A stretch of 39,509 nucleotides of DNA from Rhizaria sp. SCN 62-66 (taxonomy: Eukaryota). Within the stretch, counting starts at the first letter, position 1; every line of letters begins with the position of its first letter. Location: positions 62,001 to 101,509 of the forward strand of contig MEDY01000058.1 in NCBI GenBank assembly GCA_001724265.1. Reading direction: 5' to 3'. Shown piece by piece: positions 1 through 39,509 of the stretch. The translations under genes were made by a program, and so were the position numbers. The notes beneath the pieces are model-generated. The model was given only the letters and a program-made list of their open reading frames with translations, had not been told where the DNA came from and searched no databases.

Positions 1-758
1 TGGGCGCGGCTCATTGTGTGAAGAAGGGCTTCGCCCGGGCGGGCTGCTGGGAAGGCGTCGGGATGGGGTCGATAGGGATCCTGTGGGGCGAATCAATAAA
101 ACAAGCGGTGCGACACAGGAAGTCCGTCAGATCGAAAATTTAATACGTTTCAAGATGTTTTACAAGCGGTAATTAGTCATAATTTGAATCATGGATCTAT
201 AAAACAACAATGTGCCTGTAAATACTTTGTTCAATGTTGCCCCAGCTTAGACTGCAAGGCCGACAGTCGCTCGAGCTTCACGATCAATCGACCACAACAA
301 AAAGCGCGATAATATCTAACTTCAGATCGTCACAGAGAGATCATACCGTACTATGATATACTATCGGTACAATTCTATATTATCATTCACCAACACCTTC
401 TGAATCCTTTTTTTGCGAAAAGAATCCTTCTTTAGAATCTTGATAGCGCCAGCGCATCCTCACAACCGTTCTTATTCACGGGGCATTATCCCCTCGGCTG
501 AACTGCACTGTCATTGGCAAAGCAGACTGACTCATTACTAGATTGTGTTGTACCTTGCTAATACCGCGTAATTCAGTGACTAACCGCGCCAATCAGCTCT
601 GACCCCCTTCCCCCCTCCACGAACACCACACAACCGTCACTGCATTTTGCACGCACTCAGTCCCTCGAGAGCGCCAACCATTCCTGCAGACGGCCACAAC
701 CTCTTCTTAAGCTACGTGTACAGTACTCGTTGTGTTTACCGGCTTCAACGCTTGTGAT

Positions 759-1337
759 ATGCCGATGCACATGAACATCACCGCGACCGCCGACGCGGCG
801 ACGGCCACCGCAACTGCGCTCTACAGCTCGCTCCTCGCGCACCTGGGCTCGGCCGTGCTGTGGTACGCCGCCGTCCCGCTGGCCGCGCTCTACCTTTTCC
901 TCTTCCCCACGGCCACGCGCTGGCTTATGCTCGCGGTGATGCTGCTCTTCACGTCGGTCGAGTTCGCGCTCTACTTCGGCCTCCGCTACCTCATCTACCT
1001 CCTAGAGCGGTTCCGCACCACAGCGCGCCGCAACGCCGCGCTGCGCCGCGCCGTGCGCTCGGGCGAGGGCTGTGAGAGCTACGCCGACTGGCGCGCCAAG
1101 GCGCTGCAGCTGGACGTCGAGGACGGCCGCGAGGCCTGGAAGCACGCCGACGGGGGCGACTTCAACGCGCCGCTGGTGCGCGCGCTGACGGCTGACCTCA
1201 AAGAGGCCATGCGGCGCGTGCAGAGGGCCGTCGATGCGCTGGACCACGAGAGGCGGACTCTGGAGGAGAGCGAGGTGTTGGGGGCGATCGCCGGCGCAGT
1301 GAGCGGCGCCGCCGGCCTCGGCAGCCACGGTGACGCC

Positions 1338-1380
<43 letters not shown>

Positions 1381-4001
1381 ACGGTGAGGACAATAGCGGC
1401 CCCAACAGCGATGCTGACCGCAGCCAGTGCCACAGCGATGACGGCCACCACAGCCACGGCACCGAGAGCGGCGACGACGACGACAACGACGCCGACGGAG
1501 ACGGAGACTGGTCGGACGCAAGCGCGGGAAGCAACCGGAGCAGTGCGCAGAGCTACTCGAGCATCGGCCTCAGCCATAGCCATAGCCATAGCCACAGCGG
1601 TAGCTTTCTGCTTGACGACGACGCCGGCGCCGTGGGCGACAGCGACGAGGACGAGGACGACGACGACGATGACACTGCCTCTGTCGCTGAGGCCAAGGAC
1701 CGTGTGCGTGACCGTGACCATGTGCGGGACCGTGTCCCGGACCGCGCCGCTGCCAAACTGCCCGCCAGTCGTAGCCACACCAGCGGCGTCAGCCCGAGCA
1801 GTGCCCGCAAGCGCAGCAGCGGCCACGGCCACGGCCACAGCCAGCACACGAGCAAAAGCGGCACTTCGGCGATTCCTGTTCCAGCCTCGAGTTCGTCGTC
1901 GTCGAGGCGGCTTACCGCATCACAGAAGCAGCTTGAGTTCTCAGAGGGGCGGCTTGACTATTCGCCGCCCCGTGAGGGCAGTGTGTTGGTTTCCCGTGCA
2001 ACTGCTGCTTTTCAGTCGAACAACAACATCGCCAGAAAGAACAACAACGCGACTGTGGCTCAACACGATGCCGATGCTAAAGAGGACGCCGCGAACAAGC
2101 ACGCCACCGACAAGAAGACCGACGACAGCGACAACGTGCACGCTGCCAGCAAGTCTCACAGTCTCGGTCGCAGCTCTATTTCGCTCACTCCGCTGCCGAT
2201 GCCGCTGTCGCTGTCTTCCCCCGTCCCCGACCTCTGCGACAATGACGACGACAGCATCGGCGATGGCGGCGAGAGCACAGCGGGCCGCGGCAGTGAGGCC
2301 GGCAAGCTGCCTCCGCCGTCGCTTGTCTCGTGTCTGCTGTCTCCCGGCGGAAGCGTCGCCGCGGCCACGGTTGCGCCGCTCGCGCCGGAGCCGCTGCTGC
2401 TCAACAGCAAGAGCGTTGGCTCTCACAGCGCAAGCGCAGAGGCACAGGCGGCGGCGGAGCTTGGCGCAGAAGCGACCGAGGCGAAGACAGTTAAACACGC
2501 CAGCGTCAGCACTGCGGACTCTGTCTCTGACACTACTGTCCCTGCAGCGGCGGCAGAAGCCGAGGCTACTGCAACCGCGTCTGTGTCTGCACATGAGAGT
2601 GTGATTGCGAGCGCGACCGCGGAACTTGAACCTGAGGCTGAGGCTGAGGCGGAGGCTGATTCTGCATCTGCCGCTGCACCCGTGTCCGCAAGCGCCCGCC
2701 GCGCGCGCCGCGCTCTGTCCTCCGCCTTGCGTGATTTGCACACGCTGCTCTCGCTGGCGGTGCGGCACAATGTCGGTGGCATCCTCGAGGAGCACCTCTA
2801 CTCGCACACGAACACTGGCACCAAGACGAGCATCGAAGCGCTCACGACGACAGTGGCCGCGGGCGTGGCGCTCTACGCGCGCGCGCCGCTGCTGCCGCCG
2901 CCGCGCCGCGCGCGCGCGCTGGCCGCGCTGAAGCGGGCACACGGGCACACGGCGTTGTGCCTCTCCGGCGGCGGCGGACTAGGGCTGTATCACATCGGCG
3001 TCATGAAGGCGCTGCTCGACGAGGGGCTGCTGCCCACGGTCATCTCGGGCACCTCGGCGGGCTCGCTCATGGCGGCCCACGCGTGCGTGCGCACCGACGA
3101 GGAGCTGCGGCAGTCGCTCACAGCGGCCGAGTTCGCGCCCTGGATGGCCTTCGACAACGGCATGAGTCTGCTGCAGAAGGGACTTGCGTGGCTCAAGCGC
3201 GGCTACGTGTTCGACACCAACCAGTGGGAGCGGCTCGTCGCGTGGCACACCATGGGCGACCTCACGTTTGAGGAGGCATACCGCAAGACCGGCCGCACGC
3301 TGGTGATCACTGCGACGTCGACGCACAAGCACGAGCCGCCGATTCTGCTGTCGCGCATCACGAGCCCTAAAGTGCTCATTTCGAGCGCGATCGTGGCCTC
3401 GGCCTCAGTGCCCGGGCTGCTGCCGCTGGCGAAGCTGCGCGAGAAGGCCCACGACGGCTCCATCCGCGACTGCCGCGCGCCGTTCGTCGACCTGCGCGAC
3501 GGCTCGTTCAAGAACGACATTCCGACCGCTGAGCTGTCGTTCTACTTCAACACGAACCAGTTCATCGTGTCGCAGGTTAACCCGCACATCGCGCCCTTTT
3601 TCTTCTTCTCCCAAGGCGACGCCGGCCGCGGCGTGGGCCGCTGGGCGGGCTGGCGCGGCGGCTACGTACTGTCCTTCCTCGAGGCCCTGCTCAAGCACGA
3701 CATGCGCAAGAACCTGGCCGTGATGCGCGACCTCGGCATGCTGCCCAAGGTCTTCGGCGCCGACTGGTCCTTCTTGTTCCTGCAGCCCTTCGGCGGGCAC
3801 GTCACGCTGGTCCCGCCACTGGGCATCAGCGACTACATCAACATCCTTAACGCGCCGACCGTGCCGCAGGTACAGCACTGCCTCACCGCCGGCCGCGTTA
3901 TGGTGTGGCGCAAGATGGCGCTCATGGAGGCGCGGCTGCGGCCCGGTAAGGTTCTTACGGGCGCCATCGATCACCTGCGCGCGCAGTCCGCAGCGAACTG
4001 A
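759..4001 (+). CDS. Patatin-domain triacylglycerol lipase (yeast TGL3/4/5, plant SDP1 type) with N-terminal TM segments and a large low-complexity insert
   Basis: Oxyanion motif CLSGGGGLG, catalytic GTSAG (3048-3062), catalytic Asp motif RDGS, and the family-typical IVSQVNPHI. The DUF3336-like N-domain (SYADWRAKALQLD...GREAWK / NVGGILEEHLYSHTNTGTK) is split by the insert. First in-frame ATG is at 759 (alternatives 765, 771); ends TGA. Confidence 0.9.
1341..1379 (+). repeat. (GCT)13 microsatellite encoding poly-Ala
   Basis: Perfect GCT run in frame within the lipase insert. Confidence 0.95.
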
Positions 4002-4353
4002 GCGCAGATGCGCACTTTGCTGAGTTTGGCAGGATGATGTAGAGTAATCCTGATGTGTGATCGCGAGATTAGCGCGAGATGACTACGGTTGGGGAGGAGA
4101 TATCTAACTTTTTTCTATTTAGTCTTGTTATAGTGACCATTATTTGCTTTAATACAGCATTCCACTAATTGTGTGAAGCGATGAATCAAGTACGCATCCG
4201 CCAAATCACGATTGACAGTACGTGTGACTTAGTAAAGGTGGGCAATGGCAAAGGATATTCCTTAATCGAACAAAAACAACTGTACATAATCAAAATAATG
4301 GGCGAAACGCTACAATATCTTTCAATCCTTAGAACATGGAGATAAAGACAGTT

Positions 4354-4434
4354 GGTGTCGTAACAAAGTGGTTACTGTGGAAGACTAGAAATCTTCTGCC
4401 TTCGGGCGCGTGAGTTCGAATCTCATCGACATCG
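4354..4434 (+). tRNA. tRNA-Ser(AGA)
   Basis: Cloverleaf read by hand: acceptor GGTGTCG/CGACATC, discriminator G, anticodon stem GAAGA/TCTTC around loop CTAGAAA (anticodon AGA, 4387-4389), long variable arm GCCTTCGGGC, T-arm GTGAG-TTCGAAT-CTCAT. Confidence 0.93.
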
Positions 4435-4437
4435 TTC

Positions 4438-4446
4438 TTTTTTTTT
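4438..4446 (+). terminator. RNA polymerase III oligo-T terminator
   Basis: T-run immediately after the tRNA 3' end. Confidence 0.75.
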
Positions 4447-4769
4447 GCGCCGGCTCGACCACGAAAGTTTACTGTCGGCTCGAAGTTGTCTCTTCTTTTT
4501 TGCTTCTCGCGCTCGCGGGTCAGCGAGAGCGATTCTCAACGGTTGTAAGTCCTAGTAACAGCTGACTGTTTATCGACACCTGTCCCGACAAGCATCTGAG
4601 CGAAGCTAATTGCGCTGGCACACTCCCTCACATGGTGCATCATCACTCAGCGTGAATCACGAGAGCTGCAGACCATGACGATCCTTTTTTTTTGAGCGAT
4701 TGAGGCATCACAAGAGAATGCTGCACACGCGTCTAGTACTGTAAGTAATCAGCTTACGTTCTATGCCAT

Positions 4770-5155
4770 CAGGCTGTGGATTACGCCTCGACGCTTTCTC
4801 TTGGTGGAGCTTTGGAACGCGCTCAACGCCCGGTCCGACGTCGGCGTGCTCCGCGACAGCGGCATCGTGCCTCTGCTGCTGCAGTCGCTCGTGATGACCG
4901 GCGACTCCGAGGCTGACGCCGCAGAGTGCGTTAAGCTCATCATCATGATGCTCGACAAAGACGGCCAGGGCCGCAGACTGCGCTGCGCTGCTCGCGGAGT
5001 GCGGCGTTGTGGAGAAGCTCACTGCTCTGCTGCCACAACACTTCCTCGAGGCGCGAGACGTTAACACCATCGGCTCGCTTCTCCAAGTCGTCGCCACCGT
5101 CGCCGGCACGTCTGTTCTCCCCTCGCCCGCAAGGCGCGCGAGCCTGCTAATTTAC
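4770..5155 (+). pseudogene. Truncated, frameshifted paralog of the N-terminus of the ARM-like/cyclophilin-like genes
   Basis: LVELWNALNARSDVGVLRDSGIVPLLLQSLVMTG matches LVELKRALSCYCRIDILRESGVIPLLLQSLLLTG of 5694..8165. After a frame change near 4968, ALLAECGVVEKLTALLP...LLQVVATVAGTSVLPSPARRASL matches GLLNECGTVEKLTSFLP...LLKLVSAVASQSVLTASVRHAAL. Similarity then stops. Boundaries are approximate. Confidence 0.8.
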
Positions 5156-5693
5156 GCACTCGATCGTTACGTACAATCCTGGCGCTGAAAAGACACATAC
5201 AATACTCAAGTCGGAAAAGAGGGGACTCAATTTATAAATAATTTCCCGCTCAGTATTTAAGTTCGTGCAACACAATGCTGCATTATTTAATCTATCCAAG
5301 TTGTTTATGTGCAGTACTGATGATTGCGAACCGTTGGATTGCGAGAAAAAGCGTACGTGGTGGAATGTTCTAGGCAGTTCGGACCATCACAAGATGATCA
5401 AGATATCATCAAATTGATCGTCAATGTGTGTTCTTTTAAGATAATCTTTATGAAAGATGCGTTAAATGCGGATTTCATAAATTAAAAACCTGGAATCATG
5501 CGTCTATCGCGAAATAATCTTGTTACCTTTTGATCCGTTCCTAATTTTACTTCCGCCGTCCATATGTCTGTCTTTATCACCACACACAGAGCACACACAA
5601 GCATCCTTCAAACATTACGACTTCCGACAGGGGAGAATATCGCTTCGTTTAACCGAATCTACACTGCGTTAACGCATTGGTAATAACTCTCTC

Positions 5694-8165
5694 ATGCTCC
5701 CGCCACAGCTCTCTACGATACAGATTGGAGCGATCCCCCGCATACACGCTGCTTTGGGTTGTGTCGCAGCTCTAGCAACAGATCTCCCCGCTTTGGTTGA
5801 GCTTAAGCGTGCACTCTCTTGTTACTGCCGCATTGACATCTTGCGTGAAAGTGGGGTCATTCCACTGCTTCTACAGTCGCTCCTGCTGACCGGGAACATT
5901 GATGACAACGACAGACTTACGAAGCGATTCAACATCATTTGCCAGATACTAAAACAGATTACTCACTGGGGAGACGGCCTTGGCTTGCTTAATGAGTGCG
6001 GTACGGTTGAAAAACTTACATCTTTCTTGCCACACCTCTCTTCAAGGGTCATGGTGATTAAGCTTCTCAAGTTAGTATCTGCAGTTGCCAGTCAATCCGT
6101 CCTCACAGCGTCCGTCAGGCACGCTGCGTTGGCGCATCTCTCATCGCTCATGCACGGGTTCTTCAAACAGCAGGATGGCGAACGTACCCGCCTGGCAAAT
6201 CCTGCCGCTACCCGATTCTACATCACTCTGAACAACGCGATCATCGTGCTTGAGTCCAGTGCCATCATTCGCACTGCCATAGTGCCTCGGCTTTCTTACG
6301 CTTCCGTGTATGAGTTCGTTTCGTTGTTGCGCTGTATTATTCGACAGCATCCATATTCTGACCCTGAGAGTCGCAAAATTCGTGCTTCCGTTTACTCCAC
6401 ACTATATCGTATTTTTCAGAGCGACAATAACGACATGGACGATGTGCGACGCTATGGTGACCTTGCGGCCTTTGTGACCAGCAATGACCTTGATTCATTG
6501 ATCCATATCTCGGACATTGACTCTACTACAATGCTGCTGGGTTTTTTGCAGATGCTCGATGACACGACGTTTGCATGCTGCTTGACGACCAGTCGCATCG
6601 AACTTTTTCTCGCCCGTATTGACCTACGCGACTCCTACAGTATGCCCAAACTAAACTCTCGCATGCACTTACTTGCTACGCTGATTGTTCGATTCCCCCA
6701 ATTCGCCGAACGTCTCTCTGGTTTGGTGGGATCTATGCCTTTTTTTGAGTGCATTGGCGAGATCATCCGCGAGCGCTGGCAGAACTTGAAGGAAAACCTG
6801 CTGCTGCCTAGTAACACGATGATGGTTCTGAACAGTATGTTGCACGTTTCCCAAGATGTTTTTTGCGCAACATGGCAACTGTTTGCCAAGGGTGCTGTGA
6901 AGACTTGTTGCGCTCTTCTGAGGTGTTTTGTGGTGTCAGATTGCAGGAAAGAGGACACGTTGCGAGATGCATGGTTAAGTCCAGGACTCATCGTACAGAT
7001 TCTTCACGTTTTGTGCATGATAGCTGACACCCAAAACCCGAAACTATTGGGCGCTTTAGAGGGTGACAACGGCGCCGCATTGCCGAACTACTTTGTCGAT
7101 GAGTTTATTGCCTGCCGCGGGCCAGAAGCACTTGAATTGCTGCGCTACGATGCTTGCATGCAAGAGAGAGATGTTGATCCAGTTCGTAGTAAGCTGACGC
7201 AGCTGCACACCCTACTTGTGGACATGGCCGTGATTGCGCCAGAAGCTGCTGTGACAGGGAGTGCGCGCATGCAAACTCTTGCGGAGATGCGCACTTTCAC
7301 GCTGGAGCACAACTGGAAAACTGCGTTTGACTTGCACATTGCATGCATCTTGCAAGAGAGCGGATATCCCCGAGGCATTATACGCATGGTTTTCGTTCGT
7401 TCTCTGCACCACTCTCTGCACATGCCTGTACGGTGCAACGGGGCGCCGTCACCGGCTGCGCTGTTGATGTTGCAAGCCAAGGCGCGCGAGCGCATTCTTA
7501 TGATGGCTAAGCATGCCACAGATGTCACAATTTCAGCACGACTTTGCAACCCCCACTTGCAGCAGCATAACGAACTGTACCGCATGGTAATCCAGCTTAA
7601 CGATGAAAAGTTTCCAAGCAACGCTGCGCATTTTCGCATTGCAGCTGAAAAATCAGTTCTGGGTGAAACGCTGCACAAATGTTTTGTGCCTCCTGGAGAT
7701 TGCACAACAGCATCGTTACCATTTGTTTCGCTGTATCACAATCAGACGAAGCTTTCTTGCGCTACTGCGCCTCTGACGCTTCCAGAGAGTGACGTTGTCT
7801 ACGGCGAGCACGTCATGGACGATACCGCGATTTACCCGGTTGGCACAGTGCTGATGTATGCCCGCGCCGTCGTTCCCGCCGACACTGTTCGCCTTATGTT
7901 TACGCACGACACGCCGTGGTTTATCGTCTTCAAGCCATGTCCAGCGAGCATGCTGCGCGGCGCAGTGCCCGTCGGCCGCGTGACGCTGTGCGCACGAAGC
8001 CCAGTGAAGCGTACACAGAGTGGTGACGGTGTGGTCGAAGACATTCTATTTGATGCTAAGTTGCTGCAGATTTTTGAGGAACACTGTCGAGGCGAGCGTT
8101 GTATTGACGCTCACACAATCAACTTGCTTCTCGAGGATTGGCAGGAGAAACGGGAAAGAGACTGA
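5694..8165 (+). CDS. ARM/importin-alpha-like helical repeat protein with C-terminal degenerate cyclophilin-like domain (paralog A, 823 aa)
   Basis: Intact ORF ending TGA, collinear with 8824..11391. ARM-like motifs: LRESGVIPLLLQSL, ECGTVEKLTSFL, KGAVKTCCALL, NYFVDEFIACRGPEALELL. Domain calls are by eye. Confidence 0.75.
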   Translation: MLPPQLSTIQIGAIPRIHAALGCVAALATDLPALVELKRALSCYCRIDILRESGVIPLLLQSLLLTGNIDDNDRLTKRFNIICQILKQITHWGDGLGLLNECGTVEKLTSFLPHLSSRVMVIKLLKLVSAVASQSVLTASVRHAALAHLSSLMHGFFKQQDGERTRLANPAATRFYITLNNAIIVLESSAIIRTAIVPRLSYASVYEFVSLLRCIIRQHPYSDPESRKIRASVYSTLYRIFQSDNNDMDDVRRYGDLAAFVTSNDLDSLIHISDIDSTTMLLGFLQMLDDTTFACCLTTSRIELFLARIDLRDSYSMPKLNSRMHLLATLIVRFPQFAERLSGLVGSMPFFECIGEIIRERWQNLKENLLLPSNTMMVLNSMLHVSQDVFCATWQLFAKGAVKTCCALLRCFVVSDCRKEDTLRDAWLSPGLIVQILHVLCMIADTQNPKLLGALEGDNGAALPNYFVDEFIACRGPEALELLRYDACMQERDVDPVRSKLTQLHTLLVDMAVIAPEAAVTGSARMQTLAEMRTFTLEHNWKTAFDLHIACILQESGYPRGIIRMVFVRSLHHSLHMPVRCNGAPSPAALLMLQAKARERILMMAKHATDVTISARLCNPHLQQHNELYRMVIQLNDEKFPSNAAHFRIAAEKSVLGETLHKCFVPPGDCTTASLPFVSLYHNQTKLSCATAPLTLPESDVVYGEHVMDDTAIYPVGTVLMYARAVVPADTVRLMFTHDTPWFIVFKPCPASMLRGAVPVGRVTLCARSPVKRTQSGDGVVEDILFDAKLLQIFEEHCRGERCIDAHTINLLLEDWQEKRERD

Positions 8166-8823
8166 GAGTGTGACTCCAAAGGTTTCAAATGCGATGTTAT
8201 CAACATGTTTGATCAATTTGTGTGGATTTCACTTTTCGCTTGCTTAATGCAATGCTCAAGTTACGCCACCGTGGTTTCGGGATAGAACACGAGTTGTTTG
8301 ATTGAGCAATTTGACGTTTAAATCATCTTTGTATGATTCGAAGTCAATTCTTAACGAATTCGTGTCACATAACCGTGACATATTGAGTTACCATTCGAGT
8401 TAGTGGACCCAATCAATGATATGATGCTGAAATGAGTATCTATTACATAGACACGTGTTATACATAGTATATCCAGTTTTTATCATGTAGTACTCAAGTG
8501 ATAGTGATATATTGAATGATATGGTAATCGCAATGCGTTTGTGGTGACAGCTGGAAGTCGACACATTTTGGTGAAGCCTTGTTTTTCGAGCCAGACTACG
8601 TCATGAAATCATCGTTAAACATACTTGCTGCACGATAATATTTCACATATGACCTTATAACAACTAAATTTGTTGCCAAAATAACTGAAAACATTACGTG
8701 CGAGCATGAATTTGCGTCTTTGCATGCTAGCTGCGATTTCGCTCATCATTCACTGACGTTTCTGACTTTATGTTCCCAATGATATACTATATCTTCATTC
8801 AGACATCTTAAACACAGCGGCAA

Positions 8824-11391
8824 ATGAATTTCTCTGGTTTATACCAGAGCACTCACACACATGAGGAAAAGATGCAACGTATCCATGCCGCACTGGCTCC
8901 ACTAATCGCACTTTCGACGAATCTTGACCACCTCCGCATATTCCGGGATATCGTGATGTAGAACGCCTTTAACGTCGCTCCGCTGGCCGAGGCCAACGTT
9001 GTGAGCGTGCTTTCGGGATTGCTTGGTCTTTCGGGTGATCAGGATTCTGCTCAGCGGTGCGATCTCGTTGTTGAGATGTTCGATCGAATCACGGGCGGCC
9101 AGTTCCGCGTCGAGGCTGGGTGCGCCATGCTTGCTGGGAGCGACGCAGTCGGGAAGCTGAGCAGCTACCTTCTTACAGGTCAAGATGACAAGCTTGCGCT
9201 TCGTATTCTCAGCCTTGTGAAGTCGATCGCTGCGTCTCCAGCGCTCGGTGCTCCCGCCAGGCACAGTGCGCTGACCACTTTGCTAGATTACTCATATCAG
9301 CTGCAACAACCTCAGCAGAGCAAGCAACAAGCGCAGTCGGTTGCCGTGAATGACAACGAACAGCAACCGTGGTCGATGCAACTGGGCGTTTCCCGAGTCC
9401 CACTTGCAATGCAGTGCCAAATGAAGCTTTACGAAGTCGTCGCCGAGCTCTGTATGCAGTGCACCCCGCCGGTGCCGTACGCCGTCGTCTCAGGATTCGT
9501 GCCCGTGCTGCTCGCTGCGCTTGAGCGACACGCGGGCGGCACGCAGGATATCGATGATGGCATTTGCTATGCAGCGTACGGCGCTTTGTGCGGCGTGTTC
9601 ACGCCCGGCAGCGAGGCTGACGTCGCCGACTTCGCGCTGAGCGCCGCCTTCGACCCCTTGTTGCGGAGCCTGGTGGGTCACAAGACCTTGGCGTTGCTGC
9701 TGCACTGTGTATCTGTGCTCGACGCCGCCGCGCTCCGGCGCGTCCTTACCGCGGAGCGCCAGGAGGTCTTGTGCGCGGTACTTAGCGCCAGCCGCCACAC
9801 ATGGACGCAGTGGACGATGAAGCCGCTGACGGAGCTGGTCTCGCGCGTCGCGGCCAGCGTTCCTGCTTTTGCGCAACTGTTTATCGACGGACCCGGCCTG
9901 GCGTTGCTGTTTAGTACAATTGTCTCGAGCTACCGCGCGTTCCAACCGTCCGACGGCGCAAGTCTGCCACGGCACTGCGCCTCTCTGCTCTCCAGTCTGC
10001 TGTCAGCGGCCGCGGCGTGCGAGGATGAGCCGCGCGCGGTGCAGCGCATGCTCGACAGCGGCGCCGTGCTCTGCTGCTGCGCGCTCCTCAAGTCGGCTGC
10101 GATGTGGAGCGGTGGCGCCGACAACCCGCCGGACAACGCACCGAGCGCAGACGCGGTGGGGCAGCTGCTGCGTGCATTGTGGGCGTTGATTGGTGTGAAC
10201 ACACGCGCACGTGCATGCTCCGTTTTACCCGCTGGTGTTGCACAAAATGACGGCACACTAGCCCCTCCGTCGCAACCACGGAGTCCCTCTGCTTTAGACA
10301 GCTTTCGCATGTGCCGCGGGCCACATACGCTTGAGATGCTGTGCTACGCCGACTGCATGACCCAGGCCGACAGCGGGCCCGCGCTACGCGAGCTCGGACG
10401 GCTCGGCGCGCTGCTCTAGGCCCAGTCCGTGCTCACGCCCGCCGCCGCGGCGGACAGCGCGGAGGGAATCGCGCTGCGCCGGCAGGCGGTCGTAGACGCG
10501 AATGCGTTCGCGCAGTCGAGCGTGGGCGGCTGGACTGACGCGTTCGACGACTACATCGCATGCGCATTGGAAGAGAGCGGCTATCCGCGCAAGCTTTTCT
10601 ACAACATGGTATCATCCCTGTACGAGCCGTTTGTGTCCGCTCCTGTGCGGGCGAGCGGCGCGCCGTCCGCGGCGGCGCTGTCGCTCCTCCAGGTCCGGGC
10701 GCGCGAACGTGTTTTTGCCAGCTTGCAGGGGCAGTTTGGCGCGAAGCAGCCGGGGGATGTGGTGATGGCGTCCCAGCTGCTCAACGCGCAGACGGGGCAA
10801 CGCGACGAGTATCGCATGGTGATTCGCTTGAATGATGGTCAGTTTCCCAGTCACGCGGCGCACTTCCGCGTTGCGACGCAGGTACGCGCGCTTGGCACGC
10901 ATCTGCACCGCTGCTTTGTTCCCCCGGGCGAGACTGCTGCGTCATTGCCTTTCGTGACGCTCTACAACGGCAGGCCCGAGGCCGCGTGCGCAGCTTGTCC
11001 GCTCGCGCTGCCGGAGAGCGACATTGTCTACGGCGAGTACACTGCGCCCGGCGCCGATGTGATCTACCCCGCTGGAACGGTGCTATTTTACCCTCGCACG
11101 TTCGTGCCCATGTTGGTTCGTGGCGCTCCGCCGTGTGACACGCCTGTGTTCTTCGTGTTTAAGCCGTGCAGTGCGGCGCTGCTGCGCGGGGCCGTCCCCG
11201 TGGGCCGTGTGCTGTCGTGCGTGCCAGGTACGCAGCCCACGGCACACGACGACGGTGCGCCGTTTACCGATAGCAATGCACAGCCCTACGACGCTGCGGT
11301 GCTGCAGTGCTTCGAGGCGCTGTGCAAGGGCGATAAGTGCGCGAGTCACCACATCGATGTCGTCTCAGTCAATGCGTTTGTTTCATTGTGA
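8824..11391 (+). CDS. ARM-like + degenerate cyclophilin-like protein (paralog B, ~855 aa) containing two in-frame TAG codons (8959-8961, 10417-10419)
   Basis: One frame from ATG 8824 (or 8872) through the track ORFs 9001..10419 and 10429..11391. RIHAAL upstream of the first TAG and ESGYPR / HFR / CFVPPG / LPESD.VYGE / VFKPC...LRGAVPVGRV downstream of the second all match paralog A. Ends TGA. Confidence 0.8.
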
Positions 11392-12067
11392 GCGCGTGGC
11401 TGCTCTAATCATATTCAACAAATAGATGAGTCAACAAGAGAAGTACGAATTGGGGGGAGACCAACTTATGAAGTCGAGTCTTGAATGATTTACACACTTC
11501 AGTTTTAAGCAAGAATTAGCTCAATAAAGCAGTGATTGTTGAGATTTGCATTCAAAATTAGATCGTATAGAACGATGTGATGGATATTTGGTTCATGTTG
11601 TGTGCGTCAAAATTAATTGTGTAATTGTCGCGACATCTGTTGTTATAGGCCTGTAGGTATCATCACCAGTGATGTGTTCTTGGTCTGGCGCGCTGACCGT
11701 GGGCAATGCGGCTTAACTTGGGCTGCCAGTGAGTCGACCGAGGGTAGATCAAAAAGGCCCAGTTCTCGTCCCGTCATCCGTTGCTGCAAGCACGAGAGGG
11801 ATTTATAGTATCTTTGCGTTTCTTTGTATTTAATTCTCTTGCTACAAAGCGCTCCGGTATCCTTGGATACCTGTCAGCACCCCCTCGCTGCAGCCTCCAC
11901 TGGTCGGTCTCTTTGGCCGATGACCAAGCATCGCCTCTCTCGTGCATTTTCTTCATCAAGTCCATCATTAGAAACACAGCTTCAACGAATTTGTACAATC
12001 CATCTCACAAATTATCTTCCCATATTTGTCATTTTGCACTACCTTGCTCTGTACTGCCCCTGTCTAG

Positions 12068-12442
12068 ATGCTCCGCTCCCTCCGCGTTGTCTCCGCCCTC
12101 ACCAAGGTGCGCGCTGTGCCTGCCGCCTTCCCTGTCGTCTCGGTGTCTTCCCGCAAGTTCTCCGACGACTCGCGCAACTTTTTCCACGACTACGCCGCCA
12201 TTACCCGCCGCGTGACGACCGTTGTGGAGAACTTTGACCGCATCGACGCGGCCAACAAGGCCAAGATCGCCCCCGCCGCCAAGTTCAACGCCGACCTTGG
12301 CCTCGACTCGCTCGACTCCGTGGAGCTCGTGCTCGCTATGGAGGACGAGTTCGGCCTCGAGATCTCTGACGCCGACTCGGACAAGTTCACCAGCATCGAG
12401 GACGTCGCCAAGTTCATCGCTGGCAACCCCTCCGCCAAGTAA
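12068..12442 (+). CDS. ACP1: Mitochondrial acyl carrier protein (NDUFAB1/ACP1 type)
   Basis: Phosphopantetheine site DLGLDSLDSVELVLAMEDEFGLEI; R/S-rich presequence lacking acidic residues; ends TAA. Confidence 0.95.
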   Translation: MLRSLRVVSALTKVRAVPAAFPVVSVSSRKFSDDSRNFFHDYAAITRRVTTVVENFDRIDAANKAKIAPAAKFNADLGLDSLDSVELVLAMEDEFGLEISDADSDKFTSIEDVAKFIAGNPSAK

Positions 12443-13358
12443 GCGACGCGCCCCGGACAGCTCGCCCTGAGTGAGCAAATACTTAAGACGAGTCTTGTTA
12501 CTGTTACCGCCACCAAGTCGCTCTGCAAGCATGACATTAGCAAACTGTGTGGCATGATTCATGCGGTAGCATGATGGAAACAGCGTCAAGCTCACCAACA
12601 ACGCTGAGCAAGCTAACTAAAAGGCTAGACACAGCACAGAACGCTGACGCTCCTCAGTCGTGTCGCCGTGCCTGCTGTGCTTTGTTATGATCTCTCTAGG
12701 GTTCGGTACCGCGTGCCTATCATTGCGTTCTTTTCACCTTTTCCGCGTACCGCGTTTCAGTGCCGCCCATCTCTTGGTCCTCTCGAACAGAGAAGGTCAA
12801 GCGTAGGACATGTGACACTGACGTAGTAAGTGGAACTGCTGGCGCGGGAATGATGGCGCGACGTGACTGACCTTTATTTAACCTCTTTTCGACACTATAT
12901 CACGATGCGAACAACACACCGCGCAAGGAAGCCATATTTGTGCTTTCTCGTGACGTGCAGCGGCTGCTTTAAAAAGCTTCTTTATACTGTCTCTGTTGTG
13001 ACGCCAGCTGCTGGTGCGTTGCTTGCTGTGGGGTAGGATCGAGGCAAAACAATATCACACAATATTACACTTATACACATACATAGGAAATATCAACAGA
13101 ACACGAAAATATATTGTCTTACGGCTCGATAAGACGCTGTTGTATTGATCTTGAGGTTACGGCCCCACGCAAAATGTGGTTCACTGACTGGGTACAAAAT
13201 TAAGGATAACGCAGCTCAATGGCTGATGCAGAGTTCAGAACGACACACGGCAGTATACGCCCTCCCAATATACGCATGCAACTTAGTTACTGTTCAACTG
13301 ATGAGAACGCCGTCGCTTCGAGGCGTGTTAAGTGAACGCAGTTCGCTTCACTGCCAGC

Positions 13359-13664
13359 TCACCGGCCCTGGCGCGCGAGCTCGCCGCGGAGCCCCTCGAT
13401 CTGAGCCTCGTAGAGCTTGAGCTGGCGCACCAGCTCGGCGTTCTTCTCCTCGCAGTAGTTGAAGTCGGCCAGCGGGCGCGGAGACGGCGTCGTGGAGACG
13501 GCGAAGGTGCAAGCGTAGATGGTGAAGGCGAAAATCAGACCGAAGAGCACGATGAGACGCCGCGTGAAGGTATTGGCGCCTTCCATGGGGTCTGAACAAC
13601 TGCCACCAACGCCGCTGCTGCCGCCGTGGGAGTGGCCGTGACCGCCGTGCGCGCCGCGACCCAT
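13359..13664 (-). CDS. Small single-pass membrane protein with C-terminal coiled coil (unknown function, 101 aa)
   Basis: GC-rich island in an AT-richer spacer; ATG start; TM LIVLFGLIFAFTIYACTFAV; heptad-like ELVRQLKLYEAQIEGLRGELARQ; ends TGA. Confidence 0.65.
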   Translation of the reverse strand: MGRGAHGGHGHSHGGSSGVGGSCSDPMEGANTFTRRLIVLFGLIFAFTIYACTFAVSTTPSPRPLADFNYCEEKNAELVRQLKLYEAQIEGLRGELARQGR

Positions 13665-14073
13665 GAAGCGATGCTGGGGTGAAAAGAGGTTGTGTGAGAG
13701 AAAGTCGTAGAACGAGCGAGCTTTTGAGTTAAGAAACTGGGTTTCAGCGAAGTCCCATGAAGAATAATTTTAGGTAGGTAATATATATCGAGTTTTTAAT
13801 CACGATACCCACTGCCAATTCCTATACAACGACAAATCCAAGTGCGAACATCGGTTTCTTCCGTGCTGTTCACGAGTGTGGGTGACTCCACCAGACCGCG
13901 TGGCGACGGAACGGCTATGGCGGTGCAGAACTCGGGTCAAAGCCGCAGATTTAGCGGGTAACAAACATCAGTGAGAGCCAAACTGAGATATTATATACAA
14001 TCATATGTATTATTTCCTAGTGTAACATAATATTATTAACAAGACAAAAAGACGACGAGCGCCGAGAGCTAAC

Positions 14074-15681
14074 TTACTCGAACTTGCGGTTCTTAAGCTG
14101 CTTCTCGATGCGCTCCTCGTCCAGATCGACCTGCTTGGCCTGCGCGAACTGCTCCACGGCGGACTTGACAAACATGCCAATCATGAGCAGCACAAACCAG
14201 CCCCAGGTCCACTTGAGCCAGCCCTCCTGCTCGGCCTCGGCTGCCGTCGCCGCTGCGTTGACACCGAACTTGGTGACAGTGCTGGCGATGCCCGCGCGCA
14301 CCTTGTCGGCCACCACGGGCGCGATGCGGTCCGTGAAGCTCAGAAGCATCTCGCGGTGCGGCGTGGAAAACATCAGGATGAAGAACGCGGCCTGACCGTT
14401 GACCTTGATCAGCGCCTTGCCGACCAGCGTGCCCAGGAAGAAGGTCCAGAAGGGCATCAGGAAGTGGCCGCAACACATGCCGCAGAGATCGAACAGTGCA
14501 TTAGGATACGCCGAGAAAGCAAGCACGCCCCAGAAGCCGTAGGACTTGATGAACTTGATCATCCAGACCTTCATGGCGTCCACGGCCGTCTTGGGCGGCG
14601 CGTCGAGATCGATCTCCTCAAACTCGTCGTTACGCTGCCCAGCCTCGCGCGCTGCGCGCGAGATCCAGTACGGGGGGATCTCGCCCACGGCCGTGCCGGC
14701 GCCCCAGAGCAGGCACGGGATAAGGACCTTAAGGAAGATGGCCGCGAAGGACGCCGCGGTGCCCGCGGGGGCGGGAGCGGAGCACACAAAGGCCGGGGCG
14801 GTGTCACGGAACCACATGTCAGCCAGGGAATCGAACGAGACGTTGCCGCACTCGTTGGCGGCCAGACACACGCGCATGATGTGGGGGAAGAGGAACAACA
14901 CGCCGGAGTGCATGCCGGTGCCGAAGCCGATGGATGAGAGGACGCCGAGGCCGATCCACCACACCGCGACCTCGACCGCCTTCTCCAGCAGTGCGCAGTA
15001 GACCTGTGGAGAGGGATAACAAATATACAGGTTTAGGACGAAGGATGAAGCATATAGTGAGTGAAAAGTCGATAAATTCATACAAAAACATATCATTACA
15101 TCTTTTAATTGAACAATACTTTAATTGATGCGTCTAAGGCAGAGATATATGCTGTTTAGTCTATGTGAGTGTGAGTATGATATTGTGCATCACCCAGCTG
15201 CTGAGATACGTACCTGGTGGGGGCCGGCGACCATGGATCCGAAGGCCCAGAGGGCGAAGACGGGCAGCACAAAGAACTTGGTGACGGGGTGCGAGGACAG
15301 GAAGACGAGCAGCGCGGCGCCCTGCTCGGCGATGACCATGCTGATGTTGCGCAGGGTGACGAGGGGGGAGTGGAAGAGGGTGATCTCCTCGCGCGCCGCC
15401 TTCAGGCTCGCGAGATACTCGACGGGGACGGAGGCCGTGGCGGCGTCCGTGCGCACACGGTTGCCGAAGGCGTCGGTGGTGTAGAGCCCCGACGCGCGGT
15501 CCGCCAGCGTGCGGTCGTACACGGCCCAGTTGGAGAGGTTCTTGCAGCCGCGCGCGACGAAGAGGAAGACGAGCACGGCCGCCAGCACCGCCGCGCCCAG
15601 CACGACGGGCTCAAAGCGGGAGCCAGCGCCCACAGCCGCGGGAGCGAGGGACAGCACGAGCTGCTTGAAGTGAGCAAGCAT
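14074..15681 (-). CDS. VMP1: Vacuole membrane protein 1 (VMP1/TMEM49, DedA/VTT-domain), 2 exons: 15681-15214, 15003-14074; ~465 aa
   Basis: WWIGLGVLSSIGFGTGMHSGVLFLFPHI, WGAGTAVGEIPPYWISRAA, PNALFDLCGMCCGHFLMPFWTFFLGTLVGKA; ends TAA. Confidence 0.93.
15004..15213 (-). other. Spliceosomal intron, phase 0 (VMP1)
   Basis: CAG|gtacgt ... ccctctccacag|GTC; AT-rich; joins GPHQ to VYCALLEK. Confidence 0.88.
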
Positions 15682-15914
15682 GGTGCTGTGAGCGGATATT
15701 GGGAGTGAAACTAGTTAGCATCAGTGGTGAGAAGGGATACGGTGTGCAAAGGACATTGTAGCGATTTCAAACGGGTTTTCATTGCGTTAAAATTTAAAAT
15801 ACATGTTAAATGCAACATGGAGTATAATAATATTGCTATTGCAGACAACTTCAAGAAGAGATCCTGACGGAATAAGCTCCCGAAGATCGTGCTAGTTTTG
15901 TGTGGCGGTTGGCG

Positions 15915-15950
15915 ATCGACCACAAAAGCGGCTCGGGTTCGCAAAAAATG
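15915..15950. promoter_or_regulatory. Candidate promoter module (ATCGACCACAA ... GGTTCGCAAAAAATG) in a divergent spacer
   Basis: 15936-15950 is the exact reverse complement of 21256-21270; ATCGACCACAA (15915-15925) also occurs at 287-297. Confidence 0.45.
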
Positions 15951-16376
15951 TGTGGAGCCAACAGCGAGTGACCACAAAGAAACGTTTCTCACGAGCTATC
16001 TTCGCGCTCCTGCAGAGCCTCATAGTGTTCATATATAGACGTATAAAATGACCACCGTATGTTCGGCGTTGTATATGTTACTATCTGTGTTTAGGTTATT
16101 GTTTTACGGAGACATGCCTGTGCATAGCAAGCTTAGAAGCACCTCACAACTCTCTGTTGACTGGCACTTGCTCACTCCTTTCTTTCCTCGTCTCTCGTCA
16201 TTGTTTCTTTATGTCTCTTCAAGAAAGTGCACGTTTACTGCAGTTAACTGGTAAACCTACACTTAATCTCTACTTAGTCCTCGCTAACCCCTCTTCTGTG
16301 GCTCCAGCAGCAGGAGCTAAGCAGCCAACTCGCGTCCCACCCGTTTACTTCTCTCCCACGCGACTGCACACACAGC

Positions 16377-18575
16377 ATGGGCGCGACGTGTTCCAAGTCG
16401 GACGGCGGCTCAGACGCCAACGGCGGCGTGTCTGTTGACGTGCACCGGTCCAAGGTGGCGCGCACGACCACGCACGGCTGGGTTGACGCGCCGGACCTGA
16501 CGCCCACGGTCACCACGGGCGACACATTCAAGATCGTCTTCCTGGGCTCCGCAAAGGTCGGCAAGACCTCGCTCGTGCGCCGTTGGGTGCAAAACGCTTT
16601 CGACACTGAGTGCTACACGCCGACCGTGCGCGTGGACATTGTCTCGCGCATGGTCGCCGTCAAGAACACGATCGTGAACCTCGAGGTGTGGGACGCTCCC
16701 TCGCACCCAGATGTGCGCGACCACATGCTCGACACCTACTACGACGGCGCGGACGCCGTCATCCTCGTCGGCGACGTGCTCCGGCCCGCCTCCTTTAAGG
16801 ACCTGGGCGACACCGTCATGGCGCGCCTCACCGCGTACTGCGGCCTTCACTACAACGAAGTGCTGCCCCTGGTGGTCATGTTGGCCAACAAGAAGGACCT
16901 ACAGGAGGGGCCCGCGAGCGCAGTCATGTCCGAGGAGGTCTGCCAGATCACGGCCGAGACCTACGGCGCTGAGCGCGCGTTCCTGACTTCCGCGCTGACG
17001 TCTGACCGCGTGGACGACGCGATGGAGTATGTGCTCGCGCAGCTGCTGCAGCGGCCGCAGCGCGTGTGGCGCGACGCAGACGAGACCTACCTCGCGCGCG
17101 CGGCCGAGCGGCGGCAGAAGGAGGCCGACGCCGCCGCGCTTGCCACGAAGCAGCAGGAGGAGGCCGACGCTGAAGCCGAGCGCGAGCTCGTCGCGGCCGC
17201 CAAGGCACAGCGCCGCGCGCTGGGCCTCGAGGTCGAGGACTCAGACCGCTCGGACGAGTTCGACGACGAGGACGCCATCGGCGACGAGCTGGGCGACAGC
17301 AACGGTAAGCTCGGCGGCGGCGGCGGCAGCGGCGCGCACGTGGCCGACGGACGCGACTCGGACTCGGACTCCGAAGGCGGGGCCAACGGCGCGGGCGGCG
17401 CCTCCAAGCGCCCCCGCTCCAGCGAAGGCAGCACCAACGGGGCCAACAGCGGTGGCAACGCCGCGGGACCCAACGGCAGCGCGAATGGCGGCGGGCTCAG
17501 CCGCGCACCATCAGCGCAGCGCCGCCGCGGGAGTAATCCTTTCGCGGGCGTCGTCGCGCTCACGCTGCCCGGCGCGCAGGGCTCCGGTGCCGTGCTGCGC
17601 CGCGGCAGCGCGGGCTTCCTGGGCCCCGCCGCGCTCAATAATACGGGGGCAGGGGGCGACTTCAGCCAGTCCGGCCCCGGGCTGGGCCCCGGCTCGCGGC
17701 CCGTCTCGTCGGGCCACGGCGTCGGCCGCCGCGCATCTCTATCGGACCTCAACAACAACAACTCGGCCGCCGCAGCCGCTGCGGCCGCCGCCGCGTCCTC
17801 GGCCGAGTCCGGCGGTGGCGTTGGCGGCGCGCTGGCCGGCGGCGGCGAAGGCGGGCTGCGCAGCAACATGGGCGGGCGGCGCGGATCGCTGCGGCGGCCG
17901 CAGAGCGGCGAGTACGTGCCGCCGTCGTCCGCGGCCGGGACGAAGCGCGTGGTCATCAGCGACGCTGTGGACGAGCGGAGCTTCGTCAAGGACCACGGCG
18001 ACGACAGCGACGACGGCAACAGCGACGATGACGCCGTTAATAACAACTCGAGCGCGGCCTCCGGCGTCAAGCCGTCTTCTTTGCTTGCGATGAACGAGGA
18101 CGCCGGCCACCACCGGGACCAGGGCAGCGACAACGACGACCACCACGACGACCCCGAAGACGACGGCGACGACGCCGAGGCCCTGCGCGCGGCCACTCCG
18201 CCCTCGGCCGCGGCCTCGGCGCCCGTGTCGGCGTCGGCGTCGCCCACCGCGGTGTCCCCCGCGCCCTCGCCGGGCCCCGGGCCGGTGTCGCCAACCAACC
18301 ACGGGCGCGGCCACAGCGGCGGCGACGCCCATGGCAAGCCTGCGGACCACGGTGACGATGGCTTCGACCAAGACGATGATGATCGCGACGGCGGCGACAC
18401 CGGCGACGGCGCTAGCGCGGGCGCGAGCGCGGCGGCGACGACCGAGGCCGCGAGCAACCACCACGACGACGACGGGGACGATGACAACGCAGAGGCCGAG
18501 GCTGCGCCGGTGGCTCGCCACCAGGAGGAGGAGCGGAAGGGCGGTGACGCCGACGACGGCTTTGATGAGGAGTGA
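16377..18575 (+). CDS. Atypical Rab/Ras-like small GTPase with N-terminal acylation signal and ~500-aa disordered tail
   Basis: FKIVFLGSAKVGKTS (G1), YTPTV (G2), LEVWDAPSH (altered G3), NKKD (G4), TSAL (G5); N-terminus MGATCSK; no C-terminal Cys; ends TGA. Confidence 0.85.
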   Translation: MGATCSKSDGGSDANGGVSVDVHRSKVARTTTHGWVDAPDLTPTVTTGDTFKIVFLGSAKVGKTSLVRRWVQNAFDTECYTPTVRVDIVSRMVAVKNTIVNLEVWDAPSHPDVRDHMLDTYYDGADAVILVGDVLRPASFKDLGDTVMARLTAYCGLHYNEVLPLVVMLANKKDLQEGPASAVMSEEVCQITAETYGAERAFLTSALTSDRVDDAMEYVLAQLLQRPQRVWRDADETYLARAAERRQKEADAAALATKQQEEADAEAERELVAAAKAQRRALGLEVEDSDRSDEFDDEDAIGDELGDSNGKLGGGGGSGAHVADGRDSDSDSEGGANGAGGASKRPRSSEGSTNGANSGGNAAGPNGSANGGGLSRAPSAQRRRGSNPFAGVVALTLPGAQGSGAVLRRGSAGFLGPAALNNTGAGGDFSQSGPGLGPGSRPVSSGHGVGRRASLSDLNNNNSAAAAAAAAAASSAESGGGVGGALAGGGEGGLRSNMGGRRGSLRRPQSGEYVPPSSAAGTKRVVISDAVDERSFVKDHGDDSDDGNSDDDAVNNNSSAASGVKPSSLLAMNEDAGHHRDQGSDNDDHHDDPEDDGDDAEALRAATPPSAAASAPVSASASPTAVSPAPSPGPGPVSPTNHGRGHSGGDAHGKPADHGDDGFDQDDDDRDGGDTGDGASAGASAAATTEAASNHHDDDGDDDNAEAEAAPVARHQEEERKGGDADDGFDEE

Positions 18576-18935
18576 GTTCTCGGAAGTTAAGCCATATGCA
18601 ACAAGCTTCGCCACTTGAAGTTTACTGCGTGTGTCAATCCACATAAAAGGCCAGTCAGCTGTTTAGGTAATTATCTGGACAGTGCGTGATATATTAGCAT
18701 GACGTATGAGTTTACTTCTTTTGGTCTAGTTGATTAAACACATGCTGTTAAGTCTTGCAAATGCATTAAACACACTGAATACAAACAAGCCCGGTTCTCA
18801 ACACGGACCAAGAGTGTTATTCCATGCACAAGGTGCAAATAGAGATCATGACAAGGGCATGTTTCCGTAAATAAACTATGTATCGATGTATTATCTCGAG
18901 TTGAACAGGACTATGTTAAAAACTCACTCACCATC

Positions 18936-20993
18936 TCACCATTGCAGCTGCTCACTGTCATCCGCGTCGTACACGGGCGCCGGCAGCGGGTCGTTCAAGA
19001 AGAACCCGTTGTCGCTGATATAGCGCAGACACTGCAACACCTTGCTGTACTCCTTGGTGACGTCGTCCGCGAAAAGCTTCCGCAGCAGCGACACGCTCGG
19101 CGGCGGCAGCTCCCTTTCCCCCGCGCCGCCCCGGCCGCCGCGCCCGCCGCCGCGCCCGCCGCGGACACCGGCGCCGCCGCGGCCGCCGCGCGCGGCGCCG
19201 CCGTTGCCGGTGGCGGCTGCGACCGCGGCAAGCTGCTGCTGCGTGTCGCGCAGCGAGTCCCAGGTGAGCGCGCGGGGTGCGCCCGTGGTCTCCTCGAAGC
19301 CGGCGGCCCCCAGCAGCAGCCGCTCGGGCGCCGCCGAGGCCGAGGCCGCGGACCAGGGGTTCAGGCGGGATAGTGATAACAGGCGCGGCACAGCGGCGTT
19401 GGCCGCGGCCATGGCGGCAGACGCGGGTGATGCCGATGTCGGGGCTGGGGCTGAGGCTGATGCGGAAGTTGAGGTTGAAGTTGAGGGCTCGCTTGCAGAA
19501 GTCTCGGTCACAGCTGCAGCCGCGGGGGTTGATACGTCGTTGTTTGAGAGAGCGTTCGTGTCCAATGCTGAGACTGCTAAGAGGGCAGCTGTGGCATCTG
19601 CCGCAGTCTCTGTCTGAGGCTGGCCAGTCTCGCTGGTGTTGACAGAGGTGTCTGCAGAATGACCTGCCTTGTCAGCGTCATCACCGGTCATCGCTGTGGC
19701 GAGACCAACTGCGGTGAGGTTGCCAGCATCGGCACTGCTCGGCGTCGCTGTGGCGTCGTCACTGCTGGTCACAATCTCATCGCCATTGCCTGCACTGGTC
19801 ACATCAGCAGCACCTGCAGCGGAAGCAGCGTCGCCCTTGTTGTTGCCGTCACGAGAAACCTTCGTAGGCTGAGCCTGAGCTTGTGATTGAACAGACTGCG
19901 ACTGCGCCTGTGGGACCAGCGGCGCGATGCGTGGCGGCGGCGGCGGGCCGCGCAGAGGCAGCTCCACCGGTCCCCTGTCGTCGTCGCTGTCGCTGGGGCT
20001 ATCGTCACCGTAGCACGACAGGCCCAGCAGCACTCTGCCGGCCTTGCTGCAAGAGTCCGAGCCCAAGCCCGCAGCACCAGAGCCTGAGCCTGAGCCGGGC
20101 TGTGGCGGCCTAGGCTGCCCCTCGCTGTCGTTGCTGTCGGTGCAGCTGCTCTGCGTCGCGGCATCGGCACTGATGACCGTGGGCCGCGGACGGCGGGGGT
20201 ACTTAGCCCTGCGCTCGGCCATCCACGCGCTAAGGGCCTCGGGGCTGCCGTCCGCGGGCAGGCGCGAGAGCAGGTCTGCAGGCACGTCGGGCGCGGGGAA
20301 AAACGGCGGCGGCCGGCGGCTGGCGTTCACTGAACTGTTATGAACAGGAGCGTTTGCACTTGCGCTTGCGCTTGGGCTCGATGAGCTAGAGCTAGAGCTA
20401 GCGCCGCAGCTGGAGCTAGGTGCTGCGACAACTGGCGTCGAAACTACAGTCGTGGTGGGGGCACTGTTGTCGTCGTCAGGGGGAAAGCGCACGTGGCGAG
20501 CAGAATCGCCGTTGTTGCTGTTGTTGCAGCTTTTGTTGTTCTTGTTACGCTGCTGCTGCTGCTGATGCTGTTTGCCATACTTCGAGTTACCATTCGCGCT
20601 ACTCTTGTCCGTACCTGGAGACAATGCCACTGTCGATGCCAAAGCATTGCTGCTCGCATTAGCGCCACTGTTGCTGTTGCTGTTGCCGTTGCTACTGCTG
20701 TTGGCCGAGTTTGTGCGTGCAAAGAACGTCGTCGAGGTCAGGAAAGACGGCGCGGGACGCATAGGGCCGCACGCGACGGCCGCGGCAACGGGGCCAGACA
20801 CGGGCCCGCTGGCCACCGCGGCAACACCGCCGGCCGCGGGGGTCGGGGAGTGCGCACGCTAGTGCGACTGCGAATGCGTCTGCGATTGTGTTTGTGAGGT
20901 GGTGGGTTTCTGGCCGAAAGAAGAGGGCTGAGATGGGGCAGCACCAAGGAATGGCGCTGCAGCAGCGTTCATAACTGCGGCCCAGTCCGTCAT
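18936..20993 (-). CDS. NUFIP1/Rsa1-like box C/D snoRNP assembly factor (~685 aa) with one in-frame TAG (20859-20861)
   Basis: SPEALSAWMAERRAKYP resembles the NUFIP1/Rsa1 PEP motif, and the C-terminal SLLRKLFADDVTKEYSKVLQCLRYISDNGFF resembles the NUFIP1 C-terminus. ATG 20993 (MTDWAAV...) is in frame with track ORF 18936..20816 across one TAG. Ends TGA. Confidence 0.72.
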
Positions 20994-21255
20994 TTTAAGA
21001 CTGTTTGGCGATATGCAAATATTTGACGACGTGGGAGTTAGAAAGAAGTAAGGAACGATTGAGAGTGAGCTAGAGGCGGAGAGCGTGACGGAGTTGACCG
21101 AGAACGAGACGATGATTCCCTTCTGAAAGATAACAATAACAGCTACAAAGTTCAAACGCAACATGTCTGTATATTCTAGTCTTGTTATGCACAATAACGG
21201 ACTATAGAGAGCACATCAGATGTGTTGATTGGCAACGGGTGGGACCTGATTCGGC

Positions 21256-21310
21256 CATTTTTTGCGAACCGCTCTCACTCGACGCTTTCGCTCGAAAAAA
21301 TTGTGGTTCG
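21256..21310. promoter_or_regulatory. Candidate promoter module (CATTTTTTGCGAACC ... TTGTGGTTCG) in a divergent spacer
   Basis: Same two elements and same relative orientation as 15915-15950, on the opposite strand. Confidence 0.45.
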
Positions 21311-21939
21311 TTCGATCTGGCCTGTCACTTGCCTGGTCTGTAGAGCCGCTTCAGTCTGACGAGAGATAATGTGTATGTGCTTTCTTATAAGGCGTGGTTG
21401 GTGTATATCTTTATTTATTGCGACTACTCCATCCGTGGTCGTCTACGCCGCTTGGGAGCTGGATTTTATTCACCCTTGGCCATCAGATCACAGCCAGACT
21501 CGTGCTCGACACTTTCTTTGCATACGCGCTCCAGATTTCCGCCACACATTTTGCCGTGACACTAAACGTTGGTTTTTGCTTCTGATTATCTGTTTTTGAT
21601 GGCTAAAAAAACGGTAACGTCGATTCCCGTCAGCTACACACGTTCTTGGTTCTCCAACCTCACCTTGCACGCTGCCTTGTCCAAACTGTTCTTCCCGCTT
21701 CTTGCCCCGGCCACAGACACTTTCCGTTCGCTCACTCGTTTATCCCGAGGCGCACTTCACCTAGCACTTTTCCGTCCCTTTTCTCCGTCCCCGCGTGCTT
21801 CGCAGTCCACGCGCACCCGGCCCTTTCCAGCCTAGCAGCGGTCCCTCCCCCGCCGCCCCCTTCCCACCCACTCTTCCGCCTCTCTGCCGCGCCCCGCCTC
21901 CTTCGTTGCTCCGCGCACCCGCACTCGCTCCCCGGCTCG

Positions 21940-22836
21940 ATGAACGTCAAGCTCTTCTACGACACGCACGGGCGCTTCCCGTCGCAGCACGAGTTCAAGA
22001 TGCTCAAGGAGCAGACGCTGGCGCAGCAGAACCTGCGCCAGCAGCAGCCCTCGGCGCCCGAAGAGAGCGTTGAGTCGCAGTGGATCTCGGCTGCGCGCAC
22101 GGGCGACCTCGCCACGCTCAAGCGTCTGCGCCCGCAGATGCGCTCGGTCGATGAGCCGATCAACAACGTGACTGCGCTGGCAGTGGCGGCGCAGGGCAAC
22201 CACGCGAGCTGCGTCGAGTTCCTCATCGACAACGGCGCCGCCGTCGACCGGCGCACGCCGCAGGGCCGCTCGCCGCTGCTGTACGCGGCCGAGTCGGGCC
22301 ACTTTGAGCTCATGACGTACCTCATCAACCGCGGCGCGACGCACTTCACGTACACGGACCAGCAGTGCGAGTCCTACTTCGTGTCGTACGTCATCCGCCA
22401 GTCAATCACGCGCCGCGACGTCTCGCGCGCGCTGCAGGACAACACCGTCACGGCCATGGTGCTCGAGTACCTGTCTCTGGGCGGGCTTAAGGTGCGCCCC
22501 ATCGAGCGCCTATCGGCGCACGTTCTGCCGAACACGCGCAAGAAGCCTGCTCCGCGCCCGAAGCCCGCAGCCGCTGCCGCTGTCAACGCGGGCGGAAACG
22601 CCAACGTCGCTGCCGGGGCTGGCGGCGCCGGGGCTGCGGCATCCCCCGCGGGCGAGGGCGCTGGTGACGGCGCCGCCGCGGGCGCGGGCCCCGAGGTCGA
22701 GGGCGAGGGCGACGACGGGCGCGATGGAGCCGACTCGCGGTCCGCGTCGCCCGAGCTCCACGAAGAGGGCGACGAGGCTGATGCCGCACAGCGCCAGAAG
22801 GACCTCGACGAGGCCATTGCCGCCGAGCGCAACTAA
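21940..22836 (+). CDS. Ankyrin-repeat protein (~298 aa)
   Basis: AARTGDLATLKRL, TALAVAAQGNHASCVEFLIDNGA, GRSPLLYAAESGHFELMTYLINRGA; first in-frame ATG at 21940; ends TAA. Confidence 0.88.
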   Translation: MNVKLFYDTHGRFPSQHEFKMLKEQTLAQQNLRQQQPSAPEESVESQWISAARTGDLATLKRLRPQMRSVDEPINNVTALAVAAQGNHASCVEFLIDNGAAVDRRTPQGRSPLLYAAESGHFELMTYLINRGATHFTYTDQQCESYFVSYVIRQSITRRDVSRALQDNTVTAMVLEYLSLGGLKVRPIERLSAHVLPNTRKKPAPRPKPAAAAAVNAGGNANVAAGAGGAGAAASPAGEGAGDGAAAGAGPEVEGEGDDGRDGADSRSASPELHEEGDEADAAQRQKDLDEAIAAERN

Positions 22837-23963
22837 GCGCGCGCGCTGCGGAGTGCAAAGCATGGACCCAACTCTCTTGCGTATGCATGTTTGATGCGTG
22901 TCTGTGTCTTTTTCTTTTGTGATAGTTTTGAGATCTGTGTGAGTCTGTTTAATGTAGGTTATAGATCAATGTATGAGTGTGTATGGTTTTGTTTTCATAG
23001 ACATTTTGGTTGCTTCAGTCGTGGGCCAAGACCTTGGTCGTCATTGATGATGTTATCTCGTCATCTCGTCATGTTCAGCGATGCAACGCACAAAGTCAGT
23101 TGCAGAGTGTGCGTTCAACTATACTAGTCGTGTATTATTGTATAAAAAGAAATAACAATAAATAATAACAACAATACAATATAAATAAACAAGGTTCTTT
23201 TTTCTTCTACATCATCTTCTCTCGACAAGTACACCCGGTAGCTTAACTCCACGTTGCACATTGTATGTACGTGTACGTATGTTCGTCTGTTGTATGACTT
23301 TAAATGGTGGTTAGCATGTATTGACTTGAGGTGTACTGACAATGTAAACAGAGAGAAATAGGGCGTATCGATATCCTAAAAAGAGGCATCAACGAAAACA
23401 GCTTATATAACTCGTCTTCCTTCTCGATCTTTACATGAAAGTACGGTGTGTAATTATCACGACAGGGGTGGAAAAACAAACAATCATTCAGAAAAAATAT
23501 CACTATTTACACATCAACAAGTATAAGTATATAATAAACATGTTATTACGATGAAATCAAACACATAATTTGTTACATCACAGTGGCCAGAGTACTAGAT
23601 TCGCTATGGGTGCAAGAGGAACAATGGTAGGAACAGATAGATCTTGTGTGTTAAATGCTAGGATCTACTTCAGAAAAAAGAGTTCATAGAACAAAACATA
23701 GAACAAAACTAATGAGATACACACGCCTTAAAAAAAAGACACGATGTGATGAAAAAAGATGCGATTACTCTTGAGAAACTGGATAAAACAAATGACAACA
23801 AAACAGAGATACAGACTTCTGTGCGATTACTCCTGATACCCTGATAAGCGTTGGGAGCTCGCCAGGACTAGCTTCCTAGACTTAATGTTGTTCTTGACAT
23901 GTTGTTAATGACGATGATGTTATACATGCCTTCGCCGCTTCATTGCACTGCGGGTGGCCGAGC

Positions 23964-26900
23964 TTACTGCGTCGCTGCCATGTGTGCGATGGGAGAGTAG
24001 TGCGCGTGTTTGCCGACCAACAGCGAGGATGGAATCGCGCGCAGCGCGGGCCTTTTTGTCGTCTCTTCGTCATCATTCTGTCTATTCCCGTTCGCGCCTC
24101 TACCATTGTTATTGTTCGCGTTGTTGATGAGATTGAGGTTGTTGTTGGCCTCTGCAATGTGCTGCGAAAAGGACCACTGCTGCTGCGGCTGCTGCTGCTC
24201 CGGCCACGCTTGATACAGCGCCCGGCTCCGCGACGCGTGCAGCGCGCTCGCGCTCGCAGCAGGCCCCGCGCCGTCCTGGCTGTAACCTTGGTTCAGGTTC
24301 AGGGGCTCGCTCGGCGGGTTTTGGTTCGGGCCGGGCACGACGCTGATGCTGCGGGACACCGACGGCGACCGCGGCGTCAGCGGCGACGCCTGAGACTGCG
24401 GAGGCTGTCCACCGCTGCTGCCGCCGCTGCCTCCGCTGTTGTTGCTGTTGCTACGCGCCATCGCGCCCGCGCCGGTGATCGCGCCCGTGGCGGCAGCGAT
24501 CGTGATGGGCACCGCCAGCTGCATCGTCGGATACGGCGCCTGCCCGCCCCCGTTGCCGTAGCCCGGGCTGCCGCCGCCGAACGCGGGGCTCGGCTGGAAG
24601 CGCGGGCTGAACTGCGTCTGCGGCTGCGCTGCCTGCGCCGACACACGCGGCGTCGGAGGTTGCGACTGCGGCTGCTGCGGCGGCGGCTGCTCTTGCTGAT
24701 CAGGCTGAAACGAGGGCTGAGGCGGCGGATGCGAATGCGACGACGCCAACTTGCGCGGGCTCGACAGCGCTTGCGGCCGCGACGGCGACGGCGGCTGTGG
24801 CTGCAGCGGCGGCTGGGACTGGGGTTGCGGCCGCGCCGGGGACAGCGGCGGCTTCGGAGGCTGCGCTTGCGACTGCGCCGGTGGCTTGGGCTCAGGCTGC
24901 GAGTGCAGCTCCGGCTCAGGCTGCAGCTGCAACTGGAGCTGCAACTGCGGCTGCGGCTGCGGCTGCGGCTGCGGCGGCTGTACCTTCGTTGGCGAGGGCT
25001 GCGAGCGCGGCGACGCCTTGGGCGAGAGCGGGGCGGCCGCCGCCTTGGTGCCAAGACCCGGGCTCTGCCGCTGTTGCTGCGCCGCCGTCACGGCAGCGGA
25101 GCCGAGCCCCAGCTCGACTGCGGCCGCGGCGTCACTGTCGCTGATGTTGACCGTGACGATGTCGCTCAACGCAACGTCCCCCGCGGCGTCGGCGGCGGCC
25201 GCGGTGTCGACGGCGTCAAGCACCGATAGCGGCGCCGGCCTCGCGCGGTGGGGCCGCGCGCGCTTCTCCGAGCCCGACGGCGGCCGCGGCTTGCGCGAGC
25301 GGCCCGCGCTACCTTCGCGCCGCGCTGCGTGGCTGGGACTGGCACTGGGATTCGCGCTCGCACCCGCGGCCACGGCTGCAGCGGCCTCGCTCGGGGGCAA
25401 GCTGTCGTGGGGACTGAGCGGGTTGAAGCTGGGCCCGTAGATCCTGCGCTGGTTAGCGATGTGGTTGGCCCACACGGCGCGCTTGTACGCCTCGTCGTCG
25501 TTGGCGTTCCACAACGCGGGGTTGATGCCCGACGCCAGCAGCGTCGCCGCGTCCATGTACAGCGGTCCGTCCTCCAGCGCGGCGTCGCTCGGCGACAATG
25601 GGCCCGCCAATGTGCTGCCCCAGCCGCCGTCCGTGGCGCCACTCTCGCCGCCGGCGCCGCTGCCGTCGCCCAACCGGCGGTTACGCCCGCCCTGCGACGC
25701 CGCGATGGCGGCCGCGGCCGCGGCGGCCGCCGCGGCGGACTGCGGCGCCGGCCCGCCCTTGCCGCCGCCAGAGAAGAGCCCCGGCGGCGGCCTGTCGGGG
25801 TCGTAGTGGGCGAGCGAGCGCGTGCTGGCGGGCACGCTGGTGCTGCTGTGCGCGAGGTTCTGTCCCGCGAGGAGCCCCGCCGTGCTGCCGCTCGCGGCCA
25901 GGCCGCCATTGGCTACGGGGCTCGGCGGCACCGCGGGCGCGGCGCGGTTACGCGGGGAGCCTGGCGCGGCGCCAGCAGCGCCGCCGACGCTGGCGTTGGA
26001 GCTGGAGCGGACCGCGGCGGCGGAGGGTCGGAGCGCGCCACCGCCGCCGCCCGCCGCGACGCCAACGCCGATGGCGTTGAGGACGGCGGCGTCGGCCACA
26101 AACTCGCCGTCGCCCTCGCCGCCCGCGCCGCCGCGGCCGCCCGAGGAGTTGGCGGCGGGCTCGGCGGAGAAGGAGCAGCAGCGCGCACAGAAGCGGCGAC
26201 AGGGCCCCGTGAAGAAGAAGTAAATAACCGCACCGATAATCGCGAGCGCAATGATGATGCAGATAGCGAGCACGACGTACGACATCGGGGGCTGGAGCCC
26301 GAAGAGACTGTTGCCGCCGCTGCTGACGCCGTCGGCGTAGACGCAGATGCCGGAGTAGCACTGGCCCAACCCGGGCTTGGGACCGTTGCCCGAGTACGCG
26401 GCCGAGGAGCCCGAGGTGGTGGTGGGGGAGCCGCACGGCATGCCCTGCGGTGTGGCCACTATGGTGCCGTTGGACACGGGCGCGCGGCACTGGGTGATGT
26501 CGTCGAGCAGCGCCGACGTCAACGAAGTGCACAACACTTGCTCGCACTGGCTCGTTGAGTCCTGCAGCGGGCAGCGGCGCAGACCGCCCAGTGCGCACGT
26601 GGCGTCGAGCGACAGGCAGTCGCCGTGGTAGCAGCGACCTGAGTTGTCGGGGAAGTCGTCGGGCGCGGTCGCCACTGCCAGCGGCGTGCAGACCTTGCCG
26701 GCGCTGGCGTACGCGTCCGGCGGGCACGCGCCGGAGGTGCCGCTGCACATCTCGGCCTGCGCAGAGCGCACGACAAAAAGTATCAATAATCATCACGTTT
26801 CATCAGAGACAATTAGGTGAGATAGAAACAAGCAATGAACGAACTCATAATCGAAGATTAACCCAGGGATGAATGAGTTCTCAAAAATGAAAAGTACAAT

Positions 26901-29900
26901 ACACGCGTTGTGATCAAGTAATGCACTATGTTCGACGTACGGTGTCGCAAAGCGGGTGCGCAGCCGCGCGGCAGACGAGTTTGTCGCTGGCGGGCACGTA
27001 CGAGCACTGGTCGCAGCAGGGCTCCGCGTTCGAGCACTGGCTGCCCGTGGTCAGCATGCACAGTTCCGGTACGCAGCATGGATCAGCGGCGCAGGCCTCC
27101 GAGCCCGCGGCGCCGCAGTCGCACTGCTCGCCAGCCTCGGTGATGCCGTTGCCGCACACGACCTCGGACCAGGACTCGGTGGGGATGTTGGCCAGACAGG
27201 TCGCAACGCCGTTCGGGTCCGTCTCAAACCAAGAACGCAAAAACTCTTTCGAACACTAAAATGAAGAAGAAAAAAAAAAGTATACAATGAGGAACTACAA
27301 CTTAAGATACAAGACCAGTAGGATCTCGAACTGGGGCGATAGTGCGCGCCATTGTTAATGAATATAATCTGACGGACCTGTGAGAACTCGGTGTAGGCCG
27401 ATGTCGAAGATGCGTAGGTGGACATGATCTTGCCCCCAGCAGGGCATGTAATGTTATTGTGGTCAACAGTAATCATATACGCGGGAGTACCGTCGTGCGG
27501 CATGCCGAACGTGTGGCCCAGCTCATGCGCCACGACCATGCCGAGCATCGATTCGCCGAAAACGGCAGGAATCGCCTAGTGTACGAATGTTGTGAAAAAG
27601 AATCGTGAATAAATAAAATTTAATGAAGAGAAAATCAGGCATGTGTCGTGCGAATGATGCAAAACGATTGATGTTCATAAGTTTGGTGACATCATTAAGT
27701 TGACACTTCAAAGTTGAAAACTACTCACAGCATGTTATGCGTGTGTTCGGCGTACCTGAGCAATGGCGCCGGAGTAGGCGTCGGTGCACATATCATCCAG
27801 CTGCGCGAGCCCAACGACCTGATCCTGGAAGTACTGCCCCGACAGCATCACGCGCGAATCACACGGCTTGTCCGTCATGGACGACGGGTTGGAATAAACA
27901 AGGAACTTCTGCAGAAACTCCAGCGAGCCGATTTCTGAGCGCTTGCGCGTGTTGGAGTACACGGGTGCGACATACAATAAGGCCGGGAGATCCAGCATCA
28001 CGGTCTGTCCGACGAGCACGACGCGGATCGCCGGCGCGAGCTCGTTGCTCTCGTAGAGCCCGTCGACGATGTTGGCCACGCGCGCGCCGGACCGCGCGAC
28101 GAGCGTGGCGTTGCCACTAAACAAGGCGAGCCGCGCGGGATCGTGGTACATGTGCAGTTCCACGTACTGCTGCGCCGTGGGCACGGCCAGAGGGGACCAG
28201 GGGTACCGCCGGAGGTGCGACGTCGCAGTGGGAATCCCGGGGGGTGAGCGTCGGGCAGGCTGGACACGTGCGCGCGGCTGGTAGTGGCTGTGGCGGGACG
28301 CAGCGGTCGCGGCAGCAGCAGCAGCACTGGCACTGTTGCCGTTACGCGTGTTAGCAAGCGTGCTGAAGCCAGAAGAGCGGGCAGACGCGGCGTCAAGAGT
28401 GGCAGTAATGTCGGCAGTAATGTCGGTAGCATCATCGCTGTGGCTGTGGTCGTGCCCCCGAGCGTGACCGCACCAGTGCACGTCGGCTTCATTATCGTCT
28501 GCTGCATCGTCATCGTCGCTAACACCTGAGACAGATCCAGAGTCAGCACCCGTCCGCGCGCTGACAAGACCTTCGCTGCGGTCTTTGCTCTTGCTCTTTT
28601 TGTCCCGGTGGGCGTTTATAAGGGCGCGCAGTTCGTTGTCCTGCTCCGCCAGGCGCTGCAGCACGTACGAATCAGCGCCAACCGCACGCGGCGGCAGCAG
28701 TGTGCCAGCGCGCGCGCCCGCGACGGCGGCCGCGTCGAACGGCCGCGGGTCACTGCTGCTGGGGCCGTGATTGGTGCTGGTGCTTCGAGTGCCCATCGAC
28801 ATAGATGAGGAGCCCGAGCCGGAGTTGGAATTGATAATCATGTCGGTGTCGGTAAACAAGAGGCGGCGCCACATATTGTTGTTCATGTTTGCCTGGATCT
28901 TGTTGTAGCTGGAGCTAGGACTGGACCTAGCTTCAGAGTCAATGTGGTCCGAAGCATCAGTGCCCGGCGCAAGGTTCGGCAGCTCTTCACTAACGCTGGC
29001 ACCCGCCGAGTCGGAAACTCGCACAGCAGGCGCGACGTCGTACAGCTCCCCGTCGATCTTGACCACGCCGGAGAGCGCGCCGCCGCAGACCGATACGGCG
29101 GCGAAGCCGTGCGCAACGTAAAACGCGGCGGCATCGGGCTTAGTCGTGGACGCACTAGCGGCGCCAGTGTCGCGGTCGGCCAAGTCAGTGCCTTCGCTGT
29201 CAAACGCGACGACGTCGGCGTCATCGCCACTGGTGTCGCCCGTATTGCTGTTGATCGGCTCTAGCACGCGGCCGCGGTAGTGGCAATTCTCGCCCGGCTG
29301 CAGGGCGTAGGCGCGCTCAGTCCTCCCGTGCGCGTCAGCAGGACTCGTGTTGTCGCTGCCGCCCGCGGTGCTGTGTGTGTCCAGAGGAGACTACTTGTGC
29401 AAAGCGTACGTAGGAGCAAAGAGCACGTCATTACGCTGTAGCTGCAGCAAAAACGTGCGCTATTGGGTTGTCGCGGCGTTGACATCCGTGGTGTTGCTTG
29501 CCGTCGGGATATTCAGAGTGATTGTGATCGCAACGTCAGCCTTGCCATGAACGCCCTCCTCGCCGTCTTCACCAATGACATCCTCAATGCCGTCAGTGTC
29601 GGAGTTCGGGACCGAGGCAGTGCGGGCAGCGTGGCCGCGGCGGAAAAACTGCGCCCAACGCCGCTCCGAGGTGCGGCGGCGCAAAGCCAACGCATCAGTC
29701 GCTGTGCCGGCGCCAGAGGCAGTAGAACCCGAGGTTGAGGCAGAGATGGAGGCAGCACTCGCTGTGGTTGCGAATGGCGAGGTGGCAGCAGCATCGGCGT
29801 TGCCTGAAGCGGAACGACGCACGCGAGGTACAAACTGCACGGAGAGCGTTGCAGGATTAATGCCGATAGGCAGTGGAGTGGTTGCAGCGAATGTAACAGC

Positions 29901-30017
29901 TGGTGCGAATGCACAGATGGTGGCTGCAAGTAGAATTAGCGACCAAGCAAGCAGATTCCGAGGGGGACCCGCGCCGCCGAGCAACGGGCTCGATGGCGCC
30001 CTTTGGGCTGCAGACAT
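23964..30017 (-). CDS. ADAM-family (M12B reprolysin) membrane metalloprotease, 4 exons: 30017-27756, 27575-27378, 27255-26941, 26756-23964; ~1855 aa; two in-frame TAGs (29460-29462, 29391-29393)
   Basis: Signal peptide; prodomain motifs FLLQLQRNDVLFAP, NCHYRGRV, AAVSVCGGALSGVV; cysteine-switch-like HWCGH; zinc motif HELGHTFGMPHD; Met-turn KIMS; FSQCS; disintegrin CGNGITEAGEQCDCG...CDTAEMCSGTSGACPPD; Cys-rich region; TM YVVLAICIIIALAIIGAVIYFFF; long P/Q-rich tail; ends TAA. Confidence 0.9.
26757..26940 (-). other. Spliceosomal intron 3 of ADAM, phase 0
   Basis: ACC|gtacgt ... gcgcag|GCC restores CDT-AEMC. Confidence 0.9.
27256..27377 (-). other. Spliceosomal intron 2 of ADAM, phase 0
   Basis: CAG|gtccgt ... 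ttttag|TGT restores EFSQ-CSKEF. Confidence 0.9.
27576..27755 (-). other. Spliceosomal intron 1 of ADAM, phase 0
   Basis: CAG|gtacgc ... cactag|GCG joins SGAIAQ to AIPAVFGESMLGMVVAHELGH. Confidence 0.85.
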
Positions 30018-30699
30018 GTGGCAGTGTTTGTGCTTACAACACCGTATATCGCTACTGGATTGTAATGCGGAACTCCTAAAGGGTTCACCATTGATCAGAA
30101 ATCGGGAGAAGAATAATGTGGATTTGAGCGGAGAGGTGCGAGCAGAGCCATACTTTCACTCACATGTTCAAACTGGATTTACAGTAAAAGTGTACAGTTA
30201 TTAAATGCGCTAAATAAACCATATAATTTGTATATGAATTCAATTGTCTTAAACCTATCTTGCGACTGGGCGATGCTTCTCCAGCTTATTTTCACAGGCA
30301 CTTGCACACACGCTGTTTTGGCCACATAGCTCTGCTGGCAGCGACAGGAGAGCCGTTACTCGGCACAGAAATACGATTCACGTGAATATATCCATGGTAT
30401 TAGGGTTGCATTGAAGGGAAATCTGCATTTTCTGTTGGTAAAATAGTTGATAGTGTTCACCATTTGGTTTTTTCAAGTTGATACATGACTCTATGACCAT
30501 AAAATTCCGTCCTTGCAACTGGTGTAAATGATCTCCCCAAATAGGATACCGACGCAGAATGTGGATAATCGCAACATGGCGACTGAATATCTTGATTTAA
30601 CTTGATTTATTGTGTATTTACATCTTGTTACTACATACTGACTGCAATTCAGCTGCACGAAGCTTCGACTGACTCTGTTCATATTAGCTTAGGTAGGCA

Positions 30700-33600
30700 T
30701 TACACAACCACAGACCTGAAATGTGCGTAATTTGTCTCGCTCACAGCACGGTGACGGATGGCATTGCTGTCTGGTTCTGCCCTTTCAATAAGGGCAGGGG
30801 CAGTCATAGCTGCGACTGGTGTCACTGTTCCGCGTTGCCGCCGCATCTCGTGGCTGTTGATACTGGATTTGTTAAGGTCTCCGCTGACGAAGCTCTCGGT
30901 GACAAACGCTGTCTCCAGCGGCAGCGGTACCATTGGCACGGAGAGGTCAGTGTCTGTCGGGACAGCGCTAATAAGACTCCCATCCGTGCGTGTGCGCCTT
31001 GGCGTAAGCAAATCGCTCCTACCGTCCTGGTTACTGTCAGAGGCATTACGCGTGTGTCTCTCATCAATAGCATGAGCAGAGCTCCCGCCGATGTTGATAC
31101 GCCTTGGTTTGTCAGAGCGACGCTCTGAAGTCGCAGCATCTAACCCCGCACTTGCCCCTGCGCTGTTAATGCCGTGTATCTCTGCAGCGTTTGTGGCAGG
31201 TAGTGTCGGCGTTGTTACTGTAACGCAGTGGGCCATGCCGCGGCCCCGCGCGATGACGCGGTTGCGGCTCCAGTGCCCCGCTGAAATCAAGACGCCGGCG
31301 CCAGCGTCAGCTTCAGCACAAGTTTGCCCAGCAGCTGCATTCACGCGGACTGAGCTGCCGCTGTCTGCAAGAAGGCCTGTGGTTGTATGTAATGAGGTGA
31401 CTGTGATTGCATCAGGCATGGTGCACCCAATACTGCTGCCGCCCCAACCTTGCTTTGTTAATTGTTGCTGCCACGCCTCTACAGCAGCAAGGGCGCCTGC
31501 TCCAGTTGGTTTAGTCCTTTCGGTGCGAGCGCTGGTCACCTCAGTGTCGTGGCTAAGTCGATTCAGTCGGTCCCCGCGCACAGGTAAAGGGCTCGACTCA
31601 ATCGGTGTTAGTTCACAGACGACACGCAGAAACAGCTCGCCCGGCGGTCCGCGCCAGCTTGTGGCGACAGCCCACTCCTGTGCCGTCATTGCGTGACTGC
31701 GACTAGTATGCATATGACCACGTGTGCTCATGGTTACATCACGATCAAATAAGCAATGGTCGGCTGTTGATAGAGGTTCAGCCGAGTCTGTGATTGCCGC
31801 GATGATAAAATTGGGATCGGGATGACCATTTGCGCCACTGTTGTGGGGATGACTATTGCGTGCATTTGTGTGAGCAAGAGCACGACGCCGATGACTGCCA
31901 GTTCGTGGTTGCTTCCTTGAGACAGTCGCGACAACATTCAACATCGGTGACATATGCACTATCGTGGCAGCATTGTTGCCACGAGTTCCACTCGCAACAC
32001 GGCTGTTGACATTACAATTGACATCGCCAATGTCTCTCGTTGACATGTGTTTTTGCCAGTATGCTGTGTTGGAATCACGCTGTAACACCCAATTACTGAC
32101 ATTGCGATGGTCGCTTGTTGTGGCGTCACTGTCTGTGTTACGACTATCACGATCGTCGAGATAAGAAATTACATTATCACGCTGCTAACTCAGCGTGTGC
32201 GTCCAAGCCCGCCATTTCACCCAGCGACGGCCGAGTCCAGCGCTCGCACCAACGTTACTGTGGCGGGATACACGGGAAGTACTCTCTCGGCTGCTCCGGC
32301 CAAAGTGTTCGTGGTTGCCAGAACATACGCTATCACCATTGGTTGGCGGAGTACCAGAGATCTCCCAAGGCGGGACGTCACTAACACTGCGACAAACAGC
32401 GTGGTATAAAACACCGCCATACATGAACACTCGCCGATTGCGATTTCGGTCATGGGTACCACTTTTATCAACACTTTTGACGTATTCGGCAATACTTGCA
32501 TTCAATGTGCTATTACTGCTGCCGGCAGATGCAAATAGTGGTGGCAATGCTGTTGACATGGTATCGCCTGGCTGTAGCAGCATCGCACCAGGCAGCGATG
32601 TAACAGTGAGCGAAAATCGCTTTAGGCCAGTGACTGTGTGAGGAAGCTCTGTAACGATAGGCGCTGGTGTAGCAACTGCGGGCATCGATGGGGGAACCAG
32701 TGGCACTGATATCACCGTGGGCTCTGATGTCGCTGTTGAGCTGGCTGTAATTATCGGGGTGACTGTGAGCAGTGAAGAGACATCGGTTGGTTCCCAGTTG
32801 CACCAACCGATAGTTCCACCGCTGTCAAATGCACCGCCGTCTTGACGATTGCAAACCGCGCTCGCTGTATCATTCTGACTGCAGCACCCAGTGGTGGCGT
32901 TAACGCAACTGTTTAGCGTAGCGGGAACGGTAGATTCTATACTTGAGCAACCCAAAAACGTGCCATCCTTAAGGCTGCTTGTTGTGTTAGCATCAGTTTT
33001 TGGAATTAATGTAGTTAGCGTTGTGCTTGTCCCTGTGTTAGTTCCATAAACAGCAGACTCAAGCGTTTGCGTCAGTACGCGCAGCGCCGCTCGCGGCCAG
33101 TGTTGCGCTAAGACATCGCTAACAGGCACACACCGGTACGCGCAGCCACAGGTATCCGCAAAACCCGAATTGTTACTCGAGACGCGTCCGCGGTGTGCGT
33201 GTGCTCGATCGTGTAATAGCTCGAAATCGGTGTCGTTTACAGCACCGCTCTCTGCGAGGTTCTTATTGGCGTCATCATCAAAGGGCTCTTGCTGCTTCTT
33301 CTCAAGAGCCTGAGCGGCGCTGAGTCGAAGCGCGTTGGCGCTTCCGGCCCATACGCGCAGGCGTTGAACGCGTGCGCGCTGTTCTTCTTGAGCTGCGCTA
33401 CCGATGACCCACCAGCCACCTTCACGACCAAAACTGCTGGAATTTGCCGTGCCACAGGAAGTTGTGTTAGAATAATTGCTAGCATCCCAATTACTGCTGT
33501 GGGTGACGTTGTCGGCGAAGTTTAAGTGGGTGCTGCTGCTAGAATTCGACGTAAGTTCTGTTTGAATAGGAAATAGAGTACACACTGGCGCGTTGCCGTT

Positions 33601-36600
33601 CACTGTTACAGTTGGCGTAGGAAAATGCAACACTCGGGCACATTCCTGTTTGCAATTGTTGTCAGGACTTGAGCTATGATTGCAGTCGCGTTCAACGGTA
33701 GTGACATTGAAATTACCACAGCCCCAGCCCCAAGTTGGCGGCACGCTATGGCTAACTAGACTTAACTCCGATCGCTCTAAAGATGCAAGCGTAACAACAT
33801 CAACTGCATGTACATCTTGCCTCAGTGTGTTAGCTCCATAACGTAAGCTATCAACGCTGAATTCACTAGCGAGGTCTGGCAATATTGACTTGAGACGCAA
33901 GCTGGCGCTGCTAACGTTATCGTGCCTGTGACGCAGCATGCAGGGCGGCACAGCGGGTACGCGTGAAGGAATATAGAGTGCTACAAACCCCTCTAAGCTC
34001 TCAACACTTACATCACCTGCATCTGCACCAAGAATATTGCGTCCAATCCATGGTGTAGTTGGATACCGGAGTGGCAGCGGTGCACGTGGCATTAGTACAC
34101 TCTCGCACACAAAGTTCAGCCGTCCTCCTAGTGAGCGTGTACGCAGCCTATGCCCAAGGCCCGAAGTAAGCTGCGCAGTTAAGTCGGCTGCTGCGAGTAC
34201 CTCACGAGCAGCTGTCCCATTTAAAGCTGTTGATGCCGCGATATCTCGCGAGTTGCCGGCGTGATCTAAGTACTTCTTGGAGCGCCGCAAGTAATCAGAG
34301 CGCATCGCACGGGCTCGTTGTTGTAATAGCTCTGTCAACGCCATTTTAGCGTCAACAGAAGTAGAGTCATGGGGTACTGCTGTTGGTGTTAAAGGCGTTT
34401 TGAGCGTCGGAATCGGAGCCGCACCAAACGGACTCAACATTGTATCGCGCTCACTTGCCGCCACTGCCGCAAACTCAAGCATTTGCGTAAGCAAGCGCAC
34501 ACTTCGTTTCTCGTGTCCCTCTCGCAACTTAAGCCCCACTGCAGCAGCCACATCTGCTGGAAGCCCACTGGTGATTCGGCGTAACCGACTATCGTTGCTC
34601 CAATTGCTGTCAGTGCTGGGGTTATGCCGATCACTGTGTCGTGTGTTATTGTTGTATATAGCCGCCAGAGCAAATGCGGGTGCAACACTAGTATTAGAAG
34701 CTATGCTGCTCTCAACAAAATCGGTGTCGCGCAAGACAGGAGGACCGTGATCAACGTTGCTATAGTATCGACGTCGTGCGCGCTCAGCAGCATCCTCCAT
34801 TGTGCTCACGACCTCGTCGACAACGCGTGCAGTAGTTTTCTTATCATCAAAGATGCCATCGTCATTAAACGGCTCTATAATGGCAGTGCTCTCAATTGGA
34901 ACACTCGCACTGCCGTTGTTCAAAAATGTAGCAAGTGTTGGATTAGATCCGTAACTCGCATTTGTGCTGCCATCTATAATACGCAATGGGCGAGCTGTTG
35001 CCGCAGTCACGATTGAGGGGGGTGCTGCTTTTGCGATTTGTTGTAGCTGTAAGACAGCAGTTGCATACTTGCAAACAGCGTTGCGCAGTGTTACTCGCCT
35101 ATCACGACTGTAGCAGTGATTGCTCGACTCATTGATTTCATGATTGAGGTTAAAATTCTTATCTAACAGCATGACACAGTCGTCGGTGCGGTTGTCGACT
35201 CGATGCACAGCTGAGCTAGATAGGTTGCTCATGTGTCTATGCATGCACGCTTGGAGAAACTCATGCCGCTTCCGATGCCACTCCTGTATCACCTGATCGG
35301 CAAGAGCTGCCGCCTCCGTCGCTACTTCAACAGTTGAGGGATCCGTCTCCAAAGCCGCCCACAGAGCGCGCCGCAGCCTCAACTCGTTTTGCTCGCTCAT
35401 TGACGGACTACCCTGGTCTCCTTCTGCGCGACCGTAAGCAGCTGCAGAGGCCGCACGGCTATAGCTGTCGACAGAGTTGGGGCGGCCATGCGCAGTGACG
35501 GTTGGTGCGTCAGCACGTGGAGTATAAATAGGCGCTGTTGTGTACAAGTCAAGCACGGTCAAACCCGGAACTTCATCATCTAAATGGCTATAAGCGTCCC
35601 TTGAATTAGCGTCACCAGTAGAATTACTAGGAAATCGGTGGCTTTCGTCCCAAACGTGTGCGGTGGCGCGCGAAGGCTTAGTGACTGTAAGCGCAGTCAT
35701 TGCAACTTGGTTTCCGTTAATCAAACAGTACACGCGGCTTGTAAACTCCGGTAGCGGTGACTGCTGCAGTTTGCTTGTTGTTGCGACAGAGGCGGCCCAA
35801 TCAAGAGCTGAGCGATGACGTCCTCTGGTCGTGTCTTGTCGTTCTGATGAATACTTTGGAAGTGTGTTGGGTAACGCAATACGAATCATTGTGCCGGTTG
35901 GGAGCACAGCGCCGCTTGCTAGGGGATAGCTAACAGTCAGCGTAGCGCGCGATAGCGTCGTCGGGTCCTACAAGATAACGCATATCGCAAACCATACATT
36001 AGAATATGAATGACTAATAATATTGCTTCTGTTGTTGCAACATCGACATGCAGTGAGGTATCATCAGGAAGATAAGATATGTTGAAAATGTCGGCGATGT
36101 TTTGAGTTGACCACACTGCATCAACGTACCCCGAACGACAAACGTGCACTCGTCACGACTTCGGGGACAGGCATAAGCGCTGGTCCTCCAATCGTATTGC
36201 TATCATTTTCGCAAGCACCATGAGTGCTTGATACATTATTATGGACAGGAAACATACAATTAGTCGTGTTTGTGGATGTGTTTGCTGCGTGTCTCCTCTT
36301 GTTGCCCGCAGTCTTTCGCCAGTAGTAATCGTGTTCCTCAATCATAGGGACTGCGCTTGCTCCAACAACAACACCTTCAGCCGCCACAGCCGCCACGTAC
36401 GCCTATGAGCCAGCACCGGCAACACCCTTGAAGTCACGGAAACTGCGGCTGTCACTGCCACCGAAATCGCCACCCGCCCGGCCTCGGCCAAGGATGTACG
36501 TCACGAGAAACGGGCCGCATACGGTGCTAAACGGACTGCCTCGGTGCAAGGCGCGTGTTGGTGTGAGTAACATCAAGCCAGAGTTGCTGCGGCCAGTTGC

Positions 36601-38856
36601 ACTTGCAGAGCTTGTGTTGGCAAGTATATTTGCTGGACTGCGATTACTACTATGAATATCGTACATATCATCGAGACTGTCCAAGTACCTGAAGTCGCCT
36701 GTGCACTCAACTCGAGCAAAGCCATTTCGATTTTTTGTACTACTTACACCTCTTGGAACGCTCGCGTTTGTCATAGACACAACCGGGTAACTTGTTTCGG
36801 CTGTTGCAACCCATGGCACTGGGTACGGCACAGGGGCGAGACCATTGGGGAAAGAAACAGTCACTACACGTCCTGCAATAACACTTTCTGCCGTATCGTA
36901 CATGGACCTGTGGTCGTAGCTGGCGCCAGCGTCACTGTTGTTTGTGTCCTTGACTGTGATTGAGTGATGCGGCGGCAATAGCGGCACCGCAGTCGTGCCT
37001 GTAAGTGTGACCCAATATGGGCCGCCGACACGAAAGACGCCCCGTCCACAGGTTGACTCGTGATGTTCACTCTCGGTCATCGTATTGTCGCTATAATTGC
37101 CCGACAGCTCACCACTGTAACGGTTCGTGTTAAGACGATTGCATGACTGCGCGTGAGGGTGTGGACGGATAAGCAACACTGCATCATGTTTATCACCGCT
37201 ATCGTCGGCGTTATTGGTATCAAAACAGCCTGTGTGCTCATTTATAGAGCTTGTAGTTTTGCGGAGAAAAAGCGGTACATGTGTGTACGGCAGTGTCAGA
37301 ATCGGCGACTGAGAGTGCAATTGAATACGCTTTCGAACTTTCTTCTGACCTTCTCCCTCAGAAGCCGCGCTGATGTGGGTATGACTGCGACCACGAGCAG
37401 GCGTAGTGTATGTTGACCACGGACGTGCGCGCACATTGACCGCTTCCAAATGAGTACTTCCGGGTGCAGTATCATTTCTGATGCGTGGGCTGCCTGCCGT
37501 AAATCTCGACGCGGCGACGCGAGCAGCGGCGCGATCCGCAGCAGCGGCAACTGCAGCAGCCTCTTTAGGCGGCAACGGTAGTAGCGACGGCAGCTCAGTA
37601 TCCGCGTACGTGTCTGTCAAGAGCGGAGTTAACCGCGCTGTTCGTGGTAACGTCAACTCTGCTTTAGTCACATTGCTTCGGTCAGCGGCATTGCTGTGCG
37701 CACCGACGTGCACGTCGACGTTGTCATCTTCGCCGCGCCTACTCTCGATTGTGCTGGTGACCAGGACGGACATCTTCGGTGGCCTGGTACTTGCCGCTGC
37801 CATGATGAGTGTGTCAAGATTCAACCTCGAATTCCGATTTGTCGTAGTGCCGCTAGTTGCGTCGAGCATGTCACTGCTGTTAAAGTGTGTGTTTAACGTA
37901 TGATTACTGGCCGTGTTGTTCTTAGTAAGTGACTCCGCAAGTGCGCGTCGCGCGTTTGAAGCTATCGACAGGACGGCGCCCGCTGCGTACGCATCCCGCT
38001 CACTGTCTGCGTTAATAACGACATCGTCATGCGCCACGCCGTTGTCAACAGCGGACTCTGCATATCGACGATCTGAGGATGTGCTTCTGCGTGTGGCTCT
38101 CGCCGCTGCTGGCGCCAGTGTCCGCGCGAGCGCGGGACGGAAGAACGGTCCACAGGTGACCAGTAGTGAATACGGCAACAACTCGCGGCAGCGCAGCGAG
38201 AGCGGGGGACTGGGTGGCAGCGACAACGCAAACGCTGCTGTCGCGGCCTTGGCGGCGCGAGATGGCGAGGGGGCTGACAGTGGAGGCCCGGGGCGCAAGA
38301 TATCGGCGTCGTATGTGCCGTCAAGCACGTCTGCCTCAGAGGGGCTGCAGCAAGAAGTGTTCGCACAAGGCGGTGAATACGTAAGGATAAGATCCGTACT
38401 CGTGGTGTCGGGACGCGCTGGCCAGTAAGGTCCGCAAGAGAACGCTTCCCACTGCGTGGCAGCGTCATGGCTGTTTCGGTGATGACTTGAGCTCGTGTTG
38501 TCAATACTGCTGGTATTGGTGTGAGATGGATGATCGCGAGGTGGAATTAGGTCAAACGCTAAGTTTTGCAACGTAAGACTGAGCGTGTCCCCGGGAGTCA
38601 ATGCAGCAAGGCGAAACGTGAAGGACAGGTAAAGCGCGTCTTCTGCGTTTGTCACGTTAGTGCGATCTCTTGATGAACCTGCTGCTGAAGGGTTGCCAGC
38701 GAGCATATGTGGGACGGACGTGAGACCAGCATGAAATGTACGTTCATATTCGCAACTCTGCGAAAACACAGTAGGGCCAAGAAACGAAAATGCCGCGATG
38801 TGCTCGAGAGCGAAGAGCAAAAAAGAGAGGAAGGCGAGCCACTGTGGGCAAGGCAT
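30700..38856 (-). CDS. Very large putatively secreted orphan protein (~2664 aa), 2 exons: 38856-36130, 35967-30700; two in-frame TAGs (36403-36405, 32185-32187)
   Basis: Track ORFs 36403..38856, 36121..36396, 32185..35907 and 30700..32088 join into one reading frame across two TAGs and one GT-AG intron. Signal-peptide-like MPCPQWLAFLSFLLFALEHIAAF; ends TAA. No family recognised, and the 3' end could be further spliced. Confidence 0.68.
35968..36129 (-). other. Spliceosomal intron, phase 0 (giant orphan gene)
   Basis: GGG|gtacgt ... tcttgtag|GAC; AT-rich; removes the in-frame TGA at 36121-36123. Confidence 0.78.
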
Positions 38857-39471
38857 CTTAAAGGAGTACCTGGTCGTGTGCCTAAATCACGACTCTATAG
38901 CCTATAAATAAAAAAATCAACATAATTCAAGTTGATTTATGTTACGAAATTAGACTGGTTTTCAAAATCGACGACTTAGTACATCGCACTCGCTCTCCTA
39001 AACTTTCGGAGAGGAGGATGCGCAACTTGAAGAGATCTACTAGTCCCACCACAGCCGGATTCGAAGAAGCGTTGAAATGTTGTTACATTATGAAGTTGGT
39101 TGTATTGAGAGCATATGCATCGTTTTATCATCTAGGACAATGAAGTCCGTCTTGTACTTTCGCGAGCGAGGTGTGGTAACAAAAATTGTCACTTGTCACG
39201 CGGAAGAGTAAAAAATAGACGGATGGGGAACAGAAAAGGATACAAACAGACAAGCAGGAACGCTACAGTCCGCACCTTCGACGGATTCATGATGACGGAT
39301 ATCAGTGAAAAAAGACGATGAATATGTGAACGTGATACTAAGAGATAAGGAAAACACGGACAAGTGCGGTCTAACATTCTCGCTCCGCATATTGACAGTG
39401 CGCAATATAGAGTAGTATATATTTAAGCGGACTATAACTCACACGAACAAAAATGAACTATCGCATAAGTC

Positions 39472-39504
39472 ATCATAACTCAGTCACGATCATAACTCAG
39501 TCAC
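39472..39504 (+). repeat. Short tandem duplication ATCATAACTCAGTCAC x2 (17-nt period)
   Basis: Direct read at the window end. Confidence 0.7.
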
Positions 39505-39509
39505 TGAGG

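Follow-up and report, generated by a model that had tools for sequence, protein, structure and literature searches.

In-frame TAG codons in intact coding sequence of an uncultured eukaryote and their probable reading as sense codons

Introduction

The question raised by this locus is whether UAG ends translation in its organism or is read there as an amino acid. The organism is an uncultured, GC-rich and intron-poor eukaryote, recorded only in metagenomes of bioreactors and wastewater, and the stretch of DNA analysed, here called the window, is 39,509 nucleotides long. A single tree gave a weak stramenopile signal and no grouping with fungi, with no rhizarian among its labelled rows. A first-pass annotation had proposed that UAG alone was reassigned, and this is the best-supported reading in our analysis, on a basis of four robust sites in two genes, a further two that are probable and one that is ambiguous, all in a single 39.5-kb window. 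From the sequence, the best explanation is that UAG is translated as an amino acid while UAA and UGA terminate, to which we give a probability of about 0.65. The strongest arguments are that the family remains conserved past the TAGs, that the sequence after genuine stops behaves differently and that the stop context differs between the two groups. If true, this would be a rare kind of genetic-code change.

The sequence itself shows in-frame TAGs with conserved, intact coding DNA to either side. Ribosomes would then insert an amino acid at UAG, by means of a UAG-reading tRNA (one with the anticodon CUA, or else a near-cognate tRNA that reads UAG strongly), and eRF1 would recognize UAG poorly; within the window, the only tRNA gene is Ser(AGA). 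The UAG codon is rare (7 of 9,268 codons) and absent from the conserved housekeeping genes of the window, a pattern consistent with a reassignment that is recent or still ambiguous in part.

Seven in-frame TAG codons

All seven TAGs reported earlier were found again at the same coordinates and on the same strands, each in the frame of a long ORF that is open on both sides.

8959..8961, + strand: first TAG of gene B, 29 codons past the ATG at 8872
10417..10419, + strand: second TAG of gene B, residue 516 of 839
20859..20861, - strand: TAG of the gene at 18936-20993, 44 codons past the first ATG
29460..29462, - strand: first TAG of the ADAM-type protease gene, propeptide region
29391..29393, - strand: second TAG of the ADAM-type protease gene, propeptide region
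32185..32187, - strand: TAG of the gene at 30700-35907, with 1,260 open codons before and 494 after
36403..36405, - strand: TAG of the gene at 36121-38856, 93 codons ahead of the TGA

The comparison with other assemblies covered six of the seven TAGs, and none of the RNA contigs spans a site. In contigs from two other studies (X3 and X4), which are independent metagenome assemblies, TAGs 20859 and 36403 are unchanged in both, 29391 is unchanged in an X3 contig and 32185 in an X4 contig; TAG 10417 is present in locus L001, and 29460 is found marginally in X3, where the contig overhang is just 27 bases. With five clean cases and one marginal case in contigs of other runs or in L001, the TAGs are not assembly errors.

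The four sites in gene B (8959, 10417) and the ADAM-type gene (29460, 29391) are robust, those at 32185 and 36403 are probable, and TAG 20859 may lie in the 5' leader of its gene. Openness around a TAG by itself proves nothing: GC-rich antisense frames, too, contain TAGs with long open stretches on both sides, for example on the + strand at 25227 (443 and 442 codons). The observation that fragments downstream of the TAGs start at GTG is true of all five listed, but it comes from the way the ORF finder works and shows no more than that no ATG follows directly.

The 12 coding segments sum up to 9,268 codons and contain 7 TAG, 0 TAA and 0 TGA, which bears out the claim that no in-frame TAA or TGA remains, and no gene needs a frameshift. 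Composition predicts 101 TAG, 36 TAA and 32 TGA in the same codons, and UAG is about 14-fold below this prediction (7 vs 101).

Gene B and its family

The first two TAGs belong to the second of two tandem paralogues.

5694..8165, + strand: gene A, tandem paralogue of gene B and TAG-free comparator
8872..11391, + strand: gene B, carrying two TAGs and ending in TGA; it belongs to a protein family without a name

A Pfam search of gene B gave no family, and 21 relatives were obtained from metagenomes. Gene B is 32% identical to gene A (E 8e-104) in a full-length alignment that runs through both TAGs. The TAG at 8959 sits after an N-terminal motif that gene B shares with gene A and with one relative (P0099), and before the remaining protein, and the frame-0 codon-usage advantage of the 90 codons after it is +46.7. 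At the column of TAG 10417, all 22 other family members carry a residue and none is interrupted (A in 10, E in 5, V in 3, S in 2, L in 1, M in 1); neither Gln nor Trp occurs there in any of the 22. Gene B keeps 77 of the 81 columns that are conserved in the family (95%, where members range from 81 to 100%). Of the 81 columns, 77 are positioned downstream of TAG 10417. The first ATG past this TAG lies inside the conserved block, and thus a restart there would not rescue the domain. The 839 codons contain no frameshift and no TAA or TGA, and the strain SNPs, 5 synonymous and 9 non-synonymous, favour neither reading.

The ADAM-type metalloprotease gene

The other two robust sites lie in the first exon of a protease gene with a hydrophobic N-terminus.

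23964..30017, - strand: ADAM-type metalloprotease gene, four exons, TAA end
27756-30017, 27378-27575, 26941-27255 and about 23964-26789, - strand: its exons

Its three introns are GT..AG and in phase. The Reprolysin domain, with the zinc-binding motif, is spread over exons 1 and 2, and exon 3 encodes a Disintegrin domain (E 3.9e-11). The propeptide match PF01562 is weak (E 0.0078; residues 79-145 of the fragment); it starts at TAG 29460 and includes TAG 29391. Coding signal is found on either side of TAG 29460 (+40.6 and +67.8), and 551 open codons follow TAG 29391, reaching into the Reprolysin domain. Across the exons, about 1,870 repeat-rich codons, there is no frameshift and no TAA or TGA, and the gene is otherwise intact, the two TAGs being its sole defects. 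Pfam rescoring with all 20 amino-acid readings of UAG gave 16.0-19.7 bits and preferred no residue; in this weak comparison Leu (16.4 bits) is among the lowest, and Gln reaches 18.4 against the best value of 19.7.

Under the standard code, gene B and the ADAM-type gene would be young pseudogenes with two amber mutations each, TAG 36403 a terminator, TAG 32185 a separator of two genes and TAG 20859 part of a leader or upstream ORF. Gene B, as the tandem duplicate of an intact gene, is a natural pseudogene candidate, and a very young pseudogene is compatible with its conservation. The share of TAG among new stops would be 46-48% in these GC-rich genes and 55-63% when gene B and exon 1 of the ADAM-type gene are taken, so that four of four TAG at the robust sites has a p of 0.11-0.13 under random decay. 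The argument from random decay is therefore weaker than implied: p is about 0.12 for these sites alone and about 0.01 for seven of seven TAG (0.009-0.013 when taken gene-wise). At 0.023-0.028 new stops per substitution, two stops per gene would imply about 70-90 neutral substitutions, yet neither gene B nor the ADAM exons show a frameshift, TAA or TGA. From the general behaviour of pseudogenes, indels would be expected alongside so many substitutions. Moreover, the retention of 95% of conserved columns argues against decay of gene B, and in a compact genome two pseudogenes out of 11 genes would be a high share. Overall, we regard the standard code with young pseudogenes as rather unlikely.

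Another possibility is that the TAGs lie in unrecognized introns of 3n length or at their 3' ends, and are removed before translation. The known introns of the window end in TAG or CAG. When GT..AG pairs of 3n length spanning each TAG were scanned, with a consensus-like 5' site required, candidates were found at three of the seven TAGs.

Over TAG 29391, - strand: 39 nt, GTACGC...CAG, GC-rich and much shorter than any of the four known introns
At TAG 32185, - strand: 144 nt, ending exactly in TAG
At TAG 36403, - strand: 162-252 nt

No consensus-like 5' site was found among the pairs at 8959 (0/6), 10417 (0/7), 20859 (0/2) and 29460 (0/30); no intron of this kind explains the robust TAGs 8959, 10417 and 29460. 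The known introns, four in all, measure about 120-180 nt and are closed in all frames, and the three of the ADAM-type gene have 36-38% G+C; the candidates, in contrast, have a G+C share of 0.52-0.67, are open and score as coding. In addition, the sequence around 29391 belongs to the propeptide match, and family members have residues across 10417. Removal by splicing is accordingly scarcely credible.

Three further genes with TAG codons

The remaining TAGs lie in three genes to which Pfam assigned no family.

18936..20993, - strand: low-complexity gene, family not assigned, TGA end
30700..35907, - strand: large gene of 1,735 codons, TAA end
36121..38856, - strand: gene with a hydrophobic N-terminus, TGA end if TAG 36403 is read through

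Coding signal is absent from the 40 codons upstream of TAG 20859 (advantage +1.0), as the standard code would have it, and the sequence downstream is strongly coding (+51.8). TAG 32185 could alternatively separate two genes that share a frame, or form the end of a GC-rich intron of 144 nt. However, the frame-0 advantage after it is +43.8, and it has C at +4, unlike genuine stops; both speak against a terminator. The context of TAG 36403 (TAG GCG) is like that of genuine stops, and it could be a true terminator under the standard code, but the advantage after it (+28.1), like that after 32185, exceeds the values of all 11 genuine ends.

No TAG occurs in the window's conserved genes (patatin lipase, VTT-domain, acyl carrier protein, Ras-like and ankyrin; 2,574 codons counted), which is also what the standard code would give. 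The acyl carrier protein is of the PP-binding type with an N-terminal extension and may be mitochondrial.

Genuine stop codons and TAG sites compared

The ends of the 11 genes, with the base that follows each stop, are as follows.

3999..4001, + strand: TGA of the patatin-like lipase gene, next base G
8163..8165, + strand: TGA of gene A, next base G
11389..11391, + strand: TGA of gene B, next base G
12440..12442, + strand: TAA of the acyl carrier protein gene, next base G
14074..14076, - strand: TAA of the VTT-domain gene, next base G
18573..18575, + strand: TGA of the Ras-like GTPase gene, next base G
18936..18938, - strand: TGA of the gene at 18936-20993, next base G
22834..22836, + strand: TAA of the ankyrin-repeat gene, next base G
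23964..23966, - strand: TAA of the ADAM-type gene, next base G
30700..30702, - strand: TAA of the large gene at 30700-35907, next base T
36121..36123, - strand: TGA of the gene at 36121-38856, next base T

The first-pass annotation had stressed that genes end in TGA or TAA and never in TAG. The counts are right (TGA 6, TAA 5, TAG 0 of 11), but they are small and the argument is to some extent circular: it was by reading through TAG that the frames were set. Assuming a normal TAG share of 20-35%, the chance of 0 of 11 is 0.01-0.09; if 36403 and 32185 are gene ends, as they could be under the standard code, this count collapses.

The codon usage that follows distinguishes the two groups. In the next 90 codons, the frame-0 advantage is +28 to +76 after the seven TAGs and -39 to +24 after the 11 genuine ends, a complete separation (Mann-Whitney p = 3.1e-5), and 10 of the 11 TAA or TGA ends are followed by 3-8 further stops. 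A G at +4 is found in 9 of 11 genuine stops vs 2 of 7 TAGs, the share of codons starting with G being 0.38; at the rate of the terminators, the probability of two or fewer of seven is 0.003 (Fisher p = 0.049). The codons next to the seven TAGs are AAC, GCC, CGT, TCT, CGC, CAG and GCG.

These contexts also bear on programmed, site-specific UAG readthrough in a few genes with an otherwise standard code. In-frame coding does continue past each TAG, and C follows three of the seven, a +4 base that favours readthrough in other eukaryotes. The seven sites, however, share no downstream motif, and with two sites per gene, close to the N-terminal end of essential domains, losses would multiply. Known programmed readthrough gives C-terminal extensions and does not rescue the body of a protein, as it would have to do here, which makes it highly improbable.

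Comparison with mRNA editing and known UAG-only codes

A-to-I editing of the mRNA could also repair premature UAGs under a standard code by turning them into UGG (Trp), as in filamentous ascomycetes. TAG is the sole stop made sense by a single A-to-I change, and it alone is affected in the window. Fungal editing favours U at -1 and hairpin loops, often in UAG (PMC11156358), and in Fusarium graminearum 71 genes with restorative UAG editing are described (PMC10776026). As in the window, the ascomycete genes seem to be amber-only pseudogenes in DNA, and theirs yield full-length proteins (PMC10776026, PMC11156358); their editing is stage-specific, concerns a small share of genes and leaves TAG as a normal terminator. 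Here, in contrast, up to 5 of 11 genes would be affected, against 71 in the whole genome of F. graminearum with its roughly 14,000 genes, and 0 of 11 end in TAG. Predicted hairpin loops hold 5 of 8 in-frame TAG adenosines, a share not higher than the 47% obtained for 92 TAGs that lie out of frame in these genes. Trp is found in 0 of 22 members at the column of the second TAG of gene B, and the organism stands apart from fungi in the single tree made. Editing is thus very unlikely, and translation of UAG from the unedited codon remains the preferred reading.

The lineages named earlier for UAG-only reassignment agree with the cited papers: Iotanema (Gln) and exLh (Leu) (PMC5304391), and phyllopharyngean ciliates with Leu or Gln (PMC11687900). 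The rhizarian exLh, a sainouroid from Lygus hesperus, has UAG as Leu and UAA and UGA as stops, with 384 in-frame UAGs in 71 genes, Leu at 82 of 86 hyperconserved sites, gene ends of UAA (56) and UGA (15), UAG rarest in highly expressed genes, and an examined eRF1 (PMC5304391). On that description, exLh is like the window in being a non-ciliate protist with only UAG in frame and ends in UAA or UGA (5 and 6 in the window), and the scarcity of UAG in its highly expressed genes resembles its absence from the conserved genes here. Unlike exLh, the window has 7 UAGs in about 11 genes, with no residue assigned, and Leu is among the lowest values of the weak Pfam rescoring (16.4 bits). The tree of the window, unlike a rhizarian placement, gives a weak stramenopile signal, which is no test, as the labelled rows hold no rhizarian.

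Iotanema spirale (Fornicata) is given with UAG as Gln, in-frame UAGs at moderate frequency (204 in 126 genes), and ends in UAA (104) or UGA (15) (PMC5304391). It shares with the window the uncoupling of UAG from UAA and the ends in UAA or UGA, but this fornicate lives anaerobically in the gut and is known through its transcripts, whereas the window encodes an acyl carrier protein and GC-rich genes; Gln, moreover, scores 18.4 vs 19.7 bits at best here and is found in 0 of 22 members at the column of the second TAG of gene B.

In phyllopharyngean ciliates, UAG is Leu in three uncultivated taxa or Gln in Hartmannula and Trochilia; these codes were found by mining metagenome-derived genomes, and suppressor tRNAs are proposed as the mechanism (PMC11687900). 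On this account, they resemble the window in a UAG-only reassignment and in metagenome-derived data, but they prefer UAA as stop, whereas the window uses TGA (6) and TAA (5). The window further differs in being GC-rich, in its introns of 120-180 nt and in its ADAM-type protease, traits that we consider unlike a ciliate.

In-Frame TAG Codons and Gene Ends

Seven in-frame TAGs had been reported by the first-pass annotation, and all seven were found at their places, in frame and with the frame open on both sides. The genes and sites concerned are as follows:

5694-8165, forward strand: gene A, free of TAG
8872-11391, forward strand: gene B, tandem paralogue of gene A, with TAG no. 1 at 8959 and TAG no. 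2 at 10417
20859, reverse strand: a single TAG
29460 and 29391, reverse strand: two TAGs of an ADAM-type protease gene
30700-35907, reverse strand: large gene with a TAG at 32185
36121-38856, reverse strand: large gene with a TAG at 36403

Sites 20859, 29391, 32185 and 36403 reappear unchanged in contigs of two other studies, 29460 is carried with a short overhang, and 10417 recurs in the metagenome contig L001, so that the TAGs are not errors of a single assembly; site 8959 is covered by none of the compared sequences. The SNPs among strains were too few to use, 5 of them being synonymous, 9 non-synonymous and 2 intergenic. The reported lack of other in-frame stops also holds, since the 12 coding segments (9,268 codons) contain 7 TAG, 0 TAA and 0 TGA, where 101, 36 and 32, respectively, would be expected from the base frequencies at each codon position. 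UAG makes up about 0.08% of the codons and is found in none of the conserved genes seen in the window. Two more TAGs, in the 16274-16276 region and the 35970 region, are in frame upstream of the first ATG of the Ras-like GTPase gene and of a large gene, and another directly precedes the ATG of the acyl carrier protein gene; we read all three as leader sequence and left them out of the count. Furthermore, the annotation had stated that no gene ends in TAG. This is correct for the 11 gene ends (TGA 6, TAA 5), but the number is small (chance 0.01-0.09), and under the standard code 36403 and 32185 could themselves be TAG ends.

The Gene A/B Family

The best case among the TAG-bearing genes is gene B. 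It aligns with gene A over the full length at 32% identity (E 8e-104), and the alignment passes both TAGs. The first family search was dominated by low-complexity words and returned only the window's own piece, and a repeat limited to the conserved region recovered 21 metagenomic relatives with 31-51% identity. At the column of TAG no. 2, all 22 other family members are continuous, and 77 of the 81 family-conserved columns lie downstream of it. Gene B retains 77 of these 81 columns, the family range being 81-100%. The TAG no. 1 directly follows an N-terminal motif that is common to gene A and one relative. No frameshift is needed in the gene B alignments, nor by the exon phases of the ADAM-type gene.

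The two tandem paralogues and their relatives (P0097-P0117, all 21 metagenomic) form a family without a Pfam match, in which some 250 residues at the C-terminal end make up a highly conserved block with invariant Cys, His and Gly/Pro positions. A copy from a distant relative is present at 270-860 of the 2.4-kb metagenome contig L002, where a frameshift is needed near 480-530. Six codons ahead of a TGA, this copy has a TAG at a column that is Gln in both window paralogues. It may be a pseudogene or lie on a poor contig, and it was dropped as evidence on TAG use.

The ADAM-Type Protease Gene

The second gene with two TAGs has four exons joined by three in-phase introns and encodes a hydrophobic N-terminus, a Reprolysin domain (PF01421, E 2.3e-7, plus related families) with an intact zinc motif, and a Disintegrin domain (PF00200, E 3.9e-11, above the cut-off). 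The first TAG marks the start of a weak propeptide match (PF01562, E 0.0078, below the cut-off), which also takes in the second TAG, and 551 open codons then lead into the catalytic domain. Thus, the order of the ADAM/reprolysin (M12B) proteases, propeptide followed by Reprolysin with its zinc-binding motif and then Disintegrin, is found here, the propeptide only weakly. An exhaustive search of 1.84 billion representatives returned no homologues of the prodomain besides the window's own two pieces, and the PDB gave 0 matches.

One contig of the poly(A) metatranscriptome run X11 (window 26618-26873) crosses the presumed exon 4/intron 3 boundary unspliced. Because it runs into the presumed intron, the library may hold DNA or unspliced RNA, or else the acceptor site is misplaced. 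The listed contigs of X11 and of the RNA-labelled run X6 cover 0 of the 7 TAG sites.

Coding Signal and Stop Context

Openness of the frame alone was rejected as a criterion, since in GC-rich antisense frames, too, there are TAGs flanked by hundreds of open codons on both sides. Instead, codon usage was trained on sequence that excluded everything tested, and for the 90 codons that follow, frame 0 was set against whichever of the other frames scored higher. Its advantage lay between +28 and +76 for the seven TAGs and between -39 and +24 for the 11 TAA/TGA ends, a complete separation (Mann-Whitney p = 3.1e-5). Behind 10 of these 11 ends come 3-8 more stops. The base after the codon also differs between the two groups. 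A G at +4 follows 9 of the 11 genuine stops and 2 of the 7 TAGs (Fisher p = 0.049), the latter share being close to that of G-starting codons (0.38), and two or fewer of seven would be expected at the terminator rate with a probability of 0.003. The exception is 36403, whose context (TAG GCG) resembles that of a genuine stop. In this organism, true gene ends might thus be recognised by the +4 G context.

Base following the 11 genuine stops (window positions)
G: 3999, 8163, 11389, 12440, 14074, 18573, 18936, 22834, 23964
T: 30700, 36121

In six of the nine stops followed by G, the two bases directly behind the stop are GC (GCG five times, GCT once).

The seven sites are not of equal strength, as four (in two genes) are supported by homology and domains, two more by coding statistics, and one is ambiguous. 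Sites 32185 and 36403 rest on statistics, and standard-code alternatives exist for both. At 20859 the upstream coding signal is absent (advantage +1.0 over 40 codons), and this site may lie in a 5' leader. In-frame UAG is found inside coding sequence conserved on both sides in several genes, within a small sample from one window.

The introns of the window are AT-rich and about 120-180 bases long, with the 5' site GT(A/C)CG(T/C) and a 3' end of TAG or CAG. Four were read:

27576-27755
27256-27377
26790-26940
about 15030-15212

A pyrimidine-rich stretch precedes the 3' end in all four, the phase is 0 where checked, and the G+C content of the three ADAM-gene introns is 36-38%. It is very improbable that the TAGs lie within introns that escaped recognition. 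At 29391 (39 nt), 32185 (144 nt, with the TAG as its end) and 36403 there are multiple-of-three candidates, but these differ from the four known introns in being GC-rich and open, and no such GT..AG candidate with a consensus-like 5' site is available for 8959, 10417, 20859 or 29460.

Less Likely Readings: Pseudogenes, Editing and Readthrough

Under the standard code, the TAGs would be a mixture of stops in young pseudogenes and ordinary TAG ends, which we consider unlikely. The first-pass annotation had argued that random decay should produce other stops and frameshifts too. All seven stops being TAG has a gene-wise p of 0.009-0.013, so about 0.01, and the argument is nevertheless weaker than was assumed, as 46-48% of new stops in these genes would be TAG anyway and the four robust sites alone give p of about 0.12. 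A very young pseudogene would be compatible with the data on gene B, whereas the mixed stops, frameshifts and lost residues of decaying pseudogenes are not seen, and the conserved columns kept by gene B speak against its decay. With 0.023-0.028 stops arising per substitution, a gene would have to gather some 70-90 neutral substitutions to acquire two stops, and by then we would expect frameshifting indels, especially in the repeat-rich ADAM exons; none is seen. That neither frameshifts nor other stops occur is a better argument against random decay than the share of TAG.

Restorative UAG-to-UGG editing is documented for ascomycetes (PMC10776026, PMC11156358). A similar process in this organism appears quite unlikely, since up to 5 of the 11 genes would be affected, and fungal-type editing has TAG as a normal terminator, whereas TAG closes 0 of the 11 genes here. 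Moreover, predicted hairpin loops are not enriched at the sites; they contain 5 of the 8 TAGs in frame, compared with 43 of the 92 that are off-frame. Programmed readthrough of UAG is likewise very improbable, given that the TAG sites have no downstream motif in common.

Probable Reading of UAG as Sense

The annotation's observation has been confirmed, and its reading, UAG alone being a sense codon, is the best available explanation. We put its probability at about 0.65; the new controls support it, and a single window does not amount to proof. UAG would be translated as an amino acid at low frequency, while UAA and UGA would stay stops with a strong +4 G context. On balance, we lean slightly towards a new uncultured eukaryotic lineage of engineered wastewater systems that has uncoupled UAG from UAA and uses it as low-frequency sense, at an early or ambiguous stage; in a conserved lipase, no more than about 40% identity is reached by the nearest named relatives, and the stramenopile signal is weak. 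UAG may still terminate somewhere, as in an ambiguous code, and 36403 is the candidate place. Standard-code gene callers have broken the genes of this organism at each TAG, and the protein databases searched returned only pieces of that kind, so that its proteome is under-annotated; one protein piece stands on a contig of 120,861 bases.

Neither the family columns nor Pfam rescoring single out one amino acid for UAG. At TAG no. 2, the members of the gene B family vary (A 10, E 5, V 3, S 2, L 1, M 1), and at TAG no. 1 just 2 of 22 members have a residue (C, R). The second ADAM TAG stands where animal ADAM propeptides have an aromatic residue. Rescoring of PF01562 with TAG read as each of the 20 residues gave 16.0-19.7 bits and did not favour Tyr, with 17.8 bits against 19.7 for the best reading.

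Nuclear reassignments nearly always involve UAA and UAG as a pair. UAG-only changes are described for a fornicate and a rhizarian (PMC5304391) and for some phyllopharyngean ciliates (PMC11687900). The former gives 384 in-frame UAG in 71 genes of the rhizarian exLh, which end in UAA (56) or UGA (15), and 204 in-frame UAG in 126 genes of Iotanema (PMC5304391). The window shows the same UAG-only pattern as these two and also matches some of the ciliates (PMC5304391, PMC11687900). It differs from all of them in its low usage (7 TAGs in about 11 genes), in the nearly equal use of TGA and TAA as stops, and in its source, an unplaced GC-rich non-ciliate. In the literature searched, no UAG reassignment came up for stramenopiles or sludge protists.

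If true, this would be a member of a known, rare kind, a further independent UAG-only reassignment outside ciliates, and its added interest would be the apparently early or still ambiguous stage at which it was caught, a stage on which the "ambiguous intermediate" model and that of "codon capture" hold different views. Another example, from a GC-rich, free-living protist unrelated to the earlier ones, would mean that UAA and UAG come uncoupled more often than thought. The low UAG usage would also give a natural system for the onset of a change from stop to sense, including the reading tRNA, the eRF1 change and the first accepting genes.

Gene Content and Placement of the Organism

The window (39,509 bases) is eukaryotic, with long GC-rich reading frames on both strands. 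Its recognisable genes encode a patatin-like lipase, a VTT-domain protein, a Ras-like GTPase, an ankyrin-repeat protein and an acyl carrier protein, together with the four-exon ADAM-type protease (Reprolysin and Disintegrin domains). The two large genes are not paralogues of each other (best E 0.62). ARAGORN and Rfam agree on one RNA gene and found no other in the window, from which a tRNA(CUA) is thus absent; eRF1 is not among its genes.

4353-4435: tRNA-Ser(AGA), 83 bases

The window DNA is present in bioreactor and wastewater metagenome runs of several studies, and no RNA run is among those listed as containing it. Among metagenome contigs, a scan for the organism and its relatives returned only the short L001 (the same sequence, 3.7 kb) and L002, and the prokaryote genome contigs and viral contigs scanned contained none of their DNA. 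In a single-gene tree, the window and two further sequences adjoin diatoms and a pelagophyte (SH-aLRT 97), and this one quick tree gives no more than a hint of a stramenopile placement. Two relatives of the patatin-like lipase have 70% and 52% identity, and named organisms reach only about 40%. The lipase (732-4001; related entries P0002 and P0003) carries a low-complexity insert of about 500 residues. An orthologue on a 10-kb contig (P0002) has the same architecture at 70% identity (53% overall), and public data therefore already include one related species or more.

Follow-up and report, generated by a model that had tools for sequence, protein, structure and literature searches.

UAG as a probable sense codon in a tandem paralog gene with two in-frame TAGs in a contig of Rhizaria sp. 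SCN 62-66

The DNA analysed here (the window) was a stretch of 39.5 kb with 11 genes and 9,202 codons. The features under study are listed in Table 1. Translation of gene B with TAG as X showed two in-frame stops in all, each of them a TAG. The ORFs at 9001..10419 and 10429..11391 called with translation table 11 were both present and had a common frame. The claim of the preliminary description that these two ORFs are one gene was upheld, and the gene was found to extend 5' of the first TAG by another 45 codons and to be homologous over its full length to its tandem paralog, gene A. The frame of B had no TAA or TGA, while each of the other frames had 5-12 of them in the two long segments and 2-3 in the first segment of 45 codons. 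Based on the intergenic frequency of TAA and TGA together (0.035 per codon), the chance of finding neither was 3.5e-8 for the 485 codons after the first TAG and 1.1e-5 for the 323 codons after the second. The three segments of B split by the TAGs had a GC3 of 0.51, 0.71 and 0.77, respectively. The middle ORF of 472 aa was recorded in the protein collection on 4 contigs, which makes a one-off sequencing error at 10417 unlikely, although the contigs are possibly not independent.

Table 1. Position of gene B, its relatives and the other TAG-bearing genes in the window.
Feature	Position	Strand	Description
Third family copy remnant	4801..5146	+	Found by tblastn of A; truncated and frameshifted
Gene A	5694..8165	+	Intact tandem paralog of B; 823 aa; without in-frame stop; TGA end
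Gene B	8824..11391	+	855 codons; TGA end; N-terminal alpha-helical repeat region, then conserved C-terminal domain
B, first in-frame TAG	8959..8961	+	Codon 46
B, second in-frame TAG	10417..10419	+	Codon 532
B, conserved C-terminal domain	10501..11388	+	Residues 560-855; wholly 3' of both TAGs
Low-complexity protein gene	18936..21164	-	TAG 20859-20861; likely start ATG 20993, 44 codons 5' of TAG
ADAM-type metalloprotease gene	23964..30017	-	4 exons: 30017..27756, 27575..27378, 27255..26941, 26756..23964
ADAM gene, in-frame TAGs	29460-29462, 29391-29393	-	Both in exon 1; codons 186 and 209
Lineage-specific 1729-codon frame	30700..35889	-	One TAG, 32185-32187
Lineage-specific surface-type protein	36121..38856	-	In-frame TAG 36403-36405, codon 818 of 911

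The C-terminal domain of B was predicted by AlphaFold2 with a pLDDT of 91.5 and a pTM of 0.91 from an alignment of 52 sequences. In a family alignment of 18 sequences that included B, all 20 invariant columns were located within this domain. Foldseek produced many weak matches between the domain and cyclophilins (E 4e-4 to 3e-3, TM by query 0.23-0.34, identity 8-17%). No Pfam family matched A or B, and atlas searches returned sub-threshold leads alone, to ARM-type repeats with scores of at most 0.86.

Comparison of A (823 aa) with B by BLASTP produced a single alignment from A 16-807 to B 19-843 with 32% identity and an E-value of 2e-93. This agreed with the earlier claim that the homology runs through both TAGs without a frameshift, and the two pairs of A and B peptides quoted for it were identical to the translations in every letter. 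The homology begins upstream of the first TAG with the motif RIHAAL (B 19-24). As had been claimed, A carries ordinary residues opposite the TAGs, S at the first and V at the second; however, this control by itself would look the same for a young pseudogene as for a translated TAG. The family column at the first TAG was variable (S 4, E 3, R 3, N 2, K 2). The second TAG stands in a residue column directly past the family motif L..L(R/H)xLL, and among the 76 aligned members this column held A in 13, E in 12, S in 8 and V in 7 while 22 were gapped there. Serine was among the commoner residues of the two columns, which is not evidence for UAG=Ser.

Synonymous sites between A and B were saturated (pS 0.69-0.82, dS about 2 or undefined) and dN/dS was therefore unusable. 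The relaxed constraint downstream of the TAGs that the preliminary description had associated with a young pseudogene was not seen, as the pN/pS after the second TAG was the lowest at 0.52, compared to 0.62 and 0.68 upstream. An exhaustive profile search with the family found 126 proteins, A included. Over alignments of at least 100 residues, none of them exceeded 51% identity to B, the single higher identity (88.6%) was to a fragment of 37 aa, and the nearest full-length member was 40% identical. Among 8,000 word-sharing candidates, a homolog search with B returned just the window's own 472-aa ORF and a search with the 18-sequence family alignment returned just A; as both were confined to these candidates, they are silent on the absence of homologs.

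A third copy of the family was found upstream of A with tblastn. Residues 34-68 of A matched 4801..4905 in frame 1 with 54% identity, and residues 93-146 matched 4973..5146 in frame 2 with 45% identity (E 1.6e-12). No match of A was found at this remnant past these parts. Judged from its sequence, the remnant is a genuine pseudogene, its truncation and frameshift having no counterpart in B.

Two further in-frame TAGs were found in a gene for an ADAM-type metalloprotease. The introns of this gene read as GT..AG. They are AT-rich and 122-184 nt long, unlike the flanks of the TAGs in B. A TAA at 27735 falls inside a GT..AG intron of 180 nt and is thus not in-frame. The protein had a Reprolysin domain (E 2e-7 to 8e-8) with the HExxHxxGxxHD zinc site present as the HELGHTFGMPHD motif, and a Disintegrin domain above the cut-off (E 3.9e-11). 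A hydrophobic N-terminus lies upstream of both TAGs, and a weak Pep_M12B_propep match of 17-21 bits, below the cut-off of 23.7, starts at the first TAG and continues across the second. From this domain order, the gene would need both TAGs to be read in order to retain its N-terminal hydrophobic signal and its propeptide, the latter being a sub-cut-off match. Substitution of the 20 residues at the TAG gave scores of just 16.9-20.7 bits against Pfam PF01562, and a PDB search with the propeptide region returned 0 matches.

Another three genes carried one TAG each. The lineage-specific surface-type protein showed two hydrophobic segments alone at a Kyte-Doolittle value of at least 1.6, one at the N-terminus and one in the stretch that begins right at the TAG. 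The 93 codons downstream of this TAG scored best in frame 0, and the TAG is probably, but not certainly, read through (probability of being open by chance 0.037). In the 1729-codon frame, 1234 and 494 open codons in one frame flank the TAG, and the 47 codons from the TAG to the next ATG were best in frame 0. The GC content there was only 0.45, so that two adjacent genes are still conceivable at this place. In the low-complexity protein gene, the stretch from codon 58 to the TAG scored +0.30 bits per codon in frame 0, and the TAG is ambiguous because a start downstream of it is also possible.

Overall, the frames of real genes in the window contained 7 in-frame TAGs, 0 TAA, 0 TGA and no frameshift in 9,202 codons. 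Reading TAG as X fused four genes besides B into longer frames. Homology or domain logic secured four of the seven TAGs (two in B and two in the ADAM gene) and the other three were probable or ambiguous. The 11 gene ends, a small sample, consisted of six TGA, five TAA and no TAG, although the TAGs at 32185 and 36403 could be gene ends if the extensions are spurious. Over the next 150 nt, the GC content fell to 0.37-0.49 past each true stop and was 0.45-0.74 past the in-frame TAGs. Codon log-likelihood was best in frame 0 for all nine segments flanking the TAGs (-0.17 to +0.60 bits per codon); in-frame flanks past true stops scored -0.23 to -1.18 bits per codon, with frame 0 best in just five of ten. 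None of the five confident genes whose GC3 was at least 0.82 had a TAG, while five of the six genes below this value did, and no conserved housekeeping gene in the window had one. The tRNA scan of the window identified one tRNA, Ser-AGA, and no tRNA with anticodon CUA was found within the 39.5 kb.

Two other readings were discarded. An intron covering the TAGs of B was ruled out by the GC-rich flanks (GC 0.67 and 0.71 for the two 150-nt stretches beside the second TAG) and by the residue column at the second TAG in the family alignment, and TAA or TGA as sense codons were judged unlikely as neither joined adjacent long frames in real genes and dense stops followed the TAA at two genes. The latter were the VTT and ankyrin genes, which end in TAA followed by dense mixed stops.

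B is probably one intact and functional gene, in a nuclear code variant with UAG alone as a sense codon and UAA and UGA as stops. The decisive support for a sense reading lies outside the region treated in the preliminary description, namely in the TAG-only breaks of unrelated genes of the window together with the lack of any TAG terminator.

Young pseudogenes are an improbable alternative. B and likewise the ADAM gene would then carry recent nonsense mutations, with the downstream sequence not yet decayed. The remnant at 4801..5146 is proof that copies of the family decay here, the profile search yielded no ortholog close to B, and the divergence between A and B is too great to reveal recent relaxation. 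TAG is also the commonest product of random nonsense mutation here, at 54-57% given the codon composition, and the probability of TAG only was about 0.015-0.02 for all seven sites and about 0.09 (0.55 to the fourth power) for the four secure sites. However, this explanation demands that at least two unrelated genes of the 11 were each hit by exactly two TAGs alone, and the mixed lesions expected of pseudogenes were not found, with no frameshift, TAA or TGA in the gene frames. It also leaves unexplained why none of the 11 genes terminates with TAG and why a hydrophobic segment follows right after the TAG of 36121..38856. In addition, the region of B after the second TAG was better conserved, being nearer than intact A to 38 of the 47 distant family outgroups, and its C-terminal domain was predicted to fold with high confidence (pLDDT 91.5).

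An ambiguous UAG, read both as stop and as sense, is likewise given little likelihood. In-frame TAGs are sparse at approximately 0.08% of codons (7 in about 9,200) and limited to genes of lower GC3, ciliates and Blastocrithidia provide documented cases of ambiguous stop/sense codes (PMC11687900; PMC12153298), and the TAGs at 32185 and 36403 could in principle end shorter products. However, the codons after the seven TAGs (AAC, GCC, CGT, CGC, TCT, CAG and GCG) showed no common context, a TAG at codon 46 of 855 makes a useful short isoform impossible, and clear termination by TAG was found in no gene of the window.

It is equally improbable that the code is standard and that the in-frame UAGs are repaired in the mRNA by A-to-I editing from UAG to UGG (Trp), as in filamentous ascomycetes. 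Such editing would yield TAG-only breaks in less conserved genes. It is described as favouring U at position -1 and hairpin loops and as often hitting UAG and UAA stops (PMC11156358), and 71 edited 'pseudogenes' are reported for Fusarium graminearum (PMC10776026). Five of the seven TAGs lay in hairpin loops, of which two were neat, with stems of 7 bp (32185) and 5 bp (20859). However, off-frame TAGs of the same genes were no different in their hairpin share (52 of 107), with a mean unpaired probability of 0.72 versus 0.71. The Fusarium genome has about 14,000 genes, of which 71 edited ones are well under 1%, whereas the share in the window is 2 to 5 of 11 genes. TAG should moreover stay a normal terminator under editing, which does not agree with the gene ends of the window (0 of 11). 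Finally, the identity of the window's lipase to named homologs, fungal ones included, was just 36-41%, and this divergence argues that the source is not an ascomycete. For the lipase in general, one relative was found at 70% and one at 48%, and further matches were at most 41% (44-46% only over at most half of the query) to amoebozoan, diatom, chytrid and other proteins.

A sense reading of UAG has counterparts among known nuclear codes. Those with UAG alone reassigned include the rhizarian exLh (UAG=Leu) and Iotanema spirale (UAG=Gln) (Panek et al. 2017, PMC5304391). As described there, both have UAG only in frame and UAA and UGA as sole terminators, as in the window, and UAG is rarer in their highly expressed genes, which is counted here as a likeness. 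However, their reported UAG use is dense (384 UAGs over 71 genes and 204 over 126) compared to 7 in 11 genes here, the residue was inferred from hundreds of conserved sites compared to two sites with homologs and variable columns here, and the data were transcriptomes and not genomic DNA (PMC5304391). Phyllopharyngean ciliates (UAG=Leu or Gln) are similar to the window in having UAG as sense and UAA as stop, and a tRNA-Sup(CUA) is the mechanism proposed for them; they are reported to differ in having UAG in 78-91% of genes and UAA as the stop in 87-98%, while six TGA and five TAA were found here (McGowan et al. 2024, PMC11687900). Scotinosphaera (UAG=Ser, UAA stop) and Protocruzia tuzeti (UAG=Gln) are cited in the same source as further cases of UAG reassigned without UAA (PMC11687900). 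The UAR=Gln codes of Amoeboaphelidium protococcarum, hexamitin diplomonads and many ciliates share the sense reading of UAG (PMC5304391, PMC11687900). Unlike these, the window uses TAA as a stop and has no in-frame TAA (0 of 7, P about 0.16 given that CAA makes up 23% of Gln codons, a value at which a UAR code is still conceivable). The GC content given for aphelids, 40-52% (PMC10608142), does not match the 0.48-0.73 per 2 kb of the window, and that of Nuclearia does not fit either. The editing reported for Fusarium graminearum resembles the window in apparent pseudogenes with UAG-type breaks that still give full-length protein and differs in being RNA-level, stage-specific and limited to a small share of genes, with TAG kept as a normal terminator (PMC10776026, PMC11156358).

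With UAG as a sense codon, UAG would direct the ribosome to add an amino acid, and termination would be left to UAA and UGA. Decoding of UAG would rely on a tRNA with a CUA anticodon or on efficient near-cognate suppression, recognition of UAG by eRF1 may be weakened, and the change of code would presumably extend genome-wide. Both columns of B were variable and the spread of the propeptide substitutions was small, and these give no single residue for UAG. The rarity of TAG and its confinement to genes of lower GC3 fit a recently captured codon or one of lower translation efficiency. It is possible, if doubtful, that the source is an undescribed non-ciliate lineage early in a UAG-only reassignment, in which UAG is translated, purged from gene ends and very rare, being found in fast-evolving lineage-specific genes of lower GC3. 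The GC-rich exons and the 120-kb contig here are unlike ciliate macronuclear genomes. No description of a code matching the window was found in the literature, by which the absence of one is not proven.

If TAG is sense, the annotation of this genome under the standard code would be systematically wrong. Genes would be split, as B is into two ORFs with its N-terminus lost, intact genes would be miscalled as pseudogenes, and secreted or membrane proteins would be stripped of their signal peptide or anchor. It is rare for a nuclear code to reassign UAG and keep UAA as a stop, and such codes, recognised recently, demonstrate that decoding of the two codons is separable. Stop-codon capture could usefully be studied in a GC-rich genome that has introns and very sparse UAG. 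If the early-stage reading is true, such a genome would offer a natural snapshot of code change in transition between 'codon capture' and the 'ambiguous intermediate'.

ORF finding with translation table 11 produced two ORFs in one common frame (9001..10419 and 10429..11391) at the TAG-interrupted gene B. With TAG written as X, B was open over 855 codons, starting with the ATG at 8824 and closing with a TGA (11389-11391). BLASTP placed residues 16-807 of the tandem paralog A and 19-843 of B in a single alignment (32% identity, E 2e-93), in which S and V of A faced the first and second in-frame TAG of B (TAG1 and TAG2), respectively. This one-piece alignment confirmed the homology across both TAGs claimed in the preliminary description, whose peptides, lengths and coordinates for A and B all agreed with the translations.

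Features of the window discussed in the text
Feature	Position	Strand	Remarks
Third A/B-family copy, remnant	4801..5146	+	truncated to ~110 residues, frameshifted; between tRNA-Ser and A
Gene A	5694..8165	+	upstream neighbour of B; uninterrupted 823-aa paralog
TAG1 of B	8959-8961	+	codon 46; one of only two interruptions in frame
TAG2 of B	10417-10419	+	codon 532; one of only two interruptions in frame
Mitochondrial-type acyl carrier protein, small gene	12068..12442	+	PP-binding E 1.6e-10; ends in TAA
Open frame	13359..13769	-	GC3 0.77; His/Gly-rich stretch, then hydrophobic segment
ORF with hydrophobic stretch	15190..15681	-	GC3 0.88; just upstream of VTT-domain ORF (14074..15096), same strand
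Gene with one TAG	18936..21164	-	TAG at 20859-61
ADAM-type gene	23964..30017	-	TAGs at 29460-62, 29391-93
ADAM-type gene introns (3)	27755..27576; 27377..27256; 26940..26757	-	GT..AG, AT-rich; 180, 122, 184 nt
Gene with one TAG	30700..35889	-	TAG at 32185-87
Gene with one TAG	36121..38856	-	TAG at 36403-05

Confident coding sequence (9,202 codons) contained seven in-frame TAG, no TAA, no TGA and no frameshift. All 11 gene ends used TGA (6) or TAA (5) and none TAG. Random nonsense mutations in the GC3-rich window genes are expected to be TAG in 54-57% of cases, so the probability of a TAG-only set is approximately 0.015-0.02 for the seven sites and 0.09 for the four secure sites (two in B and two in the ADAM-type gene). 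The GC of the 150 nt 3' of true stops (gene ends at TGA or TAA) was 0.37-0.49 compared to 0.45-0.74 3' of in-frame TAGs. Codon log-likelihood trained on the window itself showed frame 0 as best in 9/9 TAG-flanking segments (-0.17 to +0.60) and in 5/10 in-frame flanks past true stops (-0.23 to -1.18). None of the five confident genes with a GC3 of ≥0.82 carried a TAG, compared to five of the six whose GC3 was lower.

Translation with TAG as X lengthened four genes besides B in the window. The ADAM-type gene is a strong case, independent of B: both TAGs are preceded by a hydrophobic N-terminus, a weak reprolysin-propeptide match runs from the first TAG across the second, and the catalytic HELGHTFGMPHD site and a disintegrin domain follow. 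This gene merges four separate track ORFs (propeptide, reprolysin, disintegrin and long C-terminal exon), and the length of its first intron, which carries in-frame TAA and TAG, is a multiple of 3. The only hydrophobic segments of the 36121..38856 gene are the N-terminus and one starting right at the TAG; reading of the TAG is required for its product to have a typical single-pass membrane layout. The cases in 18936..21164 and 30700..35889 were graded probable or ambiguous.

Synonymous sites of A and B showed a pS of 0.69-0.82, so dS was about 2 or undefined and dN/dS was unusable for this pair. With dS in that state, pN/pS was lowest after TAG2 (0.52 vs 0.62 and 0.68 elsewhere). The relative-rate comparison is more useful for judging decay of B: in the post-TAG2 region, 38 of the 47 family outgroups were closer to B than to intact A (mean identity 43.4% vs 40.4%). 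Post-TAG2 B also had a GC3 of 0.77 and no in-frame TAA/TGA, compared to five in each other frame. A young pseudogene is compatible with the pN/pS, relative-rate, GC3 and stop-absence tests alone, and young pseudogenes are considered unlikely. The locus is a tandem array of three A/B-family copies, one dead, as the remnant upstream of A indicates, and this relic shows the form that decay takes here. A dual-meaning UAG appears similarly improbable. Editing of UAG in mRNA is just as doubtful. The hairpin test was not significant; overall, in-frame TAGs were no more frequent in hairpins than off-frame TAGs. Neat hairpin loops with an in-frame TAG occur at 32170..32200 (-; 7-bp stem, 6-nt loop) and 20850..20870 (-; 5-bp stem, 4-nt loop). 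Finally, B as an old pseudogene is excluded by its outgroup closeness, GC3 and absence of in-frame TAA/TGA past TAG2.

Pfam gave no match for A or B. An A+B profile searched against 1.84 billion representative proteins produced 126 proteins including A itself (66 at E ≤1e-30), none with >51% identity to B over alignments of ≥100 residues. In the alignment of 76 members of ≥250 aa, TAG2 occupied an ordinary residue position (A 13, E 12, S 8, V 7; 22 gaps) immediately C-terminal to a conserved L..L(R/H)xLL motif, and TAG1 fell in a variable column (S 4, E 3, R 3). The best-conserved part of the family is wholly downstream of TAG2; when 18 sequences were aligned, each of the 20 invariant columns fell there. 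B residues 560-855 have a predicted fold (pLDDT 91.5, pTM 0.91) that is only weakly cyclophilin-like (TM by query ≤0.34; Foldseek E 4e-4 to 3e-3), and the N-terminal half resembles ARM/HEAT-type repeats by sub-threshold Atlas leads only. Overall, the A/B architecture is a predicted helical-repeat scaffold with a conserved beta-rich C-terminal domain.

The window is eukaryotic, and its genes include a patatin/DUF3336 lipase, Ras-type GTPase, ankyrin protein, VTT-domain protein and tRNA-Ser(AGA). Composition was strongly split: GC3 was 0.82-0.89 in the five confident TAG-free genes besides A and 0.45-0.77 in A and the TAG-bearing genes; the GC of intergenic regions, introns and 3' flanks was 0.36-0.53. 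The acyl carrier protein gene, with complex-I ACPs as closest PDB matches, has an in-frame TAG directly 5' of its ATG. Pfam gave no match for 15190..15681, which may be the first exon of the VTT-domain gene, or for 13359..13769, a possible exon of some unannotated gene. The ankyrin gene TAA (22834, +) is followed in frame by 96 stop-free codons; as their GC is only 0.45 and dense TAG/TAA comes after, this open frame looks like chance rather than readthrough.

UAG in the window is probably read as a sense codon, with UAA and UGA as terminators. The mechanism class of UAG reassignment is already known. The earliest demonstration of a UAG-as-sense code concerned a rhizarian and Iotanema (PMC5304391); several ciliates followed (PMC11687900, which also cites Scotinosphaera). 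Compared to those organisms as described there, UAG use in the window is far sparser.

Follow-up and report, generated by a model that had tools for sequence, protein, structure and literature searches.

In-frame TAG codons in an ADAM-type protease gene and in four other genes suggest that UAG is probably read as an amino acid

Eukaryotic nuclear codes in which UAG alone has become a sense codon have been described for the rhizarian exLh, in which UAG specifies leucine, for Iotanema spirale, in which it specifies glutamine, and for several phyllopharyngean ciliates (PMC5304391, PMC11687900). In exLh, every one of 384 in-frame stops, spread over 71 genes, was UAG, UAA terminated 56 genes and UGA 15, and few UAGs occurred in genes with high expression (PMC5304391). 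Codes of the NCBI table 6 type, in which both UAR codons specify glutamine, occur in many ciliates, hexamitid diplomonads, some ulvophytes, an oxymonad and the aphelid Amoeboaphelidium protococcarum (PMC5304391, PMC11687900). For opisthokont protists and aphelid relatives, the literature search for UAG reassignment returned only the UAR = Gln code of A. protococcarum. A different route to full-length proteins is known from filamentous ascomycetes, in which ADAT-type editing corrects genes with premature UAG codons during sexual development. Fungal editing prefers U at the -1 position and hairpin loops, and UAG and UAA are therefore often edited (PMC11156358). PUK1 carries two tandem UAGs (PMC4817773), and 71 such pseudogenes are present in the whole genome of Fusarium graminearum (PMC10776026).

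In the window, i.e., the whole stretch of 39,509 nucleotides (39.5 kb) that was analyzed, seven in-frame TAGs were found in five of 12 gene models comprising ~9,640 codons. Because only TAA and TGA were allowed to close the frames from which the gene models were taken, in-frame TAA or TGA is impossible by construction; the models terminate in TGA (seven) or TAA (five) and never in TAG. The absence of TAG among 12 terminators is weakly unusual at this small count, and the model at 36121..38856 would end in TAG under the standard code. The window shares with the UAG-only codes the occurrence of in-frame UAG in many genes, and it would also share the use of UAA and UGA as sole terminators. However, UAG is far rarer here than in exLh (seven per ~9,640 codons, or ~0.07% of codons in the gene models, against roughly five per gene), and in contrast to the UAG-only reassignment systems the window is G+C-rich, and its introns are few and AT-rich. 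The UAR = Gln codes, in the same accounts, likewise read a stop as sense in nuclear genes, as proposed here, but they also read TAA as sense, whereas TAA closes five of the 12 gene models. Overall, the source organism probably decodes UAG as an amino acid rather than terminating at it, and this decoding is probably a trait of the genetic code of the organism and not of the ADAM-type gene alone. The original prediction dealt with TAG decoding in that gene and missed this probable trait of the organism.

Two of the seven TAGs lie in the ADAM-type gene, the features of which are as follows; the limits of the introns were determined from the sequence itself.

23964..30017, minus strand: ADAM-type metalloprotease gene, 1855 codons in four exons, with the ATG at 30017
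30017-27756, minus strand: exon 1
27575-27378, minus strand: exon 2
27255-26941, minus strand: exon 3
26756-23964, minus strand: exon 4
27576..27755, minus strand: intron A, GTACGC...CTAG, 180 nt, 36% G+C
27256..27377, minus strand: intron B, GTCCGT...TTAG, 122 nt, 38% G+C
26757..26940, minus strand: intron C, GTACGT...GCAG, 184 nt, 39% G+C
29883..30017, minus strand: N-terminal 45 codons with the signal-peptide-like hydrophobic core LLAWSLILLAATICAFAPAV, recognized by eye from the translation
29460..29462, minus strand: first in-frame TAG, in a column that is Gly in 6/6 homologues (MAFFT)
29394..29459, minus strand: 22 codons between the TAGs, RTFLLQLQRNDVLFAPTYALHK, propeptide strand, containing no ATG
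29391..29393, minus strand: second in-frame TAG, crossed by the alignment to a custom profile; homologue column L/I/F/Q/Q/H
29265..29288, minus strand: NCHYRGRV, the C-x-Y-x-G-x-V motif, end of the propeptide domain
27492..27527, minus strand: zinc-binding motif HELGHTFGMPHD in exon 2, which fits HExxHxxGxxHD
26941..27138, minus strand: disintegrin domain in exon 3 (Pfam PF00200, E 1.4e-11, 45.5 bits against a cut-off of 35.1)
26211..26285, minus strand: putative membrane-spanning hydrophobic segment MSYVVLAICIIIALAIIGAVIYFFF, recognized by eye
23966-23964, minus strand: TAA stop of the gene

Every exon length is a multiple of three, the ATG is the first codon, and all three introns are phase-0. 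The zinc motif HExxHxxGxxHD defines the ADAM/reprolysin M12B family. The Reprolysin model PF01421 matched exon 1 (E 2.3e-7, 31.4 bits) and exon 2 (21.4 bits) above its cut-off of 20.8, and Reprolysin_5 (34.0 bits) and Reprolysin_2 (31.6 bits) both exceeded their cut-off of 27. Read as one continuous 1855-codon frame, the gene would encode a signal peptide, a propeptide with both UAG codons inside it, a reprolysin catalytic domain with HExxHxxGxxHD, a disintegrin domain, a cysteine-rich region and a membrane anchor, followed by a long tail of low complexity. The predicted domain order from signal peptide to membrane anchor would be the same as that of the ADAM/reprolysin (MEROPS M12B) membrane proteases. 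In contrast to known ADAMs, the protein has long low-complexity inserts from the propeptide to the catalytic domain and a tail of ~650 residues, and the gene has two UAG codons in a propeptide that scores below the Pfam cut-off. The arrangement in the original prediction was borne out: a signal-peptide-like N-terminus, judged by eye, lies upstream of both TAGs, and the zinc site, the disintegrin domain and the hydrophobic segment (membrane-spanning by eye) lie downstream and are intact.

The two TAGs are 23 codons apart and stand in the same frame as the ATG at 30017 and the following 551-codon frame. The read-through text that had been predicted was recovered exactly, i.e., ...NAATTQ(TAG)RTFLLQLQRNDVLFAPTYALHK(TAG)SPLD...PGENCHYRGRV. 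Standard-code calling of open reading frames splits the gene and drops the segment between the TAGs. The protein collections hold two pieces of the window itself, P0005 (185 aa, from Met to the first TAG) and P0001 (510 aa, with its start 41 codons beyond the second TAG). When six frames were compared per segment by codon-usage log-odds, the frame of the gene scored +11.6 upstream of the first TAG (other frames at most -15.6), +7.4 between the TAGs (at most -3.2) and +50.5 after the second TAG (at most -13.4). The statement that the region is not AT-rich like the introns also agrees with the composition, which is 52-53% G+C around the TAGs and 36-39% in the three introns. The first ATG 3' of the second TAG falls past the conserved propeptide motifs, and, as no ATG lies between the TAGs, these motifs can be made from the upstream start only. 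A functional membrane protease would require the decoding of both TAGs, and this decoding gains independent support from four other genes of the window, which together carry five further in-frame TAGs.

The stretch between the TAGs had been assigned to the ADAM prodomain, and in an alignment with six ADAM homologues it matches their propeptide strand (for example, NDVLFAPTY in the window and NDNIFAPTY in P0016); CHYRGRV sits on their C-x-Y-x-G-x-V column. A custom profile built only from the propeptides of these six homologues was tested on 700 six-frame pieces of the window and returned the read-through frame at E 1.4e-5, the next piece having E 2.8; the homology begins right after the first TAG and crosses the second. 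The Pfam check proposed with the original prediction, in which TAG is translated as X, succeeded in part: PF01562 matched across the span with both TAG positions inside (E 0.005, residues 46-112 of the piece), but at 17.8 bits, below the cut-off of 23.7. On ten ADAM homologues, the same model matched six at E <= 0.01, with only 23-35 bits, and did not match the other four at that level. Nine readings of TAG all stayed below the cut-off, scoring 20.3 bits with Gly, 18.9 with Gln, 18.6 with Lys, 18.5 with Glu, 18.4 with Tyr, 18.2 with Ser, 18.0 with Trp, 17.8 with X and 16.9 with Leu. An assignment of the amino acid from these scores was rejected because the spread of at most 3.4 bits is too small.

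A full HMMER scan of the protein collections with the ADAM-type protein gave 15 proteins, of which two are the pieces of the window itself, 12 match in the catalytic domain only and one (P0007) matches in low-complexity sequence. The best database relatives match in the catalytic domain only, with 27-37% identity over that stretch, and the 40% identity of P0007 is confined to the low-complexity N-terminus. A word-indexed search for relatives of the gene, in which 8000 candidates were scored, returned only the window's own fragment at E <= 0.001. Since the HMMER matches are own pieces, catalytic domains or low-complexity sequence, the TAG positions are without an orthologue for comparison.

The remaining five TAGs are located in the following genes.

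8872..11391, plus strand: gene 3, a tandem paralogue of the gene at 5694-8165, ending in TGA, with in-frame TAGs at 8959-8961 and 10417-10419
18936..20993, minus strand: gene 7, with a TAG at 20859-20861, 44 codons after the proposed ATG
30700..35901, minus strand: gene 11, 1261- and 495-codon frames joined in frame by one TAG (32185-32187), ending in TAA
36121..38856, minus strand: gene 12, with a signal-peptide-like start and a TAG at 36403-36405, ending in TGA

Gene 3 is collinear with its paralogue over both TAGs (BLASTP, E 4e-93), and its alignment with the database relatives P0003 and P0004 (38-40% identity) also takes in both of them; at the second TAG, the four-sequence alignment has a V/V/E column and no nearby gap of more than one residue. 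Two TAGs thus fall inside gap-free blocks of the alignment of the paralogue pair and the two relatives, where an intron is excluded. In gene 11, the frame of the gene is the best of six on either side of the TAG by codon-usage log-odds. The TAG of gene 7 falls in a Ser/Gln/His-rich repeat, and that of gene 12 is followed by a hydrophobic and then a basic stretch, with an AT-rich window within 200 nt; the TAGs of genes 7 and 12 are the weaker cases, being near AT-rich sequence and dependent on the gene models. Paralogy between genes 11 and 12 was not found (best E 0.67). An intron joining gene 12 to gene 11, with the GTACGT just past the TAG of gene 12 as its donor and its end at the TAG at 35968, was considered and rejected because the phases mismatch. 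In-frame TAG is absent from the most conserved genes of the window, namely the patatin lipase, Ras-like GTPase, acyl carrier protein, VMP1-like and ankyrin genes.

In the 39.5-kb window, single stops lying between two open frames that are each 200 codons or longer comprise three TAGs, no TAA and no TGA; one of these three TAGs is an antisense artefact in sequence of 70-77% G+C. No TAA joins two open frames of at least 100 codons in the window. A codon-score screen for stops with coding-like flanks passed six TAGs (five in gene models and one antisense), two TAAs, both true terminators, and one antisense TGA; this screen is noisy; it missed gene 11, which has a different codon usage, and its training set held two in-frame TGAs.

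Several explanations that keep UAG as a stop have to be weighed against its decoding, and the TAGs could, for instance, be taken out by atypical, unrecognized introns, so that the standard code holds in the mature mRNA. As many as 54 in-frame GT..AG pairs are able to remove both TAGs of the ADAM-type gene, the TAGs end in AG and resemble acceptors (CCAATAG/ and CAAGTAG/), and the acceptor of intron A is likewise an in-frame TAG. However, the donors of the pairs that remove both TAGs match the three real donors at no more than 4/6 bases, and these candidates have at least 52% G+C against 36-39% in the real introns; within 200 nt of either TAG, every 60-nt window has at least 48% G+C, whereas the real introns reach 25-32%. 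An intron covering both TAGs would moreover delete the very strand that bears the propeptide homology. The donor sequence of intron A, GTACGC, recurs at 29409, 16 nt upstream of the second TAG, and AGs ending at 29371, 29356, 29344 and 29323 would give in-frame introns of 39, 54, 66 and 87 nt that remove this TAG, but these candidates keep the first TAG and are far shorter than the real introns of 122-184 nt. At the second TAG of gene 3, splicing would delete conserved residues of the alignment block. Splicing is consequently a very unlikely account of the TAGs. Restoration of the codons by A-to-I deamination of UAG to UGG (Trp) in the transcript would account for TAG as the sole interrupting stop, and two of the seven TAGs (genes 11 and 7) lie in small predicted hairpin loops. 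As far as the cited reports go, editing in filamentous ascomycetes (PUK1, AMD1) offers a close parallel, with genes that look like pseudogenes carrying in-frame UAGs, some of them in close pairs, and yielding full-length proteins; contrary to the proposal made here, it acts on mRNA, is stage-specific, always yields Trp and concerns well under 1% of genes, against five of 12 gene models in the window and 71 genes in the entire F. graminearum genome. In addition, the TAG adenosine has a mean unpaired probability of 0.72 at the seven sites and 0.68 at 150 control TAGs, which gives no sign of enrichment, Trp is absent from all four homologue columns that can be aligned, and the patatin lipase of the window falls outside all sampled fungi in a quick tree that has long branches and SH-aLRT values as its only support. 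Editing is thus unlikely here, if slightly less so than splicing.

The TAGs could also be true stops that mark recent pseudogenes, strain-specific nonsense mutations or assembly errors, in which case the ADAM-type protein would be incomplete. TAG is the commonest single-base nonsense product under the codon usage of the window (52-55% of new stops, an approximate share because gene 11 was out of frame in the underlying codon table), the affected genes, including the tandem duplicate gene 3, are less conserved, the most conserved genes are TAG-free, and two TAGs within 23 codons could indicate a gene that is already dead. Under this mutation null, however, seven interruptions that are all TAG have p ~0.010-0.016; no frameshift was found in the TAG-interrupted genes, and the coding signal is retained on both sides of the TAGs. 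The ADAM-type gene, furthermore, retains three phase-0 introns, a full zinc motif, a disintegrin domain and a putative membrane segment over 1855 codons, and five dead genes among 12 neighbours would be extraordinary in a working genome, which leaves this explanation about as improbable as splicing. Near-cognate tRNAs are known to allow read-through of UAG (compare PMC10573299), and TAG might be a stop with programmed partial read-through that gives a short secreted fragment and a little full-length protein; in gene 12, a protein that would otherwise be secreted would gain a membrane anchor by read-through. The bases after the seven TAGs (c, t, a, g, c, g and c) show no common base or motif, and predicted structure downstream is inconsistent (z from +0.79 to -3.10, with one of seven below -2), which argues against site-specific read-through signals. 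In the ADAM-type gene, two events 23 codons apart would have the product of two small efficiencies, and the fragment ending at the first TAG comprises a signal peptide and low-complexity sequence with no domain. Partial read-through is accordingly the least probable of these explanations, and only a slight chance is given to it.

The decoding of UAG could be achieved by stop-to-sense reassignment or by efficient suppression, the latter involving a UAG-reading tRNA and a release factor that no longer acts on UAG, while TGA and TAA would be kept as stops. Insertion of an amino acid at UAG by the ribosomes and the underlying changes in tRNA and release factor are inferred from the genomic sequence. 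Within the window, neither ARAGORN nor Rfam found a tRNA with anticodon CUA or any other RNA apart from one tRNA, Ser(AGA) at 4353-4435, and no eRF1 gene was present in the 39.5 kb. Homologue alignments cover four of the seven TAGs, and the residues in these columns (Gly in 6/6; L/I/F/Q/Q/H; Ser; V/V/E) indicate no consistent amino acid. As the sole strongly conserved UAG column is glycine, the assigned residue could be one other than Gln, Leu and Glu, which are the assignments in the literature cited here, judging from this alignment. Tentatively, the organism may represent a lineage new to variant codes, in which UAG is sense but sparse because the reassignment of the stop codon is at an early stage or of low efficiency; this is a less secure proposal than the decoding itself. 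In the patatin lipase tree, the window groups with three database sequences, apart from 11 named fungal rows (two of them Ascomycota) and also outside the sampled aphelid, amoebozoan and streptophyte. The best named lipase matches show only 38-42% identity, and the Amoeboaphelidium occidentale lipase, at 41% identity, stands elsewhere in the tree. The source of P0019 is a relative at 70% identity. Because this tree comprised no rhizarian, fornicate or ciliate sequences, it is possible that the window comes from a lineage with an already known variant code.

UAG-only reassignment is rare outside ciliates, with only an uncultured rhizarian and one fornicate named in the literature cited here (PMC5304391, PMC11687900). 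A G+C-rich genome with a decoded yet scarce UAG would give a view of the capture of a stop codon, from the genes that take UAG earliest to the upkeep of UGA and UAA as terminators. If UAG is sense, genes of this genome are cut short or broken up wherever the standard code is used for annotation, and the protease is already stored in the protein collections as two unrelated fragments. With both codons read through, the gene, which looks like a pseudogene, would encode a complete ADAM-type protease with a membrane anchor.

The minus-strand ADAM membrane-protease gene (30017-23964) starts at an ATG at 30017, as seen in the translation of 30041-26650, and its reading frame holds a TAG at 29462-29460 (TAG1) and, 23 codons further on, another at 29393-29391 (TAG2), beyond which 551 codons are open. 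The text of the original prediction, NAATTQ-stop-RTFLLQLQRNDVLFAPTYALHK-stop-SPLD...PGENCHYRGRV, was recovered exactly in the minus-strand translation, and the observation of the TAGs is real. The standard code breaks the gene up: protein collections hold an N-terminal piece of 185 aa running from the Met to TAG1 (P0005) and a piece of 510 aa starting 41 codons past TAG2 (P0001), and none of them covers the 22 codons between, in line with the omission from the ORF track that had been pointed out. No ATG occurs in the translation between the TAGs and the first one past TAG2 lies well downstream of the conserved propeptide motifs; the propeptide therefore needs a start at 30017 with passage of both TAGs, or a TAG-free mRNA. 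The gene model comprises four exons, each a multiple of three in length, with 1855 codons and a TAA at 23966-23964; its three introns were placed by reading their borders from the sequence.

Introns of the ADAM gene
27755-27576, minus strand, intron A, GTACGC...CTAG, 180 nt, 36% G+C
27377-27256, minus strand, intron B, GTCCGT...TTAG, 122 nt, 38% G+C
26940-26757, minus strand, intron C, GTACGT...GCAG, 184 nt, 39% G+C

The predicted parts on either side of the TAGs are present, with an N-terminus before both that is signal-peptide-like as judged by eye and, past TAG2, the motif HELGHTFGMPHD at 27527-27492, a Disintegrin domain (Pfam) in the third exon and, at 26285-26211, a hydrophobic stretch that by eye would span the membrane, ahead of a long tail of low complexity. 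Pfam also places a Reprolysin domain at the end of the TAG-holding frame and in exon 2; the two TAGs are the sole defects of the gene. At 28400-29200 (minus strand) a long low-complexity insert, in which an HWCGHARG stretch may be a cysteine switch, separates the propeptide from the catalytic domain, and the cytoplasmic tail (23964-26200, minus strand) has approximately 650 residues with Pro/Gln repeats.

Coding signal continues across both TAGs. In a codon-usage log-odds score trained on the homology-supported genes of the window, the ADAM frame was the best of six in each segment, with +11.6 upstream of TAG1 (no other frame above -15.6), +7.4 between the TAGs (no other frame above -3.2) and +50.5 after TAG2. 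The proposed match to the ADAM propeptide model Pep_M12B_propep (PF01562) covers residues 46-112 of a 207-residue piece, with both TAG positions inside and its end at CHYRGRV, but its score of 17.8 bits (E 0.005) is below the curated cut-off of 23.7; nine readings of TAG gave 16.9-20.3 bits. This Pfam model is weak for the ADAM family generally, and 6 of 10 scanned distant homologues match it at E <= 0.01 with just 23-35 bits. A custom propeptide profile was built from these six matching homologues (P0009, P0010, P0012, P0013, P0016 and P0017), with the window sequence left out, and run against the six-frame translation of the window, 700 pieces in total, in which TAG was kept as X. Its sole match was the ADAM frame (20.8 bits, E 1.4e-5, with E 2.8 for the runner-up), which bears out the predicted prodomain strand and CHYRGRV motif; the alignment runs from RTFLLQLQRNDVLFAPTY, whose first residue is the one after TAG1, through TAG2 to ENCHYRGRV. 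In a MAFFT alignment the TAG1 column is Gly in all six homologues, and the TAG2 column reads L/I/F/Q/Q/H.

Removal of the TAGs from the mRNA by atypical introns is quite improbable. When all in-frame GT..AG pairs of 20-600 nt were listed, 54 could remove both TAGs, but their donors agree with the three real ADAM donors at 4 of 6 bases at best, each is at least 52% G+C as against 36-39% in the ADAM introns, and any such intron would remove the homologous propeptide strand. The region is indeed not AT-rich like the introns: G+C stays at 48% or more in every 60-nt window up to 200 nt from either TAG, and drops to 25-32% in the real introns. On the side of splicing, a GTACGC at 29409, the same as the intron A donor, lies 16 nt upstream of TAG2 and with AG ends at 29371, 29356, 29344 and 29323 gives in-frame introns of 39-87 nt (51-63% G+C); propeptide length varies around TAG2, so homology is no bar to them, and they would take out TAG2 only. 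TAG1 itself ends in AG, a potential acceptor, and a two-intron model is conceivable, though neither of its introns would resemble the three real ones.

Twelve gene models were drawn in the window from frames closed by TAA or TGA, with in-frame TAA and TGA thereby excluded by construction. They contain seven in-frame TAGs in approximately 9,640 codons, two of them in the ADAM gene and the others in four genes, and they terminate in TGA (7) or TAA (5), never TAG.

Other genes with in-frame TAGs
8872-11391, plus strand, gene 3, two TAGs (8959-8961 and 10417-10419)
18936-20993, minus strand, gene 7, one TAG (20859-20861)
30700-35901, minus strand, gene 11, one TAG
36121-38856, minus strand, gene 12, one TAG

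The TAGs of genes 12 and 7 are model-dependent, with AT-rich sequence nearby. Read-through of TAG fuses three pairs of long frames: besides the ADAM pair, one of 486 and 324 codons at 10417 and one of 1261 and 495 codons at 32185. Single stops with at least 200 open codons on each side are TAG in three cases in the window and TAA or TGA in none; one of the three, at 25227 (plus strand), was rejected as an artefact antisense to the 70-77% G+C ADAM tail. It joins an artefact ORF pair of 443 and 442 codons, and the long antisense and off-frame ORFs at 23898-26558 (plus strand) and in other frames over 24000-26800 are composition artefacts of the same tail, which ORF-based screens of this genome will catch. 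In-frame TAGs are absent from the most conserved window genes, namely those for a patatin lipase, a Ras-like GTPase, an acyl carrier protein, a VMP1-like protein and an ankyrin protein. The acyl-carrier-protein-like gene (12068-12442, plus strand) is small and ends in TAA, and the VMP1/VTT-domain gene (14074-14940 and 15190-15690, minus strand) has two exons and an AT-rich intron. The Ras/Rab-like GTPase (16377-18575, plus strand) starts with MGATCSK, which resembles a lipid-anchor start, and has an acidic, Gly/Ala/Ser-rich C-terminal tail of approximately 450 residues.

Gene 3 is a tandem paralogue (33% identity) of the gene at 5694-8165 (plus strand), with a collinear BLASTP alignment of 845 columns (E 4e-93) in which both TAGs fall inside aligned blocks; the database proteins P0003 and P0004 align as well (38-40% identity). 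The first TAG is aligned with Ser in the paralogue. Near the second, gaps do not exceed one residue, its column is V/V/E, and no intron could excise the codon without loss of conserved residues. The family has no Pfam match, and the Atlas points only weakly to armadillo proteins of the DUF3689/TRPC4AP-like kind (score 0.81); P0003 and P0004 start approximately 110 and 210 alignment columns after the window genes. The 123 nt from the second TAG (10417-10539, plus strand) form an unusually strong fold at -72.3 kcal/mol, with a z of -3.10 and one shuffle in 200 as stable, which is true of none of the other six TAG sites. Past the gene 12 TAG come a hydrophobic stretch and, after it, a basic one, so that read-through would supply a membrane anchor to a protein with a signal-peptide-like start. 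Genes 11 and 12 are very large, have many N-x-S/T sites, match no Pfam family and are not similar to each other; gene 11, without an obvious start or signal peptide, lies approximately 150 nt from gene 12, and the two may be one gene. An intron joining them from the GTACGT 2 nt past the gene 12 TAG was rejected for a phase mismatch with the TAG at 35968 as acceptor. The gene 7 TAG lies inside a repeat, tcg cag xcg cay, whose register would place it in a TCG (Ser) slot; this and the first-TAG column of gene 3 hint at Ser, too weakly to put it forward as the UAG residue. A tRNA-Ser (anticodon AGA; 4353-4435, plus strand) has the patatin gene on one side and the paralogue pair on the other; ARAGORN and Rfam detected no other RNA gene in the window.

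UAG is probably decoded in translation, by reassignment or efficient suppression. Pseudogenes or sequence errors are a quite unlikely source of the TAGs: TAG makes up 52-55% of single-base nonsense changes (approximate, gene 11 being out of frame in the codon table), which gives seven of seven a p of ~0.010-0.016, and the five TAG-holding genes have no frameshift and show coding signal on both sides of the TAGs. Programmed partial read-through at individual sites is very unlikely, as the base that follows TAG varies among the seven sites (c, t, a, g, c, g, c) and the 120 nt downstream are, with one exception, no more stably folded than shuffles (z of 0.36, -1.05, -1.41, -3.10, 0.07, 0.58 and 0.79). 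A-to-I mRNA editing of UAG to UGG, described for filamentous ascomycetes in the cited parts of PMC11156358, PMC10776026 and PMC4817773, would account for the restriction to TAG but is unlikely here: the TAG adenosine is no more often unpaired than in 150 control TAGs (0.72 versus 0.68), Trp occurs in none of the four alignable TAG columns, 5 of 12 genes with a TAG is a far higher density than 71 genes in a genome, the figure reported for editing, and the organism falls outside the fungi sampled in the patatin lipase tree.

The closest database proteins of that lipase have 70% and 51% identity, and the next relatives, all at 38-44%, come from early-diverging fungi, basidiomycetes, an aphelid, an amoebozoan and a streptophyte. 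In a quick tree with SH-aLRT support only, long branches flagged and rhizarian, fornicate and ciliate sequences not included, the window and three database sequences group together, apart from all named rows. The literature searches turned up no report of a eukaryote that is rich in G+C, poor in introns and decodes only UAG; the code may nevertheless have been described. Codes in which UAA as well as UAG stands for Gln, among them the one of the aphelid Amoeboaphelidium protococcarum, do not fit because TAA acts as a stop in the window. UAG-only reassignments are described, in the cited portions of PMC5304391 and PMC11687900, for an uncultured rhizarian (Leu), Iotanema spirale (Gln) and phyllopharyngean ciliates. 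As given in that portion of PMC5304391, the rhizarian has 384 in-frame stops in 71 genes, all UAG, with UAG scarce in ribosomal protein genes and just UAA and UGA as terminators, the same pattern as in the window but at a much higher UAG density. The claim that both ADAM TAGs must be decoded stands as the best-supported reading and is to be widened: across the entire window, TAG looks like a codon that does not terminate translation.
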